The notes under the pieces: model-generated
What the model was told of the DNA's origin: nothing
What the model saw: the letters and a program-made list of their open reading frames with translations, nothing else
The model's database searches: none
Made by a program: the position numbers and the translations under genes
Shown here: piece after piece, positions 1 through 55,953 of the stretch
Position numbering within the stretch: the stretch's first letter is position 1
Layout: each line of letters begins with the position of its first letter
Assembly (NCBI GenBank): GCA_002104905.1
Contig: MCFE01000584.1
Location: 1 to 55,953 of the forward strand
Reading direction: 5' to 3'
Source of the DNA: Basidiobolus meristosporus CBS 931.73
Taxonomy: Eukaryota; Fungi; Basidiobolomycota
DNA length: 55,953 bases

Positions 1-99
1 TTGCAAGGAAAGTTAAAGACCTGCCAATAATGCCCCTTTTGTTGCTTGTTACAGGTGCACACTTGTATGCTTGTGTACTTTCAGTGGCTGTCCCCTGAG

Positions 100-3000
100 T
101 TGAAGCTCAGGTTCTGAGGTACTAGATGGAGTACTGGCCAAACATGCTCTATCTAATTGCTATAAATGTCAGAACAGTAAGCACATCTATTACTTATTAC
201 TAGGTACAGAATATTTCAGTGAAGATACATGTATGTATGACAAAGTCCATTATTATTCACAAGGCACTTTACTCTTTTGGAGGATCTAGATATATATTTA
301 TCTCACTGGTCATCTAAAGCTACTTTACTCTGAGTTTGTTGGAAGCATTGGGTGTCATATATTGACAGTGTAGGAGAAAGTGCCCAGAAGCTGCCAACCA
401 ATGGCAATATGATGATCTACTGATTTTATGTAAGGAGCTTTCAATAAGACTTGTGAGGTTTTGCTGCAAGCATAAGGATGCACATATAAATCTCTGATGT
501 ATAGTTTCTCTACTTTTTGCTAGTAGCTTAGAGAGTATAGATGTATGTTCACCTAAAGTCTCTTAAGGTGTGGATATGTAAGAAGATAGGAAGAAGAGCA
601 AATTACAGATTCTGCCATATTCAAGTCCCATGAGAAATACTGCATTCAAGTACATCTGCAATCCACAGAGTGACTGATGGAGGAACATCAAGTACAGTAG
701 ACAAGAAGTGAACAAGTATCCCTTTGGCAATGAGAAGCACAACAGCCTCAGTAAATGTGTAGTAAGTCAAATAAGGCAAGGCCTGGCTTGGCACAACAAA
801 CAAGTATTACTTCTGAAGACAACCATATCAAGGTATGTCAGGTAACTCTTGCATGCCAGCCAACTTAAATGCCTTTTCAAAAGTAATTTACACAAAAAGG
901 AGTGGGATTACACTCATACAGGGGACCAGAATGGAGTAGGAAAAGGAAGCTTATTAGCCAGGAGTCTAGGAGTATTTTGAGATATTAAGCAGATACACTT
1001 TGCCAAGTGATGGCAGCTATATGTACATTTGTAAAAGGCATACTTTAGCAGCAATGCAAGGCATACAGTAAGTTTACAAGTATCACACTAAGAAGCCACA
1101 TGCTTGTGGTATTAGGACTGTAACCACTGCAAAGCACTGCCAAGTTTTGTACCACATCAGAGAGTCTAGTCAGCAATACTATTACAATGCCTACATAAGT
1201 CAAAGGAGAGCAGCACAGGTTTGTTCTTGCTAGTACTGCAGTGGGGTCAATGTGGGATCCTGATGGCAAATATGAATTGGATCCACCTGCAAGACCAAAT
1301 TATTTTTTATACGGTCAAAATAGGTTGCAAACTTAGCCCTAAAACATCACTGACTCCTGCAAGTAGAATTTAATTGTTAAAGTCCTGAATGCTAGTTACC
1401 TTCACTTCCTTCACCCAATGAAAAAGAATATCTTGGAAAAGACCAAGCATACTAGAACCTGGGAGCATACTGCACTGTATGACACAGTATGGCACCATAA
1501 GGCCACAATCACTCAGTTGTACAATACATAAGCAGGAATTCTTTGCAGTGGTACTCATGTATTCAAGGTTGAACTATAATTTGTTTATTTGCTCCTCTTG
1601 GTGGTGCATAACTATCCTTTATGATGGATGTCTACTTGGATGGATACACTGAGCATTAACTAGAATCTTGATTATTTGGCCTAGCTTACTATTCTCTCAT
1701 AACTTCACTGCTACCAGAATCATTGATTCTGAATACTGCTCTTTACATGTTTCTTTATAAATACCACAATGTAGCTTCTGCTTGGGTAGTGACCATCCTA
1801 ATACTGATGTATTCCTGCTTTGTACTTATGGCTCCCTGGCTAACTATCAACATGTTCTTGAGAGGTCTATTGCCTCTTGGTTTAACATCCATGCCACTTA
1901 GCAACTGAGAATTTATAGCATTGCTAATATACTTCTTTAGTGTTTCAATTATAAACTGACATTTACCTACTTGCCTGGCTCCTGAATATTGCATACAGAA
2001 CAGGACATATGTAGATCACCTGGCTTTTGGGTCCTAATAATCTAAGAGCACACTGGCCACAAGACAATGGCATGGCAGATATGATGGCATCCTATATGTT
2101 GGTACACTCAACTTTGAAATATTTTGCAGCTTCTTAAATAACTGTTATCTTCAAGTTGGGGTCTTGATGTATGCTTCACAGCCTCATGCCCCATTGCTAT
2201 GATAAGCACTTCTATGAGCTTAATTTATGGCCACATTGTCTCACACAAATGAATATGTAATTCTCATGCATTGTCAGGTAAAAAAAATAGCATCACAGTA
2301 CCACTTGTGATTATTCCTTGCAGCAAAACTACTGCAATGTCTACTAGGGATGGTATTTGCTCAAAGGTCTTGGTTGAGGGAGAAATTTGTTTTGAGTATA
2401 TTGCAAATTATTACACCATTGAAAGGCTTGAAGGCTTTTAGGCAGGCAGCAAGATGCCATGAGTGCTTCACATATAGGGGTAGCAACTCAGAGTGGTTGG
2501 TAGTGTGAGTCTCATGTCTAGATATCTATCTGGAAAGAGCTTTGGTTTTAGATTGTCAACCTCCAAGAACTTCAAGTCAAGGCTTGTTTCTGCAAGGCCT
2601 TGAATTCAGGTCTCAGATGTTTAGAGCATCAGGCCTTGGTTTTAGTCTGACAGAGCCACAAATACAGATTTGCCCATTACAAGCCCAATGTCAAGGCTTT
2701 TTCTAATGCAATTGGTGAGCTGCAGTACTTGATAGGTGTGTGCCTCAAGTTGAGACACCTAAAGAGTGGAATCCTACATTAAGGGCTTTTGCAAATACTG
2801 ACATCAAGACAAGGCTCTCATTGCACAGGCACCTCCAATCACTACTTTTGCAAGTAAAAGCCTCACATCCCAGCCCTCAGTGGATGTGGGCCTGAAGTTA
2901 GATTTCAGCATAAAAGAGTCTTCATTGGGATTTTTTAGTCACTGAGGCTTGTGCTTTCAAACTATAGGAATATTGAAGCCTCAGGTTGAAGGCCTCTGAA

Positions 3001-3200
3001 GTCCACAGTTTGAGGCTATGTATCTCAGCTGCATAGAGAGCAGTATTGTTGTTTGTAACAAACAAGAGTCTTATATGGCAATTGTAGGTAGTAATGAGCC
3101 TAAAGATACAGATCCCAGGCTTTGACTCTTGGGGATAGACAGAAGAGCTGATATCAGGTTCCAGGCAGGCCCGGGCCTGAGTAAGAAGGTAAAGACAGTG
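100..3200. mobile_element. Highly degenerate CACTA/EnSpm-like (Transposase_21/Tnp2) transposon relic
   Basis: 340-450 (+) reads HWVSYIDSVG, paralleling HWESYVDIVG in the transposase at ~36490. Minus-strand fragments at ~2000-2440 resemble the GPKxP-DL and FxPF motifs of Transposase_21. Many stops and almost no CpG. Confidence 0.45.
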
Positions 3201-3224
3201 CATCCAGGTATGCCAAATATTTCC

Positions 3225-3360
3225 ACATTTTTATGGATCAGCCTGCGCAATATAGGACATACTCCATAGCAGATAAAGACACCCATGATATTGATGGATG
3301 CTCTAACCAAGATACACAGTACACAGAGCCCATGAAAGATGCCTTATATGGCAATGAGTC
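3225..3360 (+). pseudogene. Family A 3' fragment (relic)
   Basis: cagcctgcgcaa...gatggatgctctaaccaagatacacagtacacagagcccatg matches the QPAQ...EGCSDQDTQYTEPM region of the intact A genes. The 5' part is replaced by TE sequence. Confidence 0.75.
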
Positions 3361-3738
3361 TATGGAATGAACTTAAAGCCATTCAAGTTGCGTTGATTAT
3401 ATATTTCTTGCTTAATATGTAGTAGCAGAAGTATGATCCATGCCAGCACAAGAATAAGGGTAAGGCTAGAGCAGAATAAAGCGGACCCGCAATATCAGCC
3501 AGTAGTACCTTTCTGAGTAGTCAAAATGGATAAGTCAGCTGGCGCAGATAGCTGATACAATATCTGGTCAAGTTCCTGAGGGCTGTAAAACAATGGACTC
3601 CAGTATTTCGGCATATATGGCATTGTGCGGAGACTGCTCTACTTGCTAATTGCTTACATGAATAGGAGTAGTAGTGAATACGTGATCCATTAGCCTATTT
3701 ATTGTGGCGGGATCACAATAGTATTAAGCCTATTCATA

Positions 3739-4015
3739 TCATTAGCTGTCTCTGTATCTACCTCGACGGTAACATGATGTCTGATCGTCATCTTCATTCG
3801 AGTCTTGGTTTTCATCCTTGTCGGGAGTAAATAATTGCACATATGCCGACGTAGATGGTTGGAAAGTGCCTGAGCATTCTGTGCGGAGTTAGTTTAAACA
3901 TTGTCCAACCAGGGATGACATCGATGGTTCAGTCTCATGGTCTACTTATTGGTTGTCATGTGAAGCTATGGGTGTTGCAAAATACACACCGAATAGGATG
4001 AAGTGCTGTGAACAT
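3739..4015 (-). pseudogene. Family B (alpha subtype, RYRDS tail) relic
   Basis: Collinear with B genes (ggttggaaagtgcctgagcattctgtgcgg; tagctgtctctgtatctac tail), with internal deletions and frameshifts. Confidence 0.8.
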
Positions 4016-4481
4016 GAAGGTCTTGACAGAAGTATTCTTATTGCTTGTCCTACGCTGTTTCTTCCTGATATCAGTTGGTGTAATCTTGTTTGTATGTGTT
4101 GGATAGCCTAAAGAGATAGCGATTTTGTGATGGGATTTATTATGACATCAACAAAAATAAATAAACAATCCTCTTCAATTCTGATCTTGCTATACCACTA
4201 GCAATCTTTGTGAGTGTTTTGGGATATCTTCACCAGCCATCAGTCGATAGTATACTGAGCCAGATTTACGATGCATTGCATCGACCACCTTAGGTAGGTT
4301 TGGCAAAAATGCAACTCTCCATCACTTCATACATCGCCTCTACCCAATTGACCTCTATTGCACCAGATAAATCTTCAAGTCGGAACATTAACCGAGGGTT
4401 GTGTTGATTTGAAATAGAGTCATAAGAGTAGTGATAGCCAAGGGTATCAATGTGTATTCATCATAAGATTATCACAACTAT

Positions 4482-4823
4482 ATGGATGTGAATGAGGGCA
4501 AAGATGAAGGCGAAGGTGAGGACTCGATAGATGACACTTCAACTCAGCCAGAGTCATCCTACAACATGACAAACTGCAATATAGCAGATATGCAGCCAAG
4601 ACAGGCCTTGTTGGACAGAGTGAACGCTCACTCATCCAGTGATGCTGATGCCCTGTCGAACTCCAATCAGTTTGACCAAGCGCAGGTTATCGACCAAACC
4701 CTCTATCAGCCTAAGCAGCAACAGCCCCTAGATCATCATCACCCAGCCAGCCACCCGTAGCCATGTTGGACGCCAGAAGTACAAGAGATCTGCGCATAAG
4801 TGCTTCAAGAACAGATACATTGA
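4482..4823 (+). pseudogene. Family C, 5'-truncated and frameshifted copy
   Basis: The 92-aa ORF starts at the internal Met (MDVNEG) and matches C1/C2 through DQTLYQPKQ, then shifts frame. There is no signal peptide. The degenerate C tail and AATAAA follow. Confidence 0.85.
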
Positions 4824-5159
4824 ATAAATAAATATGACATTTGGCCACCTTAGATTAATATGAAACATCATCAGCCGTGATTCGTGAATTACCATACTAC
4901 AGCTGAAATATCACAAGTATATATGTATATATTGGTGTATGTATCAGTTTATTTATCGTACATTAATCATGTAGACTACGCGATATCAATGTGATGGAGT
5001 CGACAATATTAGAGAGAATGCTGATTTTCAATCTGACAAGGTGTGAGTTCATCAAAGTTAACTAACTATTGCTACCATCAATGTTGTAACCATGTTATAA
5101 TGGTTCCCATGCTATATATTCCCGAGTGTACTTGGCAATGGACTTAGTAGTTCTCAAAG

Positions 5160-5738
5160 ATGCGCGCATTCATTGTATCCTTGACCTTGGGCCTTGCTTC
5201 TCTTCAGGCCACCATTGCTGCTCCAGTCCCATGCTCCGAATCATGCAACCGTGAGCATAGAAGAGTCCGTTATCGCAGGTATTCATGCTCGGACCAAGCA
5301 AGCAACTGCTACCAGCAAGTCCAGGTTCAGCCCACTGTTGAAACACCAAACGTTCAAGTGCCACTGTTGCGTCAGGTGTTCACCACCGTGACCAGAAAGC
5401 ATGACAATCTGAACACTGCCAACGCCAACAGTGACAAGAGTCTCGATGTTCAGTTTCAAGCAGGCCCTAGCCTCGAAGTAGAAGGCTCAGCCAGCGCATC
5501 CGAGTACGCCAAACAGAAGGGTGCTGAACACTCCGAAGATGGCTCTGGTTACCCTATTGTTGTGGTTCAGCCTGCACAAGATGAGACATACTCCACACCA
5601 GTAGTGGACACCCAATGCATCGAAGGATGCTCTGACCAAGATACACAGTACTCTGAGCCCATGGAAGATGTTCAATGTGGCGACAACTGTGCTAATCAGG
5701 ACTCACAGTATACTGAGCCCATGGAAGACACTCAATGA
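5160..5738 (+). CDS. Family A secreted protein A1 (192 aa; Cys/Arg-rich N-terminus, acidic CxxxC repeats)
   Basis: Intact ATG ORF with hydrophobic signal MRAFIVSLTLGLASLQATIA|APVP. TATATA at 5113-5118 and AATAAA about 30 nt after the stop. Four near-identical intact copies. Confidence 0.9.
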   Translation: MRAFIVSLTLGLASLQATIAAPVPCSESCNREHRRVRYRRYSCSDQASNCYQQVQVQPTVETPNVQVPLLRQVFTTVTRKHDNLNTANANSDKSLDVQFQAGPSLEVEGSASASEYAKQKGAEHSEDGSGYPIVVVQPAQDETYSTPVVDTQCIEGCSDQDTQYSEPMEDVQCGDNCANQDSQYTEPMEDTQ

Positions 5739-6457
5739 CCCAACGACTGCACTTGAGCCCAAATGCAATAAAGTTACATTATTCATTTTATTTTTCGCCT
5801 CATAAGTGAGCAGAAATATAGCCATTAACAGCATGGGAGCAAAGAGCGTTTGACAAACTTAAAACCAAGCCAATTTCCACACTTCACTCTGATGATCCGA
5901 AGTCCAGTCACCAATTCAGGAGAAGGGTAGGAAACGTCTTGAAGTACTGCTTGAAGGTAGTGAGTGGCCTATTTAATATGCTCAGCGAGGGCTTAGTCAA
6001 TATGGATATCGGGCATCCTAGAGTGTATCGCTATGTCAAAAAGTCCAACTATTGCTCACCACCATTACCAGAAAACATGGTATCCTGAGTGCACATATAA
6101 TATGCACCACTAATTATAATGAAGAAAATTAGCGCTTGATATTCGCATTTCAGAGGGGACACAACCAAAATAATTCACACTGTCATGTGAGGAGTTGTTA
6201 GATGTTCTGAGCATAAAGGTTTTAACGTCGAATATGCCTAACCGAAAGGCACTGCGTATCCATATCTATGTTTGGTTATTTCGGTTGATGCTCATTCCAC
6301 TCATCCCTGTAGTCACATCTACGCTATTTTTCCTGATATCAGTTGGTGTAATCTTATTTGCAGAAGAAATGTGCGTGTTTTATAGTATGCAGAAATAGCG
6401 ATTATATGATAGGATTTATTATGAATGCCAAACCAATGTTTACATGATCCGATTGAG

Positions 6458-6892
6458 TCAAAAGCGGCCGCTGTATCTACTTCTACGGTAGCGTCGTTGA
6501 CAACGTTTGCACGATGGCTGATCGTCGTCGTCACTTGAGTCTTGAGTATCATCCTCATCGGGAGTAATTGATTGTACATATGTCGGTGCAGATGGTTGGT
6601 ACAATGTCTGATCTACTTGCTGCACTTGCTCATATTGATTCTGGTTGGAAAGTGCCTGAGCGTTCTGTGCAGAATGAGTCTGAGCGTTGTCCAACAATGG
6701 ATAGGCGTCTGAGGACTCTAGTTGATAGTATGTTGGTGCATATGACACTAATGGTTCATTGTCGGCATTGCCGCCAAAGTCCACTGGGACACCCTGGTCT
6801 ACTTGCTGGTTGTCATATGTTGCAATGGGCGATGCATAAGATGCACCGAATAGGAATACTAAGGCGGATAGAATGCGGAAAGTGCGTTGCAT
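6458..6892 (-). CDS. Family B secreted protein B1 (144 aa; acidic Q-rich body, CKRC plus Arg/Tyr tail)
   Basis: ATG at 6892 (the ORF track starts at a TTG at 6922). Signal MQRTFRILSALVFLFGASYA|SPIA. TATA-like CATAAAA about 40 nt upstream and AATAAA on the minus strand at ~6415-6420. Confidence 0.9.
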   Translation of the reverse strand: MQRTFRILSALVFLFGASYASPIATYDNQQVDQGVPVDFGGNADNEPLVSYAPTYYQLESSDAYPLLDNAQTHSAQNAQALSNQNQYEQVQQVDQTLYQPSAPTYVQSITPDEDDTQDSSDDDDQPSCKRCQRRYRRSRYSGRF

Positions 6893-7013
6893 GTTGGCTC
6901 CTGATGACACACTGGAAGGCAAACAGTTGCTTTTATGTATGGTTTGCTAGATTCATCAGCGATCATCAGCAACCAAACCCAGTTTACTAAATTATGCAGC
7001 AAAGGTGAGTAAA

Positions 7014-7096
7014 GTTAATCAGAATTTCACTTTCATTGCAATGATCAGTGAATAGGTGTTGATTAACACCGTAATCCCGGCGACCAATCACTTCAG
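7014..7096. promoter_or_regulatory. Conserved palindromic element plus CCAAT box in the divergent B/(A',C) promoter, copy 1
   Basis: GTTAATCA...TGATTAAC inverted pair around TCATTGCAATGA. TGATTAACACCGTAATCC and GCGACCAATCACTTCAG are invariant in 5 copies. Confidence 0.55.
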
Positions 7097-7611
7097 TACA
7101 TCAAGAAAAATAAATAAACATTAGTCTTCAATTTTGAGCTTGCTATACCACTTTGGAATGACAAACGCGGTAGTGAAGGGACAAACTAAAATGACTCATA
7201 CTACGCCTTTTCAAGCTATGGCTTGAAGTGAGCACACAGAAATCGCGTCGTTCTTGCGTAGTTCTCGATTTCATCGTCGAAGGCCACTAAGCTACTCTGA
7301 TTATATAGTACCCTGCAGCTATTTTTATGAGTATATTGGGATTATGAACGAATTAACATCTTCACCGGCCATCAGTCGATAGTATACTGCACTAAATTTA
7401 CCATTTAGCATTATGCATTGCATCGACCACCTCAAGTCCGCTTAGCAAAAATGTAACTCGCCATCACTTTGCTGGCCTCATATATCACCTCTATCCAAGC
7501 GATCTCTATTGCAGCAGATGAACCTAGAGTTGCGTTGATTTGAGATCGTAGATTCATAGGGATAGTGATTGCTAAGGGTATTAATGTGTACCTATCACTA
7601 TGACTATCAGC

Positions 7612-7956
7612 ATGTGGCTTTCCAAATCTTCAATGATGTAGCTACTTTTTCTTTTGGCCATCGTTGCTGCTCCAATTCCACGCTCCGAATCATGCAATCG
7701 CAAGCATAAAAGAGTGCATTATCGTAGTTCGTCATGCTCCGATCGAGCAAGTAACTGCCACCAGCAAGCCCGAGTTCTGCCAACTGTAGAGACTTCGAAT
7801 ATCTAAGTACGATTGTACGTTGAAGGATGCGTTGATCAGGATATACAGTACACTGAGCCCATGGAAGTTGCTCAGTTTGGCAATGACTGTGCCAATCAGG
7901 ACTTACTGTATGCTGACTTTATGGACGACACTCAACGTACCGACAACTGCACTTGA
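7612..7956 (+). pseudogene. Diverged family A paralogue (A') with its own signal peptide, inactivated
   Basis: Reads MWLSKSSMM*LLFLLAIVAAPIPRSESCNRKHKRVHYRSSSCSDRASNCHQQ. It has an in-frame TAG, an internal deletion and the C-terminal repeat remnant. Confidence 0.8.
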
Positions 7957-8173
7957 TTCAATAAATCTCGATTATCCATATCATTTGCTCTTAACGCCAA
8001 TCTAACTTGATTGCTAATAGCTAAACCAGGTAGTTAGTTGATGGACAACAAAAGCAGGACATAGCATGTGAGTTCCTGGCCTCAAGTGAGTCTGATACAG
8101 GGTGTAGTATAGTAGACTATGCCAAATACCACTATAAAGTGAGCTTACGACTGGTTTTACGATATTCATCAAA

Positions 8174-8728
8174 ATGCAGCTTACTCTCACTTTACTCGCT
8201 TTGTACTTTGCTTCTATCCATGCATTCCCTGCCACAGAAGATACCTCTTCTCAGGTGAGCTACGGTGACAATTTGTGCGGGGAGCAAGTAAGTCCTTGCT
8301 ACCCAGAAACGCAATCGCCTGCAGATGACTATCAGCCGGAACAGGACGAGGGTGATCACTATATGGATGAGAATGGAGGTGAAGATGAAGGCGAAGGTGC
8401 GGACTCAATGGATGGCACTACAACTCAGCCAGAGTCATCCTACAACATGCCCAGCTTCAATATAGCCGACCTGCAACCAAGACAGGCCTTGTTGGACAGA
8501 GTGAACGCGCAGTCATCCAGTGATGCTGATGCTCTGTCCAACTCTAATCAGTTTGACCAAGCGCAGGTTATCGACCAAACCCTCTATCAGCCTAAGCAGC
8601 CACAGCCCCAGATCATTATCACTCAGCCAGCCACCCGTAGCTATGGTGGAGGCCAGAAGAAGTACAAGAGGTCGGCACATAAGTACTTCAAGATCAGATA
8701 TTTCAGTGGGAATCGATACATTGATTAA
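8174..8728 (+). CDS. Family C secreted protein C1 (184 aa; very acidic body, Lys/Arg/Tyr/Phe tail)
   Basis: Intact ATG ORF with signal MQLTLTLLALYFASIHA|FPA. TATAAA at 8133-8138 and an AAATAAA poly(A) signal directly after the stop. Confidence 0.9.
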   Translation: MQLTLTLLALYFASIHAFPATEDTSSQVSYGDNLCGEQVSPCYPETQSPADDYQPEQDEGDHYMDENGGEDEGEGADSMDGTTTQPESSYNMPSFNIADLQPRQALLDRVNAQSSSDADALSNSNQFDQAQVIDQTLYQPKQPQPQIIITQPATRSYGGGQKKYKRSAHKYFKIRYFSGNRYID

Positions 8729-9072
8729 ATAAACATTTCATTTGGCCACCCTATATTAATATGAAACATCATCAGCCGTGCTTCGTGAATTACCACACTA
8801 CTGCTGAAATATCAAAAGCATATGCGTATATATTAGGGTATATATTGGTGTACTTATCAGTGTATTTATCGTGTTGTAACCAAATAAAGTACGCGATATC
8901 AATGCGATTGAGCCGATGATGGTAGAGCGAATGCTGCTTTTCAATCTGATAAAGTGTGAGTTCATCCAAGTTAACTAACTATTGCTACCATCAACGTTGT
9001 AACCATGTTATACTGGTTTCCATGCTATATATTCCCGAGTGTACTTGGCAATGAACTCAGCAGTTCTCAAAG

Positions 9073-9651
9073 ATGCGTGCATTCATTGTATCATTGATCT
9101 TGGGCCTTGCCTCTCTTCAAGCCGCCGTTGCTGCTCCAGTCCCATGCTCCGAATCATGCAACCGTGAGCATAGAAGAGTCCGTTATCGCAGGTATTCATG
9201 CTCGGACCAAGCAAGCAACTGCTACCAGCAAGTCCAGGTTCAGCCCACTGTTGAAACGCCAAACGTCCAAGCGCCATTGTTGCGTCAGGTGTTCACCACC
9301 GTGACCAGAAAGCATGACAATCTGAACACTGCCAACGCCAATAGTGACAAGAGTCTCGATGTTCAGTTTCAAGCAGGCCCTAGTCTCGAAGTAGAAGGCT
9401 CAGCCAGCGCATCCGAGTACGCCAAACAGAAGGGTGCTGAACACTCCGAAGATGGCTCTGGTTACCCCATTGTTATGGTTCAGCCTGGGCAAGATGAGAT
9501 ATACTCCACACCAGTAGTGGACACCCAATGCATCGAAGGATGCTCTGACCAAGATACACAGTACACTGAGCCCATGGTAGATGATCAATGTGGCGATGAC
9601 TGTGCTAATCAGGACTCACAGTATACTAAGCCCATGGAAGACGCTCAATGA
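9073..9651 (+). CDS. Family A secreted protein A2
   Basis: Intact 192-aa paralogue of A1 with the same promoter and 3' flank. Confidence 0.9.
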   Translation: MRAFIVSLILGLASLQAAVAAPVPCSESCNREHRRVRYRRYSCSDQASNCYQQVQVQPTVETPNVQAPLLRQVFTTVTRKHDNLNTANANSDKSLDVQFQAGPSLEVEGSASASEYAKQKGAEHSEDGSGYPIVMVQPGQDEIYSTPVVDTQCIEGCSDQDTQYTEPMVDDQCGDDCANQDSQYTKPMEDAQ

Positions 9652-10301
9652 ACCAACGACTGCACTTGAGCATAAATCCAATAAAGTTCCATTATTCATT
9701 TTTTTTTCGCCTTTTACGTGATAACAGAAATATAGTCGTTACCATCATGAAAACAAGGGTATTTGACAAACTGATGACCCAAAGTCCAGCGACTAGTCCA
9801 GGAGAAGGGTAAGAAACGTCCTGAAGTACTGCTGGAAGGTAATGGGTAGCTTATTCAATAAGTTTCTCATGGGTTTAGTCAATATGCAAATCGGGTCTCC
9901 TTGAGTGTATCGCCATTCCAAGCTAGAGTCAGCTGTTATAGAGGGTAGAATACATGATAATGTAAGGAGAATTCGGAGCGTGTCAAATCCAATAATCTGG
10001 AACTTTTGACTCATACTTATTGGTATCAGCAGAGTGAGGAAATACCCAAGCCCAACTATTGCTTACTACCATTACCAGCACATAACTAATATGCACTACA
10101 GACGAATGATTCTTATTGTAATTGAGAAAATTGGTGCTTGATCGGCTCTTTCCCTTACATTAATATCTGTTGATACTCGCCGTTGTTCCACCCATCCTTG
10201 TGGTCATGTCTCTCTTGTAACTTTTTCCTAGTATCAATTGTCAGAAACTGGAGTGATGTCGGTTATATATTACATTTTCTTATTTATTAAACCTATTCAT
10301 A

Positions 10302-10736
10302 TCAATAGCTGTCTCTGTATCTACGTCTACGGTAGCGTTGTTGACAACGTTTACACGATGGTTGATCGTCGTCGTCACTCGAGTCATGAATGTCATCCTC
10401 GTCGGGAGTAAACGATTGCACAAATGTCGGCGCAGATGGTTGGTACAATGTTTGATCTACTTGCTGCACCTGGTCGTACTGATTCTGGTTGGAAAGTGCC
10501 TGAGCGTTCTGTGCGGAATTCGTCTTCACATTGTCCAACAATGCATAGCCGTTTGGGGACTCTAGTTGATAGTATGTTGGGGTGTATGATATTGATGGTT
10601 CATTGTCGGTATTGCCACCAAAGTCCACTGGGATGCCCTGGTCTACTTGCTGGTTGTCGTACGTTGCAATGGGCGATGCATAAGATGCACCGAATAGGAA
10701 TACAAAGGCGGATAGAATGCGGAAAGTGCGTTGCAT
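10302..10736 (-). CDS. Family B secreted protein B2 (alpha-type tail RRRRYRDSY)
   Basis: Intact 144 aa from the ATG at 10736. The promoter matches B1/B3/B4/B5, while the 3' end and flank match the alpha relics. Confidence 0.88.
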   Translation of the reverse strand: MQRTFRILSAFVFLFGASYASPIATYDNQQVDQGIPVDFGGNTDNEPSISYTPTYYQLESPNGYALLDNVKTNSAQNAQALSNQNQYDQVQQVDQTLYQPSAPTFVQSFTPDEDDIHDSSDDDDQPSCKRCQQRYRRRRYRDSY

Positions 10737-10857
10737 GTTGGCTCTTGATGACACACTGGAAGGCAAACAGTTGCATTTATGTATGGTTTGCTAGATTCAT
10801 CAGCGATCATCAGCAACCAAACCCAGTTTACTAAATTATGAAGCAGAGGGGAGTAAA

Positions 10858-10940
10858 GTTAATCAGCATTTCATTTTCATTGTAATGATCGATGAGTAAT
10901 AGCTGATTAACACCGTAATCCAAGCGACCAATCACTTCAG
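10858..10940. promoter_or_regulatory. Conserved palindromic promoter element, copy 2
   Basis: Perfect 10-bp inverted pair GTTAATCAGC/GCTGATTAAC. Invariant TGATTAACACCGTAATCC and GCGACCAATCACTTCAG. Confidence 0.55.
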
Positions 10941-11440
10941 TACATGAAGAAAAATAAATAAACATTCGTCTTCAATTCTGGGCTTGGCTTACCACTTTGG
11001 AATGACAAACGCGGTAGTGAAGGGACTCGCCAAAATGACTCATACTATGCCTTTTCAAGCTATGGCTTGAAGTGAGCACACAGGAATGGCTTCATTCTTA
11101 CGTAGTTCTTGATTTCATAGTCGTAGAACGCTAGGCTACTCTGGTTATATAACAACCTGTAACAATCTTTGTGAGTGTTATGGGATCATGACTGAATTAA
11201 TATCTTCACCAGCCTTCAGTCGATAGTATACTGAGTTGAATTTACGATGTAGCATTATGCATTGCACCAATTAGCTTAGCTTAGCAAAAATGTAACTCAC
11301 CATCACCTCTGTCCAAGTGATCTTCCAGTGTAGCAGACGAATCTTCGAGTTGTGTTGATCCGAAACTGAAGAGCCGTAAGAATAGTGATTGTTAAGGGTA
11401 TTAATGTGTATTTATCATAGCACTTCAACTGCTAGTTTCT

Positions 11441-11785
11441 AATGCTCCGACCGAGCAAGTGACTGTTAACAGCAAGTCCAAGTTCTGCATACTGTTGAAA
11501 CGTCGAATGTCCAAGTCCCATTATTATGTCAAGTGCTCACCACTGATACCAAAAAACATGGCAATCTGAGCACTGCTAACGCTAATAGGGAAAAGAGTCT
11601 TAATGCCAAGCTGGCCCTAGCCTCGAAGTAGAAGGTTCAGCCAGCGCATCCGAGTACGCCAAACTGAAGAGTGCTGAGCAATCAGACGATGGCTCTAATT
11701 TCCCATTGTTGTGACTTAGCCTGCACAAGATGAGACATACACTACACCAGTAGTAGACACCCAATGCGTTGAAGGATGCGCTGAT
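11441..11785 (+). pseudogene. A' relic (5'-deleted, frameshifted)
   Basis: Matches A from CSDRAS through GPSLEVEGSASASEYAK to PVVDTQCVEGCADQD, with stops and indels. Confidence 0.8.
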
Positions 11786-12150
11786 CAAGATACTGAAAGG
11801 AATACAAGAGATCGGCTCAGATATTCTAGTGGAAATAGACAATGAACATCATTTCACTTGACCACCTTATATTAAAATGAAACATCAGCATTGATTCGTA
11901 AATCACTATACTACAGCTGGAATATCAAAAGCATATGTGCATTTATTGGTGTATTTATCAGTGTATTTATCAGTGTATTTATCCTCCTGTAATCATGCAA
12001 ACTACGCGATGATGGTAGACAGAATGCAAATTTTCAATCTGATCAAAGTTAACTAACTATTGCTGCCATCAATGTTAAAACCATATTATACTGGCTCCCA
12101 TGCTATATATTCCAGAGTGAATTCAGCAATGAACTCAGTAGTTCTTACAG

Positions 12151-12729
12151 ATGCGTACATTCATTGTATCCTTGATCTTGGGCCTTGCCTCTCTTCAAGC
12201 CACCATTGCTGCTCCAGTCCCATGCTCCGAATCATGCAACCGTGAGCATAGAAGAGTCCGTTATCGCAGGTATTCATGCTCAGACCAAGCAAGCAACTGC
12301 TACCAGCAATCCCAGGTTCAGCCCACTGTTGAAACGTCAAACGTTCAAGTGCCACTGTTGCGTCAGGTGTTCACCACCGTGACCAGAAAGCATGACAATC
12401 TGAACACTGCCAACGCCAACAGTGACAAGAGTCTCGATGTTCAGTTTCAAGCAGGCCCTAGCCTTGAAGTAGAAGGCTCAGCCAGCGCATCCGAGTACGC
12501 CAAACAGAAGGGTGCTGAATACTCAGACGATGGCTCTGGTTACCCCATTGTTATAGTTCAGCCTGCACAAGATGAGACATACTCCACACCAGTAGTGGAC
12601 ACCCAATGCATCGAAGGATGCTCTGACCAAGATACACAGTACACTGAGCCCATGGTAGATGTTCAATGTGGCGATGACTGTGCTAATCAGGACTCACAGT
12701 ATACTGAGCCCATGGAAGACACTCAATGA
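12151..12729 (+). CDS. Family A secreted protein A3
   Basis: Intact 192-aa paralogue. The upstream C gene is missing, but the C-A intergenic sequence (11860-12150) is retained. Confidence 0.9.
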   Translation: MRTFIVSLILGLASLQATIAAPVPCSESCNREHRRVRYRRYSCSDQASNCYQQSQVQPTVETSNVQVPLLRQVFTTVTRKHDNLNTANANSDKSLDVQFQAGPSLEVEGSASASEYAKQKGAEYSDDGSGYPIVIVQPAQDETYSTPVVDTQCIEGCSDQDTQYTEPMVDVQCGDDCANQDSQYTEPMEDTQ

Positions 12730-13375
12730 ACCAACGACTGCACTTGAGCCCAAATCCAATAAAGTTTCATTATTCATGTTATTTTTCGTCTCATATGTGA
12801 TAGCAGAAATATAGCCATTACCAGCATGGGAACAAGAGCATTTGACAAACTCAACACCACGCCAATTTCTTCCCTCTGATGACCCGAAGTCCAGCTACCA
12901 ATTCAGGAGAAGAGTAAGAAGCTGGTTAAGCTTGGCTATGCACGTGTTTAAGTACTGCTCGTAGGTATTGGGTGGCTTATTTAATAAGCTCAACCCGGGC
13001 CTAGTCAATATGGAGATAGGGCATCCTAGAGTGTATCGCTATCTCAAGAAGTCCAACTATTACTCACTACCATGAGCGCACATATAACATGCACCACAGA
13101 CGAGTGATTCTTACTATAATTGAGAAATTTAGCGCTTGATCGGCTCTTTCCCTTACTTCAATCTCTGTTGATACTCGCCATTATTTCACCCATCCCTGTG
13201 GGCACATCTCTTGTGTATCATATTTGAAAGCTTGTTTACAGAAGAATTGGGTGTACCTGATAGCCTACATGGACAGGGACACTGGAGTAATATCGATTGT
13301 ATGATACATTAACCTATTTATTATGCTGGGATCACCATAGTCATAAAATGTAGAAAGGCCAATAATCTGTTCTCA

Positions 13376-13792
13376 TCAATAGCTGTCTCTGTATCTACGT
13401 CTATACGCTGGCTGATTGTCATCATCACCAGAGTCTTGGTCTTCATCCTCGTCGGGAGCCAATGATTGCACATACGTCGACGCAAATGGTTGGTACAATG
13501 TCTGATCTATTTGCTGCATACTGATTCTGGCTGGGAAGTGCCTGAGCATTCTGTACGGAGTTAGTTTGAATATTGCTCAACAAGGGATAGCTAATTAGGG
13601 ACTCTAGCTGGTAATCTGCCGGCGCATATGATATTAATGGTTCAGTCTCATAGTCCACTTGGACACTCTGGTTTACTTATTGATTGCCATATGTAGCAAT
13701 GGGCAATGCATAGGATACACCGAATAGGAATACTAAGGTGGATAAAATGCGTGGATAAAATGCGTGGATAAAATTCGGAAATTACGTCGCAT
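13376..13792 (-). pseudogene. Family B alpha relic
   Basis: ATG at 13792, a 13-bp tandem duplication (gataaaatgcgtg) in the signal region, frameshifts, and an RYRDSY tail. Confidence 0.85.
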
Positions 13793-14203
13793 ATTGGCTC
13801 TTAGTTATACACTGGAATACAAAAAGTTGCTTTTGTTTTTATCAACAATCATCAGCAGCCAAAGCTCAGTTGATAGCTATTCTATGTGGCCAATCATCAA
13901 TAAAAACAATACACCGCCAATTAAACCGATGTATCATCGATCTACGCACTTCATTACCTATACCATCATCCATTTATTGCTCACCACGACTGCTTGCCAT
14001 TATTCATTATTGTTCGCAAATTGGAGAGAACAAAACCAAAATGTTTCATGTGAGGAGTCATTGCTCATTCCACACATCCCTGTGGTCACGTCTCCTCTGA
14101 TGTCAGTTGGTGTAATGTGTGTGTTGGATAGCTTACAGAAGTAGCGATTATTTTATAGGATTTATTGTGAATGCCAAACTAGTGTTATCATGACCCGATT
14201 GAA

Positions 14204-14638
14204 TCAAAAGCGGCCGCTGTATCTACTTCTACGGTAGCGTCGTTGACAACGTTTACACGATGGCTGGTCGTCGTCGTCACTCGTGTCTTCAGTGTCATCC
14301 TCGTCGGGAGTAAATGATGGCGCATATGTCGGTGCAGATGGTTGGTACAATGTCTGATCTACTTGCTGCACTTGCTCATATTGATTCTGGTTGGAAAGTG
14401 CCTGAGCGTTCTGTGCGGAATTAGTCTGAGCGTTGTCCAATAATGGATAGGTGTCTGGAGACTTTAGTTGATAGAATGTTGGAGTGTATGACATTAATGG
14501 CTCATTGTCGGTATTGCCACCAAAGTCCGCTGGGATACCCTGGTCTATTTGCTGGTTGTCATACGTTGTAATGGGCGACGCAGAAGATACACCGAATAGG
14601 AATACTAAGGCGGATAGAATGCGGAAAGTGCGTTGCAT
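14204..14638 (-). CDS. Family B secreted protein B3
   Basis: Intact 144 aa with the tail CKRCQRRYRRSRYSGRF, identical to B1. Confidence 0.9.
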   Translation of the reverse strand: MQRTFRILSALVFLFGVSSASPITTYDNQQIDQGIPADFGGNTDNEPLMSYTPTFYQLKSPDTYPLLDNAQTNSAQNAQALSNQNQYEQVQQVDQTLYQPSAPTYAPSFTPDEDDTEDTSDDDDQPSCKRCQRRYRRSRYSGRF

Positions 14639-14759
14639 GTTGGCTCTTGATGACGCACTGGAAGGCAAACAGTTGCATTTATGTATGGTTTGCTAGATTC
14701 ATCAGCGATCATCAGCAACCAAACCCAGTTTACTAAATTATGACGCAGAGGGGAGTAAA

Positions 14760-14841
14760 GTTAATCAGCATTTCATTTTCATTGTCATGATCGATGAGTA
14801 AAACTGATTAACACCGTAATCCAAGCGACCAATCACTTCAG
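14760..14841. promoter_or_regulatory. Conserved palindromic promoter element, copy 3
   Basis: Same invariant blocks as copies 1 and 2. Confidence 0.5.
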
Positions 14842-15330
14842 TACATGAAGAAAAATAAATAAACACTCTTCAATTCTGCGCCGCCGCACGATTTGGGAAT
14901 GACATTAGCGGTTGTGAAGAGACAAACCAAAATGACTCATACTACGCCTTTTCAAGCTATGGCTTGAGGTGAGCACACAGGAATGGCTTCGTTCTTACGT
15001 AGTTTTTGATTTCATGGTCGTAGAATGGTAACCTGCTCGGGTTATATAGCGACCTGTAGCTATTTTAATGCGTATTATGGGATTATGAATGAATTCATAT
15101 TTTACCAGTCATCATTCGGTAGCATACTGAGCTAGATTAACAATTTGGCATCAAGCATTGCATCAACCACCACAAGATGATACAGCGCCTCTATCCAAGG
15201 GATCTCTATTGCCGCAGATGAACTTCAAGTCGAAACATGAACCTAGATTTGCGTTGATTTCAAATTGTAGATTCATAGGAATAGTGGTTGCTTAGGGTAT
15301 TAATGTGAATTTATCACTGCGACTATTAAC

Positions 15331-15503
15331 ATATGGCTTTCCAAATGCTCAATGACGTCGCTACTTTTTCTTTTGGCCATCGTTGCTGCTTCAATACACT
15401 GAGCCCACGGAATATGCTCAGTGTTGTAATGATTGTGCTTAGCAGGACTCACCGACTGCAGACTTTATGGATGACACTTAATGTACCTATAACTGCACTT
15501 AAT
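15331..15503 (+). pseudogene. A' relic with a large internal deletion
   Basis: ATGACGTCGCTACTTTTTCTTTTGGCCATCGTTGCTGCT (MTSLLFLLAIVAA) is joined directly to the C-terminal repeat remnant. Confidence 0.75.
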
Positions 15504-15689
15504 TCAATGAATCTCGATTATCCATATGAGCCCATATCTTCACAAGTACTTAGTGGATAGTCAACCACAGCTGGACATGGCATGTGAATTCATGGCTTCA
15601 AGTAAGTCAGATATAGGATGCAGTATAATAGACTACGCCAAATACCACTATAAAGTGAGCTTACGACTAGTTTTACGCTATTCATCGAA

Positions 15690-16244
15690 ATGCAGCTTAC
15701 TCTCGCTTTACTCGCTTTGTACTTTGCTTCTATCCATGCATTACCCGCCACAGAAGATACCTTTTCTCAGGTTAGCAACGACAACAACTTGTGCGGGGAG
15801 CAAATAAGTCCTTGCTACCAAGAAACTCAATCGCCTGCATATGACTATCAGCCGGAACAGGATGAGGGTGATAGCTATATGGATGAGAATGAGGGCGAAG
15901 ATGAAGGCGAAGGTGAGGACTCAATGGATGATACTTCAACTCAGCCAGAGTCATCCTACAACATGCCAAACTTCAATGTAGCCGACATGCAACCCAGAAA
16001 GGCATTGTTGGACAGAGTGAACGCTCACTCATACAGTGATGCTGATGCTCTGTCGAACTCTAATCAGTTTGACCAAGCGCAGGTTATCGACCAAACCCTC
16101 TATCAGCCTAAGCAGCAACAGCCGCGGATCATCATTACCCAGCCAGCCACCCGTAGCTATGGTGGAGGCCAGAAGAAGTACAAGAGGTCGGCACATAAGT
16201 ACTTCAAGATCAGATATTTCAGTGGGAACAGATACATTGAATAA
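15690..16244 (+). CDS. Family C secreted protein C2
   Basis: Intact 184-aa paralogue of C1. TATAAA upstream and AATAAA overlapping the stop. Confidence 0.9.
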   Translation: MQLTLALLALYFASIHALPATEDTFSQVSNDNNLCGEQISPCYQETQSPAYDYQPEQDEGDSYMDENEGEDEGEGEDSMDDTSTQPESSYNMPNFNVADMQPRKALLDRVNAHSYSDADALSNSNQFDQAQVIDQTLYQPKQQQPRIIITQPATRSYGGGQKKYKRSAHKYFKIRYFSGNRYIE

Positions 16245-16563
16245 ATAAACATGGCATTTGGTCACCCTATATTAATATGAAACATCATCAGTTGTAATTC
16301 GTGAATTACCACACCAAAGCTGAAATTTTATCAAAAGCATATGCGTATATATTGGTGTATTTACCAGTGTATTTATCGTGCTGTAACCATATAATCTACG
16401 CGATATCAATGCGATTGAGCCGATGATGGTAGAGCGAATGCTGCTTTTCAATCTGATAAAGTTAACTAACTATTGCTACCATCAGTGTTGTAACCATGTT
16501 ATAATGGTTCCCCTGCTATATATTCCCGAGGGAATTCAGCAATGAACTCAGTAGTTCTCAAAG

Positions 16564-17142
16564 ATGCGTACATTCATTGTATCATTGATCTTGGGCCTTG
16601 CCTCTCTTCAAGCCGCCGTTGCTGCTCCAGTCCCATGCTCCGAATCATGCAACCGTGAGCATAGAAGAGTCCGTTATCGCAGGTATTCATGCTCGGACCA
16701 AGCAAGCAACTGCTACCAGCAAGTCCAGGTTCAGCCCACTGTTGAACCGCCAAACGTCCAAGTGCCATTGTTGCGTCAGGTGTTCACCACCGTGACCAGA
16801 AAGCATGACAATCTGAACACTGCCAACGCCAACAGTGACAAGAGTCTCGATGCTCAGTTTCAAGCAGGCCCTAGCCTCGAAGTAGAAGGTTCAGCCAGCG
16901 CATCCGAGTACGCCAAACAGAAGGGTGCTGAACACTCAGACGATGGCTCTGACTACCCCATTGTTATGGTTCAGCCTGCGCAAGATGAGACATACTCCAC
17001 ACCAGTAGTGGACACCCAATGCATCGAAGGATGTTCTGACCAAGATGCACAGTATACTGAGCCCATGGAGGATGTTCAATGTGTCGATGACTGTGCTAAT
17101 CAGGACTCACAGTATACTGAGCCCATGGAAGACACTCAATGA
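16564..17142 (+). CDS. Family A secreted protein A4
   Basis: Intact 192-aa paralogue. Confidence 0.9.
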   Translation: MRTFIVSLILGLASLQAAVAAPVPCSESCNREHRRVRYRRYSCSDQASNCYQQVQVQPTVEPPNVQVPLLRQVFTTVTRKHDNLNTANANSDKSLDAQFQAGPSLEVEGSASASEYAKQKGAEHSDDGSDYPIVMVQPAQDETYSTPVVDTQCIEGCSDQDAQYTEPMEDVQCVDDCANQDSQYTEPMEDTQ

Positions 17143-17451
17143 ACCAAAGACTGCACTTAAGTCCAAATGCAATAAAGTTACATTATTCATTTTATTTTTC
17201 GTCTCATATGTGATTGCAGAGATATAGCCATTACGAAATATGGGAACAAGAGCGTTTGACAAACTCAACACCACGCCAATCTCCATACTTCCCTCTGATG
17301 ACCCGAAGTCCAGCCACCAATTCAGGAGAGGGGTAAGAAACTGGTAAAGCTCGGCTATGCACGTCTTTAAGTCCTGCTTGGAGGTAGTGGGTGGCTCATT
17401 TAATAAGCTCAACGAGGGCTTAGTCAATATGGAGATCGGACATCCTAGAGT

Positions 17452-17694
17452 GTGGCTGACCGTCATCGTCACTCAAGTCTTGGTCCTCATCCTCGTGGGG
17501 AGTAAATGGTTACACATATGTCGACGTAGATGGTTGGAAAGTGCCTGAGCATTCTGTGCGGAGTTAGTTTAAACATTGTCCAACAACAATAGGTGACTGG
17601 GAACTCTAGCTGGGTGGGCGATGCATTGGATACACCGAATAGGAATACCAATGTGGACAAAATGCGTGAATAAAATGCGTAAATTTCGTTGCAT
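17452..17694 (-). pseudogene. Family B alpha relic (internally and 3' deleted)
   Basis: ATG at 17694. The signal-peptide remnant ILSTLVFLFGVSNASP is fused to QLEFPVTY. The tail is deleted. Confidence 0.8.
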
Positions 17695-18176
17695 ATTGGC
17701 ACTTAGTTACACACTGGAATACAAAGAGTTGCTTTTGTTTTTACCAACAATCATCAACAGCCGAAGCTCAGTTGATAGCTATTCTATGTGGCCAATCATC
17801 AATAAAAACAATCCACAGCCAATTGAACCTATGTATCATCGATCTACGTATTTCATTAGCTATACCATCATCCATTTATTGCTATCCACGATTGCTCACC
17901 ACTATTTCATTTTAGTAGTTTGTTCAATATTGCTCGCAAATTGGAGGGTACAAAACCAAAATGATTCACACTACTGTTTAAAGGTTCATTGCCAGAATGT
18001 TCATGATGCTCATTCCACTCATACCAGGGGTCACGTCTCCGCTGTTTCTTCCGGATATCAGTTGTTATAATCTTAATTGCAGAAGAAATGTGTGTGTTTT
18101 ATAGCTTGCAGAAATAGCGATTATATGATGGGATTTATTTTGAATGCCAAACTAGTGTTTACATGATCTGATTTCA

Positions 18177-18611
18177 TCAAGAGCTGCCTCTGTATCCACG
18201 TCTACGGTAGCGTCGTTGACAACGTTTACACGATGGCTGATCGTCGTCGTCACTCGAGTCTTCAGTGTCATCCTCGTCGGGAGTATTTGATTGCACATAT
18301 GTCGGTGCAGATGGTTGGTACAATGTCTGATCTACTTGCTGCACTTGCTCAAATTGATTCTGGTTGGAAAGTGCCTGAGCGTTCTGTGCAGAATTAGTCT
18401 GAGCGTTGTCCAACAATGGATAGGTGTCTGGAGACTCTAGTTGATAGTATGTTGGTGTGTATGACATTAATGGCTCATTGTCGGCATTGTCTTTAAAATC
18501 CACCGGGATGCCCTGGTCTACTTGCTGGTTGTCATACGTTGCAATGGGCGATGCATAAGATGCACCGAATAGGAATACTAAGACGGATAGAATGTGGAAA
18601 GTGCGTTGCAT
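18177..18611 (-). CDS. Family B secreted protein B4
   Basis: Intact 144 aa with the tail CKRCQRRYRRRGYRGSS. Confidence 0.9.
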   Translation of the reverse strand: MQRTFHILSVLVFLFGASYASPIATYDNQQVDQGIPVDFKDNADNEPLMSYTPTYYQLESPDTYPLLDNAQTNSAQNAQALSNQNQFEQVQQVDQTLYQPSAPTYVQSNTPDEDDTEDSSDDDDQPSCKRCQRRYRRRGYRGSS

Positions 18612-18732
18612 GTTGGCTCTTGATGACACACTGGAAGGCAAACAGTTGCATTTATGTATGCTTTGCTAGATCCATCAACGATCATCAGCAACCAAACCCA
18701 GTTTACTAAATTATGAAGCAAAGGTGAGTAAA

Positions 18733-18815
18733 GTTAATCAGCATTTCACTTTCATTGCACTGATCAGTGAGTAAGAGTTGATTAACACCGTAATCCAGGC
18801 GACCAATCACTTCAG
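18733..18815. promoter_or_regulatory. Conserved palindromic promoter element, copy 4
   Basis: Same invariant blocks. Confidence 0.5.
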
Positions 18816-18901
18816 CACATCAAGAAAAATAAATAAACATTTCTCTTCAATTCTGGGCGTGCTATACCACTTTGATATGACAGGACGAGGGTGATCACTA
18901 T

Positions 18902-19267
18902 ATGGATGAGAATGAGGGCGAAGATGAAGGCGAAGGTGAGGACTCGATGGATGGCACTACAACTCAGCCAGAGTCATCCTACAACATGCCAAACTTCAAT
19001 ATAGCCGACATGCAACCAAGGCAGGCTTTGTTGGACAGAGTGAACGCTCAGTCATCCAGTGATGCTGATGCTCTGTCCAACTCTAATCAGTTTGACCAAG
19101 CGCAGGTTATCGACCAAACCCTCTATCAGCCTAAGCAGCAACAGCCCCGGATCATTATCACTCAGCCAGCCACCCGTAGCTATGGTGGAGGCCAGAAGAA
19201 GTACAAGAGGTCGGCACATAAGTACTTCAAGATCAGATATTTCAGTGGGAATCGATACATTGATTAA
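18902..19267 (+). CDS. Family C copy C3 lacking the signal peptide (121 aa; possibly a pseudogene)
   Basis: Open from the internal Met MDENEG to the normal stop. The 5' end was removed by a deletion whose junction is at ~18878-18883. Confidence 0.5.
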   Translation: MDENEGEDEGEGEDSMDGTTTQPESSYNMPNFNIADMQPRQALLDRVNAQSSSDADALSNSNQFDQAQVIDQTLYQPKQQQPRIIITQPATRSYGGGQKKYKRSAHKYFKIRYFSGNRYID

Positions 19268-19931
19268 ATAAATATATCATTAGGCCACCTAATATTAATA
19301 TGAAACATCATCAGCCGTAATCCGTGAAATACCACACTACAGCTGAAATATCAAAAGCATATGTGTATATATTAGGGTATACATTGGTGTATTTATCAGT
19401 GTATTTATCGTGCTGTAACCATATAATCTACGCGATATCAATGCGATTGAGCCGATGATGGTAGAGCGAATGCTGCTTTTCAATCTGATAAAGTGTGAGT
19501 TCATCAAAGTTAATGAACTATTGCTACCATCACTGTTGTAACCATGTGATAATGGTTCCCATGTTATATGTTCCCGAGTGAATTTAGCAATGAACACCAG
19601 CAGAGCGATAAAATACGAAATCCTAACTATTGCTCACTACCATTACCAGCACATAACTAATATGCATTCTTATTGAAATTTTGAAAATTGGTGCTTGTTC
19701 GGCTCTTTCCCTTACCTCAATCTCTGCCGATACTCGCCGTTGTTCCACCCATCCCTTTGGTCATGTCTCTTTTGTGGCTTTTTCCTGGTGTTTATTGTCA
19801 GAAACTGGTTCGCGGAAGAATTGCGTGCATTTGATAGCTTACATCAATAGGGAAACTAGAGTGATGTCGATTTTACAATACATTTTCTTATTTATTATAC
19901 TGGGATCACAATGGTATTAAACCTATTCTTA

Positions 19932-20289
19932 TCAATAGCTGTCTCTGTATCTACCACTACGGTGTACACGATGGCTGATCGTCGTCGTCACTTGAGTCTT
20001 GGATCTCATCCTCGCCTGGGGTAAATGATTGCACATATGTTGACGTAGATGGTTGGAAAGTGCCTTAGCATTTAGTGCGGGATCAGTTTGAACATTGTCC
20101 AACAAGGGATAGGTGACTGGGGACTCCAGCTGGTAGTCAGTCGGTGCATATGGCATCGATGGTTCAGTCCCCATAGTCCACCGGGACACCTAGGTCTACT
20201 TGTTGGCTACCATATGTAGCAATGGGCGATGCACAGGATACACCGAATAGGAATACCAAGGTGGATAAGATGCGGAAATTACGTTGCAT
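19932..20289 (-). pseudogene. Family B alpha relic (frameshifted)
   Basis: From the ATG at 20289: MQRNFRILSTLVFLFGVSCASPIATYGSQQVDLGVPVDYGD*. The rest continues in another frame (ORF 19932-20189) and ends RYRDSY. Confidence 0.85.
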
Positions 20290-20898
20290 GTTACACACTG
20301 TAATGTAAACAGTTGCTTTATGTTTGATGGACAAGATTTATCAACGATCATCAGCAATTGAAGCTCAGTTGAGTGAAGCTAATCCTATGTTGATAGTTAT
20401 TCTATGTGGCCAATCATCAAAGGACAAAAATTAGGATAAAAACAATGCACAGCCAATTGAACCTATGTGCCATCGATCTACATTGCTTATATCATCATCC
20501 ATCTGTTGCTCACCACAACTACTCACCACTATTCCATTTTAGTAATTTAACCATTTATGGAAACCAAAATGATTCACACTATCATGTGAGGAGTCGTTAC
20601 CAGAATGCTGGTACCTATTGAATGTTCATTATTGTTCTCTATCATGATGCTCTGAACATATATGGCTGACAGAAGGGTGCTGCGTATTCCTATCTATACT
20701 TGATTGTTTCTGTTGATCCTCATTCCACTCATCCCTGTGGTCACGTCTCCGCTATTTCTTCCTGATGTCAGTTGGTATAATCTTGCTTGCAGAAGAAATG
20801 TGCGTTTGATAGCTTGCAGAAATAGCAATTATTTGATAGGATTATTATGAATGCCAAACTAGTGTTTACACGATCCGATTTCATCAAAAGCCGCCTCT

Positions 20899-21288
20899 CT
20901 ATCCACGTCTACGTTTACACGATGGCTGATTGTCGTCGTCACTCGAGTCTTGAGTGTCATCTTCATCGGGAGTAAATGGTGGCGCATATGTCGACGCAGA
21001 TGGTTGGTACAATGTCTGATCTACTTGCTGCACTTGCTCATATTGATTCTGGTTGGAAAGTGCCTCAGCATTCTGTGCAGAATTAGTCTGAGCGTTGTCC
21101 AACAATGGATAGGCGTCTGGGGACTCTAGTTGATAGTATGTTGATGTATATGGCATTAATGGTTCACTGTCGAAGTCCACTGGGATGCCCTGGTCTACTT
21201 GCTGGTTGTCATACGTTGCAATGGGCGTTGCATAAGATGCACCGAATAGGAATACAAAGGCGGATAGAATGCGGAAAGTGCGTTGCAT
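20899..21288 (-). CDS. Family B copy B5 (129 aa, shortened; tail damaged)
   Basis: Intact signal and body, a small internal deletion, loss of CQRRY, and a premature TAG in place of the Tyr codon of the GYRG tail. Confidence 0.65.
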   Translation of the reverse strand: MQRTFRILSAFVFLFGASYATPIATYDNQQVDQGIPVDFDSEPLMPYTSTYYQLESPDAYPLLDNAQTNSAQNAEALSNQNQYEQVQQVDQTLYQPSASTYAPPFTPDEDDTQDSSDDDNQPSCKRRRG

Positions 21289-21409
21289 GTTGGCTCTTGA
21301 TGACACACTGGAAGGCAAACAGTTGCTTTTATGTATGGTTTGCTAGATTCATCAGCGATCATCAGCAACCAAACCCAGTTTACTAAATTATGAAGCAAAG
21401 GTGAGTAAA

Positions 21410-21492
21410 GTTAATCAGCGTTTCACTTTCATTGCAATGATCAGTGAATAGGGGTTGATTAACACCGTAATCCAGGCGACCAATCACTTCAG
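21410..21492. promoter_or_regulatory. Conserved palindromic promoter element, copy 5
   Basis: Retains TTCACT-TCATTGCAATGA-AGTGAA and the invariant blocks. Confidence 0.5.
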
Positions 21493-21774
21493 TACATGAA
21501 GAAAAGTAAATAAAGATTTCTCTTCAATTCCACTTTGGAATGGCATTTGCGGTTGTGAAGAGATAAACCACAATGATTCATACTATGGCTTGAGGTGAGC
21601 ACACAGGAATGGCGTCGTTCTTACGTAGTTCTTAATTCCATTGCCGTAGAATGCTAAGCTACTCTCGTGATAAAGAAGCCTGTAGTTACTTTGTGGGATT
21701 ACGGATGAATTAATATCTTTACTGCCATCATTCGATAGTATACTGAGCTATATTTAGGGTTCTGTCTTTGACCA

Positions 21775-22109
21775 AGTACCAACGTTGCGTCAAGTGTTCA
21801 CCACCGTGACCAGAAAGCATGGCTATCTGAACACTATTAGCACCATTAGTGACAAAAGTCTCAGTGTTAACTTCAAGCAGACCCAACCTCGAAGTAGAAG
21901 GTTCAGCCAGTGCATCTGAGTACGCCAAACTGAAGGGGGCTGAACACTCTGATTACCCCATTATTATGATTCAGCCCGCACAAGAGGAGATCTACTCCAC
22001 ACCGGAAGTTGAAGGGAGCCCTTATCCTATGTGGCGATGATTGTGCTAATCAGGACTCGAAGTATACTTATCCTGTAGTGACACTGAATGTACCGACGAC
22101 TGCACTTAA
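21775..22109 (+). pseudogene. A' relic
   Basis: LRQVFTTVTRKH...PNLEVEGSASASEYAKLKGAEHS...CGDDCANQDS...DTECTDDCT* spread over several frames. Confidence 0.8.
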
Positions 22110-22189
22110 TTACCCATATTATTTGCTGTTTTCTGTGAAAAGAGCAGTGATTCACTACAGCATTTTCTTTGAAAGGAGCACAACAACAT

Positions 22190-23023
22190 TTATTCATTAG
22201 CTGATGGCATTGTCCAATATTTGCTTTTAAATGAATCAAATAGGAGTTCGGCACTAAATAGATCATACATGCTTTCCTTGGTTGGATCGGCGAACATGTT
22301 GCGGAAATTAGGATTTCCAATAAAAAATGAATATACCGATCGAAGTCCCTTCGCTTTCAGATTGGCTAGACGGTTTGCCGTAAACACCTGCTCGTAGTTG
22401 AGGATCTCAGGCCCCAAAAAGTTTGTCAGCATGAATAAAGGGCCAGCTCGATCCAAAATCCTCTTAAAGCGATGATAGTTAAACTCAGGGCTCTGTTCTC
22501 TCATCTTACGTCTCAGTGCTCGCAATATATGTTTGTTCACAGCAATGGGGTTAGTCAAATGGCGTGTACTGTTGCTTCTAAGCTGTTGTCTTGCAAACAT
22601 ACTGAAGTACTCATATAACGAATAGTATTTATGCTTTGGTCCCGGCAGCAGCAAGTCCAGGTTGCTGATTGCCTCTTGCAAGTTGACCATTTCTTGTAAC
22701 ATTTCTTCAGCGTTGTTTACTGTGTAGAGCGGACTTGGATTCTCTTGAGCAGTGAGTGACTCAGAAGACATCACACTCGTTGTAGCCTCAACAGCAGCCT
22801 TACATATATCTTCAATAAAGGTCAAGACATTGTTTTCACTGGTGCCAGGATTTTGGGATATATCCTCGCCGCCCACCAGTCGGCTGACAACCGCATCATC
22901 AGCTGGTTGGTCTCCTTGCGCATCATTATTGTGCTCTGGATCCATTGCAGAGTGTGGTGGTGCGTCTGGCAAAGCCCCTTCCGTGGGTAGCAAGTCACCT
23001 ATCTGTATCCCCCCGACAGCCAC
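22190..23023 (-). CDS. Orphan hypothetical protein (acidic low-complexity N-terminal part, predicted helical C-terminal part); start uncertain
   Basis: An 834-nt stop-free frame in CpG-retaining DNA. The track start is a GTG and the first ATG is at 22945. The same frame continues upstream past one TGA (23042-23044) to an ATG at 23203. Confidence 0.6.
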   Translation of the reverse strand: MAVGGIQIGDLLPTEGALPDAPPHSAMDPEHNNDAQGDQPADDAVVSRLVGGEDISQNPGTSENNVLTFIEDICKAAVEATTSVMSSESLTAQENPSPLYTVNNAEEMLQEMVNLQEAISNLDLLLPGPKHKYYSLYEYFSMFARQQLRSNSTRHLTNPIAVNKHILRALRRKMREQSPEFNYHRFKRILDRAGPLFMLTNFLGPEILNYEQVFTANRLANLKAKGLRSVYSFFIGNPNFRNMFADPTKESMYDLFSAELLFDSFKSKYWTMPSANE

Positions 23024-25323
23024 ATCTTCCTCTTGATATTCTCACCCGTGCCACGAAGCATTTAAAATGCCATTCTGAAGATGTAATTGGCAAATTCCCA
23101 GCTGCTGGAGTGTGCTACACACTAAAGCAAGTATTTTGAATCCTTCTTCACGGCTAGAAACCTCTCCCATCAACAGTAGGGCTTTCAGGTAAGTGCTGCT
23201 CATTGTATTAACGGTTGTATATCACACCAGGCAAGTACATGTATATATCTTGCCGCACTCCCACTGCACTCACAATGGCCCATTCCTTTTTTGGACAGAC
23301 AACAAATATCGCTTATGGCTACTATACAATGTGAAATACAGCACCGACGGTTAATCAAACAACGTGATCTATATTATCCTGGTTTCAGTCAGGATTTCAT
23401 ATGTGCAATTAAGGTGCCGGTATAATGGGCCAGTTTCTACAAAATAACAGCCAATAGTTGATCAATTTGATTAAGCAAATTTTTATGTGAGCCATTCTCA
23501 TTCTCTTAGTTCACAACTACATATAACAAACTACAACACAACTTAATTATAGTGAGATAATCCTGCACCAAGCAAGCTCATTAGTATACAGAAAGATGGG
23601 TTTCCTAATGTTTTGTTGCATCAATATCATTGTAATCCTTAGTTACTAATGAGTTAGCAGCAAGATGTAAAAACTATTGACCAAGTAATGCACAGCTCTT
23701 TCTCTTTATGTGATGCAACTATTGCATGGGTGAGTGGCCTGGCTAATAAGCACTTGCCCATTAGTGTTAATACTGCATATGAAGGAGCAAATACTCAATA
23801 GTGTTTACATTGCTACACTACTGAGAAGACATCATTCACATTATTACATATGCATTTTACTTTTTTTGCATATGACACTCAGGATAGATGCTGTGCTTGC
23901 AATTGGGAGATTTGCAGGCAATGTTGACAGTGCTATTAGGACTAAAGATTTATGGCTGCTATTCTTCAGCACTGTGGCCCTTGGATTACAATGTATCCAC
24001 CTCTTATCAAACCTGTGGTATATTTCTTCAGGCTATTAGCATTTGATGTTCTTAATGTTTGCACTAGCACCTACAAGAATTGACTTGATAAGCTTACTAG
24101 AGATGGATGGAGGCTGAAGTATTTGGTAGCGAGGTACAATCCATTTATACTCTTATACTGAATCAGCATCAAATTATGCCATCTTTCTGTATCATATATA
24201 TGGCCTGAATGAGAAGATATATTCATAGACTGCACCAAGTAAAAGATATTAGCAAAAAGTGAGAAGAGCCAACAGCCACCAACCTGTTACTAACTATATT
24301 GCAGCAGGCCAGGCTGCTCAGCAGTACTAATCATCGGGATGGGGTGTGGGTTGGAGCCAACACAATCATCCAGCAGCCTACCCAGTTCAGAACTGTTGTG
24401 GTACTGAGATATCTGATGTCCACAATAGGCTTGCAACTAAGCTACCCAACAACATTTCACATTATCCAACAAACCTGTTATGATGAAAAGCTTATATAGT
24501 GCTTGAAAATTCTGGTCAAGACTCAACTCACTAACCCTAGTCCAGTTCATTATGCAGATCTCATCTATGATAGTGCTGTATATTGTGTCCTTGCTACAGC
24601 TTTTGATTAGGAAGACTTTTTTCTTGTCACATTTACACCCTGTATAGGCCAAGTAGAAGCTCAAGTTGGGGTACTGCCTTTCTCAGATGCTATTACCAAC
24701 ACAACATTTCAATCTTTGCTACTTGACTATACCTACTGGGAACATTGGCCTTTGGCACCTTCTAATCTTGATGCTCTTGCACTAGACACCAATGCTACCT
24801 TGCCATGATCCCACAATGAGGTCAAAACTATGCTAACAGTTTAGAAAGCTTTGCCCTCTGTACAATGTTAAGGTGGGGTTGTAACATTGTTGTGCTGTCT
24901 GCACTGACCAATACAGCAGTAAGGATGCCAGTAATTTGACAGCTGTTCAGCATATTTTATCAGCTTTAAGCAGCACAAAGTCTGACATTGTTTTAGCAGC
25001 CAGTGTACAGACCTCAGTCATGCTTAGCATGCAAGCATAGCAGCCAGCTGCTGGTCATATATATTGCTACTGTACCAATTAGCCAAATGCTACTTTATTA
25101 TTCCACCTCCCCTTGTGCTATTTGTATATTTCACTGCTTAATTAAGCCTTTTACTAGCTCAGCAACTATTACCATTGGTATTCCACATCTGGTTTCAACA
25201 AGAGAAAGCCATGGCCACTGATAACTAACCTTTAAATACATGCCTACCAGCTGTAACTGGCATACTCCCCTCACCTCTTTATAGCATTTCAGTATATAAT
25301 CTGCAAAGTTACCATATGCCTTG

Positions 25324-25869
25324 TGTCATGATCACATGACAACACTGGTTTCTGATTATCTAGCCAAATCAAGTCTGTGAAGATATCCCAGTTCCTTCTA
25401 GAAAGTTTTACTATATTATAGTAACTTCTTGAAAGCTCCAAGTCAACATTACACAATGGGACATTCTATGGAAGCTTCCCATAAGAATTTATGTAGTCCC
25501 ATGCCATATATGGTAACTACATGTCACATGCCCTAGCAACATGATTAGCTGACCCCTGACATATCTCCATGAGATATTCCAGTCTGTTCTGTAGTATATT
25601 CTATCTTGGCACACTTGCTGTGCCTCACCCCAGAACCCCATCAGTATTAGACAATATCTCATGGCATCCATATTGCCAAAAAGTATATATAGTCCTATAC
25701 CCCCTTATGTATTCCTCAGTCTGATAAACACAGGTCTTGCATAAACAGCCTTGTCTTGGAAATCCACCTTGCCTAGGAAACATGTCTTGCCTTGTTGATC
25801 CACACCTAAGTCCTTTCCTAGTCCTGCCTTACCTAGCTCTACTCTCCTGCCTTGTGTCTATTCATAACA
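25324..25869 (+). repeat. 5' LTR (546 bp)
   Basis: Direct repeat of 30422-30954, roughly 90% identical by eye with one 13-bp indel. TATA-like element at 25684-25690. Confidence 0.93.
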
Positions 25870-26320
25870 GTTTTATCACACTGCTCCTGACTTACCTGTG
25901 GATCTCTGCCTTCTACCCAAAGTTCTTGAGAAGAACTTGTAAGGAATACCTACTGTAGGTATCACCCTGGATCTTTCCCTGGTCTTGTCCTCTAAAGGCA
26001 AAGATACTTTATCCTTGTAAGATTATTGGCAAAAGCTGCATTCACTTTATTACCCTGCTGGGGTAGTTTACAGTTGTTACATTATTGGAAGCTTTAGTAC
26101 AATACTCTATCAAAGGATGTTAAGGCCAGTACCTTCTGAAGTGACACTAACTTATTCAAAGTTGGGGATTGTGGCTCAATAATTGTATTCTTGACAAACT
26201 AGTGGCTTTATAACCCACAAATTAGCTAGCAATATCCAGTATTCCTGAACAGGTCCAAGAGACTTCTCCAACTCCTGCTACCATGACATATCCAGTCCAG
26301 AGTATAACTTTGCAAGTCTC

Positions 26321-27138
26321 ATGGCTGCCTTTGCCCAGCTGCCATAAGACAATGCAGACCTCCGAACTCTGTTGCTCAGCTCCAGAGCCAAAATTCTCAA
26401 CAGTCTATCCAGGCTCCCTCCTACCTTGATCCCAAGATCACTTCAACTACTAAGTTTGGTAGCTCCCAGAATGAATTCCAAGGTTTCATCAAAATTGTGA
26501 AGCACCACTTGTCACTACAACCCAAATGGTTCCCAACAGATCAAGCAAAAGTTGGTTATATCTCTAACCTGCTGACTGGAACTGCCCAGTAATGGTTCTC
26601 CCCTTTGGTAGAAACCAACTCCCCTCTACTCAGCAACTACCATGCCTTTGTCACAGAAATGAAGCTAACAATTGGCAACACTGACCAAGCCAGAACTTCT
26701 GCCAACAAGATCAAGAGCCTGAAGCAAGGAAACAGACCTGCATCTGTGTATGCTTCTGAATTCCAGCTACTAGCCAGTGATTTGAGCCTTTGGGGTGACA
26801 CTGCCCTAATTAGATCATTTCAAGATGGGCTCAGTGCTGAACTCAGTGACCTACTTCTCACTCTCCCTGACCCAACTACCTTGGGTGAAGCTATTCATCA
26901 AGCAATCCAATGTGACAATTGTCTTTTCCAGAAGAAACAGAAATTCTGGCATACTCACTGGCCAACCACCTTCCTAGTAATCCAGTCACCCAACACTAAG
27001 CCTGATGATCCTATGCAAATTGACAGTGCTAAATATAAGAAACTCACAAAAGAAGAAAGATCTAGATGTCAACAGGCAAACCTTTGCCATTACTGTGGCC
27101 AGCCAGGCCACTTTGCCAAGTCTTGTCCTAACAGGTAG
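26321..27138 (+). pseudogene. gag: gag (retrotransposon Gag domain plus CX2CX4HX4C zinc knuckle)
   Basis: LKQGNRPASVYASEFQLLA...ALIRSFQDGLS and CHYCGQPGHFAKSCP. The 5' part is broken by stops. Confidence 0.88.
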
Positions 27139-27215
27139 TCCAGCTTCAAGCTCCTGTAATCATCCCGTGAACAATCTTCACCTGGATTATTGGGAAACTC
27201 CAATGTCCAGTTACA

Positions 27216-30200
27216 ATGACAGGCTTGCAACTGGACCCTCCATTAATAATCCAGCACATTCAAGAAACATCATACGCTAACAAGTCCATCCAGTCCTTAA
27301 GAATGTCTGTCAACGTCCACCTCCCTGAATCCAGCCCTGTCTGCATCCTTGCCCTCATAGATTCTGGTGCTTCCTCCTGTTTCATTGACCAGTTATTTGT
27401 CCAGAAGCACCAAATCCCACTGTCCTGAAATCCTGACCTGTCCAAGAAGAAGTTATTGATGGAAGATCCCACTCTTCTGGTGCTGTTACCCATGAGACAT
27501 GTCTACTCCAGCTGTCCAGTACTGGTCACCAAAAGACACTAGCCTTCAACATCATCAACTCTCCCCACTACTCTGTAGTCCTTGGAAGCTCATGGCTTAG
27601 TCACCATATCCTAGCTATCAACTGGAAGACCAAAATCCTGACATTCCCCAGAATCCACCATGTCAACTTTATGAAACCACCTGATTTTCAGGTAAAGAAG
27701 TATCTTTTCCTAAGCTACCCCAGACCCAGGAGCCCATTGTCACTGAGGGAACCCTCTTCAATGGAATATCTGCCAAGCATCAAGAGTTTGCCCATGTCTT
27801 TGACAAGAAGAAAGCCAAGCTACTCCCAGCCCATGGACCCTATGCTTGTCCCATCAACCTTGAAGAAGGAAAAACCCCACCTTTTGTTCCTATTTACAAC
27901 CTCTTGCAACCCAAGTTGAAAGAACTCCATGCCTATACTCAAGAAAACCTCCAGAAAGGTTTTATTCAGCACTCTAAGTCCCAAGCTGGTGCCCCAATCC
28001 TCTTTGTCAAAAAAAAGGATGGTACCCTAAGAGTGTGTGTAGACTACTGTGTACTGAATAAGACCACAATCAAGAACCAGTATCCATTGCCCCTGATCAA
28101 CACCCTGTTGGATCAACTGTCTGCTGCCAAAGTATTTACTAAGATTGACCTCAGAGGAGCATATAACCTTGTCAGGATCAAGCCTGGTGATGAATGGAAA
28201 ACTGCGTTCAGAACAAGATATGGTCATTTTGAGTATACAGTTATGCCATTTAGTCTCACCAATGCCCCAGCTATCTTTCAACACCTGATGAATGACATAT
28301 TCCGTGAATGCCTTGGCTAATTTGTGGTTATCTACCTTGATGACATCTTGATCTACTCTAAGACCCAAGAAGAGCATAATTCCCATGTCAAGAAAGTCTT
28401 GACCAAACTTGACACTGCTGGCCACTATGCCAGACTGGAGAAATGTGAGTTTGACCAGAAAGAAGTTGAGTGCTTAGGTTATCTTATCAGCTCAAATGGA
28501 ACACAAATGGACCCCATGAAAGTAGAAGCCATCTAGTCATGGAAAACTCCCTGTTCTGTAAAAGAAGTGCAGTCCTTCCTTGGATTTGCCAAATTCTATT
28601 GTAGATTTATGGCCAACTACTCCAAGATAGCAACTCCCTTGACAAAGCTCACCCAGAAGAATCTGCCTTTTGCCTGGAATGAGGAACAGTCCAAGTCCTT
28701 TAATTCCATCAAGAAATCCTTCCTGTATGCTCCCCAGCTTGCTTACCCTGACCCTGAGAAACCTTTCATCATAGAAGCTGATGCCTCTGACTTTGCATTT
28801 GGTGCAGTCCTTTCTCAGTACAATGACAAGAATGTACTACACCCTATTGCATTCTACTCCTGGAAATTTACTCCAGCTGAAGTAGACTATGATATCTATG
28901 ATAAGGAACTACTTGCAATCATTGTTGCCTTTGAACAATGGAGACAATACCTTGATGGTGCAGCCCAAAAGATAAAGATCTTCTGTGACCACAAGAACCT
29001 TGAGTACTTTACCATCCCAAAAGTACTCAACCAGAGACAAGCACCTACATCTAGTCAATTACATCATCTACCACAAGTACCAATTGTTTGTTCCAGACCT
29101 TGATACCCAGTTGGATATCATCCATTCTTGCCATGATTCAATGGCTGCAGGACATTTTGGTACTGCTAAAACCCTGAATGCAATCAAGAGGGACTTCTGG
29201 TTACCCAAGATGATATCTCTTATCAAGGAGTACCTCCAATCCTGTGATACATGTAACTGTGTAAAATCTGCTAGACACCAGCCATATGGGCTTCTCCAAC
29301 CCTTGCCAATCCTGGACCAGCAATGGAAATCACTTTCAATGGACTTCATCACTGACCTCCCAGAATCTAACCAATTCAATTTAATCCTAGTAGTGGCAGA
29401 TTGGCTCACCAAGATGGCTCACTTCATTCCCTGCTCAAAGAACATAGATGCAAAGGAGACTACCCACTTAGTGATCAAGAACATTTTCAGGCTCCATGGT
29501 ATCCCCAGTGACATTGTATCACATAGAGGACCCCAGTTCATATCAAAATTCTGGAAACACTTCATCCAATATCTTGGTGTGCATGTCAAGCTCTCAACTG
29601 CTTTCATCCACAGTCAGATGGCCAAACTGAGAGAATTAACCAGATTGCTGAGCATTACCTCTGGTGCTCTATTAACTATCAGCAGGACAACTAGACCCAA
29701 CTGCTACCACTTGCAGAGTTTGCCAATAACAACTCATGTAATGGTGCAACAGGTCTCACTACATTCTATGCAAATTATGGTTTTCATCTGCATATTTGAT
29801 ATTCAGATCCCAACAAACACTATGAGCCCCCCAGCAGCTGAACATGCATCAACAATTCTAGAAATCCAAGAAACACTCAAGAAAGAACTATCCTTAGCAC
29901 ATGAGGGGTACAAGAAGTTTGCAGACAACAAACGGCAGCCTAGCCCCAAGCTTAATGAAGGAGATTTAGTATGGCTCTTGAGAAGAAATATTACAACCAG
30001 CCGCCCTTATGACAAATTAGACTACAAGAGACTAGGTCCATTCAAGCTCAAGAAGAAACTTAGTCTAATTGTATACCAACTACAGTTGCCACCAAGTATG
30101 AAAATTCATGGCACATTCCTTGTGTCCCTCCTAAAACCATTCAACAAAAGTACTCTACCCAACCAGCACCCAGCAAGTCCCCCAGCCATCCAAGTGGACA

Positions 30201-30365
30201 AACACTAAGAGTTTGAAGCTCAGCAAGTGTTGGATTGAAAGTACATAAGATCCTAACTTCACTATCTGGTAGATTGGGTTGGTTACAGCCCAAATGATCA
30301 AACTTGGGAACCAGCAGCAAACCTAACATACTGCCAAGATCTAGTTGCCCTATTCCACCAGATAT
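27216..30365 (+). pseudogene. pol: pol: aspartic protease, RT, RNase H, integrase, chromodomain
   Basis: ALIDSGAS (PR). [27 protein letters not shown] (RT). EADASDFAFGAVL, YDKELLAI (RH). HDSMAAGHFG...CDTC, LSMDFITDLP (IN). EFEAQQVLD...HYLVDWVGY...TWEP (chromodomain). Confidence 0.92.
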
Positions 30366-30421
30366 CCCCTAAAAAGCCAAAGCCAAAAGCTTTAGGAGTG
30401 CCCCGCAAAAGAGGAGAATAG

Positions 30422-30954
30422 TGTCATGATCATATGTCATCCCTGGTCTCCAGTTATCTAGCCAAACCAAGTCAGTGAAGAAATCCAAGTTCCTTCTAGA
30501 AAGTTCTTCTACATTCTGGCAACTTCTTGAAAGCTCCAAGTCAACATTACACAATGGAACATTCTATGGAAGCTTCCTGTTAGAATTTATGTAGTCCCAT
30601 GCCACATAAGGTAGCTACATGTCACATGATCAGCTGACCTCTGACATATCTCCGTGAGATATTCCAGTCTGTTCTTTAGTATATTCTATCTTGGCACACT
30701 TACTGTGCCTCATCCCAGAACCCAATCAGTATTAGCCAATATCTCTTGGCATCCATATTGCCAAAAAGTATATATAGTCCTATCCCCCCTTATGTATTCC
30801 TCAGTCTGATAAACACAGGTCTTCAATAAACAGCCTTGCCTTGAAAATCCACCTTGCCTTGGAAACACATCTTGCCTTGTTGATCCACACCTAAGTCCTT
30901 TCCTGGTCCTGCCTTGCCTAGCTCTACTCTCCTGCCTTGTGTCTACTCATGACA
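30422..30954 (+). repeat. 3' LTR (533 bp)
   Basis: Direct repeat of the 5' LTR, preceded by the purine-rich aaaagaggagaatag and followed by the TSD CCTTG. Confidence 0.93.
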
Positions 30955-31379
30955 CCTTGTGTTGCTGGAAACATACACATCTCACAATCATAAGCTTGGT
31001 TGCTGCCACCAAGGTAATGAAAACCTCATGAGTCTATGCTAAGAACATTTTAGTGCTTTGACAGTATATTCCTGCACCCCACTGGATTATTGCCACACTT
31101 ATTTGTGCTCTGCTATTCTCTTAGTCTGAAATCTATATTGAAAGGCAAAGAAATTGACTTGTACCTGGGAGATATCTAGCTTACTTTGGTTAAGTTGTCC
31201 CAATGGAAATAAGTTGCTTATTGCATCCAGCTCAATGTTACCTCATAAGACTGATTAGTAACATACTGAGGCCACTTGGATTATCAAAATCAGCAGAATA
31301 GGTTTCCCTACTTTAACATCTGTGCTTCACATTTTTCAGCTCATTAAACAAGTCCCTAAACACAACACTAACATTAAGG

Positions 31380-32160
31380 CCAACCCCTCACTCAACAGGT
31401 TGCTTCATTAATATTCACCATCAATAAGTATTTTTGCTGTAATGCCCTTTTTAACAACTGTAGCTGGAACCCTACGGCTTTATGCCATAGTTTTTTCACT
31501 TGGTGCCATATGTCATGGTCTTCATCCAGTACTGCAAAGTCTGGTACTTTATCTGTCAGGCTTTGCAATGATTCCTTGCAATATTCAAGTGCATTTTCTA
31601 GAACACTGCTCCTAAAGAAATGCTGCAACCTCTCAGTGTGCCTATTAATGCTCCAAAATTCCTCTGTAGGCATTATGATATTGTTTTGAGTTTGTGACAT
31701 TGTTGCTTTGTTAGTCAGTAGGATCTCCACTCCATCTGCAATTGAGGATGTGGAGGCAGTGGTTTTTAAAATGCCTTTCTCTGCAAGCTCATCTACCTCA
31801 CTGGAGTATAGAGCAACTGGCTGTACTTTCCTTACTGAGAAAACAGCTGTTGTCTTGTTGGTAGTGCTTGGCTATTATGGGATTCAGCCTGTTGTGGGCC
31901 AATGTGTTAATTGGCAAGCACTGCAGCTTTTCTCTTATGCTTCCCTGTCTCTGACATGGGTAGGCTTTTCTCTATTTACCTGTACATTTGTCACCCCAAA
32001 CTCTTCACCAATAATTGGACAAGAGCTTCTTCTGTTGTGCTATGTTTTCTTCTAGATGATTCCTGCACTAGTACATCCATTATTGCCTGCTTGACTCTTG
32101 CTGGCACTCTCCTGGTAGCCTGATATTTCTTTGCCACTTGTTTCAAGCTTTCAGCTATGC
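31380..32160 (-). pseudogene. CACTA-associated ORF2, duplicated C-terminal block
   Basis: Collinear with 32700-33480 at an offset of about 1.3 kb (EIxLxNKATMSxTQ...WxxVKxxWHKAVGF). Confidence 0.65.
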
Positions 32161-32299
32161 TTGTAATAGGCTCCCAAGGAAGCTCCAGGTTTTTGTCACC
32201 ATCAGGCCCTTGTCTGCTACTTTGACAATGTGCTTTGTGTATTGAACTATATTTTTTCCTTAATAACCCAATGAAGAATTACTGTGATGATCCTGTCAA

Positions 32300-35200
32300 A
32301 AGGCCATCACATATTGAAAGTCTTGTGACTAAGAGGTACTGATCCTGTAAGGACACCATGCAGAGACCATTGAAAAATAATTGCACCCCCAGATTTCACA
32401 AAAAACTTGGTCAAAATTTTTCATCCCAACAATATATTAGTGGCTTTTGATTAGTTCCCTGCCAATTTTCTCACTTTCTGATCCTTGACATTTAATCACC
32501 TCCTGCATTTGTGTACACTGATTGGTTATTGCCTCTTTTTCAGGCTCCTTACCTCCTGGCTCAACTGTTTCTCTTACTTTTAATGCATACAAATTGATTT
32601 ATTTCTGATGAAACTTCAGTAGTACCTCAATTGCCAATTGTAGTGACCTATTCAAGTCCCTATACCCTACACTAACATTTAGCCCAACCTCACACTCAGC
32701 AAGTAACACCATTAAGATCCACCACTCATAAGTGTTTCTGCTGTAACACTCTGTTTCCATGACTCCTGCAGGAACCCAACAGCTTTATGCCACTGCTCCT
32801 TCACTGGATCCCACACATCCTGGTATTTAACCAGCACTGCAAGGTCTAGCACCTCATCTGCCAGCTTTTGCAATAAATCCTTGCAATATTTAAGTGGGTT
32901 TTCTTGAGCACTGCTTGTGAAGAAGTCCTGCAACCTCTTGGTGTACCTATTAATGTTCAAAAGTTTGACCAAAGGCACCATGATACACTTTTGAGTTCTT
33001 GACATTGTTGCCTTGTTTATCAGTGGGATCTCCACTCTGTCAGCAATGGAGGATGTGGAGGCTGTGGTAGAAAAATTGCCTTTTTCAGCAAACTCATCTA
33101 CCCTGCTGGAGTATAGCTCAGCTGCCTGTGCTTCCAACTCTTGTAAAAACAACTGTTTTCTTGTTGGTGATTCTTCTTGGCCATGATGGGATTCAGTCAG
33201 TTCCAGGCTTATGGTGCTAATTGGCAAGAACTGCAGTATTTTTTGTATGCTTCCCTGTCTCAGGCTTGGGTAGACACTTTTCCCTTTACCTTTTCCTTTA
33301 TCACTGCTGCATTGTCCAAGTGCTTCTAGTAATGAACTACATACTTTCCCTGATAAATTCTGCTCTAATGCATCTGTTTTGGCCTGCTTGTCCCTTGCTG
33401 GCACTCTCCTGGCAACTTGACATTTCTTTACCACTTGTTTTGAGCTCCCAGCTGTAGTTGTAATGGGCTCCTGAGAAAGCAGCTGGTTTTTATTGCTGCT
33501 ACTTTGACTGAGTGCTTCTTGAGTGGTCCTATGTTTTTTCCTTGATAAATGTTGTGCTAGTGCATCTATATCTGCCTGTTTGTCCCTGATTGGCACTCTT
33601 CCAGCTACCTGACATCTCTTTGACACTTGTTTGGAGCTTTTGGCCCTGCTTCTAACAGACTCTTGAGGAAGCCACTGGTTTTTAGCCATGCAACCCTTTT
33701 TCTTCTGCCTTTGATAGTTTCTGCTATTCTTAAGATACCTTTTTAGCAAACCAATGCTGGCCCAAAGTCCTTTTGCCTGTTTGAATCCAGGATAATGCTC
33801 ATGGAGCAAGTCAATCACATTCTGCTGGCCTTGAGTTCCTGATGGTTCTATGGTATGCTGGCCTCAAGGTGATGGTACACTAGACTTCTGACCTCTGGGC
33901 ACTGTTGTTGTGCTTCAAAGACAGAATGGTGTTCCTCTGCTTTTACACCAGGAAATGGCTCAATTCTTGGCTGTGACATTGTGCTACTTGAGTTCCTTCT
34001 TTATAGCAAAGATACTGCTTTCTCTACCTGGGATATTGATTGCTCCACACATATTATCCACTCATCTTGTTTCTGGACTACTTTGTGACTTCTCTGTGTC
34101 ATTAAATATATACTATCAGCCACCGCACCTAATTGCTTCATCAATGCTTTTGTATGTGCTGACAAAATACTTGCTGATATGGGGGGTGGTGATATTATAA
34201 TGGCCACTTGCTGGTCTTTAACTGAAGGTACTGCATTTACAACACCCTCATTGGCCTGAGCAAAACAGACAGCTTGTAGCTCCACAGATGTTCTCAATTG
34301 CCTACTTGACTGAGAGCCTGAGGAGTACGCATTATTATATTCAGTGGGCACACTGTCAACATGGCCTTTTTGGATGTAGCCCTGCTTGTTGAACTGAATG
34401 TCAGAGCAAGCTGTTGTTCAGTCATTCTTCTGCTGCTGTCAGAGGCAGGGTTTGGTTGAGAACCAGACAACTTTGCTTAATTTTTTGGCAGCATATATAT
34501 GGAACTGGGTCAAACCAATGGGAAAATAGTGTTATATATATGTGGGTATGTGATACCAAAACTTTATTTATAATGCTTACTATGGTGGGTCATCATGTGG
34601 ATGTTACATTCATTCAGTGCAATGTCTCAAATACAAGACTGTCTCAAACTCACATGAGTATTGACCAAAATGTGATATAGTAGTCTTACATTGTTGAGGG
34701 TCAAACTGTTTGCCCCATGGGCAAGACCACTTTGATTCAACTCCATAAGAGAAGAGAAAAAAGACCATGTGGCTATTGTAGCAAGCCTCTCAGCCATGAA
34801 GCATGCAAAGTGCATAGGAAGTATTACAGGCATCAAAGCCAGTGTTTTGCCACACAAGTTAAACTTGACCATTCATCAGTCACTACTCTGCCAATATTAT
34901 CTTGCCAGCCAGTTGATACTTCTATATTGGCACTTGGTCATCTTTGTAACCTTGCGCAAACTGAGTCAGGTTAGTTTGTGGCATCTTTAGGCTCACCTCA
35001 GCCTTCTGAAAATAGCATGCAGAGTGACAGCTCTGAGAATGAAGACTCACTGTTGCAATGCAAGAATATATCCCCTAACAATAGTACCATGTATGAGCCT
35101 GGTCAAATCCCAATATGTAATGAGGCAGCACCCATTGAAACAAATGCCAAGGATACTTTATGGAGCCAAGTGAGCCCAGTAATCCATCTACTGGTGAATG

Positions 35201-37400
35201 ATGTAATGTTGTAGCTAGAGAAGTGGCACAATTGCACTGGTATCAATAATGGTGGCCTTGGGAATTGACTACTACTTCTTGCCAGAATCATTCTGGGATG
35301 CAACTTATTATGTACATAGTACAAGTGGACAACCATCATGCAGCTAGGAACATATGACACAGAGACTGTCCTGATTCCAGAATGTGTCAGCAGTTGCACA
35401 GCATTCACATCCAAAAATGCCACCATTGCAACATGTTGAAATTGTCAGGAATCAACCACCATTGAGGGAAAGTATTGTTCAGACTCCAGATAACTTCCAG
35501 TAATACCACATTTAAAGAAGCTCATCCAGTCCAACAAATATTGCAAAGCTATAAAGTACCACACTCAGTATCAATGAAGTGCAAACATATCAGATATATT
35601 TGATGGCAGACATTACAAACAGCTAAGAAGCAAGGGCTACTATGAAGGTATTTACAACCATGCCTTTGCTTTAGCACTTGATGGATTCTCATTAAACAAG
35701 TACTCTACCGTTGAATATTGCTGGCCACTGATTCTCATCCACCTGAATCTGCCAACTATCTTACAGTATCAGAGCCAAGATCTGATGGTAGTCTGACTGG
35801 TATCTGGGCCTAAATTGCTGTCCAACCTGGATTGCTACCTGTATCCATTGCTGGATGAATTTAGTATGCATTCCAGCAAAATAATAGTAAATGGTCATCA
35901 TGTCAGAGTGCTTATTGCTATCTGCAATGAAGATAATCCAGCCATCAGCAAGATAGCTGGCTTTCCTGGGCACAATGGACAGTATTGATGTCAAATGTGT
36001 GAGATCCAGGGATTTATTTGATAACTCACATACATTATTATTACCCAAATACCAGCACTAAAAACATCATCTTCTCACAGAGAGAATGTACAGAAGTCAG
36101 CTTGCAATTGCAGTAAAGTTGGCAAGCTATAGGCTATCAGCCAGAATATGGAATCAATTGGAAACCAGAGATACTTAGTATTGAGGGTATCTCTTGGAGC
36201 AATAGCTTTCCACTGGGAGCAACGCATTTACTTTTCAACATTCTCCATATACTGATGACTAAGCTTTACATGTGGCATTTCAAGCAAGTGAGCCCTTCAA
36301 GATACCAGAGATCTTTGAAAGAATTGGCAAGATATTGCAGAATATCTGCTACCCTAAGTATTTCTCATGGGCTCCAATCAATATTAATATGCATATGCTA
36401 CAATAAAAATGCAAAGACTGGATGAACTGGCTATGTATTTATGCAAGTAGCCTTCTGAAGCCATTCCTACCAAGGGTACATTCAAAGCATTGGGAGTCAT
36501 ATGTGGACATTGTAGGAATATTTATCCAAAAGCAGAAAACCAATGCCAACTTGACACATCTACAGCAGTTGTACAAGGAGTTTGTCACAGGATTTGGGCA
36601 GCTACTCTATAAACATAAAGCTGAACTTGTAGATTTCTGCTGCTACTGTATCCAGTCTCTATTCCTTCCGGCTTGGTGTGCGGAGAATTTTGGGCCTTGC
36701 TTCACCTTTTGGGAGTTTCCTATGGAGTGGATGTGTAGGGAGATAAAAGGACAAGTCCGGTTGCAGATACTACCATATCCTAATCTCATCAAGAATATTA
36801 CCTTCAAGTCTGTGATGAATATGATTAGTTGGTATATGGAGGACAGCCAGGAAGAGCTGAGAGATACTGAGGACAGATGTGCACATAGAGACACCTATGC
36901 CTATGGAATTAGGAAGCTATGCAACCCCAATGTCTGGGTAATCAGTTAAGTGATGCAAAGTTGGGAAGGGTGCAACAAGCAACTAATTTTGATTAGGAAA
37001 GCTCTACCAAAGTATGCCTGGTTTCTCTTGATCACAAGCCAACTTCTACACCATTCAAAACAGAATTCACACAAACAAAAGCCTGAGCACACCAATAAGA
37101 GGACTAGAATCCAGCAGGGAGAAGGAATACATTGGCTAAATACCAAAAAGTTCTTTGAGGATATTCAGGAGGTATACATGGTAGATGTGGTGGCAACCAA
37201 GCCCATGTTTGCAAGAAGATATTTAACCTGCAGTAAAAAGTATATGGCAGCTTTGCAAGTATCACACTAAAAAGCCATAAAAGTGAGGTGAAAGAAGCAT
37301 GTCAATTGCGGCAGGTGTATGCATTTGTAGAGGTTGGTAAGCAGGGGGCCATAGTTTTTTGAATTGAACTATATGTGGAATACCTAAGGTAGTAGTGGGT
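32300..37400. mobile_element. CACTA/EnSpm-like element copy 1: ORF2 (-) 32712-34370 divergent from transposase (+) ~34560-37270
   Basis: Transposase motifs DIFDGRHYKQL, ALALDGF, GPK..NLDCYLYPLLDE, EDNPAISKIAGFPGHNG..CQMC, NWLCIYAS and NFGPCFTFWEFPMEWMC are typical of fungal Transposase_21/Tnp2 proteins. A TATATA spacer lies between the two ORFs. Confidence 0.75.
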
Positions 37401-37699
37401 AAGCAAATATAGAGGGGTGATTATACAGTGAAATATATGATTTGCGCAAGGGGAGGCAGAAAAAGAAAATACCAATTAGTAAATTGGCATGGCAGCATTG
37501 TACAGAACTACCTGTAGGCTGCTATACAGCCATGATGATGCCATCAAAGACTTGCAATGAGGCCATCAAGACACCATCAAGTTTTTTGTCATATAAGGCA
37601 ACTAGATGTACTGGCTGGTTAGATCTGTTCAAAATAGTCAAAGAACACATTAAGACCACAACAATGCCATGCAAATATTGCTATAGCAGTGATTAAACT

Positions 37700-40600
37700 C
37701 TGTCAAGTTTTTTACTTTATTTGGTAGTAGATTTAGTAAAACACCATTGAGATTCTGTCACCAAATTGTTAAGAGGGTCACTAATTCCAGGCTGCTGGTA
37801 TTTTGACAGTCTCCAAGCAGGATTCTGATGGCTGATCTAGATTGGGTCTACCCATGGGGCCAAATTATTATTCATAGGGTAACTGTTGCACTGATGCTGC
37901 TATTCCCTGCCTGCCTGCCCCTTACAGGTACTCTTCTGGGGCTGGTGCTTCTTTGCCCCTCATTTGGAGCTCTCAGCCCTGCCTATGATGAGCTTAGGAG
38001 GATGCTATTAGTTTTTAGCTATGGTACCCTTGTTCTTCAGCCTGTGACAGTTTCTACTATTTATGCAATACTTTCTTGACATACCAATGCTAGCCTAAAA
38101 TCTGCTGGCTAGCTTGAGTCCAGGTAAATGCTCATGGAGCAGATTGCTTGTATTGTACTTAGCCTTGAGTTCCTGATGGCCCCATGTATGCTGGTATTAA
38201 GGTGATGGCATTCTAGACTTCTAGTAGGCTTTTGATTATTAGCACACCCTTCATTATTGCACTCAGCAGCTTTACAGATCTTTGATGTCAGTGTATTTGT
38301 AGGCTTGGCTACAAATATTGCATTCTCTTGCTCCTGGGCTCTATTAAGGTTCTCTGTCATCTTTATCTTTGGGCACTATTGTTGTACTTCAAATACTGTT
38401 TAGCATGCCTCTGCATTTTTATTGGGAAATGATTTGTTTCTTGGTTGAACATCATGCTACTTGAGCTCTTTTGTTGCAACCTACATACTGCATTCTCTAC
38501 CTGGGATAATGTTTGCTCTACATATATATCTACTCTTCCTGTCTCTGGTGATGTGCATCAGCATTTAAAGTTTAGCCAATTTCCCTCCATTAGAAAATCT
38601 AGTACCCTAACTGATTTTCCCTAACCCAAACATAACCTATCCCTGTTATGGATTATTTTATCACTGCTCAGAGGCTACTTTTAGCTGTCACACCTGATTA
38701 ATTTTCATGTGGTCATTACATCCTCAACTGGCCTTTCTAAAGGATTAGTCATCTGAGATCTAACCAACCACACAGTAGTTGCCAAGATATCAGCTGATTA
38801 ATGATGCAATGTTCATTTGTCTTATGCACCTATCAACACCCCAACAGATTTCAATTAGTCCAGTCTCTTGGCACTGACTAATTCAACTTGATCAGAAAAG
38901 TATAAATAAAGATTACTGAAACTTTTGGTTTAGTGTGTGTCTCAAAAAAATTAAGATTGTGCCTCTGCAAAGTTAAGAGTGCAGCAATTCTGTTCTAGTT
39001 TTCACCCAAGCCTAGTATATCTGGCATTCCCAAGAACCCCAAGCCTAGCCTGTATAGCAAACCAACTCTGTTGCACTTATAGCTCAACTCTACTACATAC
39101 AAAACCAATATTATACCAGAACTTCTCTGCTAGTATTTCTGTCACCCTTGACAATTCCAAGATTCTGTGCTTAGTTGTCACTTAGGTTCAGTTATCTCAT
39201 TCAAGAGCTTTATTACACTTTTCTCTTGGATACAACATCTGGCCTATATCCTGATTTATCTGGGTCATTGTATCAATCCTGTTGACCACTGCACATAGCT
39301 GCCTTGTTAAAGCTTTGGTATGAGCTAACTACATACTTGCTAGTACTAGTGGTGGTGTTGTTGTGACAACCATTTGCTGATCATCTACTGGAGGTACTGC
39401 ATTTGCTACACTCTCACATCAATGAGCATTATGATCAGCTTGTGGCTCTGCACAGATGCCCAGTTGCCAATATGACATAGAACCTGAAAAGTTTGCATTA
39501 TTACCCTCTATGAGTACACTGTCTACATGGACTTTTTGGATGTAGCACCACTTGTTGCACTAAATATCAGAGTAAGCTGTTGTTCAACTGCACTTCTGCT
39601 GCTATCAGCAGTCCAATTTAGTTGGGAACCAGACAACTTTGCTTTGGTATATATATATATAAGTAAGTCAGGCCAAATGGCAAATAGTGTTTTTTATCTA
39701 TGTCTGTATGTGGCACCACAACATTATTCATAAGGCTTATTATGATGGGTCTTCATAGGGTCTTACATTTGTGTATGTAAAATATCTTAGCTACAACGCT
39801 GTCTTGAAATCACATGAGTACTGGCAAAAAAGTGATACAATAGTGTGACATTCCTGAGTGTCAGGCTCTTTGCCTTTTGGAGAATGCTAATGTGATTTAA
39901 TGCCATAAGAGATGGAAAAATGACCATATTGCTATTGTAACAAATCTCTCAGCCCTAAAGCATGCAGCAGCACAAGGAGTATTACAAGTGTCATGGCCAT
40001 TATTCTGGCACACAAGACATACTTTAGCATTCATCAGTCACCACTCTACCAGTAATATTTTGCAGTCACTTGCTACTTCTATAATAGCACCCATTTGTAC
40101 TTGTCACCTCTTGCAAGCCAATTCAGGTAATTATGTCATGCCTTTTGGTTCACTGCAACCATCTAAATATGGCCTGCAGAGTGATAGCCTGAAGAAGGCT
40201 CATTGGTCAATTGCAAGCCTATCTCCCCTTGCAACAATACTGCGCATGAGCCTGGTGAAATCCCAATATGCCATGTGACAACACTTGTAGAAAAATGCTA
40301 AGAATATCTCATGGAGTCAAGCAAGCCCAGTAATCTAGTAACTGGTGAATGATGTAAAGCTTTGGCTAGAAAAGTGGTGTGTTTCCACCAATATCAGTAA
40401 TGGGGGCTTTCAGGATTTACTGCTACTAGTTGCCAATATTATTCCAGTGGCCAACTTACCATCTACTAGGTACAAATGGAAAATGATTATGCAGCTGGCA
40501 ACATATGACTCAGAAACAGCTCTGATACAAGCATGTACCAATAGTAGCATAGCATTCACAGCAGAAAATGCCACCATTGCAAGGTGCTCAACTGATCAGG

Positions 40601-41150
40601 TATCCACCAACACAATAGGAAGACATTCTCCACACTCCAGATATATTCCAGTAATACCCTATCTAAAGAAGCTGATGCAGTCCATTAAATATGGAGCAGC
40701 CATGAAGTACTTCACTCAGCAACAATCAAGCACAAACACCTCCAATGTATTTGATGGCAAACATTACAGACAACTAAGAAGCAAGGTCAACATTGAAGGT
40801 ATACTTGACCATACCTTTGCCTTTGCACTTGATGGACACTCATTGGAAAGTACTCAAGCAGCAAATCCTGTTAGCTGCTGACTCACATTAACCTGAGTCT
40901 GCTGCCAATCTTACAGTATTAGAGCAGAAATCTCATGGTAGTCTTACTGTTATCTGGGCATAAATCACTGTGCAACCTGGATGGCTACGCAAACCTATTA
41001 CTGGAAGAATTTTTTATGCTATCTGGCAGGATATTAGTAAATGACTGTCATGTCAAAGCACATATTAATATCTGCATGGAAGATATCCCAGCAATCAGCA
41101 AGATAGCTGGCTCTTCTGGCCGCAAGGGGCAGTAAAGCTGTTGAATACAT
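37700..41150. mobile_element. CACTA-like copy 2: ORF2 fragments (-) 37700-38520 and 39330-39550, transposase (+) ~39700-41150
   Basis: ORF 40345-40881 parallels 35200-35700 (WLEKW, DGKHYRQLRSK, FAFALDG). Same divergent layout. An unassigned insert lies at ~38560-39320. Confidence 0.7.
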
Positions 41151-41739
41151 GAGATCCAAGGTATTTATTCCATATCTCACTCATTATTCCTATCCCCACC
41201 CATTTGAGAAATAAGTTGGTCACATGTATGTTTCTGATCTATGTCAGCCATCAGGTTCCTGCAATGAGTCCATCATAATGCTGGCAGCTATAAATTATTG
41301 ACCCTCCTCACAATCTTGTGATTGGATTGTGACAGCCTTTTGCTGATTTTACTGCCAAATAAAGTTAGAAACTTGATGGTGCATAAGCAGTCTTTTGACA
41401 AGATTTGCATGGCATTCTAATGCTCCTAATGTGCCCCACATTTATTTGAATGGACCCAACTGGCCAATACATCCCATTGCTATAGATGGCAAGAGACCTG
41501 AAGGTGTTCTGATGGCTTCATTGCAACCTCTGCTAGCAATGGTGTGGCAGAATGGCATCCTAAAGCAAGTTCTGTATAATGCTATCATATCTATTTACCA
41601 AATGGTATTTTCTTTTCTACCTCTCCTTGCACCATTCATATTACCACTGTGGACTCACCCCCCTGTATTTGCTAACCCATTACTACCTTGGGTATTCCAC
41701 ATATAGTTTGAAACAAAAAAAACCATAGTCTCCTGCTTA

Positions 41740-44700
41740 CTAACCTCTACACACAGAGACTCCTGCTATAACTGACATACTTTTATCACCTCAGATTTTC
41801 AGCTTTTAGTGTAATACTTGCAAAGTTGCCATATCCCTTGTATTGATGGTAACATAAACATCTTGCAAGCATATGCTTGGCTGCCACTGCTTTTGCCATG
41901 AATGCCTCCTGAATATCTGCAAAGAACTTCCTGTTATTTAATCAATATATTTCTTTTCCCTGCTGGAACTTAGTCCCCCTTATTGGTGTACTCTGTTTCT
42001 TGCTTGTGTAAATTCTGTATGGAGTGGTGTAGAAACAAGCTAGTGACAAAGAGAAACCTGGCATGCACTGGTAGAGTTGCCCTAATGAATATTAGCTGCT
42101 TGTTGCACCCTACCCAACTTTGCATTACTCACATGACTACCCATGCATTGGGGCTGCTTGGCTTCTTATTGCCATAGGCATAGGTGTCTCCATTTACACA
42201 TCTGTCCTCAGTACCTTCAAACTCTTTCTGGCTGTCCTCCACATGCTACCTCATCACATCCATGACAGGCTTGAAGGTAACATCCTGAGACACCAAGCAA
42301 GATAGAGTAGAGAATAAGTACAGTAACAGCAGAGATCTACACATGCAGCTTTATGCTTGTAGAATTGCTGATCAAACCCCATCAAATACTCCTTGCATTA
42401 AAACTGTTAATGCATGAAGTTGATGATCTACTTCTGGATAATAATCCTGCAATGTCAACATATGACTCCCAATTCTTCCAATATACTCTTGCTTGAAATG
42501 GCTTCAGAGGGCCACTTGAATAAGTACACATCATTTCATCCAGTCCTTGCATTTTTATGGTTGCATATGCATATTTATATCAATTGGAGCCTCTGAGGAG
42601 TACTTTAGGTAGCAGATGCTCTGCAGTATCTTGCCAACTCTGTCAAATTTCCTTGGTATCTCAAAGGGCCCATTTAGCTTTAAATGCCTCATGTACACAT
42701 TGCTCATTAGCATAAGGATACTGCAGAAATAAAAATGCATTACTCCCAGCAGAAAACTATTACTCCAACAGAGTCCTTCTACTTTAAGTATCTCTGGTTT
42801 CCAATTAATTCAATATTCTGGCCAATTGATTATGGCTTGCTAACTTTGCTGCATTTGCATGCTGACTTCTGTACCCTTGCTTTGGGGGAAGATGAAGTTC
42901 CTAGTACAGGTGTTTAGACAATAATAAGGTGTGCAAGTCTGAAAGGAAATCCCCTGGAACTTGCATATTTGACAGTAGTACCATCCATTGTGCCCAAAAA
43001 AGCTGGCTATCTTACTGATGGTTGGGGTATCTCCAATGCAAACAATAATATGCATATTGATATGATAGCCCCTTAATAGTATCATACATGAAAGCATACA
43101 AAACTCATGCAGCAATGAATACAGGTAGCTATCCAGGTTGGAAAGTGATTTAGGCCCAGCTGATAGTCAGACTTCCATCCAATTTCTGCTCTAATATCAT
43201 AAGATAGGCAACAGATCCAGGCTGATGCAAATCAGCAGTCAGCAGGATTAGCTGGTAGAGTACATGTTTAAAGTGAATTATTGGTACAGTAGAGACTGAT
43301 GTGTGGTCAAATATGACTTGTGTGGCCAAATACTGGCCAGGAGCCTGCTGATATTTCCTATACATTCCGCATGCTTCATAGCTTACAGGCTGGTTGCAAT
43401 AGCCACATGGTCTTTTTTCTAGAAGATAGCCCATCATTGTTAACAATATGAATGCATTTGTGGCACCGCATCCACACATATATATAACACTAATGTGGAC
43501 TCCCCAGGCTCTCAGTCAAGTAGGCAAATGAATACCTTAGTGGAGCTTCAAGCTGAACATAATGCCCAGGCAGATGATAATGCACCAAATGCAGTGTCTT
43601 GGATCAAAGACCAGCAAGTGACCATCATAATATCACCACCACCTGTATTAGCAAGTATATTCTCAGATAATGCTCACCGTAATGCTCAGGCAGAGAAGAA
43701 TGCAGCAAATGCAGTGCCTCTGGCAAAAGACCCACAAGTGGCTGTCATAACATCACCATTGCCTGTATTAGTAAGTTCATTGTCAGCTCAGACTAAAGTA
43801 TTAATGATGGAATTAGGTGTAGAGGCTGATAGGATAAATGCAATGTCCCAGAGAGTTCAGGAAATAGTCCAGGAGCAGGATGAGACAATGAGATTGGTAG
43901 AGCAATCAGTATCCGCAGCAGTGAATACATTGCCTTTGCTCCAAAGAAGGAACTCAAGTAGCTCAATGCCACAAACAAGAAATGAGCCATTTCCCAATTT
44001 AGCAGCAGAGGAATACCATACAGTCTTCAAAGCACAACAGCAGTGCTCACACATAAAGTACACAGAGAAACCAATCACAGCAATGGAGGGAGAGACAGTG
44101 ATGTCTTTACTCAAGCCAGAAATCAAAAGATATTGAAGATCCTTGAAGCTGCTAAGTGCAATGATGAAGACTGCGCCAATATCCAAGGGGCTGTTAGAAG
44201 TCTGGTCATGGCATCACCTTGAGGCCAGAGTACCATGTGACCATCAGAAACTTATGGCCAAGCAGAATGTGCTTGACATGTTCTACAAGTATTATCCTAG
44301 ATTCAAGCAAGCAAACCAATTTTGGGCCAGCAATGGTATGGCAAGAAAGTATCTCAGGATTAGCAGTCACACCCAAAGGCCAAAGAACCAGGGTGCCATA
44401 GCTAAAGCCAGCAGCTTACTCAGGTGCTTGTTGCAAGCAGGGCAGAAAGCTCCAAAAAAGCAGCAAAAAAATATCATGTAGCCTGAAGAGTGTTAGTAAG
44501 GGACAAGCAGGCAGAAACTGATGCATCCCTGCAGGATTTATCAAGAAAAAAAATGGTTCAATATAAAAGGTACTCACTCACATTAGCAGTGAAGGGATTG
44601 ACAGTGATAAAGCCCATCACAAGCAGTTCTGAAAGCTCCATACTCAAGGCAAACAAATGTCAGGTTACTGGGAGAGTAATGACAAGGGACAAGAAGGCAA

Positions 44701-45340
44701 AAACAAATGCACCAGTGTGGTATTTGCCAAGGAGAGAACAAAATACAATACCAGAAGGGCTCAGTCAAAGTAGCAGTGAAGACTTTGCTGCAATAAAGGT
44801 AAAGGTAAAGAGAAAAAAGTCTACCCAAGCCAGAGACAGGGAAGCATCCAGGAGCACCAAGCAGTTTTTGTGCTTCTTCATGAGCAATGACTAAGAATGC
44901 ACTCTTAAATGTTGCAAGGTCCTATTGGAAAGACTGGCAGATTAAGTGCTAGATCTTGCAGTACCAGCTGAATACCAGTATGTATGGGAACCAGTTTATG
45001 AACAGTGGCCTAAAGGTATCCTGCCAAAGTGTTGGAAAAGGGTGTTACAGCTGAAATACTTATTGAATGGTGAATTTTGATGGAGTTTCTTGTAAATGTA
45101 GTGTTGGGTGGAGGGACTTATATATAGGTCAGTACAATTGGCATTGAGGTACAATTGAAGTATCAATGGGAATATATCTATTTGTATGCATGAAAAGTAA
45201 GAGATTTGGTTTAGTCAGAAAGTAACAAGTGTGAAAAAGAGGCAACAGCCAATCAATATATGCAAACATAGAAGGTGATTTTGCTTCCAGGATTAGAAAG
45301 CGGGAGAATTGGCTGAAGACCAATCTAAAGTTACTTAATT
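41740..45340. mobile_element. CACTA-like copy 3 in inverted orientation: transposase (-) ~41740-43480, ORF2 (+) 43495-45050
   Basis: Minus strand gives KRPCGYCNQPVSYEAC and GDTPTISKIASFFGHNGWYYCQIC. ORF2 has YPRFKQANQFWASNGMARKYL, matching YPGFKQAKGLWASIGLLKRYL in copy 1. Confidence 0.72.
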
Positions 45341-45479
45341 GGCAGAATATTACAGATTATCTGCCACCTAGACTGTTTCTCACTGGCTCTAAACAACCTT
45401 CATATATTTATGCAACAATACAAATGCAAGTACTGAATGAGCCAGACATGTATTTATTCAAGTGACCCACTAAATTGAC

Positions 45480-46250
45480 TCCTGCTCAGAGTACATTGGA
45501 AGCATTGGGAGTCATATGCTGCCATTTGAGAAATTTTATCCAGAAGTGGATCACAATACTAACTTCACACATCTGCAGCTTTTATGCAAGGAGCATGTTG
45601 TGATTTGAGTGACCATTCTACAAGCATAAAGCTGATCACATAGATCTCTACTGCTACAGTATCCAATCTCTACTTCATCTTCCTTAGTGTGTGGAGAATA
45701 ATGGGTCTTGCTTCACCTTTTGGGAGTTTCCTATGGAGCAGATTTGTGGGGAAATAGGAAGACAGGTCAGTTGCAAGTGCCACCATATCCCAATCTCATC
45801 AATATCATTACTTTTAGGTCCATCATTGATGAGATGAGTTGGTGCATGGAGGACAGTCAGAAATAGTTAGAGAATACTGAGGATATATGCACATATGGAG
45901 ACACCTAAGCCTTTGGCATTAAGAAGATAGACAGCCTTAATGCATGGGTAATCAATTAAGTAATGCAAACATGGATTGGATATAACACACAACCAACTCT
46001 TATTGGCACAACCTTACTACAGTATGCCAGGTTTCCCTTGGCTACAGGCCAGTTTCTACATCATGCAATAAAGAACTCATACAGACTACAGCCACAGTAT
46101 ACTTACAAGGGGAACTAGTAGAGAGCAGGGAGAAGCAATATATTAATTAGGTACCAAAATATTTTTTGCAAATATTCAAGAGTTACTCATGCCATAAGGG
46201 GCAACAACCAAGCATATGTTTGCAAGAAGCATATAATAGACTTTTTCCAT
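45480..46250 (+). mobile_element. CACTA transposase C-terminal fragment (copy 4)
   Basis: aagcattgggagtcatat...tgcttcaccttttgggagtttcctatggag is near-identical to 36485-36730. Confidence 0.75.
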
Positions 46251-46294
46251 TGGGGAGTGCCAATCAGTGCCATTGTGTGTCAGTGAATATTTAT

Positions 46295-47452
46295 CTATGA
46301 CCTTGGCCCGGGTGATAATTTACCCATGACCTTGGCCCAGGTGATAATTTATCCATGACCTTGGCCCAGGTGATAATTTATCCATGACCTTGGCCCAGGT
46401 GATAATTTATCCATGACCTTGGCCCAGGTGATAATTTATCCATGACCTTGGCCAAGGTGATAATTTATCCATGACCTTGGCCCAGGTGATAATTTACCCA
46501 TGACCTTGGCCAAGGTGATAATTTATCCATGACCTTGGCCCAGGTGATAATTTATCCATGACCTTGGCCCAGGTGATAATTTACCCATGACCTTGGCCCA
46601 GGTGATAATTTACCCATGACCTTGGCCAAGGTGATAATTTATCCATGACCCTGGCCAAGGTGATAATTTACCCATGACCTTGGCCAAGGTGATAATTTAT
46701 CCATGACCTTGGCCCAGGTGATAATTTATCCATGACCTTGGCCCAGGTGATAATTTATCCATGACCCTGGCCAAGGTGATAATTCACCCATGACCTTGGC
46801 CAAGGTGATAATTTATCCATGACCTTGGCCCAGGTGATAATTTATCCATGACCTTGGCCAAGGTGATAATTTACCCATGACCTTGGCCCAGGTGATAGTT
46901 TACCCATGACCTTGGCCCAGGTGATAATTTACCCATGACCTTGGCCCAGGTGATAATTTATCCATGACCTTGGCCCAGGTGATAATTTACCCATGACCTT
47001 GGCCAAGGTGATAATTTCTCCATGACCTTGGCCCAGGTGATAATTTATCCATGACCCTGGCCAAGGTGATAATTCACCCATGACCTTGGCCAAGGTGATA
47101 ATTTATCCATGACCTTGGCCCAGGTGATAATTTATCCATGACCTTGGCCCAGGTGATAATTCACCCATGACCTTGGCCAAGGTGATAATTTATCCATGAC
47201 CTTGGCCCAGGTGATAATTTATCCATGACCTTGGCCCAGGTGATAATTTACCCATGACCTTGGCCCAGGTGATAATTTACCCATGACCTTGGCCCAGGTG
47301 ATAATTTACCCATGACCTTGGCCCTGGTGATAATTTATCCATGACCTTGGCCCAGGTGATAATTTACCCATGACCTTGGCCAAGGTGATAATTTATCCAT
47401 GACCTTGGTCAAGGTGATAGTTTATTCATGACCCTTGCCAAGGTGATAATTT
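46295..47452. repeat. 29-bp tandem repeat, about 40 copies; consensus CATGACCTTGGCC(C/A)AGGTGATAATTTA(T/C)C
   Basis: The period was measured directly (catg at 46383 and 46412). Units are contiguous with no spacers. Confidence 0.97.
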
Positions 47453-47523
47453 AACTAAGCTTAGCACATGTTACATTTTATCCTGCACCATACTCTATTG
47501 TGGTGCAGTAATTGGTTGCATCT

Positions 47524-47588
47524 TTTCTGACACAATTTTGGCTCACTGTAGTCAGATTTCTGACACAATTTTGGCTCACTGTAGTCAG
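47524..47588. repeat. 33-bp-period direct duplication (tttctgacacaattttggctcactgtagtcag x2)
   Basis: Seen directly. Confidence 0.9.
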
Positions 47589-49649
47589 TGGTGCTAAATG
47601 TTGCAGACATATGTGGATAATTCTTTTTCTGGTTTTGGGACAAGTAGATTGAGCTTCTGAGGTCTAAAACCTGGCTAAAAGGCATGAGGTCAACAGGGGC
47701 TGTAGCTTTAGACACCAAACCATTATTCCTGGGTAATTGCACACAAAACTTGATATTTTTGATGGAGCCACACTGTGCCTGCAAAGTTGACAACTTCTAA
47801 GGCATGCCAAATACACCGTATTCTTAGCCTAGTCAACCAATAAATGATGACTGTCTGCATGTTTCTTAAAGCAGCTATGATATTTTATTCTATGCAGCAG
47901 TGTTTAGATTTATTTTATGCTATATTGACCCAAGTACATGATCACAGGGAATATCCGGCTGAATTAGCCCGCTGAAACTGAACTCAGTAAATAAGAATAC
48001 CCACTGTTTGACAAACAACATTGCAGATATGCATAATGGACTGCTAGGACAAGATTTAAATAATCATGTCAGTGGAGCAATTAGCAGATTGTATGTGCAC
48101 AAAAAGCTGCTTTATTTGACTGCTGGGTGACTGTCCATAACTCTACTCATCATTAACTGCACTGTGTGGTGAACAAGGAGAGCCAAGTAGCCTTAGTTGA
48201 CCAAAGATTGCAGACACAATGAAAGATGAAGTCAGACAGCCAAGAACACACCAGCACTGCAAAAATAGTAAGAGGCATATGATACAGTACTAAAAGGGCA
48301 CTAGGTGTTACCTAGAGATTTGATTAGATTATATCACCACATGTATAGACAGCTTGAAATTTAGTAGTGTCAAGAGGCAATATAGGGAAGGAGTTTAGCC
48401 CCTCATAAATAGCAACATTGAAAAGTGTCACACTATGCCAAATTGAACTTACTAAATTACAAATAAGGTAGGAATATATTATGTAACAAGATGGTGCTTC
48501 CAGGGTGAAACTTCAGCTTGCTAGACTGGCTGACAGTGCAGGGCCATTAATTTATTGTTGATGACAGAGAAGAGACTGTGGAAATCGACCTCTGCTTTGA
48601 TGGCAGGCACAACCAAAATCTATTGCCTGGATGTATTAGTCATAGGTATATAAAATCAACTCACAGGTGATTATGTTGAGTCCATTAGCATTTAAATGGG
48701 ACCAAATAAGTCAGTGGTGTTAGTCAGCAGATACACCAAAAGATTTCTATCAGACCAAAACAGCAATATAGGCAGCATCCAACAAAGTGATTAGGAGAAG
48801 TAGTACATCCACACTAAATCTGGTAATGCACATTCAAGCAGCTGCTGAGGTGTCAATACCAAATGATCTTGATCATTACTACTTGACATCAGCTAAACTT
48901 TTTTTACCTAAATATTTCATGTATGGGTATCTGAAACATTGTTTTCACTAACTTTTGACTGGAAATTGTATTAGCATTGTTGCCATGGCATATCCATATT
49001 AAAGTCAAAAGTTTCAAAGTCAGCAATAGGGAAAGTGTCAATAGGGACATGGCTTTGCTGATGGCCAAAGGCCACTTATTACAAAAAAGCAACGTATGCA
49101 AATCAGTATGATGTGTAAAATAGGTCACATATACACTCATCTTCAACAGGACTTGATTTAAAAATATCTAAAAAGAACAGAATTATAGAGGAATCGCTTT
49201 ATACATTGGTGAAGCAAATTTTGATACTATGCAGGGCCCATAAATACTGTATATTGGAAGATGAGGGCTTTATGCTGGTTTTTAACCTTGCCCAAAAAAT
49301 ACATACAGAGCACTTAATCAAAGGATTCTGGTAAACTAAATGGACCTAAGCCTACTTTGTCAACAGAAGGTAACCTATACACTGGGATCAATACATGCAA
49401 AAGTGCTATCAGTATCTACACCCTAGGTAGTTGAGTCAATAACTAGATAAACTGCTCTGTTGATTCTCTGTATTGATGGGTAGGAAGGTGCCTTACAGAG
49501 CTATTAGTCACAAAAAGTGCCACAGAGGGCCAACAGGAAATACATTCACAACAAATGTAGCATGCTGAGAAGTAGGGTTTTACATTTTTGTAAAATGAAG
49601 CATTTCTGCCTAACTGCTTAGAAATATATACTTCTGAGCCATAGTGGAA

Positions 49650-51950
49650 TAATAAGAATGACTGCACAGTCAAGACAAATACTATGATATTGTATTTGCC
49701 AAGCCTTGTTGCCGGTTGCTGAAGTAAAATAATAAGTATATGCCATTTTGCTGCTTCACCAATCCATCCTGTTACTTAATGAGCACTTGATTGGTAGCAC
49801 TTTGAAGTTATTCTAGAATAATGGTGCCAGATGGCACTGGCGTATGTGAATACTATCATATATTGTATTTATACATGCCAGGTCATTGATGCCAGCTATC
49901 AATGGCTTTGTACCTAGAATTTTTGTAACAAATCCTTAGGAAAGTGTGCTCCTCTGAGCAGTATCAGTGTTACCAATGCTGATTAGTGGTCAAAGAGTGA
50001 ATTCCATCAGCTCAATAACAACTTCAGTAGTTGGTTGATACAAGTAAATATATCCACTTTTTGGTGTATGGTCTTACTTGGTTCTTTTCTATAATATTCA
50101 TGAGCACTTGGTTAGTGCAATATCTAGTATAGCCATTGAGCATACAGTTTTAGCCTACTTGTGTACTGTTCTGAAATATTCAATTAGAGGTGCCTAGTCA
50201 AGTTGAACAGAGAACTCATTTACAGAGAAATAAACATCTCAAGTAAGAAGTTGCATATAGCTGCAGTTAAAAGAGATTTGTCAGTAGTAATTATTGAAAC
50301 TTGAAGGTATGGTCTTTCAGAGCTCTATATGCCTATATATAGCTCAAAAACATTAGGAGCATATATCAAAGTCTGGCAACAATTTGGTAGATACACTACA
50401 GGTTGAACGCTCATTGTTGTCATAGCAATGATGCTGTAAAATGGTGGCAGGTCAGCATGAACACTTTTAGAACCACTGTGTCAGTGGCTGTTATAAGCTT
50501 TATGCACCAAGTGTTATCCTCCCAAATAGTGATAACTTCACTACACATGGATATTGTCAAACTAAACACTTTTTTATCAGTAAGTGCTTGGAGGCTCTGA
50601 ATTGATGGAATACCTGGTATCTTTCAGCTAGTTTGATCTGGCAAAGACGTATGTATATTAATTATATATGCAAGGCATAAACTTACAGAGTGATAAGTAC
50701 TTAAAACTCTAGTGCTTGAGCTTTAAATGGTAGTATATGCAAAGTGGGATAAGTCTTGATGCTCAACCTGTAATGTAGCTCTATAGACCAGAGTACATGG
50801 TCAAGTTTACACAACTATCAATAAAGTCATCTCAGTCATCTAATTCTGACCAAACATTGTTAGTTGCGCAATGCAAATTAGCTATAAGGTAAATCTTAAC
50901 AATGAGAATGCTTCAAATTTAGTGAAGGTTTGCTTACTCTTCATCTGGCATTTGGTTGTCAGTGGGGTAGCATTTGCATGTAGTAATAACAGCCACATGG
51001 GCTTTTGCTAAATCTGGAATACATCTTAAGCATGGATTCAGTCCCACTATAGAGTTAAGTCTCTGAATCCTGACATATCTTAACAAAACATGATACAAGG
51101 CATATGGCATCTGTTTGCAGCTGAAGGCTTGAGCATCAATCCTGCAAGACTGATGACATATTCTGAAGATCTGTATGGCCCAGTTGCTGCTGCAAAGATT
51201 CAGATAAACTCTTATACCAGCTTAAACTACAACATTTGATGCCAGATGCTGCCATTTGAGCTTTGAAATTATTCTTTTGATAATTGTATACTCCATATAT
51301 GCTGTATTGCAGAATCCTTAGATTCAAAACACTGCCCCAATTACAATAGTAACTGCAATACTGAAAGACACATATCTTCTAGAGGTTAGCACCTTTTTAT
51401 TCAGCCTTGTCCCAATGCAGTGATGTTAATGTTTAGGCATTGAGGGTTTCAAACTGCATGAAGATAGCATATAGTAGCTTAGCCACATAACATTGAAACA
51501 ATGCACCCTGGACCAAAGGCACTGCAAAGTGATTATCCCTGCTGGTGAGGCTTGTTTCCAAGTAATTTATTTGGCACAAAGGGTAGAGCTTAAGACTCTC
51601 CCCACCTTAACCTAATTGATAAAACAGCCTAGTCACTAACAATCTCCCCTTTGTCCTATGTCACCACACAAATTGTTAACAAAATAGTAAATGGAGTAAG
51701 CTCCTCTGTACAGGACTGGCATATGGGTAAAGTGAGTGAGTGGTGATCGTATGAGGAGATCCTAGTATTGCACAATTTGGGACCCACTTGTTGGGCAGTG
51801 CCAACCAAATTACTTGGTGTGTTATGCGGATCTGAGTATTGTTGCTAAATGCAGTCTTCCATGCCAACAGAAGAATTGCCAATATCAGAGGCATATAAAA
51901 GCTATAGATTGGTCAATATGAAGTGTATTGAAACAGCAATCATTACTGGA
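49650..51950 (-). mobile_element. Probable degenerate non-LTR (LINE-like) retrotransposon
   Basis: Minus strand at 49745-49860 reads IVFTYASAIW..., resembling the LINE post-RT 'LTYASxVW' block. Weak KAYxS-H and FNxY similarities lie at ~50300-50500. Heavily mutated. Confidence 0.35.
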
Positions 51951-54499
51951 GGCCCTGAGGTGAGATATTACCTCAGGGTGTGGTAAAACATCAAATGGAT
52001 ATATGGGCTTGAGATGCATTGGCATTGTGTGCTCATGAGCTCATATGAAATGATTTCATATTGTTGCAAACTGCACTAACAAGGGGTGGTGACACTTTAG
52101 GACAAGAAGTTTAGTTCTTGCACAAGTGTCTGACTATATAAATACTATCTTTAGGTCTTTGAATGATTCAATATTCAAATAATGCTCACATTGAAAATAC
52201 TAAATTAATGATAGCAAGGAGCAATTTTCTGAGCCAACATGGCTTTGTATTGCAACACTTCATTGTTCATTGAGAAGCATCCTTCAGTTGTGTAACTGCA
52301 AGTAGCATATGCCTCTTGAATGATAAATAGAGAGCTGTCAGCTGCATCCATAACAATGACTTACAGGGATTCTGTACTTAATATGAACGTACTGAGAAAC
52401 ACTTTGGGCAATAGTTAGAATATGTAACAAAGGAAACTTGCAGCACAAACAGATGCATGCCACTGCCTGCAAACACTCACACCAAAGTAATATATTGATT
52501 CAACATGTTGCCAATAGTTCAGTTTATAGCCAGTTGTGGCGGAAATAAATGGTAAAATGCCTCAAGTGAGCTGTGTAGCAGTGCACAGATTGGTTCAGCA
52601 TCTGAAAATGAACATTAAACAATCACGTATCTTGTAAGCAACTTACTCAGTAGTTTAGTGTTGTCTAATCAGGCTTATGCTGCTGCTTATGTGACAGTGT
52701 AAATCTTGCACTCAGCTCTTAGTGGCTGGGGAAAAATACACACTTGATAGTTTCTGATTGCTTATACAGATCAAGTGGTGAGAATGACCTCAGACAGGGC
52801 AGCCACCTCAGCTGGCAGCAATCTGTCAAACAAGCCCACCATTATTTTAAATTAAACAACCATATCCTGAATGATGCAACTGACATTGTAAGCATAACTA
52901 TCTGCGTGAACTGCAACTCTAAAGCTAGTACATATTTAGCAGGTAAGAGCCAAATAGTCATAATCCTAAGCTTGCCCTAGTTTATGCTAAGCACATAAAA
53001 CAGTTGTAAATGAACATTTTGGGTGTTCTTAAATATTTAAGCAGAAACAAGGCTTGCAAGCCACTATGACACTTAAATAGGGTACCTTTAACAAGCTGCC
53101 AGTGTTACTTAAGGCATGACAAAGGCCCAAAGTACTCAGGCTATAATAAAGCCCACTAAGCTCTTGAAATGACTGCAAAACTCAATAAATCACTGGTACA
53201 ACCTAAAGAGATATGCATCAGAAATGGTAAGGTCAAACTTGTTGTGAAAGAAAAATGGATGCCTTGATTATTTTGCTTGGCAATGCTACACTCACAGATA
53301 TGGTGATATTAGCATCTACACAGGTGGAGAGGACAGGTATGTGACTAACCAGCAGCTGCATTTGGGCCACCTGGTCTTTTCTAACACTAGTCTGTGATCT
53401 TTCTGGTAGCTGCTACTACCTGAGCATTTCAGACTTTGCCAGAAACACTGTTTTAACTGATAATTGGTATACTTGAAAGGTTGCAATTTACCTTGTACTT
53501 ACAATTGCATTTCTATATTGGAGTGCAAGGTAATAAAGGCACTACATTCCATGAACCAAAGGATATGATATTGTTTAAATGCTCTCTGCAGACAAAGTGG
53601 TGCCTGAGATGGCACAACTTAACCAGATTACTGGCCTCAGGAGAGTTTTGAATCCATGTCACTTAATTTAAATAAATATGGGGCTGGAACATGCCACCTA
53701 GGAGCATGGCATAAGCATTGGCTAGTGAGGTCTCTGACATTTTTTGAACAGCAGTTGCATTTGAGCCATGTAAACCAGGATATTGACCAGTACACTGGGT
53801 GCTCCTCTGGTGATATTTTGTAAGTTGTCTCACTTAAGAATCCACAGTTACTACTAAGTTACTGGACTGATGGGTATCAATCAGCAGCTGCCTGATTATT
53901 TGACATTCTGACACTAGTCTTGGTCACTCTGGAACTCATTTATAGTCCCTGCTTAGTCTGTCTCTCTCATAATTTTAGTACTGTGATTACTCTGTTAATG
54001 TTGAAAATGAATCAGCAACACCGTCAAGTATTACATGTCAGCCCCTAAGTTACTATATAATGCTTATGGACATTGAGCACTCTTACAACTTTTATTACCC
54101 ATGTATCAGTTCTACAAAGAAAATAATCCTGTTCTTCTTGGTGCGAAATCAACAGTTCCACTCTTAGCACTAGTTTGCAAGTTCTTGACATTTGACACAA
54201 TAGTCAAGTTGCAGTTTGCTATAAGCTTTGATTGCATTGATCTACTCTAAATATGGTTTACCAGAGAACAAGAGTACACAAATATATGCCATGCAAAGGA
54301 GAGATCTGATGGCAAGAATTTCAGACTCTGAGGGTTTGAGATGCTTGTACCAAATGCTACATTTGTATTATTTCTGCAATAATAAAACTACTGAGCTACT
54401 TTATAAAGTAGCAGCAGTTCCACTTTCTCCACTATTCCTCTGAGAGCCTCTTATATTTAAGACACCTCTTAGATTGCAACAGGTTGTGATTATAATCGC

Positions 54500-55953
54500 C
54501 TTAATTTATTCTAGCTATGGCTTTTATCAGCCAACAGAACAACTTCTCACTTCAGTTAATCAAGATACAGATCTTCTTAATGATAAATAACTTTTGAATA
54601 TAGTAGCAGACAAAGAAGTTGAAACGCAAGATACTTGCAGAGAAAGCTCCAGAATATCAATGACACTATGGATGCGGAAGAGACGATACTCTATCTACTT
54701 TGTAGCTTACCAGGCAAGTGCATTCCACTAATACTTTTTTTAAGACAGAGAAGCCTATTGGACCTAAGAGAATGTCACATGAAGACTTTTTTGGAGTACT
54801 CAAACATAATGACCATGCAGACAAAATCTATGAACACACCTATTCAGCTAAGAAAGACTGACAGAAAAGAAAGGAAAGCAACCATACCAAACATAAAATG
54901 TTTATTGCAACCACTGCCAGAATCTCAGTAAAGAGTTTGCAAGAAGAAATAAGAGGACAAAAAACACAAACATGAATAAGCAAGCCATGTAGCTACAGTA
55001 GTCAGCCAAGTGTCACAGTCCCTGCTGGTGTATATTACTATAGTGTTTGATAAAATATTGATTTTGGAGCTTCACAGTATATCTGTGGTATGAAGGAGTG
55101 GATATGTACCTTATTAAATATTCCTTAACAGAGGTTTACCTAGTTGACAACACTGTGCTGGATGATACAGCTAATGGGTGTGTACAGCAAAAAACAAGTA
55201 ATGATGCAAGGGCCAAGATGGCCAAACTGACAGTGGTAGTCTTTGCCCCTGGAATAGCCAAGGCCTACTCTGGTGAGTAAAGCAGTCACTCAAGGATTAA
55301 AGTTTGTGTTACCAAGCTTAGCAGCGCAATTATGAGTCATGAAAGACAAAGATCGGCTCTGTGGGGTGCAGAGCATAATATGCACAAGTTACAATACAAG
55401 ATTAAGTGTAACCAAGTTGGTCATTATTGCTAAAACCAGGGATATGACACAATAACTTGTTATAGAAAGCAAGGACACATTGGACAACAGATGGTCAACC
55501 AACAGGTGAAAAATCAACTGGCTATAGGCCAAAAATACTCATTTCCAACCAAACTGAGTGTCTGGAATTGATGTTCATGTGCCAAACAAGCTAGGGACAG
55601 TTGCAAGCTTCAGGGCATTAGTGCCACCGGAATATTAGCTATTGCACACAGAGTTACTTTACAGTAACACAAACTGAGTCTAAATCTAAGGTTCATTGAT
55701 TCCATGTTGAAGGGAAACTGTATGGAAAAGCTTGCAAAGTACTACTTGACTAATGGAACATTGCAACACCACCATTTCTGATACTACTCAACAAATAGAG
55801 TAATAGAATGTGCAAGCACAACAAAGTTGATAGGGAAGATCTAGTTTATATGTTAAGGCAATGGACTCCATGTTTTTGCTCAATATGGTCTAAACTTTGA
55901 AACTTCAGCAATATACCCACAGCATGCTGCATGGCACTACACTCTTTGAATTT
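54500..55953 (+). mobile_element. Probable degenerate Ty1/Copia gag-protease-integrase region, running off the window end
   Basis: EETILYLLCSLP (gag-like), IDFGASQYICG at 55057-55089 (like the Copia protease W-x-x-DSGASxH), VVFAPGIAK (like VLYVPxL), and ETSAIYPQ (like integrase TxPYTPQ) occur in Copia order. Confidence 0.5.

What the first reader, a model, noticed from the sequence alone, without database searches (positions are those of the whole stretch)
3225..22110. Tandem, three-family secreted-protein module (C-A><B) amplified about 5 times: candidate undescribed multi-component secreted system
Seen: three protein families with different overall sequences, each with a signal peptide, recur in fixed order and orientation. 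The order is [A']-C-A on the plus strand, convergent with [B-alpha]-B on the minus strand, with a period of about 3-4.4 kb. There are 10 fully intact genes, and each family has a TATA(-like) box about 35-45 nt before the ATG and an AATAAA near the stop. All three share a charge-block design and motifs (separate findings below). Inference: co-amplification as a unit, with shared promoters, suggests a co-expressed, high-dose, stoichiometric product rather than enzymes. Candidates are a spore or conidial coat/adhesive, a fibre, or a cocktail of processed peptides or effectors. I recognise no Pfam domain in them.
Basis: partly seen in the sequence, partly recalled or inferred. Interest (0 to 1): 0.88.

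Follow-up and report, generated by a model that had tools for sequence, protein, structure and literature searches.

The report
Amplified split secreted disordered-protein genes, Basidiobolus
A gut-associated fungus (Basidiobolus meristosporus) carries a real five-unit tandem array of small secreted, disordered proteins found only in this genus; the "three families" are pieces of one two-part protein that is still a single gene in a sister species, and their function is untested.

Summary
Window 3.2-22.1 kb carries about five tandem units (spacing 2.7-4.4 kb) ordered [A']-C-A> <[B-alpha]-B. There are 11 intact single-exon ORFs with signal peptides (4 A, 5 B, 2 C) plus decayed copies. Each family has a TATA-like box at a fixed distance from the ATG and an AATAAA at or near the stop.

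The interpretation needs correcting.
- The families are not independent. B and C are paralogs (35% identity, shared core ALLD..ALSNSNQFDQAQ.VDQTLYQP). A and C share an N-terminal module.
- B. ranarum has single-exon ORFs that join the A core to a B-type or C-type core. So A, B and C are derivatives of one two-part protein.
- The C-A><B unit is not conserved in B. ranarum, which has A-only and C-only arrays.

A HMMER profile scan of 1.84 billion representative proteins found 45 clusters, all from these two Basidiobolus species. There is no Pfam or PDB match, and AlphaFold predicts disorder. dN/dS is 0.2-0.5. The whole array recurs, collinear at 94-97% identity, on at least three other scaffolds.

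Function is unknown and expression is untested. My best guess (about 0.35) is a bulk extracellular self-associating material (coat or adhesive matrix). The rivals are cationic-peptide precursors and host or microbe effectors. First-stage notes of this scan flagged the same cassette on other scaffolds of this genome.

The parts
3170..3355 (+). A' fragment (decayed A copy)
   Evidence: tblastn to A residues 103-175, 47% identity
3754..4014 (-). B-alpha relic (diverged, degenerate B copy)
   Evidence: tblastn to B, 32% identity
4476..4821 (+). C copy that is broken: it lacks the N-terminus and changes frame near 4726
   Evidence: tblastn in two pieces, 83% and 76% identity; the ORF 4482-4760 covers only part of it
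5160..5738 (+). A gene copy 1 (192 aa, signal peptide, 8 Cys, conserved A core at residues 67-121)
   Evidence: TATA-like box at -47, AATAAA at +29
6458..6892 (-). B gene copy 1 (144 aa from the ATG; signal peptide, acidic body, B/C core, CxxC cationic tail)
   Evidence: the annotated paralogs are also 144 aa
7642..7935 (+). A' fragment
   Evidence: tblastn in two pieces, 62-64% identity
8174..8728 (+). C gene copy 1 (184 aa; signal peptide, Cx6C module, acidic linker, B/C core, basic and aromatic tail)
   Evidence: TATA box at -41, AATAAA overlapping the stop
9073..9651 (+). A gene copy 2
10302..10736 (-). B gene copy 2
11437..11797 (+). A' pseudogene (three frame-shifted pieces)
12151..12729 (+). 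A gene copy 3
13406..13751 (-). B-alpha pseudogene (two pieces, 67-71% identity to B)
14204..14638 (-). B gene copy 3
15690..16244 (+). C gene copy 2
16564..17142 (+). A gene copy 4
17444..17666 (-). B-alpha relics
18177..18611 (-). B gene copy 4
18881..19267 (+). C copy without its signal peptide and N-terminal module (matches C residues 57-184, 95% identity)
19966..20289 (-). B-alpha copy (48% identity to B; only a partial ORF)
20899..21288 (-). B gene copy 5 (129 aa; the cationic tail is cut short)
   Evidence: P0043
21773..22077 (+). A' fragment that closes the array

Best explanation
The locus is a tandem array of a superfamily of small, secreted, intrinsically disordered proteins found only in Basidiobolus.

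The ancestral-type protein still exists as single-exon ORFs in B. ranarum. It has a signal peptide, a Cx6C module, an 'A core' (PLLRQVFTTVTRKHDNLNTA...GPSLE.EG), a variable low-complexity linker, a 'B/C core' (ALLD..ALSNSNQFDQAQ.VDQTLYQP) and a basic, aromatic tail.

In B. meristosporus this two-part protein occurs as separate genes. A keeps the N-terminal half. B and C keep the C-terminal half, and C also keeps the N-terminal module. The genes were amplified together as a C-A><B unit, about five times in tandem. The whole array was then copied to at least four places in the assembly.

Inferred mechanism, not shown: the products are exported in bulk and act together outside the cell as a self-associating material, such as a surface coat or an adhesive matrix. 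In this reading the conserved A and B/C cores are the contact modules. The acidic blocks and the Lys/Arg-Tyr/Phe tails would drive electrostatic and cation-pi assembly. Co-amplification would keep the two halves in balance.

The descriptive part is about 0.9 likely. The material or assembly mechanism is about 0.35 likely.
For: Shown by tool results:
- Array anatomy.
- Organism and paralogs.
- B and C are paralogs.
- A and C share an N-terminal module: hhalign E 6e-6 with the signal peptide, 4e-3 without it.
- B. ranarum has fused single-exon ORFs: P0076 (L003:3770-4735), P0078 (L010:5900-6985) and P0081 (L009:86-856).
- P0081 matches window A at E 6e-17 and window B at E 1e-11, in separate stretches.
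- In the core trees, the B-only genes of B. meristosporus group with the A+B fused proteins of B. ranarum (98/96), and the A-only genes group with the same fused set (92/92).
- All 45 HMMER clusters among 1.84 billion representatives come from the genus.
- Purifying selection: dN/dS 0.21-0.48 in 12 of 13 pairs.
- Between species the cores are 66-68% identical, against 14-39% for the linkers and charge blocks.
- Predicted disorder: pLDDT 40 for A and 52 for fused P0076, where the only secondary-structure element called is the signal-peptide helix.
- Same-length single-exon gene models on other scaffolds, and array collinearity at 94-97%.
- Charge blocks.

Lead only: the language-model neighbours of P0076 are caseins, enamelin, MEPE and cuticular proteins, at scores of 0.75-0.79.
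Against: - There is no expression or protein evidence. No RNA run was listed. The small runs X3 and X4 cover only the genes, but that pattern is equally expected from high-copy DNA.
- No fold or homology ties the family to any known adhesive or wall protein.
- There is no GPI signal or other known wall-anchoring motif.
- The charge blocks that the assembly idea relies on are poorly conserved, and one fused member (P0029) lacks a cationic tail.
- There is no outgroup, so fusion in B. ranarum is as possible as fission in B. meristosporus.
- The multiple array copies could partly be haplotype or homeolog redundancy of the assembly.
Confidence: 0.35

Rival explanations
1. The genes encode precursors of cationic peptides with antimicrobial or signalling roles. 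The acidic body would act as a neutralising propiece. A Kex2-type protease would cut at the dibasic sites and release the basic Cys- or Tyr-rich tail: CQRRYRRSRYSGRF-like in B, SAHKYFKIRYFSGNRY-like in C, and the N-terminal RRVRYRRY block in A. Gene amplification would raise the dose for competition in the herptile gut.
For: - KR, RR or KK sites lie just before the tails.
- The window's B and C have an acidic body plus a cationic tail.
- The C tail is 56% identical between species.
- B. meristosporus is reported as the fungal strain richest in Kex2-processed repeat proteins (PMC7329392).
- Other first-stage notes on this genome list amplified cationic prepropeptide families (unchecked).
Against: - The best-conserved parts are the neutral cores, not the cationic blocks.
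- The dibasic sites are not conserved in position or type: KR in B. meristosporus C, KK in B. ranarum, and none in the tail of P0076.
- The cationic block of A is absent from B. ranarum A.
- P0029 has no cationic tail.
- These proteins lack the repeat-plus-spacer layout of Kex2-processed repeat proteins.
Confidence: 0.25
2. The genes are lineage-specific secreted effectors used against an animal host, insect vector or gut microbes. On this reading they were expanded in a repeat-rich genome region, as in the effector clusters of plant-pathogenic fungi.
For: The proteins are small, secreted and restricted to the genus. They form a tandem cluster next to a decayed Ty3/Gypsy element. The genus is animal-associated (PMC9391592).
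Against: - dN/dS is well below 1, with no sign of diversifying selection.
- Dozens of near-identical copies point to dosage rather than diversification.
- The proteins have no fold at all.
- The genus also grows as a saprobe.
Confidence: 0.15
3. The array is a passively amplified segment with no important function of its own. It would have arisen by segmental duplication, or reflect assembly redundancy, in a genome prone to amplification.
For: Many decayed copies (A', B-alpha, broken C) lie in every unit. The whole array is repeated on several scaffolds. Other amplified cassettes are noted in this genome (unchecked).
Against: - The ORFs stay intact, with dN/dS of 0.2-0.5.
- Coding parts are 84-96% identical between units, while one flank, the stretch upstream of A, drops to 62-69% in three of its four other copies (family D6).
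- Promoter boxes keep fixed positions.
- The cores are conserved across two species.
Confidence: 0.1

Closest known systems
Tandem clusters of lineage-specific small secreted proteins in fungi (for example the effector gene clusters of smut and rust fungi; from general knowledge)
   Same: Signal peptide, no known domain, restriction to a genus, tandem amplification, and transposon remnants nearby.
   Different: Selection is purifying, not diversifying. The copies are near-identical and very numerous. The proteins are fully disordered polyampholytes. The unit combines the two halves of one ancestral protein. The organism is a herptile-gut and saprobic fungus.
Kex2-processed repeat proteins (KEPs; PMC7329392), including repellent-type and pheromone-type precursors
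   Same: Secreted precursors with dibasic sites. B. meristosporus is reported as the strain with most KEPs (43).
   Different: A, B and C have no tandem peptide repeats separated by KR or RR. The 20-aa Cys repeats of A have no dibasic spacers. Five accessions from this superfamily (three close A paralogs and two divergent C-type relatives) were absent from the held supplement text, which lists no Basidiobolus KEP accessions.
Secretory calcium-binding phosphoproteins (caseins, enamelin, MEPE)
   Same: Secreted, disordered, acidic-block proteins encoded in tandem clusters and made in bulk. They are the nearest language-model neighbours of fused P0076 (scores 0.75-0.79, a lead only).
   Different: There is no sequence homology. 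They are vertebrate proteins. No phosphorylation or mineral role has been tested here.
Oppositely charged adhesive proteins of mussels and sandcastle worms (complex coacervates; from general knowledge)
   Same: Lys/Arg plus Tyr/Phe-rich segments (KKYKRSAHKYFKIRYF) sit beside strongly acidic Ser/Asp blocks (DSSDDDD), and several co-secreted partners are encoded.
   Different: This is an analogy of composition only. There is no homology, and no evidence of DOPA, phosphoserine or adhesion.
Anionic-propiece precursors of cationic antimicrobial peptides (defensin or cathelicidin logic; from general knowledge)
   Same: Signal peptide, acidic pro-region, short cationic Cys-containing end, and dibasic sites.
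   Different: There is no defensin Cys pattern. The cationic parts are less conserved than the neutral cores. Activity is untested.

Membership tests
Any Pfam family | A match to a curated profile above, or at least near, the gathering score | tested here: not met
   A and B gave 0 families at E<=1. C gave only Lig_chan at 13 bits against a cutoff of 30.8, over its signal peptide.
CBM1, C2H2, C3H1 and SCP (automatic UniRef labels on some paralogs) | The corresponding domain profile matches the protein | tested here: not met
   No Pfam hit for A, B or C at E<=1. The labels differ among related members of the same families. I read them as pattern matches to Cys/His spacing.
Kex2-processed repeat proteins (KEPs) | A signal peptide plus tandem peptide repeats separated by KR or RR sites | tested here: not met
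   A signal peptide is present. The dibasic sites are few (2-3 per protein) and do not separate repeats. The 20-aa repeats of A have no dibasic spacers.
Kex2-processed repeat proteins (KEPs) | Listed among the 43 B. meristosporus KEPs of PMC7329392 | tested here: inconclusive
   Five accessions from the superfamily (three close A paralogs, two divergent C-type relatives) were not found, but the held supplement text lists no Basidiobolus KEP accessions at all.
Hydrophobins | Eight Cys in the C..CC..C..C..CC..C pattern, with a Pfam hydrophobin match | tested here: not met
   A has 8 Cys, but as CxxxC and Cx6C pairs with no adjacent CC. There is no Pfam hit.
Anionic-propiece cationic peptide precursors | Signal peptide, acidic pro-region and cationic end | tested here: met
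   Charge per 15-aa block: B runs from -5 to +4 at the end; C has -7 in the middle and +4, +4 near the end; A has +4 near the N-terminus and then -3 to -4. This holds for the window's proteins only.
Anionic-propiece cationic peptide precursors | A conserved processing site and a conserved mature peptide across relatives | tested here: inconclusive
   The C tail is 56% conserved, but the dibasic sites shift (KR, KK or none). The cationic block of A is not conserved in B. ranarum.
Anionic-propiece cationic peptide precursors | The released peptide has antimicrobial or signalling activity | not testable with these tools
   This needs peptide chemistry and bioassays.
Two-part Basidiobolus superfamily (defined here) | Contains the A core and/or the B/C core, as detected by HMMs built from alignments A4 and A3 | tested here: met
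   51 proteins carry the A core, 69 carry the B/C core and 13 carry both. Seven of the 13 are in A-then-B/C order. Six of those seven are from B. ranarum. Three of them (P0076, P0078, P0081) were checked and are single-exon ORFs.

The most novel reading that the evidence does not exclude
This would be a genus-specific, two-component extracellular assembly system. A single disordered two-part protein (A core plus B/C core) was split into separately encoded partners. The partners were then co-amplified, giving roughly 150-200 distinct predicted proteins over both species (my sum of the cluster sizes), most of them from B. meristosporus. The result would be a bulk self-assembling material of a previously unknown protein class, for example the sticky tip of the insect-borne spores or a gut-stage surface coat.
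Probability: 0.25. Interest if true: 0.7.

Novelty: new variant of a known kind. Interest (0 to 1): 0.5.

Why it matters
Clusters of orphan secreted proteins are common in fungi and usually cannot be interpreted. Here the sister species supplies a natural fusion. It shows which of the co-amplified genes belong together and which roughly 50-residue cores matter.

That gives a concrete binding and assembly test for a protein class with no known relatives. The family accounts for a visible share of the gene models of an animal-associated early-diverging fungus that can infect people.

If the products turn out to be an adhesive or coat material, or a family of cationic peptides, they would be a new type of biomaterial or antimicrobial precursor. 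They might also help explain how Basidiobolus spores stick to insect carriers or how the fungus persists in herptile guts.

Tried and rejected
- **Pfam scan of A, B and C** and **PDB sequence-profile searches**: nothing found.
- **ESM Atlas searches**: scores were all below 0.8, so they are leads only.
- **AlphaFold2 models** of A and of fused P0076 were disordered. I therefore ran no fold search, because matches to a low-confidence model are meaningless.
- **A core versus B/C core as internal repeats of each other:** they look alike by eye (xLLxxV...K...L[NS]x[AS]N...YQxxP), but hhalign gives E 0.1 and BLASTP E 1.9. Not significant, so not claimed.
- **RNA evidence:** no RNA run was listed. 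Laying four runs showed deep DNA coverage everywhere in X1 and X2. The small contigs of X3 and X4 lie on the genes only, which high copy number explains equally well. They are not counted as expression.
- **KEP membership:** not supported.
- **C-to-A 'fused' gene models of B. meristosporus** (P0007, P0015, P0022, P0028, P0065, P0070): P0015 and P0022 translate the spacer between C and A. I read the whole group as run-on models across neighbouring genes, and I did not use them as evidence of fusion.
- **Literature searches** for a description of the family found none.

Full report
**1. What is there**

The window is a scaffold of Basidiobolus meristosporus CBS 931.73. The closest database proteins are K493DRAFT_* models, and the window's own proteins appear in the hit lists.

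Between about 3.2 and 22.1 kb, ORF listing, repeat finding and a tblastn map with one A, one B and one C as queries show five tandem units. Start-to-start spacing is 2.7-4.4 kb. Each unit is ordered [A' relic]-C-A on the plus strand, convergent with [B-alpha relic]-B on the minus strand.

Intact ORFs are:
- four A (192 aa, 93-95% identical);
- five B (four of 144 aa and one of 129 aa with a shortened tail);
- two C (184 aa).

Units 0 and 4 carry broken or N-terminally truncated C copies. Unit 2 has no C and unit 4 has no A. The A' and B-alpha elements are frame-shifted relics.

The JGI gene models for paralogs on other scaffolds have the same lengths and are single-exon.

- The TATA-like box is at -47 in every A copy, -45 in every B copy and -41 in both C copies.
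- AATAAA lies 29 nt after the stop in A and 14 or 38 nt after it in four of five B copies. In C it overlaps the stop codon.

**2. The three families are not independent**

- B and C align over a shared core, ALLD..(H)S....A.ALSN.NQ(F/Y).Q.Q..DQTLYQP, and a basic tail. They are 35% identical, and 15 core positions (L106-P140 of C) stay invariant across 19 sequences from two species.
- A and C share the signal peptide and a following V.Y....C..Q...C(Y)Q module. hhalign gives E 6e-6, or 4e-3 once the signal peptides are removed.
- A has its own conserved core, PLLRQVFTTVTRKHDNLNTA.A...K...V.(Y/F)Q.GPSLE.EG.

**3. The key comparison with B. ranarum**

The C-A><B unit is not conserved in B. ranarum. 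One 8.7-kb contig carries five A genes head to tail (L001). One 11.7-kb contig, of which 11.2 kb was fetched as L002, carries eight C-like genes head to tail.

B. ranarum does have proteins that join an A core to a B/C core in one chain:
- With a C-type core and tail: P0076, P0078 and P0079.
- With a B-type core: P0081, P0029 and the partial P0090. The tail differs among them. In P0081 it is strongly cationic and Cys-rich, in P0090 it is Cys-rich, and in P0029 it is short and not cationic.

I checked three on DNA. In each the gene length equals the protein length plus a stop, so each is a continuous single-exon ORF: L003:3770-4735, L010:5900-6985 and L009:86-856.

P0081 matches window A at E 6e-17 (its residues 64-112) and window B at E 1e-11 (its residues 125-210).

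P0076 and P0078 have housekeeping genes nearby on their contigs (RNA cyclase, a histidine phosphatase and a tRNA-splicing endonuclease near P0076; a 2-oxoacid dehydrogenase and an acetyltransferase near P0078). P0076 is the only family member found on its contig.

In trees of the two cores (short alignments, so only the strong splits count):
- The B-only genes of B. meristosporus fall in one clade with the A+B fused proteins of B. ranarum (98/96).
- The A-only genes of B. meristosporus fall in the half of the A-core tree that holds the same fused set (92/92).

So A and B of this window correspond to the two halves of what is one gene in the sister species. C corresponds to a two-part protein that has lost its A core but kept the N-terminal module. 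That explains why A and C share the module.

Without an outgroup I cannot say whether fission or fusion came first. Two fused types with the same domain order make an ancestral fused state the more economical reading. Either way, this supports a functional link between A and B/C more directly than co-amplification does.

B. meristosporus also has an A-then-C junction on scaffold MCFE01000194 (L004:56-1124), but with a frame change inside A.

**4. Range and copy number**

I built a HMMER profile from an alignment of fused, A, C and B members (A5) and scanned 1.84 billion representative proteins. It found 45 clusters. The 17 that had already appeared in the earlier searches, and the 28 new ones that I looked up, all come from B. 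meristosporus or B. ranarum.

The 90%-identity cluster of A alone holds 32 distinct sequences. Its 15 listed members lie on 10 scaffolds.

The window's array is collinear over about 16 kb with scaffold MCFE01000283 at 94-97% identity, and largely collinear with two more scaffolds. Units within the array are less alike (about 86-92%) than corresponding units between arrays. So tandem amplification came first and array-level copying followed. Some of that copying may be haplotype or homeolog redundancy.

A more diverged version of the cluster (A 60%, B 50-55%, C 41-76% identical to the window's proteins; A and C copies on the strand opposite B, as in the window) lies on MCFE01001035.

**5. Are they real genes?**

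- Pairwise dN/dS among the window's copies is 0.21-0.48 for 12 of 13 pairs, and 0.82 for one B pair.
- Coding parts are 84-96% identical between units. One flank, the stretch upstream of A, drops to 62-69% in three of its four other copies (family D6).
- Between species, the cores are 66-68% identical, against 14-39% for the linkers and charge blocks.
- Decayed copies beside the intact ones show what happens without selection.

Transcription could not be checked. No RNA run was listed, and the laid runs are uninformative on this point.

**6. What kind of protein**

- There is no Pfam family and no PDB relative by profile.
- AlphaFold2 gives mean pLDDT 40 for A. For fused P0076, with a 41-sequence alignment, it gives 52, and the only secondary-structure element called is the signal-peptide helix. 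The Atlas's own model of P0076 is also poor (pTM 0.12).
- The window's proteins are block polyampholytes:
  - A has a cationic Cys-containing N-terminal block, followed by an acidic tail with two or three 20-aa Cys repeats.
  - B has an acidic body and a CKRCQRRYRR.RY tail.
  - C has a strongly acidic middle and a KKYKRSAHKYFKIRYFSGNRY tail.
- This layout is not general. B. ranarum A is nearly neutral, P0029 has no cationic tail, and the linkers of other members are Met- or His-rich.
- The language-model neighbours of P0076 are caseins, enamelin, MEPE and cuticular proteins. Their scores are below the level where such hits mean anything, so they are only a lead.

**7. Explanation and rivals**

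The descriptive account is well supported: a genus-restricted, secreted, disordered, two-part superfamily, split and co-amplified in B. meristosporus.

For function I rank four readings.
- **Bulk extracellular self-associating material, about 0.35.** The cores would act as contact modules and the charged and aromatic blocks would drive assembly. This fits the split-partner co-amplification, the dosage-type amplification under purifying selection, the disorder, and the short beta-prone segments (VFTTVT, QIIITQ) set in Q/N-rich cores.
- **Precursors of cationic peptides released at dibasic sites, about 0.25.** This fits the tails and the fungus's gut ecology. It fits poorly with the cores being the most conserved parts and with the shifting dibasic sites.
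- **Host or microbe effectors, about 0.15.**
- **Passive amplification without a function of its own, about 0.1.**

None of these can be settled without expression and protein data.

**8. Novelty**

No paper found describes these proteins. They are annotated as hypothetical, and the scattered automatic labels (CBM1, C2H2, C3H1, SCP) are not supported by Pfam.

The family is new by sequence. Amplified orphan secreted-protein clusters are a familiar kind. The unusual feature is that the co-amplified unit pairs the separated halves of one protein.

First-stage notes of this scan flagged what looks like the same cassette on other scaffolds of this genome (s1-192788, s1-218885, s1-209653). I confirmed such copies myself on three other scaffolds, but I did not check that they are the pieces those notes refer to.

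Noticed in passing
window 26605-30208 (+): A decayed Ty3/Gypsy-type retrotransposon, broken into several ORFs: gag with a zinc knuckle, reverse transcriptase, RNase H, and integrase with a Tf2-type SH3 domain. It lies about 4.5 kb beyond the array.
   Followed up: partly
window 32712-33818 (-), 43495-44136 (+), 44490-44894 (+): ORFs without a Pfam match (two of the three were scanned) that share a repeated motif, 'KCQV.GRV..RDKQA.TDA...L'. This may be another repeated or mobile-element-borne family in the window.
   Followed up: no
window 22190-23023 (-): A 277-aa ORF directly after the array, with no Pfam match. I did not study it further.
   Followed up: no
L010:5900-6985 (B. ranarum P0078) and B. 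meristosporus P0083/P0080: The linkers of some superfamily members are tandem His-rich (KPKKHHTWE, six copies) and Met-rich (MEMPTMEKT repeats; MDMDMNMDM) stretches in place of acidic blocks. This composition is reminiscent of metal-binding disordered proteins.
   Followed up: no
B. meristosporus scaffold MCFE01000194, L004:56-1124: An A copy runs directly into a C copy that lacks its own signal peptide, with a frame change inside A near position 433. The public gene model bridges the frame change with an intron. This may be a native A-C fusion or a decayed one.
   Followed up: partly
window 7401-13400, runs X1 and X2: The summed word depth over the genes is 2-5 times the depth over the spacers in the deep DNA runs. 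This is consistent with many more genomic copies of the coding parts than of the intergenic parts.
   Followed up: partly

What the first reader, a model, noticed from the sequence alone, without database searches (positions are those of the whole stretch)
8504..8593. B and C share a 24-aa N/Q-rich motif; its DQTLYQP core is identical in protein but differs at all 7 codons
Seen: B NAQALSNQNQYEQVQQVDQTLYQP (6593-6664, minus) aligns with C DADALSNSNQFDQAQVIDQTLYQP at 16/24 identity, and both are preceded by LLD...NAQ. B1 codons are GAT CAG ACA TTG TAC CAA CCA. C1 codons are GAC CAA ACC CTC TAT CAG CCT. Every codon differs synonymously, which argues for old common ancestry and purifying selection on this motif rather than recent copying. 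Inference: an N/Q-rich segment with regularly spaced hydrophobic/aromatic residues resembles beta-arch or functional-amyloid cores (e.g. curli CsgA/CsgB repeats, fungal HET-s). B and C could therefore co-assemble through it.
Basis: partly seen in the sequence, partly recalled or inferred. Interest (0 to 1): 0.8.

Follow-up and report, generated by a model that had tools for sequence, protein, structure and literature searches.

The report
Conserved motif in Basidiobolus secreted paralogs
Two neighbouring families of small secreted, unstructured proteins in the frog-gut fungus Basidiobolus share a strongly conserved 35-residue glutamine/asparagine-rich block because they are old gene duplicates kept by selection; nothing tested here shows that it forms amyloid.

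Summary
C (8174-8728, +) and B (6458-6892, -) share a 35-residue block running from LLD to DQTLYQP.

B and C are homologous over 75 residues (BLASTP E 6e-11). Synonymous sites are saturated, so the 7/7 streak is a picked run. Over the whole block, 11 of 20 identical residues use different codons, against 12.5 expected at saturation.

Purifying selection holds. The motif's dN/dS is 0.08-0.26, against 0.5-0.6 for B's flanks.

The window is almost certainly a Basidiobolus meristosporus CBS 931.73 scaffold. A profile search of 1.84 billion proteins finds the motif only in B. meristosporus and B. ranarum. B-type and C-type clades each hold both species, so the duplication predates their split.

AlphaFold2 predicts disorder. 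There is no beta periodicity, there is one motif copy per ORF examined, and no known amyloid family matches. The amyloid/co-assembly reading is therefore unsupported but not excluded.

New here: single-exon B. ranarum genes fuse the A-family domain to this motif.

The scan noted other arrays of secreted acidic-front, cationic-tail proteins elsewhere in this genome.

The parts
8174..8728 (+). C-family gene (184 aa): signal peptide, Cys loop, acidic disordered body, conserved motif, QIIITQ segment, basic Tyr/Lys/Arg tail
   Evidence: ORF. 92% identical to K493DRAFT_299869 of B. meristosporus. AlphaFold2 predicts it disordered.
8489..8593 (+). C copy of the shared 35-residue block (LLD to DQTLYQP). 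The finding's 8504-8593 lies inside it; the core DQTLYQP is 8573-8593.
   Evidence: The C-family alignment has an unbroken invariant run over ALSNSNQFDQAQ.
8594..8725 (+). C tail: KQPQPQIIITQP followed by a basic Tyr-rich end (KKYKRSAHKYFKIRYFSGNRY)
   Evidence: As constrained as the motif: dN/dS 0.06-0.11. Aligns weakly with the B tail.
6458..6892 (-). B-family gene (144 aa from the ATG at 6892): signal peptide, Tyr/Gln-rich front, conserved motif, poly-Asp stretch, Cys-x2-Cys Arg/Tyr tail
   Evidence: ORF. 98% identical to K493DRAFT_309098.
6593..6697 (-). B copy of the shared 35-residue block; the core DQTLYQP is 6593-6613
   Evidence: dN/dS is 0.11 here against 0.51-0.58 in B's flanks.
10437..10541 (-). 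Motif block of the second B copy (gene 10302-10736)
14339..14443 (-). Motif block of the third B copy (gene 14204-14638)
18312..18416 (-). Motif block of the fourth B copy (gene 18177-18611)
21001..21105 (-). Motif block of the fifth B copy (gene 20899-21288, which has a shortened tail)
16005..16109 (+). Motif block of the second intact C copy (gene 15690-16244)
4608..4712 (+). Motif block of a truncated C copy. The ORF 4482-4760 starts at an internal Met and ends early after KQQQP.
19028..19132 (+). Motif block of an N-terminally truncated C copy (ORF 18902-19267)
9073..9651 (+). A-family gene (192 aa), the third member of the repeated unit. It lacks the motif but shares its N-terminal Cys-loop region with C. 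In other loci it is fused to the motif domain.
   Evidence: hhalign of A against the motif half: no homology. A against full-length C: 40 N-terminal columns, probability 80%, E 1.5e-5. Fusions.
3225..22110 (.). Tandem array of about five units of roughly 3.9 kb, in the order C, A, then B on the opposite strand, with decayed fragments between them
   Evidence: Repeat families with spacings of 3.8-4.4 kb; ORF list

Best explanation
B and C are old paralogs within a family of small secreted, intrinsically disordered proteins found only in Basidiobolus. The shared block (LLD, about 12 residues, then ALSN-x-NQ-[FY]-[DE]-Q-x-Q-x-x-DQT-[LI]-YQP) is the family's conserved core.

Shown:
- The block was inherited from a duplication that predates the split of B. 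meristosporus and B. ranarum.
- It has since been held by purifying selection on the amino-acid sequence, not on the DNA.
- The proteins have a signal peptide, an acidic low-complexity body, then the motif, then a basic Tyr/Arg/Lys tail. The signal peptide is read by inspection and from an AlphaFold2 helix.
- The genes are amplified in tandem arrays.

Inferred:
- The motif most likely acts as a short linear recognition or docking segment that gains structure only when bound. It may be helical, since AlphaFold2's only non-signal helix lies at its QALLDRV start.
- The leading partner candidates are the secretory processing or sorting machinery acting on an acid-masked cationic tail, or the A-family domain. 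The A domain is encoded next to the motif genes in this window and is fused to the motif in single-exon B. ranarum genes.

The ancestry and selection part is near-certain. The docking mechanism is a best guess at about 0.4.
For: - Homology of B and C: BLASTP E 6e-11. There are 15 invariant columns across 18 B and C sequences.
- Age: pS 0.80-0.90, which is saturated. The B-type/C-type bipartition has 100/97 support with both species on each side.
- Selection: motif dN/dS 0.08-0.26, against 0.5-0.6 in B's flanks.
- Taxonomic range: profile A1 against 1.84 billion representatives gives 25 hits at E<=1e-3. The ten that were new and looked up are all B. meristosporus or B. ranarum; one further hit is a repeat-rich, unrelated-looking protein.
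- No other matches: PDB, Pfam and the Atlas give nothing significant.
- Disorder: pLDDT 52.8 and 52.0. The only non-signal helix is at residues 105-111 of C.
- Link to A: single-exon A+motif genes in B. ranarum (P0030, P0053, P0058). In B. meristosporus, an ORF reads straight from A's acidic end into mature C (L005 381-1127).
- Charge layout: acidic body and basic tail.
Against: - No partner has been identified.
- AlphaFold2 on a natural A+motif fusion shows no contact between the two parts, though the alignment was shallow (21 rows).
- Nearly every motif position is conserved, with no clear helical periodicity of conservation. That would also fit a tightly packed self-assembly.
- The dibasic site between motif and tail is not conserved in position (KR in B. 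meristosporus, RR/KK in B. ranarum) and is absent in P0030, which weakens the pro-peptide sub-option.
Confidence: 0.55

Rival explanations
1. One reading: the N/Q-rich block is a beta-arch or functional-amyloid core, and B and C homo- and hetero-polymerise through it outside the cell.
For: - B's 24-residue stretch is 46% Q/N, with aromatic and aliphatic residues interspersed.
- Monomers are predicted disordered, as amyloid formers usually are.
- Almost all motif positions are constrained.
- The genes are co-amplified and linked on at least 7 scaffolds, judging by the contig lengths listed.
- C has a strongly beta-prone QIIITQ segment just downstream, which carries the highest pLDDT in the model.
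Against: - There is one motif copy in every ORF examined, with no stacked repeats. The one listed protein with three matched stretches (P0052) was not checked against its DNA.
- No Pfam amyloid family matches at E up to 10: Curlin_rpt, HET-s, the sigma/PP motifs and chaplin are all absent.
- The hydrophobic moment at 160-180 degrees is about 0.01-0.05.
- C's motif has four Asp and no basic residue, so in-register stacking would pile up like charges.
- The mature proteins are about 16-20% Q/N and 15-17% Asp+Glu, which is not prion-like.
Confidence: 0.12
2. B, C and A are structural or adhesive matrix proteins, for example spore or capilliconidium glue, or a wall coat. Acidic blocks and basic Tyr-rich tails would condense by charge (coacervation), and the conserved motif would be an ordered junction or cross-linking site.
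For: - Block polyampholyte layout: net charge falls to -9 per 20 residues in the body and rises to +7 in the tail.
- High Tyr, Gln, Ser and Asp content.
- High gene dosage through tandem arrays.
- B. ranarum relatives carry long Met/Glu/Pro and His/Lys repeats (P0053).
- Atlas feature neighbours are arthropod Tyr-rich secreted proteins, but at chance-level scores of 0.8 or less.
Against: The case rests purely on composition. There are no localisation or expression data. The Atlas scores are at the level that shuffled sequences reach. A glue role would not obviously demand near-invariance of 20 consecutive residues.
Confidence: 0.12
3. The similarity reflects recent copying, gene conversion, or a constraint at the DNA/RNA level (for example the antisense ORFs over B) rather than selection on the protein.
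For: Long antisense ORFs overlap each B copy, for example 6568-6990. The genes lie in a recombining tandem array.
Against: Between B and C, synonymous sites are saturated while 20 of 35 residues are identical. There is therefore no shared nucleotide tract to conserve or convert. The motif is kept in B. ranarum with different codons and a different gene arrangement.
Confidence: 0.01

Closest known systems
Lineage-specific fungal small secreted protein (SSP) families in tandem arrays
   Same: Signal peptide, under 250 aa, no Pfam domain, genus-restricted, birth-and-death evolution in arrays with truncated copies.
   Different: Most SSP families are Cys-rich and folded. These are predicted disordered, with one nearly invariant linear motif and a charge-block layout.
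Animal antimicrobial-peptide or prohormone precursors (signal, acidic propiece, dibasic site, cationic peptide), such as dermaseptin-type precursors, and granins/ProSAAS
   Same: Signal peptide, acidic spacer, KR in B and C of B. meristosporus, and a cationic Tyr/Arg/Lys C-terminal tail. Five B members give weak ProSAAS hits (best 17.4 bits).
   Different: The ProSAAS score is below the 23-bit cutoff, so this is not a member. The dibasic site is not positionally conserved and is absent in P0030. In C the tail is as conserved as the motif, not hypervariable. No activity is known.
Curli CsgA/CsgB repeats and fungal HET-s-type amyloid motifs
   Same: Q/N-rich with interspersed hydrophobic and aromatic residues. 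Two related proteins carry the same motif, as CsgA/CsgB or HET-s/NWD2 do.
   Different: No sequence match. The motif is single rather than repeated, lacks the Gly/Asn turn positions, and is acidic. The proteins are secreted eukaryotic ones with no NLR or csg-type partner nearby.
Ustilago maydis Rep1 repellents (Kex2-processed secreted peptides that form amyloid on hyphae; PMC3133707, abstract seen)
   Same: A fungal secreted pre-pro-protein with KR sites and a proposed surface role.
   Different: Rep1 is one gene with 11 repeated peptides flanked by KR. B and C each have one motif and one tail, and show no sequence similarity to any other protein family.

Membership tests
Curlin repeat (CsgA/CsgB, Pfam PF07012) | Match to the Curlin_rpt profile / S-x5-Q-x-G-x-G-N-x-A-x3-Q consensus | tested here: not met
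   hmmscan of 18 motif-bearing segments at E up to 10 does not list Curlin_rpt. The motif has no Gly.
Curlin repeat (CsgA/CsgB, Pfam PF07012) | Several (about five) tandem imperfect repeats per protein forming a beta-solenoid | tested here: not met
   One copy per ORF in the window's B and C copies and in every B. ranarum ORF examined.
Fungal amyloid signalling motifs (HET-s, sigma, PP) | Profile match; position at the end of a cytosolic protein, next to an NLR gene | tested here: not met
   No Pfam hit. The proteins have N-terminal signal peptides. The neighbours are A/B/C genes and retrotransposons.
Q/N-rich prion-like domain | A long stretch with high Q/N content and few charged residues | tested here: not met
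   Mature B is 20% Q+N and 15% D+E. Mature C is 16.5% Q+N and 16.5% D+E. The C motif has four Asp.
Any functional amyloid | Cross-beta fibrils (ThT, EM, X-ray fibre diffraction) | not testable with these tools
   Only monomer AlphaFold2 was available, and it predicts disorder.
Prepropeptide of a cationic (antimicrobial-type) peptide | Signal peptide followed by an acidic propiece and a cationic C-terminal peptide | tested here: met
   Charge windows for C: -4, -6, -9 in the body and +7 in the tail. B: -5 in the body, then +3. N-terminal hydrophobic helix in the P0058 model. No SignalP-type tool was available.
Prepropeptide of a cationic (antimicrobial-type) peptide | Conserved dibasic processing site between the propiece and the peptide | tested here: inconclusive
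   KR in B. meristosporus B and C. RR and KK at other columns in B. ranarum. None in P0030.
ProSAAS / granin | Pfam PF07259 at or above its gathering score | tested here: not met
   Best score 17.4 bits against a cutoff of 23, and in B-type members only.
Basidiobolus B/C motif family (defined here) | The LL...ALSN-x-NQ..Q-x-Q..DQT-x-YQ block after a signal peptide and an acidic body, followed by a Tyr/Arg/Lys tail | tested here: met
   Alignments A1 and A2. Profile hits of 1e-10 to 1e-54 in both species.

The most novel reading that the evidence does not exclude
The motif is the nucleating segment of an undescribed secreted self-assembling material of Basidiobolus, either an amyloid or a charge-driven condensate or glue. 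In this material B-type and C-type proteins co-polymerise, possibly together with the A domain that is fused to the motif in B. ranarum.
Probability: 0.1. Interest if true: 0.75.

Novelty: new member of a known kind. Interest (0 to 1): 0.3.

Why it matters
As it stands, this is an orphan, genus-restricted family of small secreted proteins whose paralogs share a conserved module. That is a common pattern in fungal genomes.

What it adds:
- A clean definition of the family's conserved core.
- Evidence that the B/C duplication is older than the two sequenced Basidiobolus species.
- A gene-fusion link between the A domain and the motif domain, which gives a concrete pairing to test.

Basidiobolus lives in amphibian and reptile guts and is an occasional pathogen. 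Its heavily amplified secreted proteins are uncharacterised. If the motif proved to be a self-assembly or processing signal, it would open a new fungal system. Nothing here shows that yet.

Tried and rejected
- Pfam on full-length A, B, C and on 18 motif segments: nothing above threshold. Only sub-threshold ProSAAS and one chance Lig_chan hit.
- Profile search of PDB sequences: one chance hit at E 0.25.
- ESM Atlas feature search: no usable hit for C, and chance-level hits of 0.8 or less for B.
- AlphaFold2 of C with 19 homologs, and of the natural A+B-type fusion P0058 with 21 rows: both disordered (pLDDT about 52). No fold search was run, because it would be meaningless.
- hhalign of the A family against the motif half: no homology (probability 1.8%). 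My by-eye alignment of A's PLLRQVFTTVTRKH block with the motif is therefore rejected.
- Literature search for the motif strings: none found. Searches on Basidiobolus with secretome-type terms returned nothing specific to this family.
- By eye, I considered an EF-hand-type Ca loop, N-glycosylation sequons, and RFamide/NPY-like ends. None fits the conserved positions.
- P0008 (an A-C 'fusion' in B. meristosporus) is a spliced database model. The underlying DNA shows one ORF running from A's acidic end into mature C, with a frame break further upstream.

Full report
**What is there.**
The first 22 kb of the window hold about five tandem units of roughly 3.9 kb. Each unit carries up to three small ORFs that begin with a signal-peptide-like segment:
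- C: 184 aa, + strand. Intact at 8174-8728 and 15690-16244. Truncated at 4482-4760 and 18902-19267.
- A: 192 aa, + strand. Copies at 5160, 9073, 12151 and 16564.
- B: 144 aa from its ATG, - strand. Five copies, for example 6458-6892.

Decayed fragments of A and B lie between the intact genes. The rest of the window holds a broken Ty3/gypsy-type retrotransposon and other repeats.

**Organism.**
The best protein hits are hypothetical proteins of Basidiobolus meristosporus CBS 931.73 at 92-98% identity. Three B proteins appear with masked sources on a contig of exactly the window's length. The window is therefore almost certainly a whole scaffold of that genome.

**The observation.**
It holds as written.
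- 8504-8593 encodes residues 111-140 of C, and 6593-6664 (-) encodes the quoted 24 residues of B. They are 16/24 identical. Both are preceded by LLD and NAQ.
All four C copies use the C codon set. Four of five B copies use the B set; the fifth shares one Gln codon with C.
- The similarity extends beyond the 24 residues. BLASTP aligns 75 residues at 40% identity, E 6e-11 with composition adjustment.
- An alignment of 18 B and C sequences from two species has 15 invariant columns, in the pattern LL...ALSN-x-NQ..Q-x-Q..DQT-x-YQ.

**How much the codon pattern says.**
- Over the 35-codon block, Nei-Gojobori pS is 0.80 (0.90 over the 24 codons). That is above the saturation limit. pN is 0.23-0.28.
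- Of the 20 identical residues, 11 use different codons. Using the codon usage of the window's own genes, 12.5 are expected at full saturation.
- The seven-in-a-row core has P of about 0.02 even at saturation, whereas only 4 of the 13 identical residues upstream differ. The 7/7 is therefore a selected streak.
- The conclusion still stands. There is no shared nucleotide tract, so recent copying, gene conversion and DNA- or RNA-level constraint are excluded, and selection acts on the protein.

**Selection.**

| Comparison | Motif dN/dS | Other regions |
|---|---|---|
| Four full-length B copies in the window | 0.11 | 0.58 upstream, 0.51 downstream |
| Two intact C copies in the window | 0.26 (few changes) | tail 0.11 |
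| Seven C-type genes of a B. ranarum array | 0.08 | tail 0.06, variable front 0.16 |

**Range and age.**
- A profile of the motif plus tail (A1) was searched by HMMER against 1.84 billion representative proteins. It gave 25 hits at E<=1e-3.
- The ten hits that were new and looked up are all from B. meristosporus or B. ranarum. One other hit is a 1126-aa repeat protein that looks unrelated.
- Pfam, PDB sequences and the ESM Atlas give nothing significant. No paper in the library contains the motif strings.
- A maximum-likelihood tree of 61 motif-plus-tail segments separates a B-type clade from a C-type clade with 100/97 support. The B-type clade has an acidic stretch followed by a Cys/Arg tail. 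The C-type clade has IIIT/IIIP followed by a KKYK...RYFSG tail. Both species are present on both sides. The duplication therefore predates the species split, which agrees with the saturated dS.

**Structure.**
- AlphaFold2 with the family alignment predicts C as disordered: mean pLDDT 52.8, one short helix at QALLDRV, and the highest confidence at QIIITQ.
- A natural B. ranarum protein that joins an A-like domain to a B-type motif and tail is also predicted disordered apart from its signal helix.
- Both alignments are shallow, and nearly invariant in the motif. This shows lack of evidence for a fold, not proof of disorder.
- The 20-residue core has essentially no hydrophobic moment at 160-180 degrees (0.01-0.05). 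Its maximum (0.27-0.30) is at 110-130 degrees.
- Conservation has no clear periodicity, because almost every position is fixed.
- An AGGRESCAN-type scale finds no hot spot in ALSNSNQFDQAQ. Hot spots lie in QIIITQ and KYFKIRYF of C and in PTYVQSI of B.

**Context that changes the picture.**
- In B. ranarum, C-type genes form their own tandem array of about eight copies, with no A or B between them.
- B. ranarum also has single-exon genes in which an A-like domain is followed, after a low-complexity linker, by a C-type motif and tail (P0030, P0053) or by a B-type motif and tail (P0058). P0055 and the partial P0061 show the same layouts as proteins; their DNA was not examined.
- In B. meristosporus, one locus has an ORF that reads from A's acidic end straight into mature C (L005 381-1127).
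- A and C also share their N-terminal region, around a C-x2-Q-x3-C-Y loop (hhalign probability 80%, E 1.5e-5).
- A has no detectable similarity to the motif half.
- A, B and C thus look like rearranged pieces of one modular ancestral gene. The A domain and the motif domain are linked by fusion, which makes A a candidate partner.

**Mechanism.**
Shown: B and C are secreted-type, disordered, charge-block proteins (acidic body, basic Tyr-rich tail) with one strongly selected linear motif.

Inferred: the motif is a docking or recognition segment that becomes ordered on binding. Candidate partners are the secretory processing or sorting machinery, as in acid-masked cationic peptide precursors, or the A domain.

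The pro-peptide sub-option is weakened because the dibasic site is not fixed and is missing in P0030. Earlier notes of this scan describe other arrays of secreted acidic-front, cationic-tail proteins in this genome. I did not test them, and I count them only as leads.

**The amyloid reading.**
It fails every membership test that could be run:
- No Curlin, HET-s, sigma or PP profile match.
- A single motif rather than stacked repeats.
- Acidic, with no basic counter-charge inside the motif.
- Not prion-like in composition.
- Secreted, with no NLR or csg-type neighbours.

These are tests of membership in known families, not tests of whether the peptide can form fibrils, which only experiment can answer. 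I put it at about 0.12. A charge-driven matrix or glue role is about the same.

**Limits.**
- There was no signal-peptide predictor and no multimer prediction.
- Only two Basidiobolus genomes are represented.
- The truncated copies are described as found.

Noticed in passing
L002 86-856; L003 5900-6985; L004 3770-4735 (B. ranarum); L005 381-1127 (B. meristosporus): Single-exon genes join an A-family domain to the B-type or C-type motif and tail. In this window A, B and C are separate genes. This suggests one modular ancestral gene, and an A-motif functional link.
   Followed up: partly
window 5220-5340 versus 8210-8330: A and C share a homologous N-terminal region around a C-x2-Q-x3-C-Y loop (hhalign probability 80%, E 1.5e-5), although A lacks the Q/N motif.
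   Followed up: partly
window 7647-7981: A decayed A-like fragment with in-frame stops lies directly upstream of the intact C gene at 8174 (repeat families D17 and D19; ORF 7654-7806).
   Followed up: no
L001 1-11215 (B. ranarum): About eight C-type genes lie head to tail at a spacing of 1.2-1.9 kb, with no A or B genes between them. The three-gene unit is therefore not conserved between the species.
   Followed up: partly
window 6568-6990, 10424-10834, 21105-21386 (+): ORFs of 93-140 aa run antisense to each B copy. They are probably a by-product of B's Gln-rich codon content. B-C synonymous divergence shows that they do not explain the conservation.
   Followed up: partly
window 3549-3569, 13487-13507, 19932-20189 (-): B-like remnants. 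Two keep the DQ[TI]LYQ core, with stops or lost sequence upstream. One ORF loses the frame inside the motif.
   Followed up: no
window 26605-30208 (+): Ty3/gypsy-type retrotransposon with gag, zinc knuckle, RT, RNase H and integrase, split over several frames.
   Followed up: partly
window 46289-47453: Minisatellite with a 29-nt unit, 40 copies, 94% matches.
   Followed up: no
window 32712-33818 (-), 43495-44136 and 44490-44894 (+): ORFs with repeated Lys/Gln/Ser-rich segments (a recurring 'RDKQA.TDA' phrase) and no Pfam match. Possibly parts of an unclassified repeat element.
   Followed up: no
P0053 (L003 5900-6985), P0054: B. ranarum and some B. meristosporus C-type relatives carry long Met/Glu/Pro and His/Lys repeats in the linker. 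These look like metal-binding composition.
   Followed up: no
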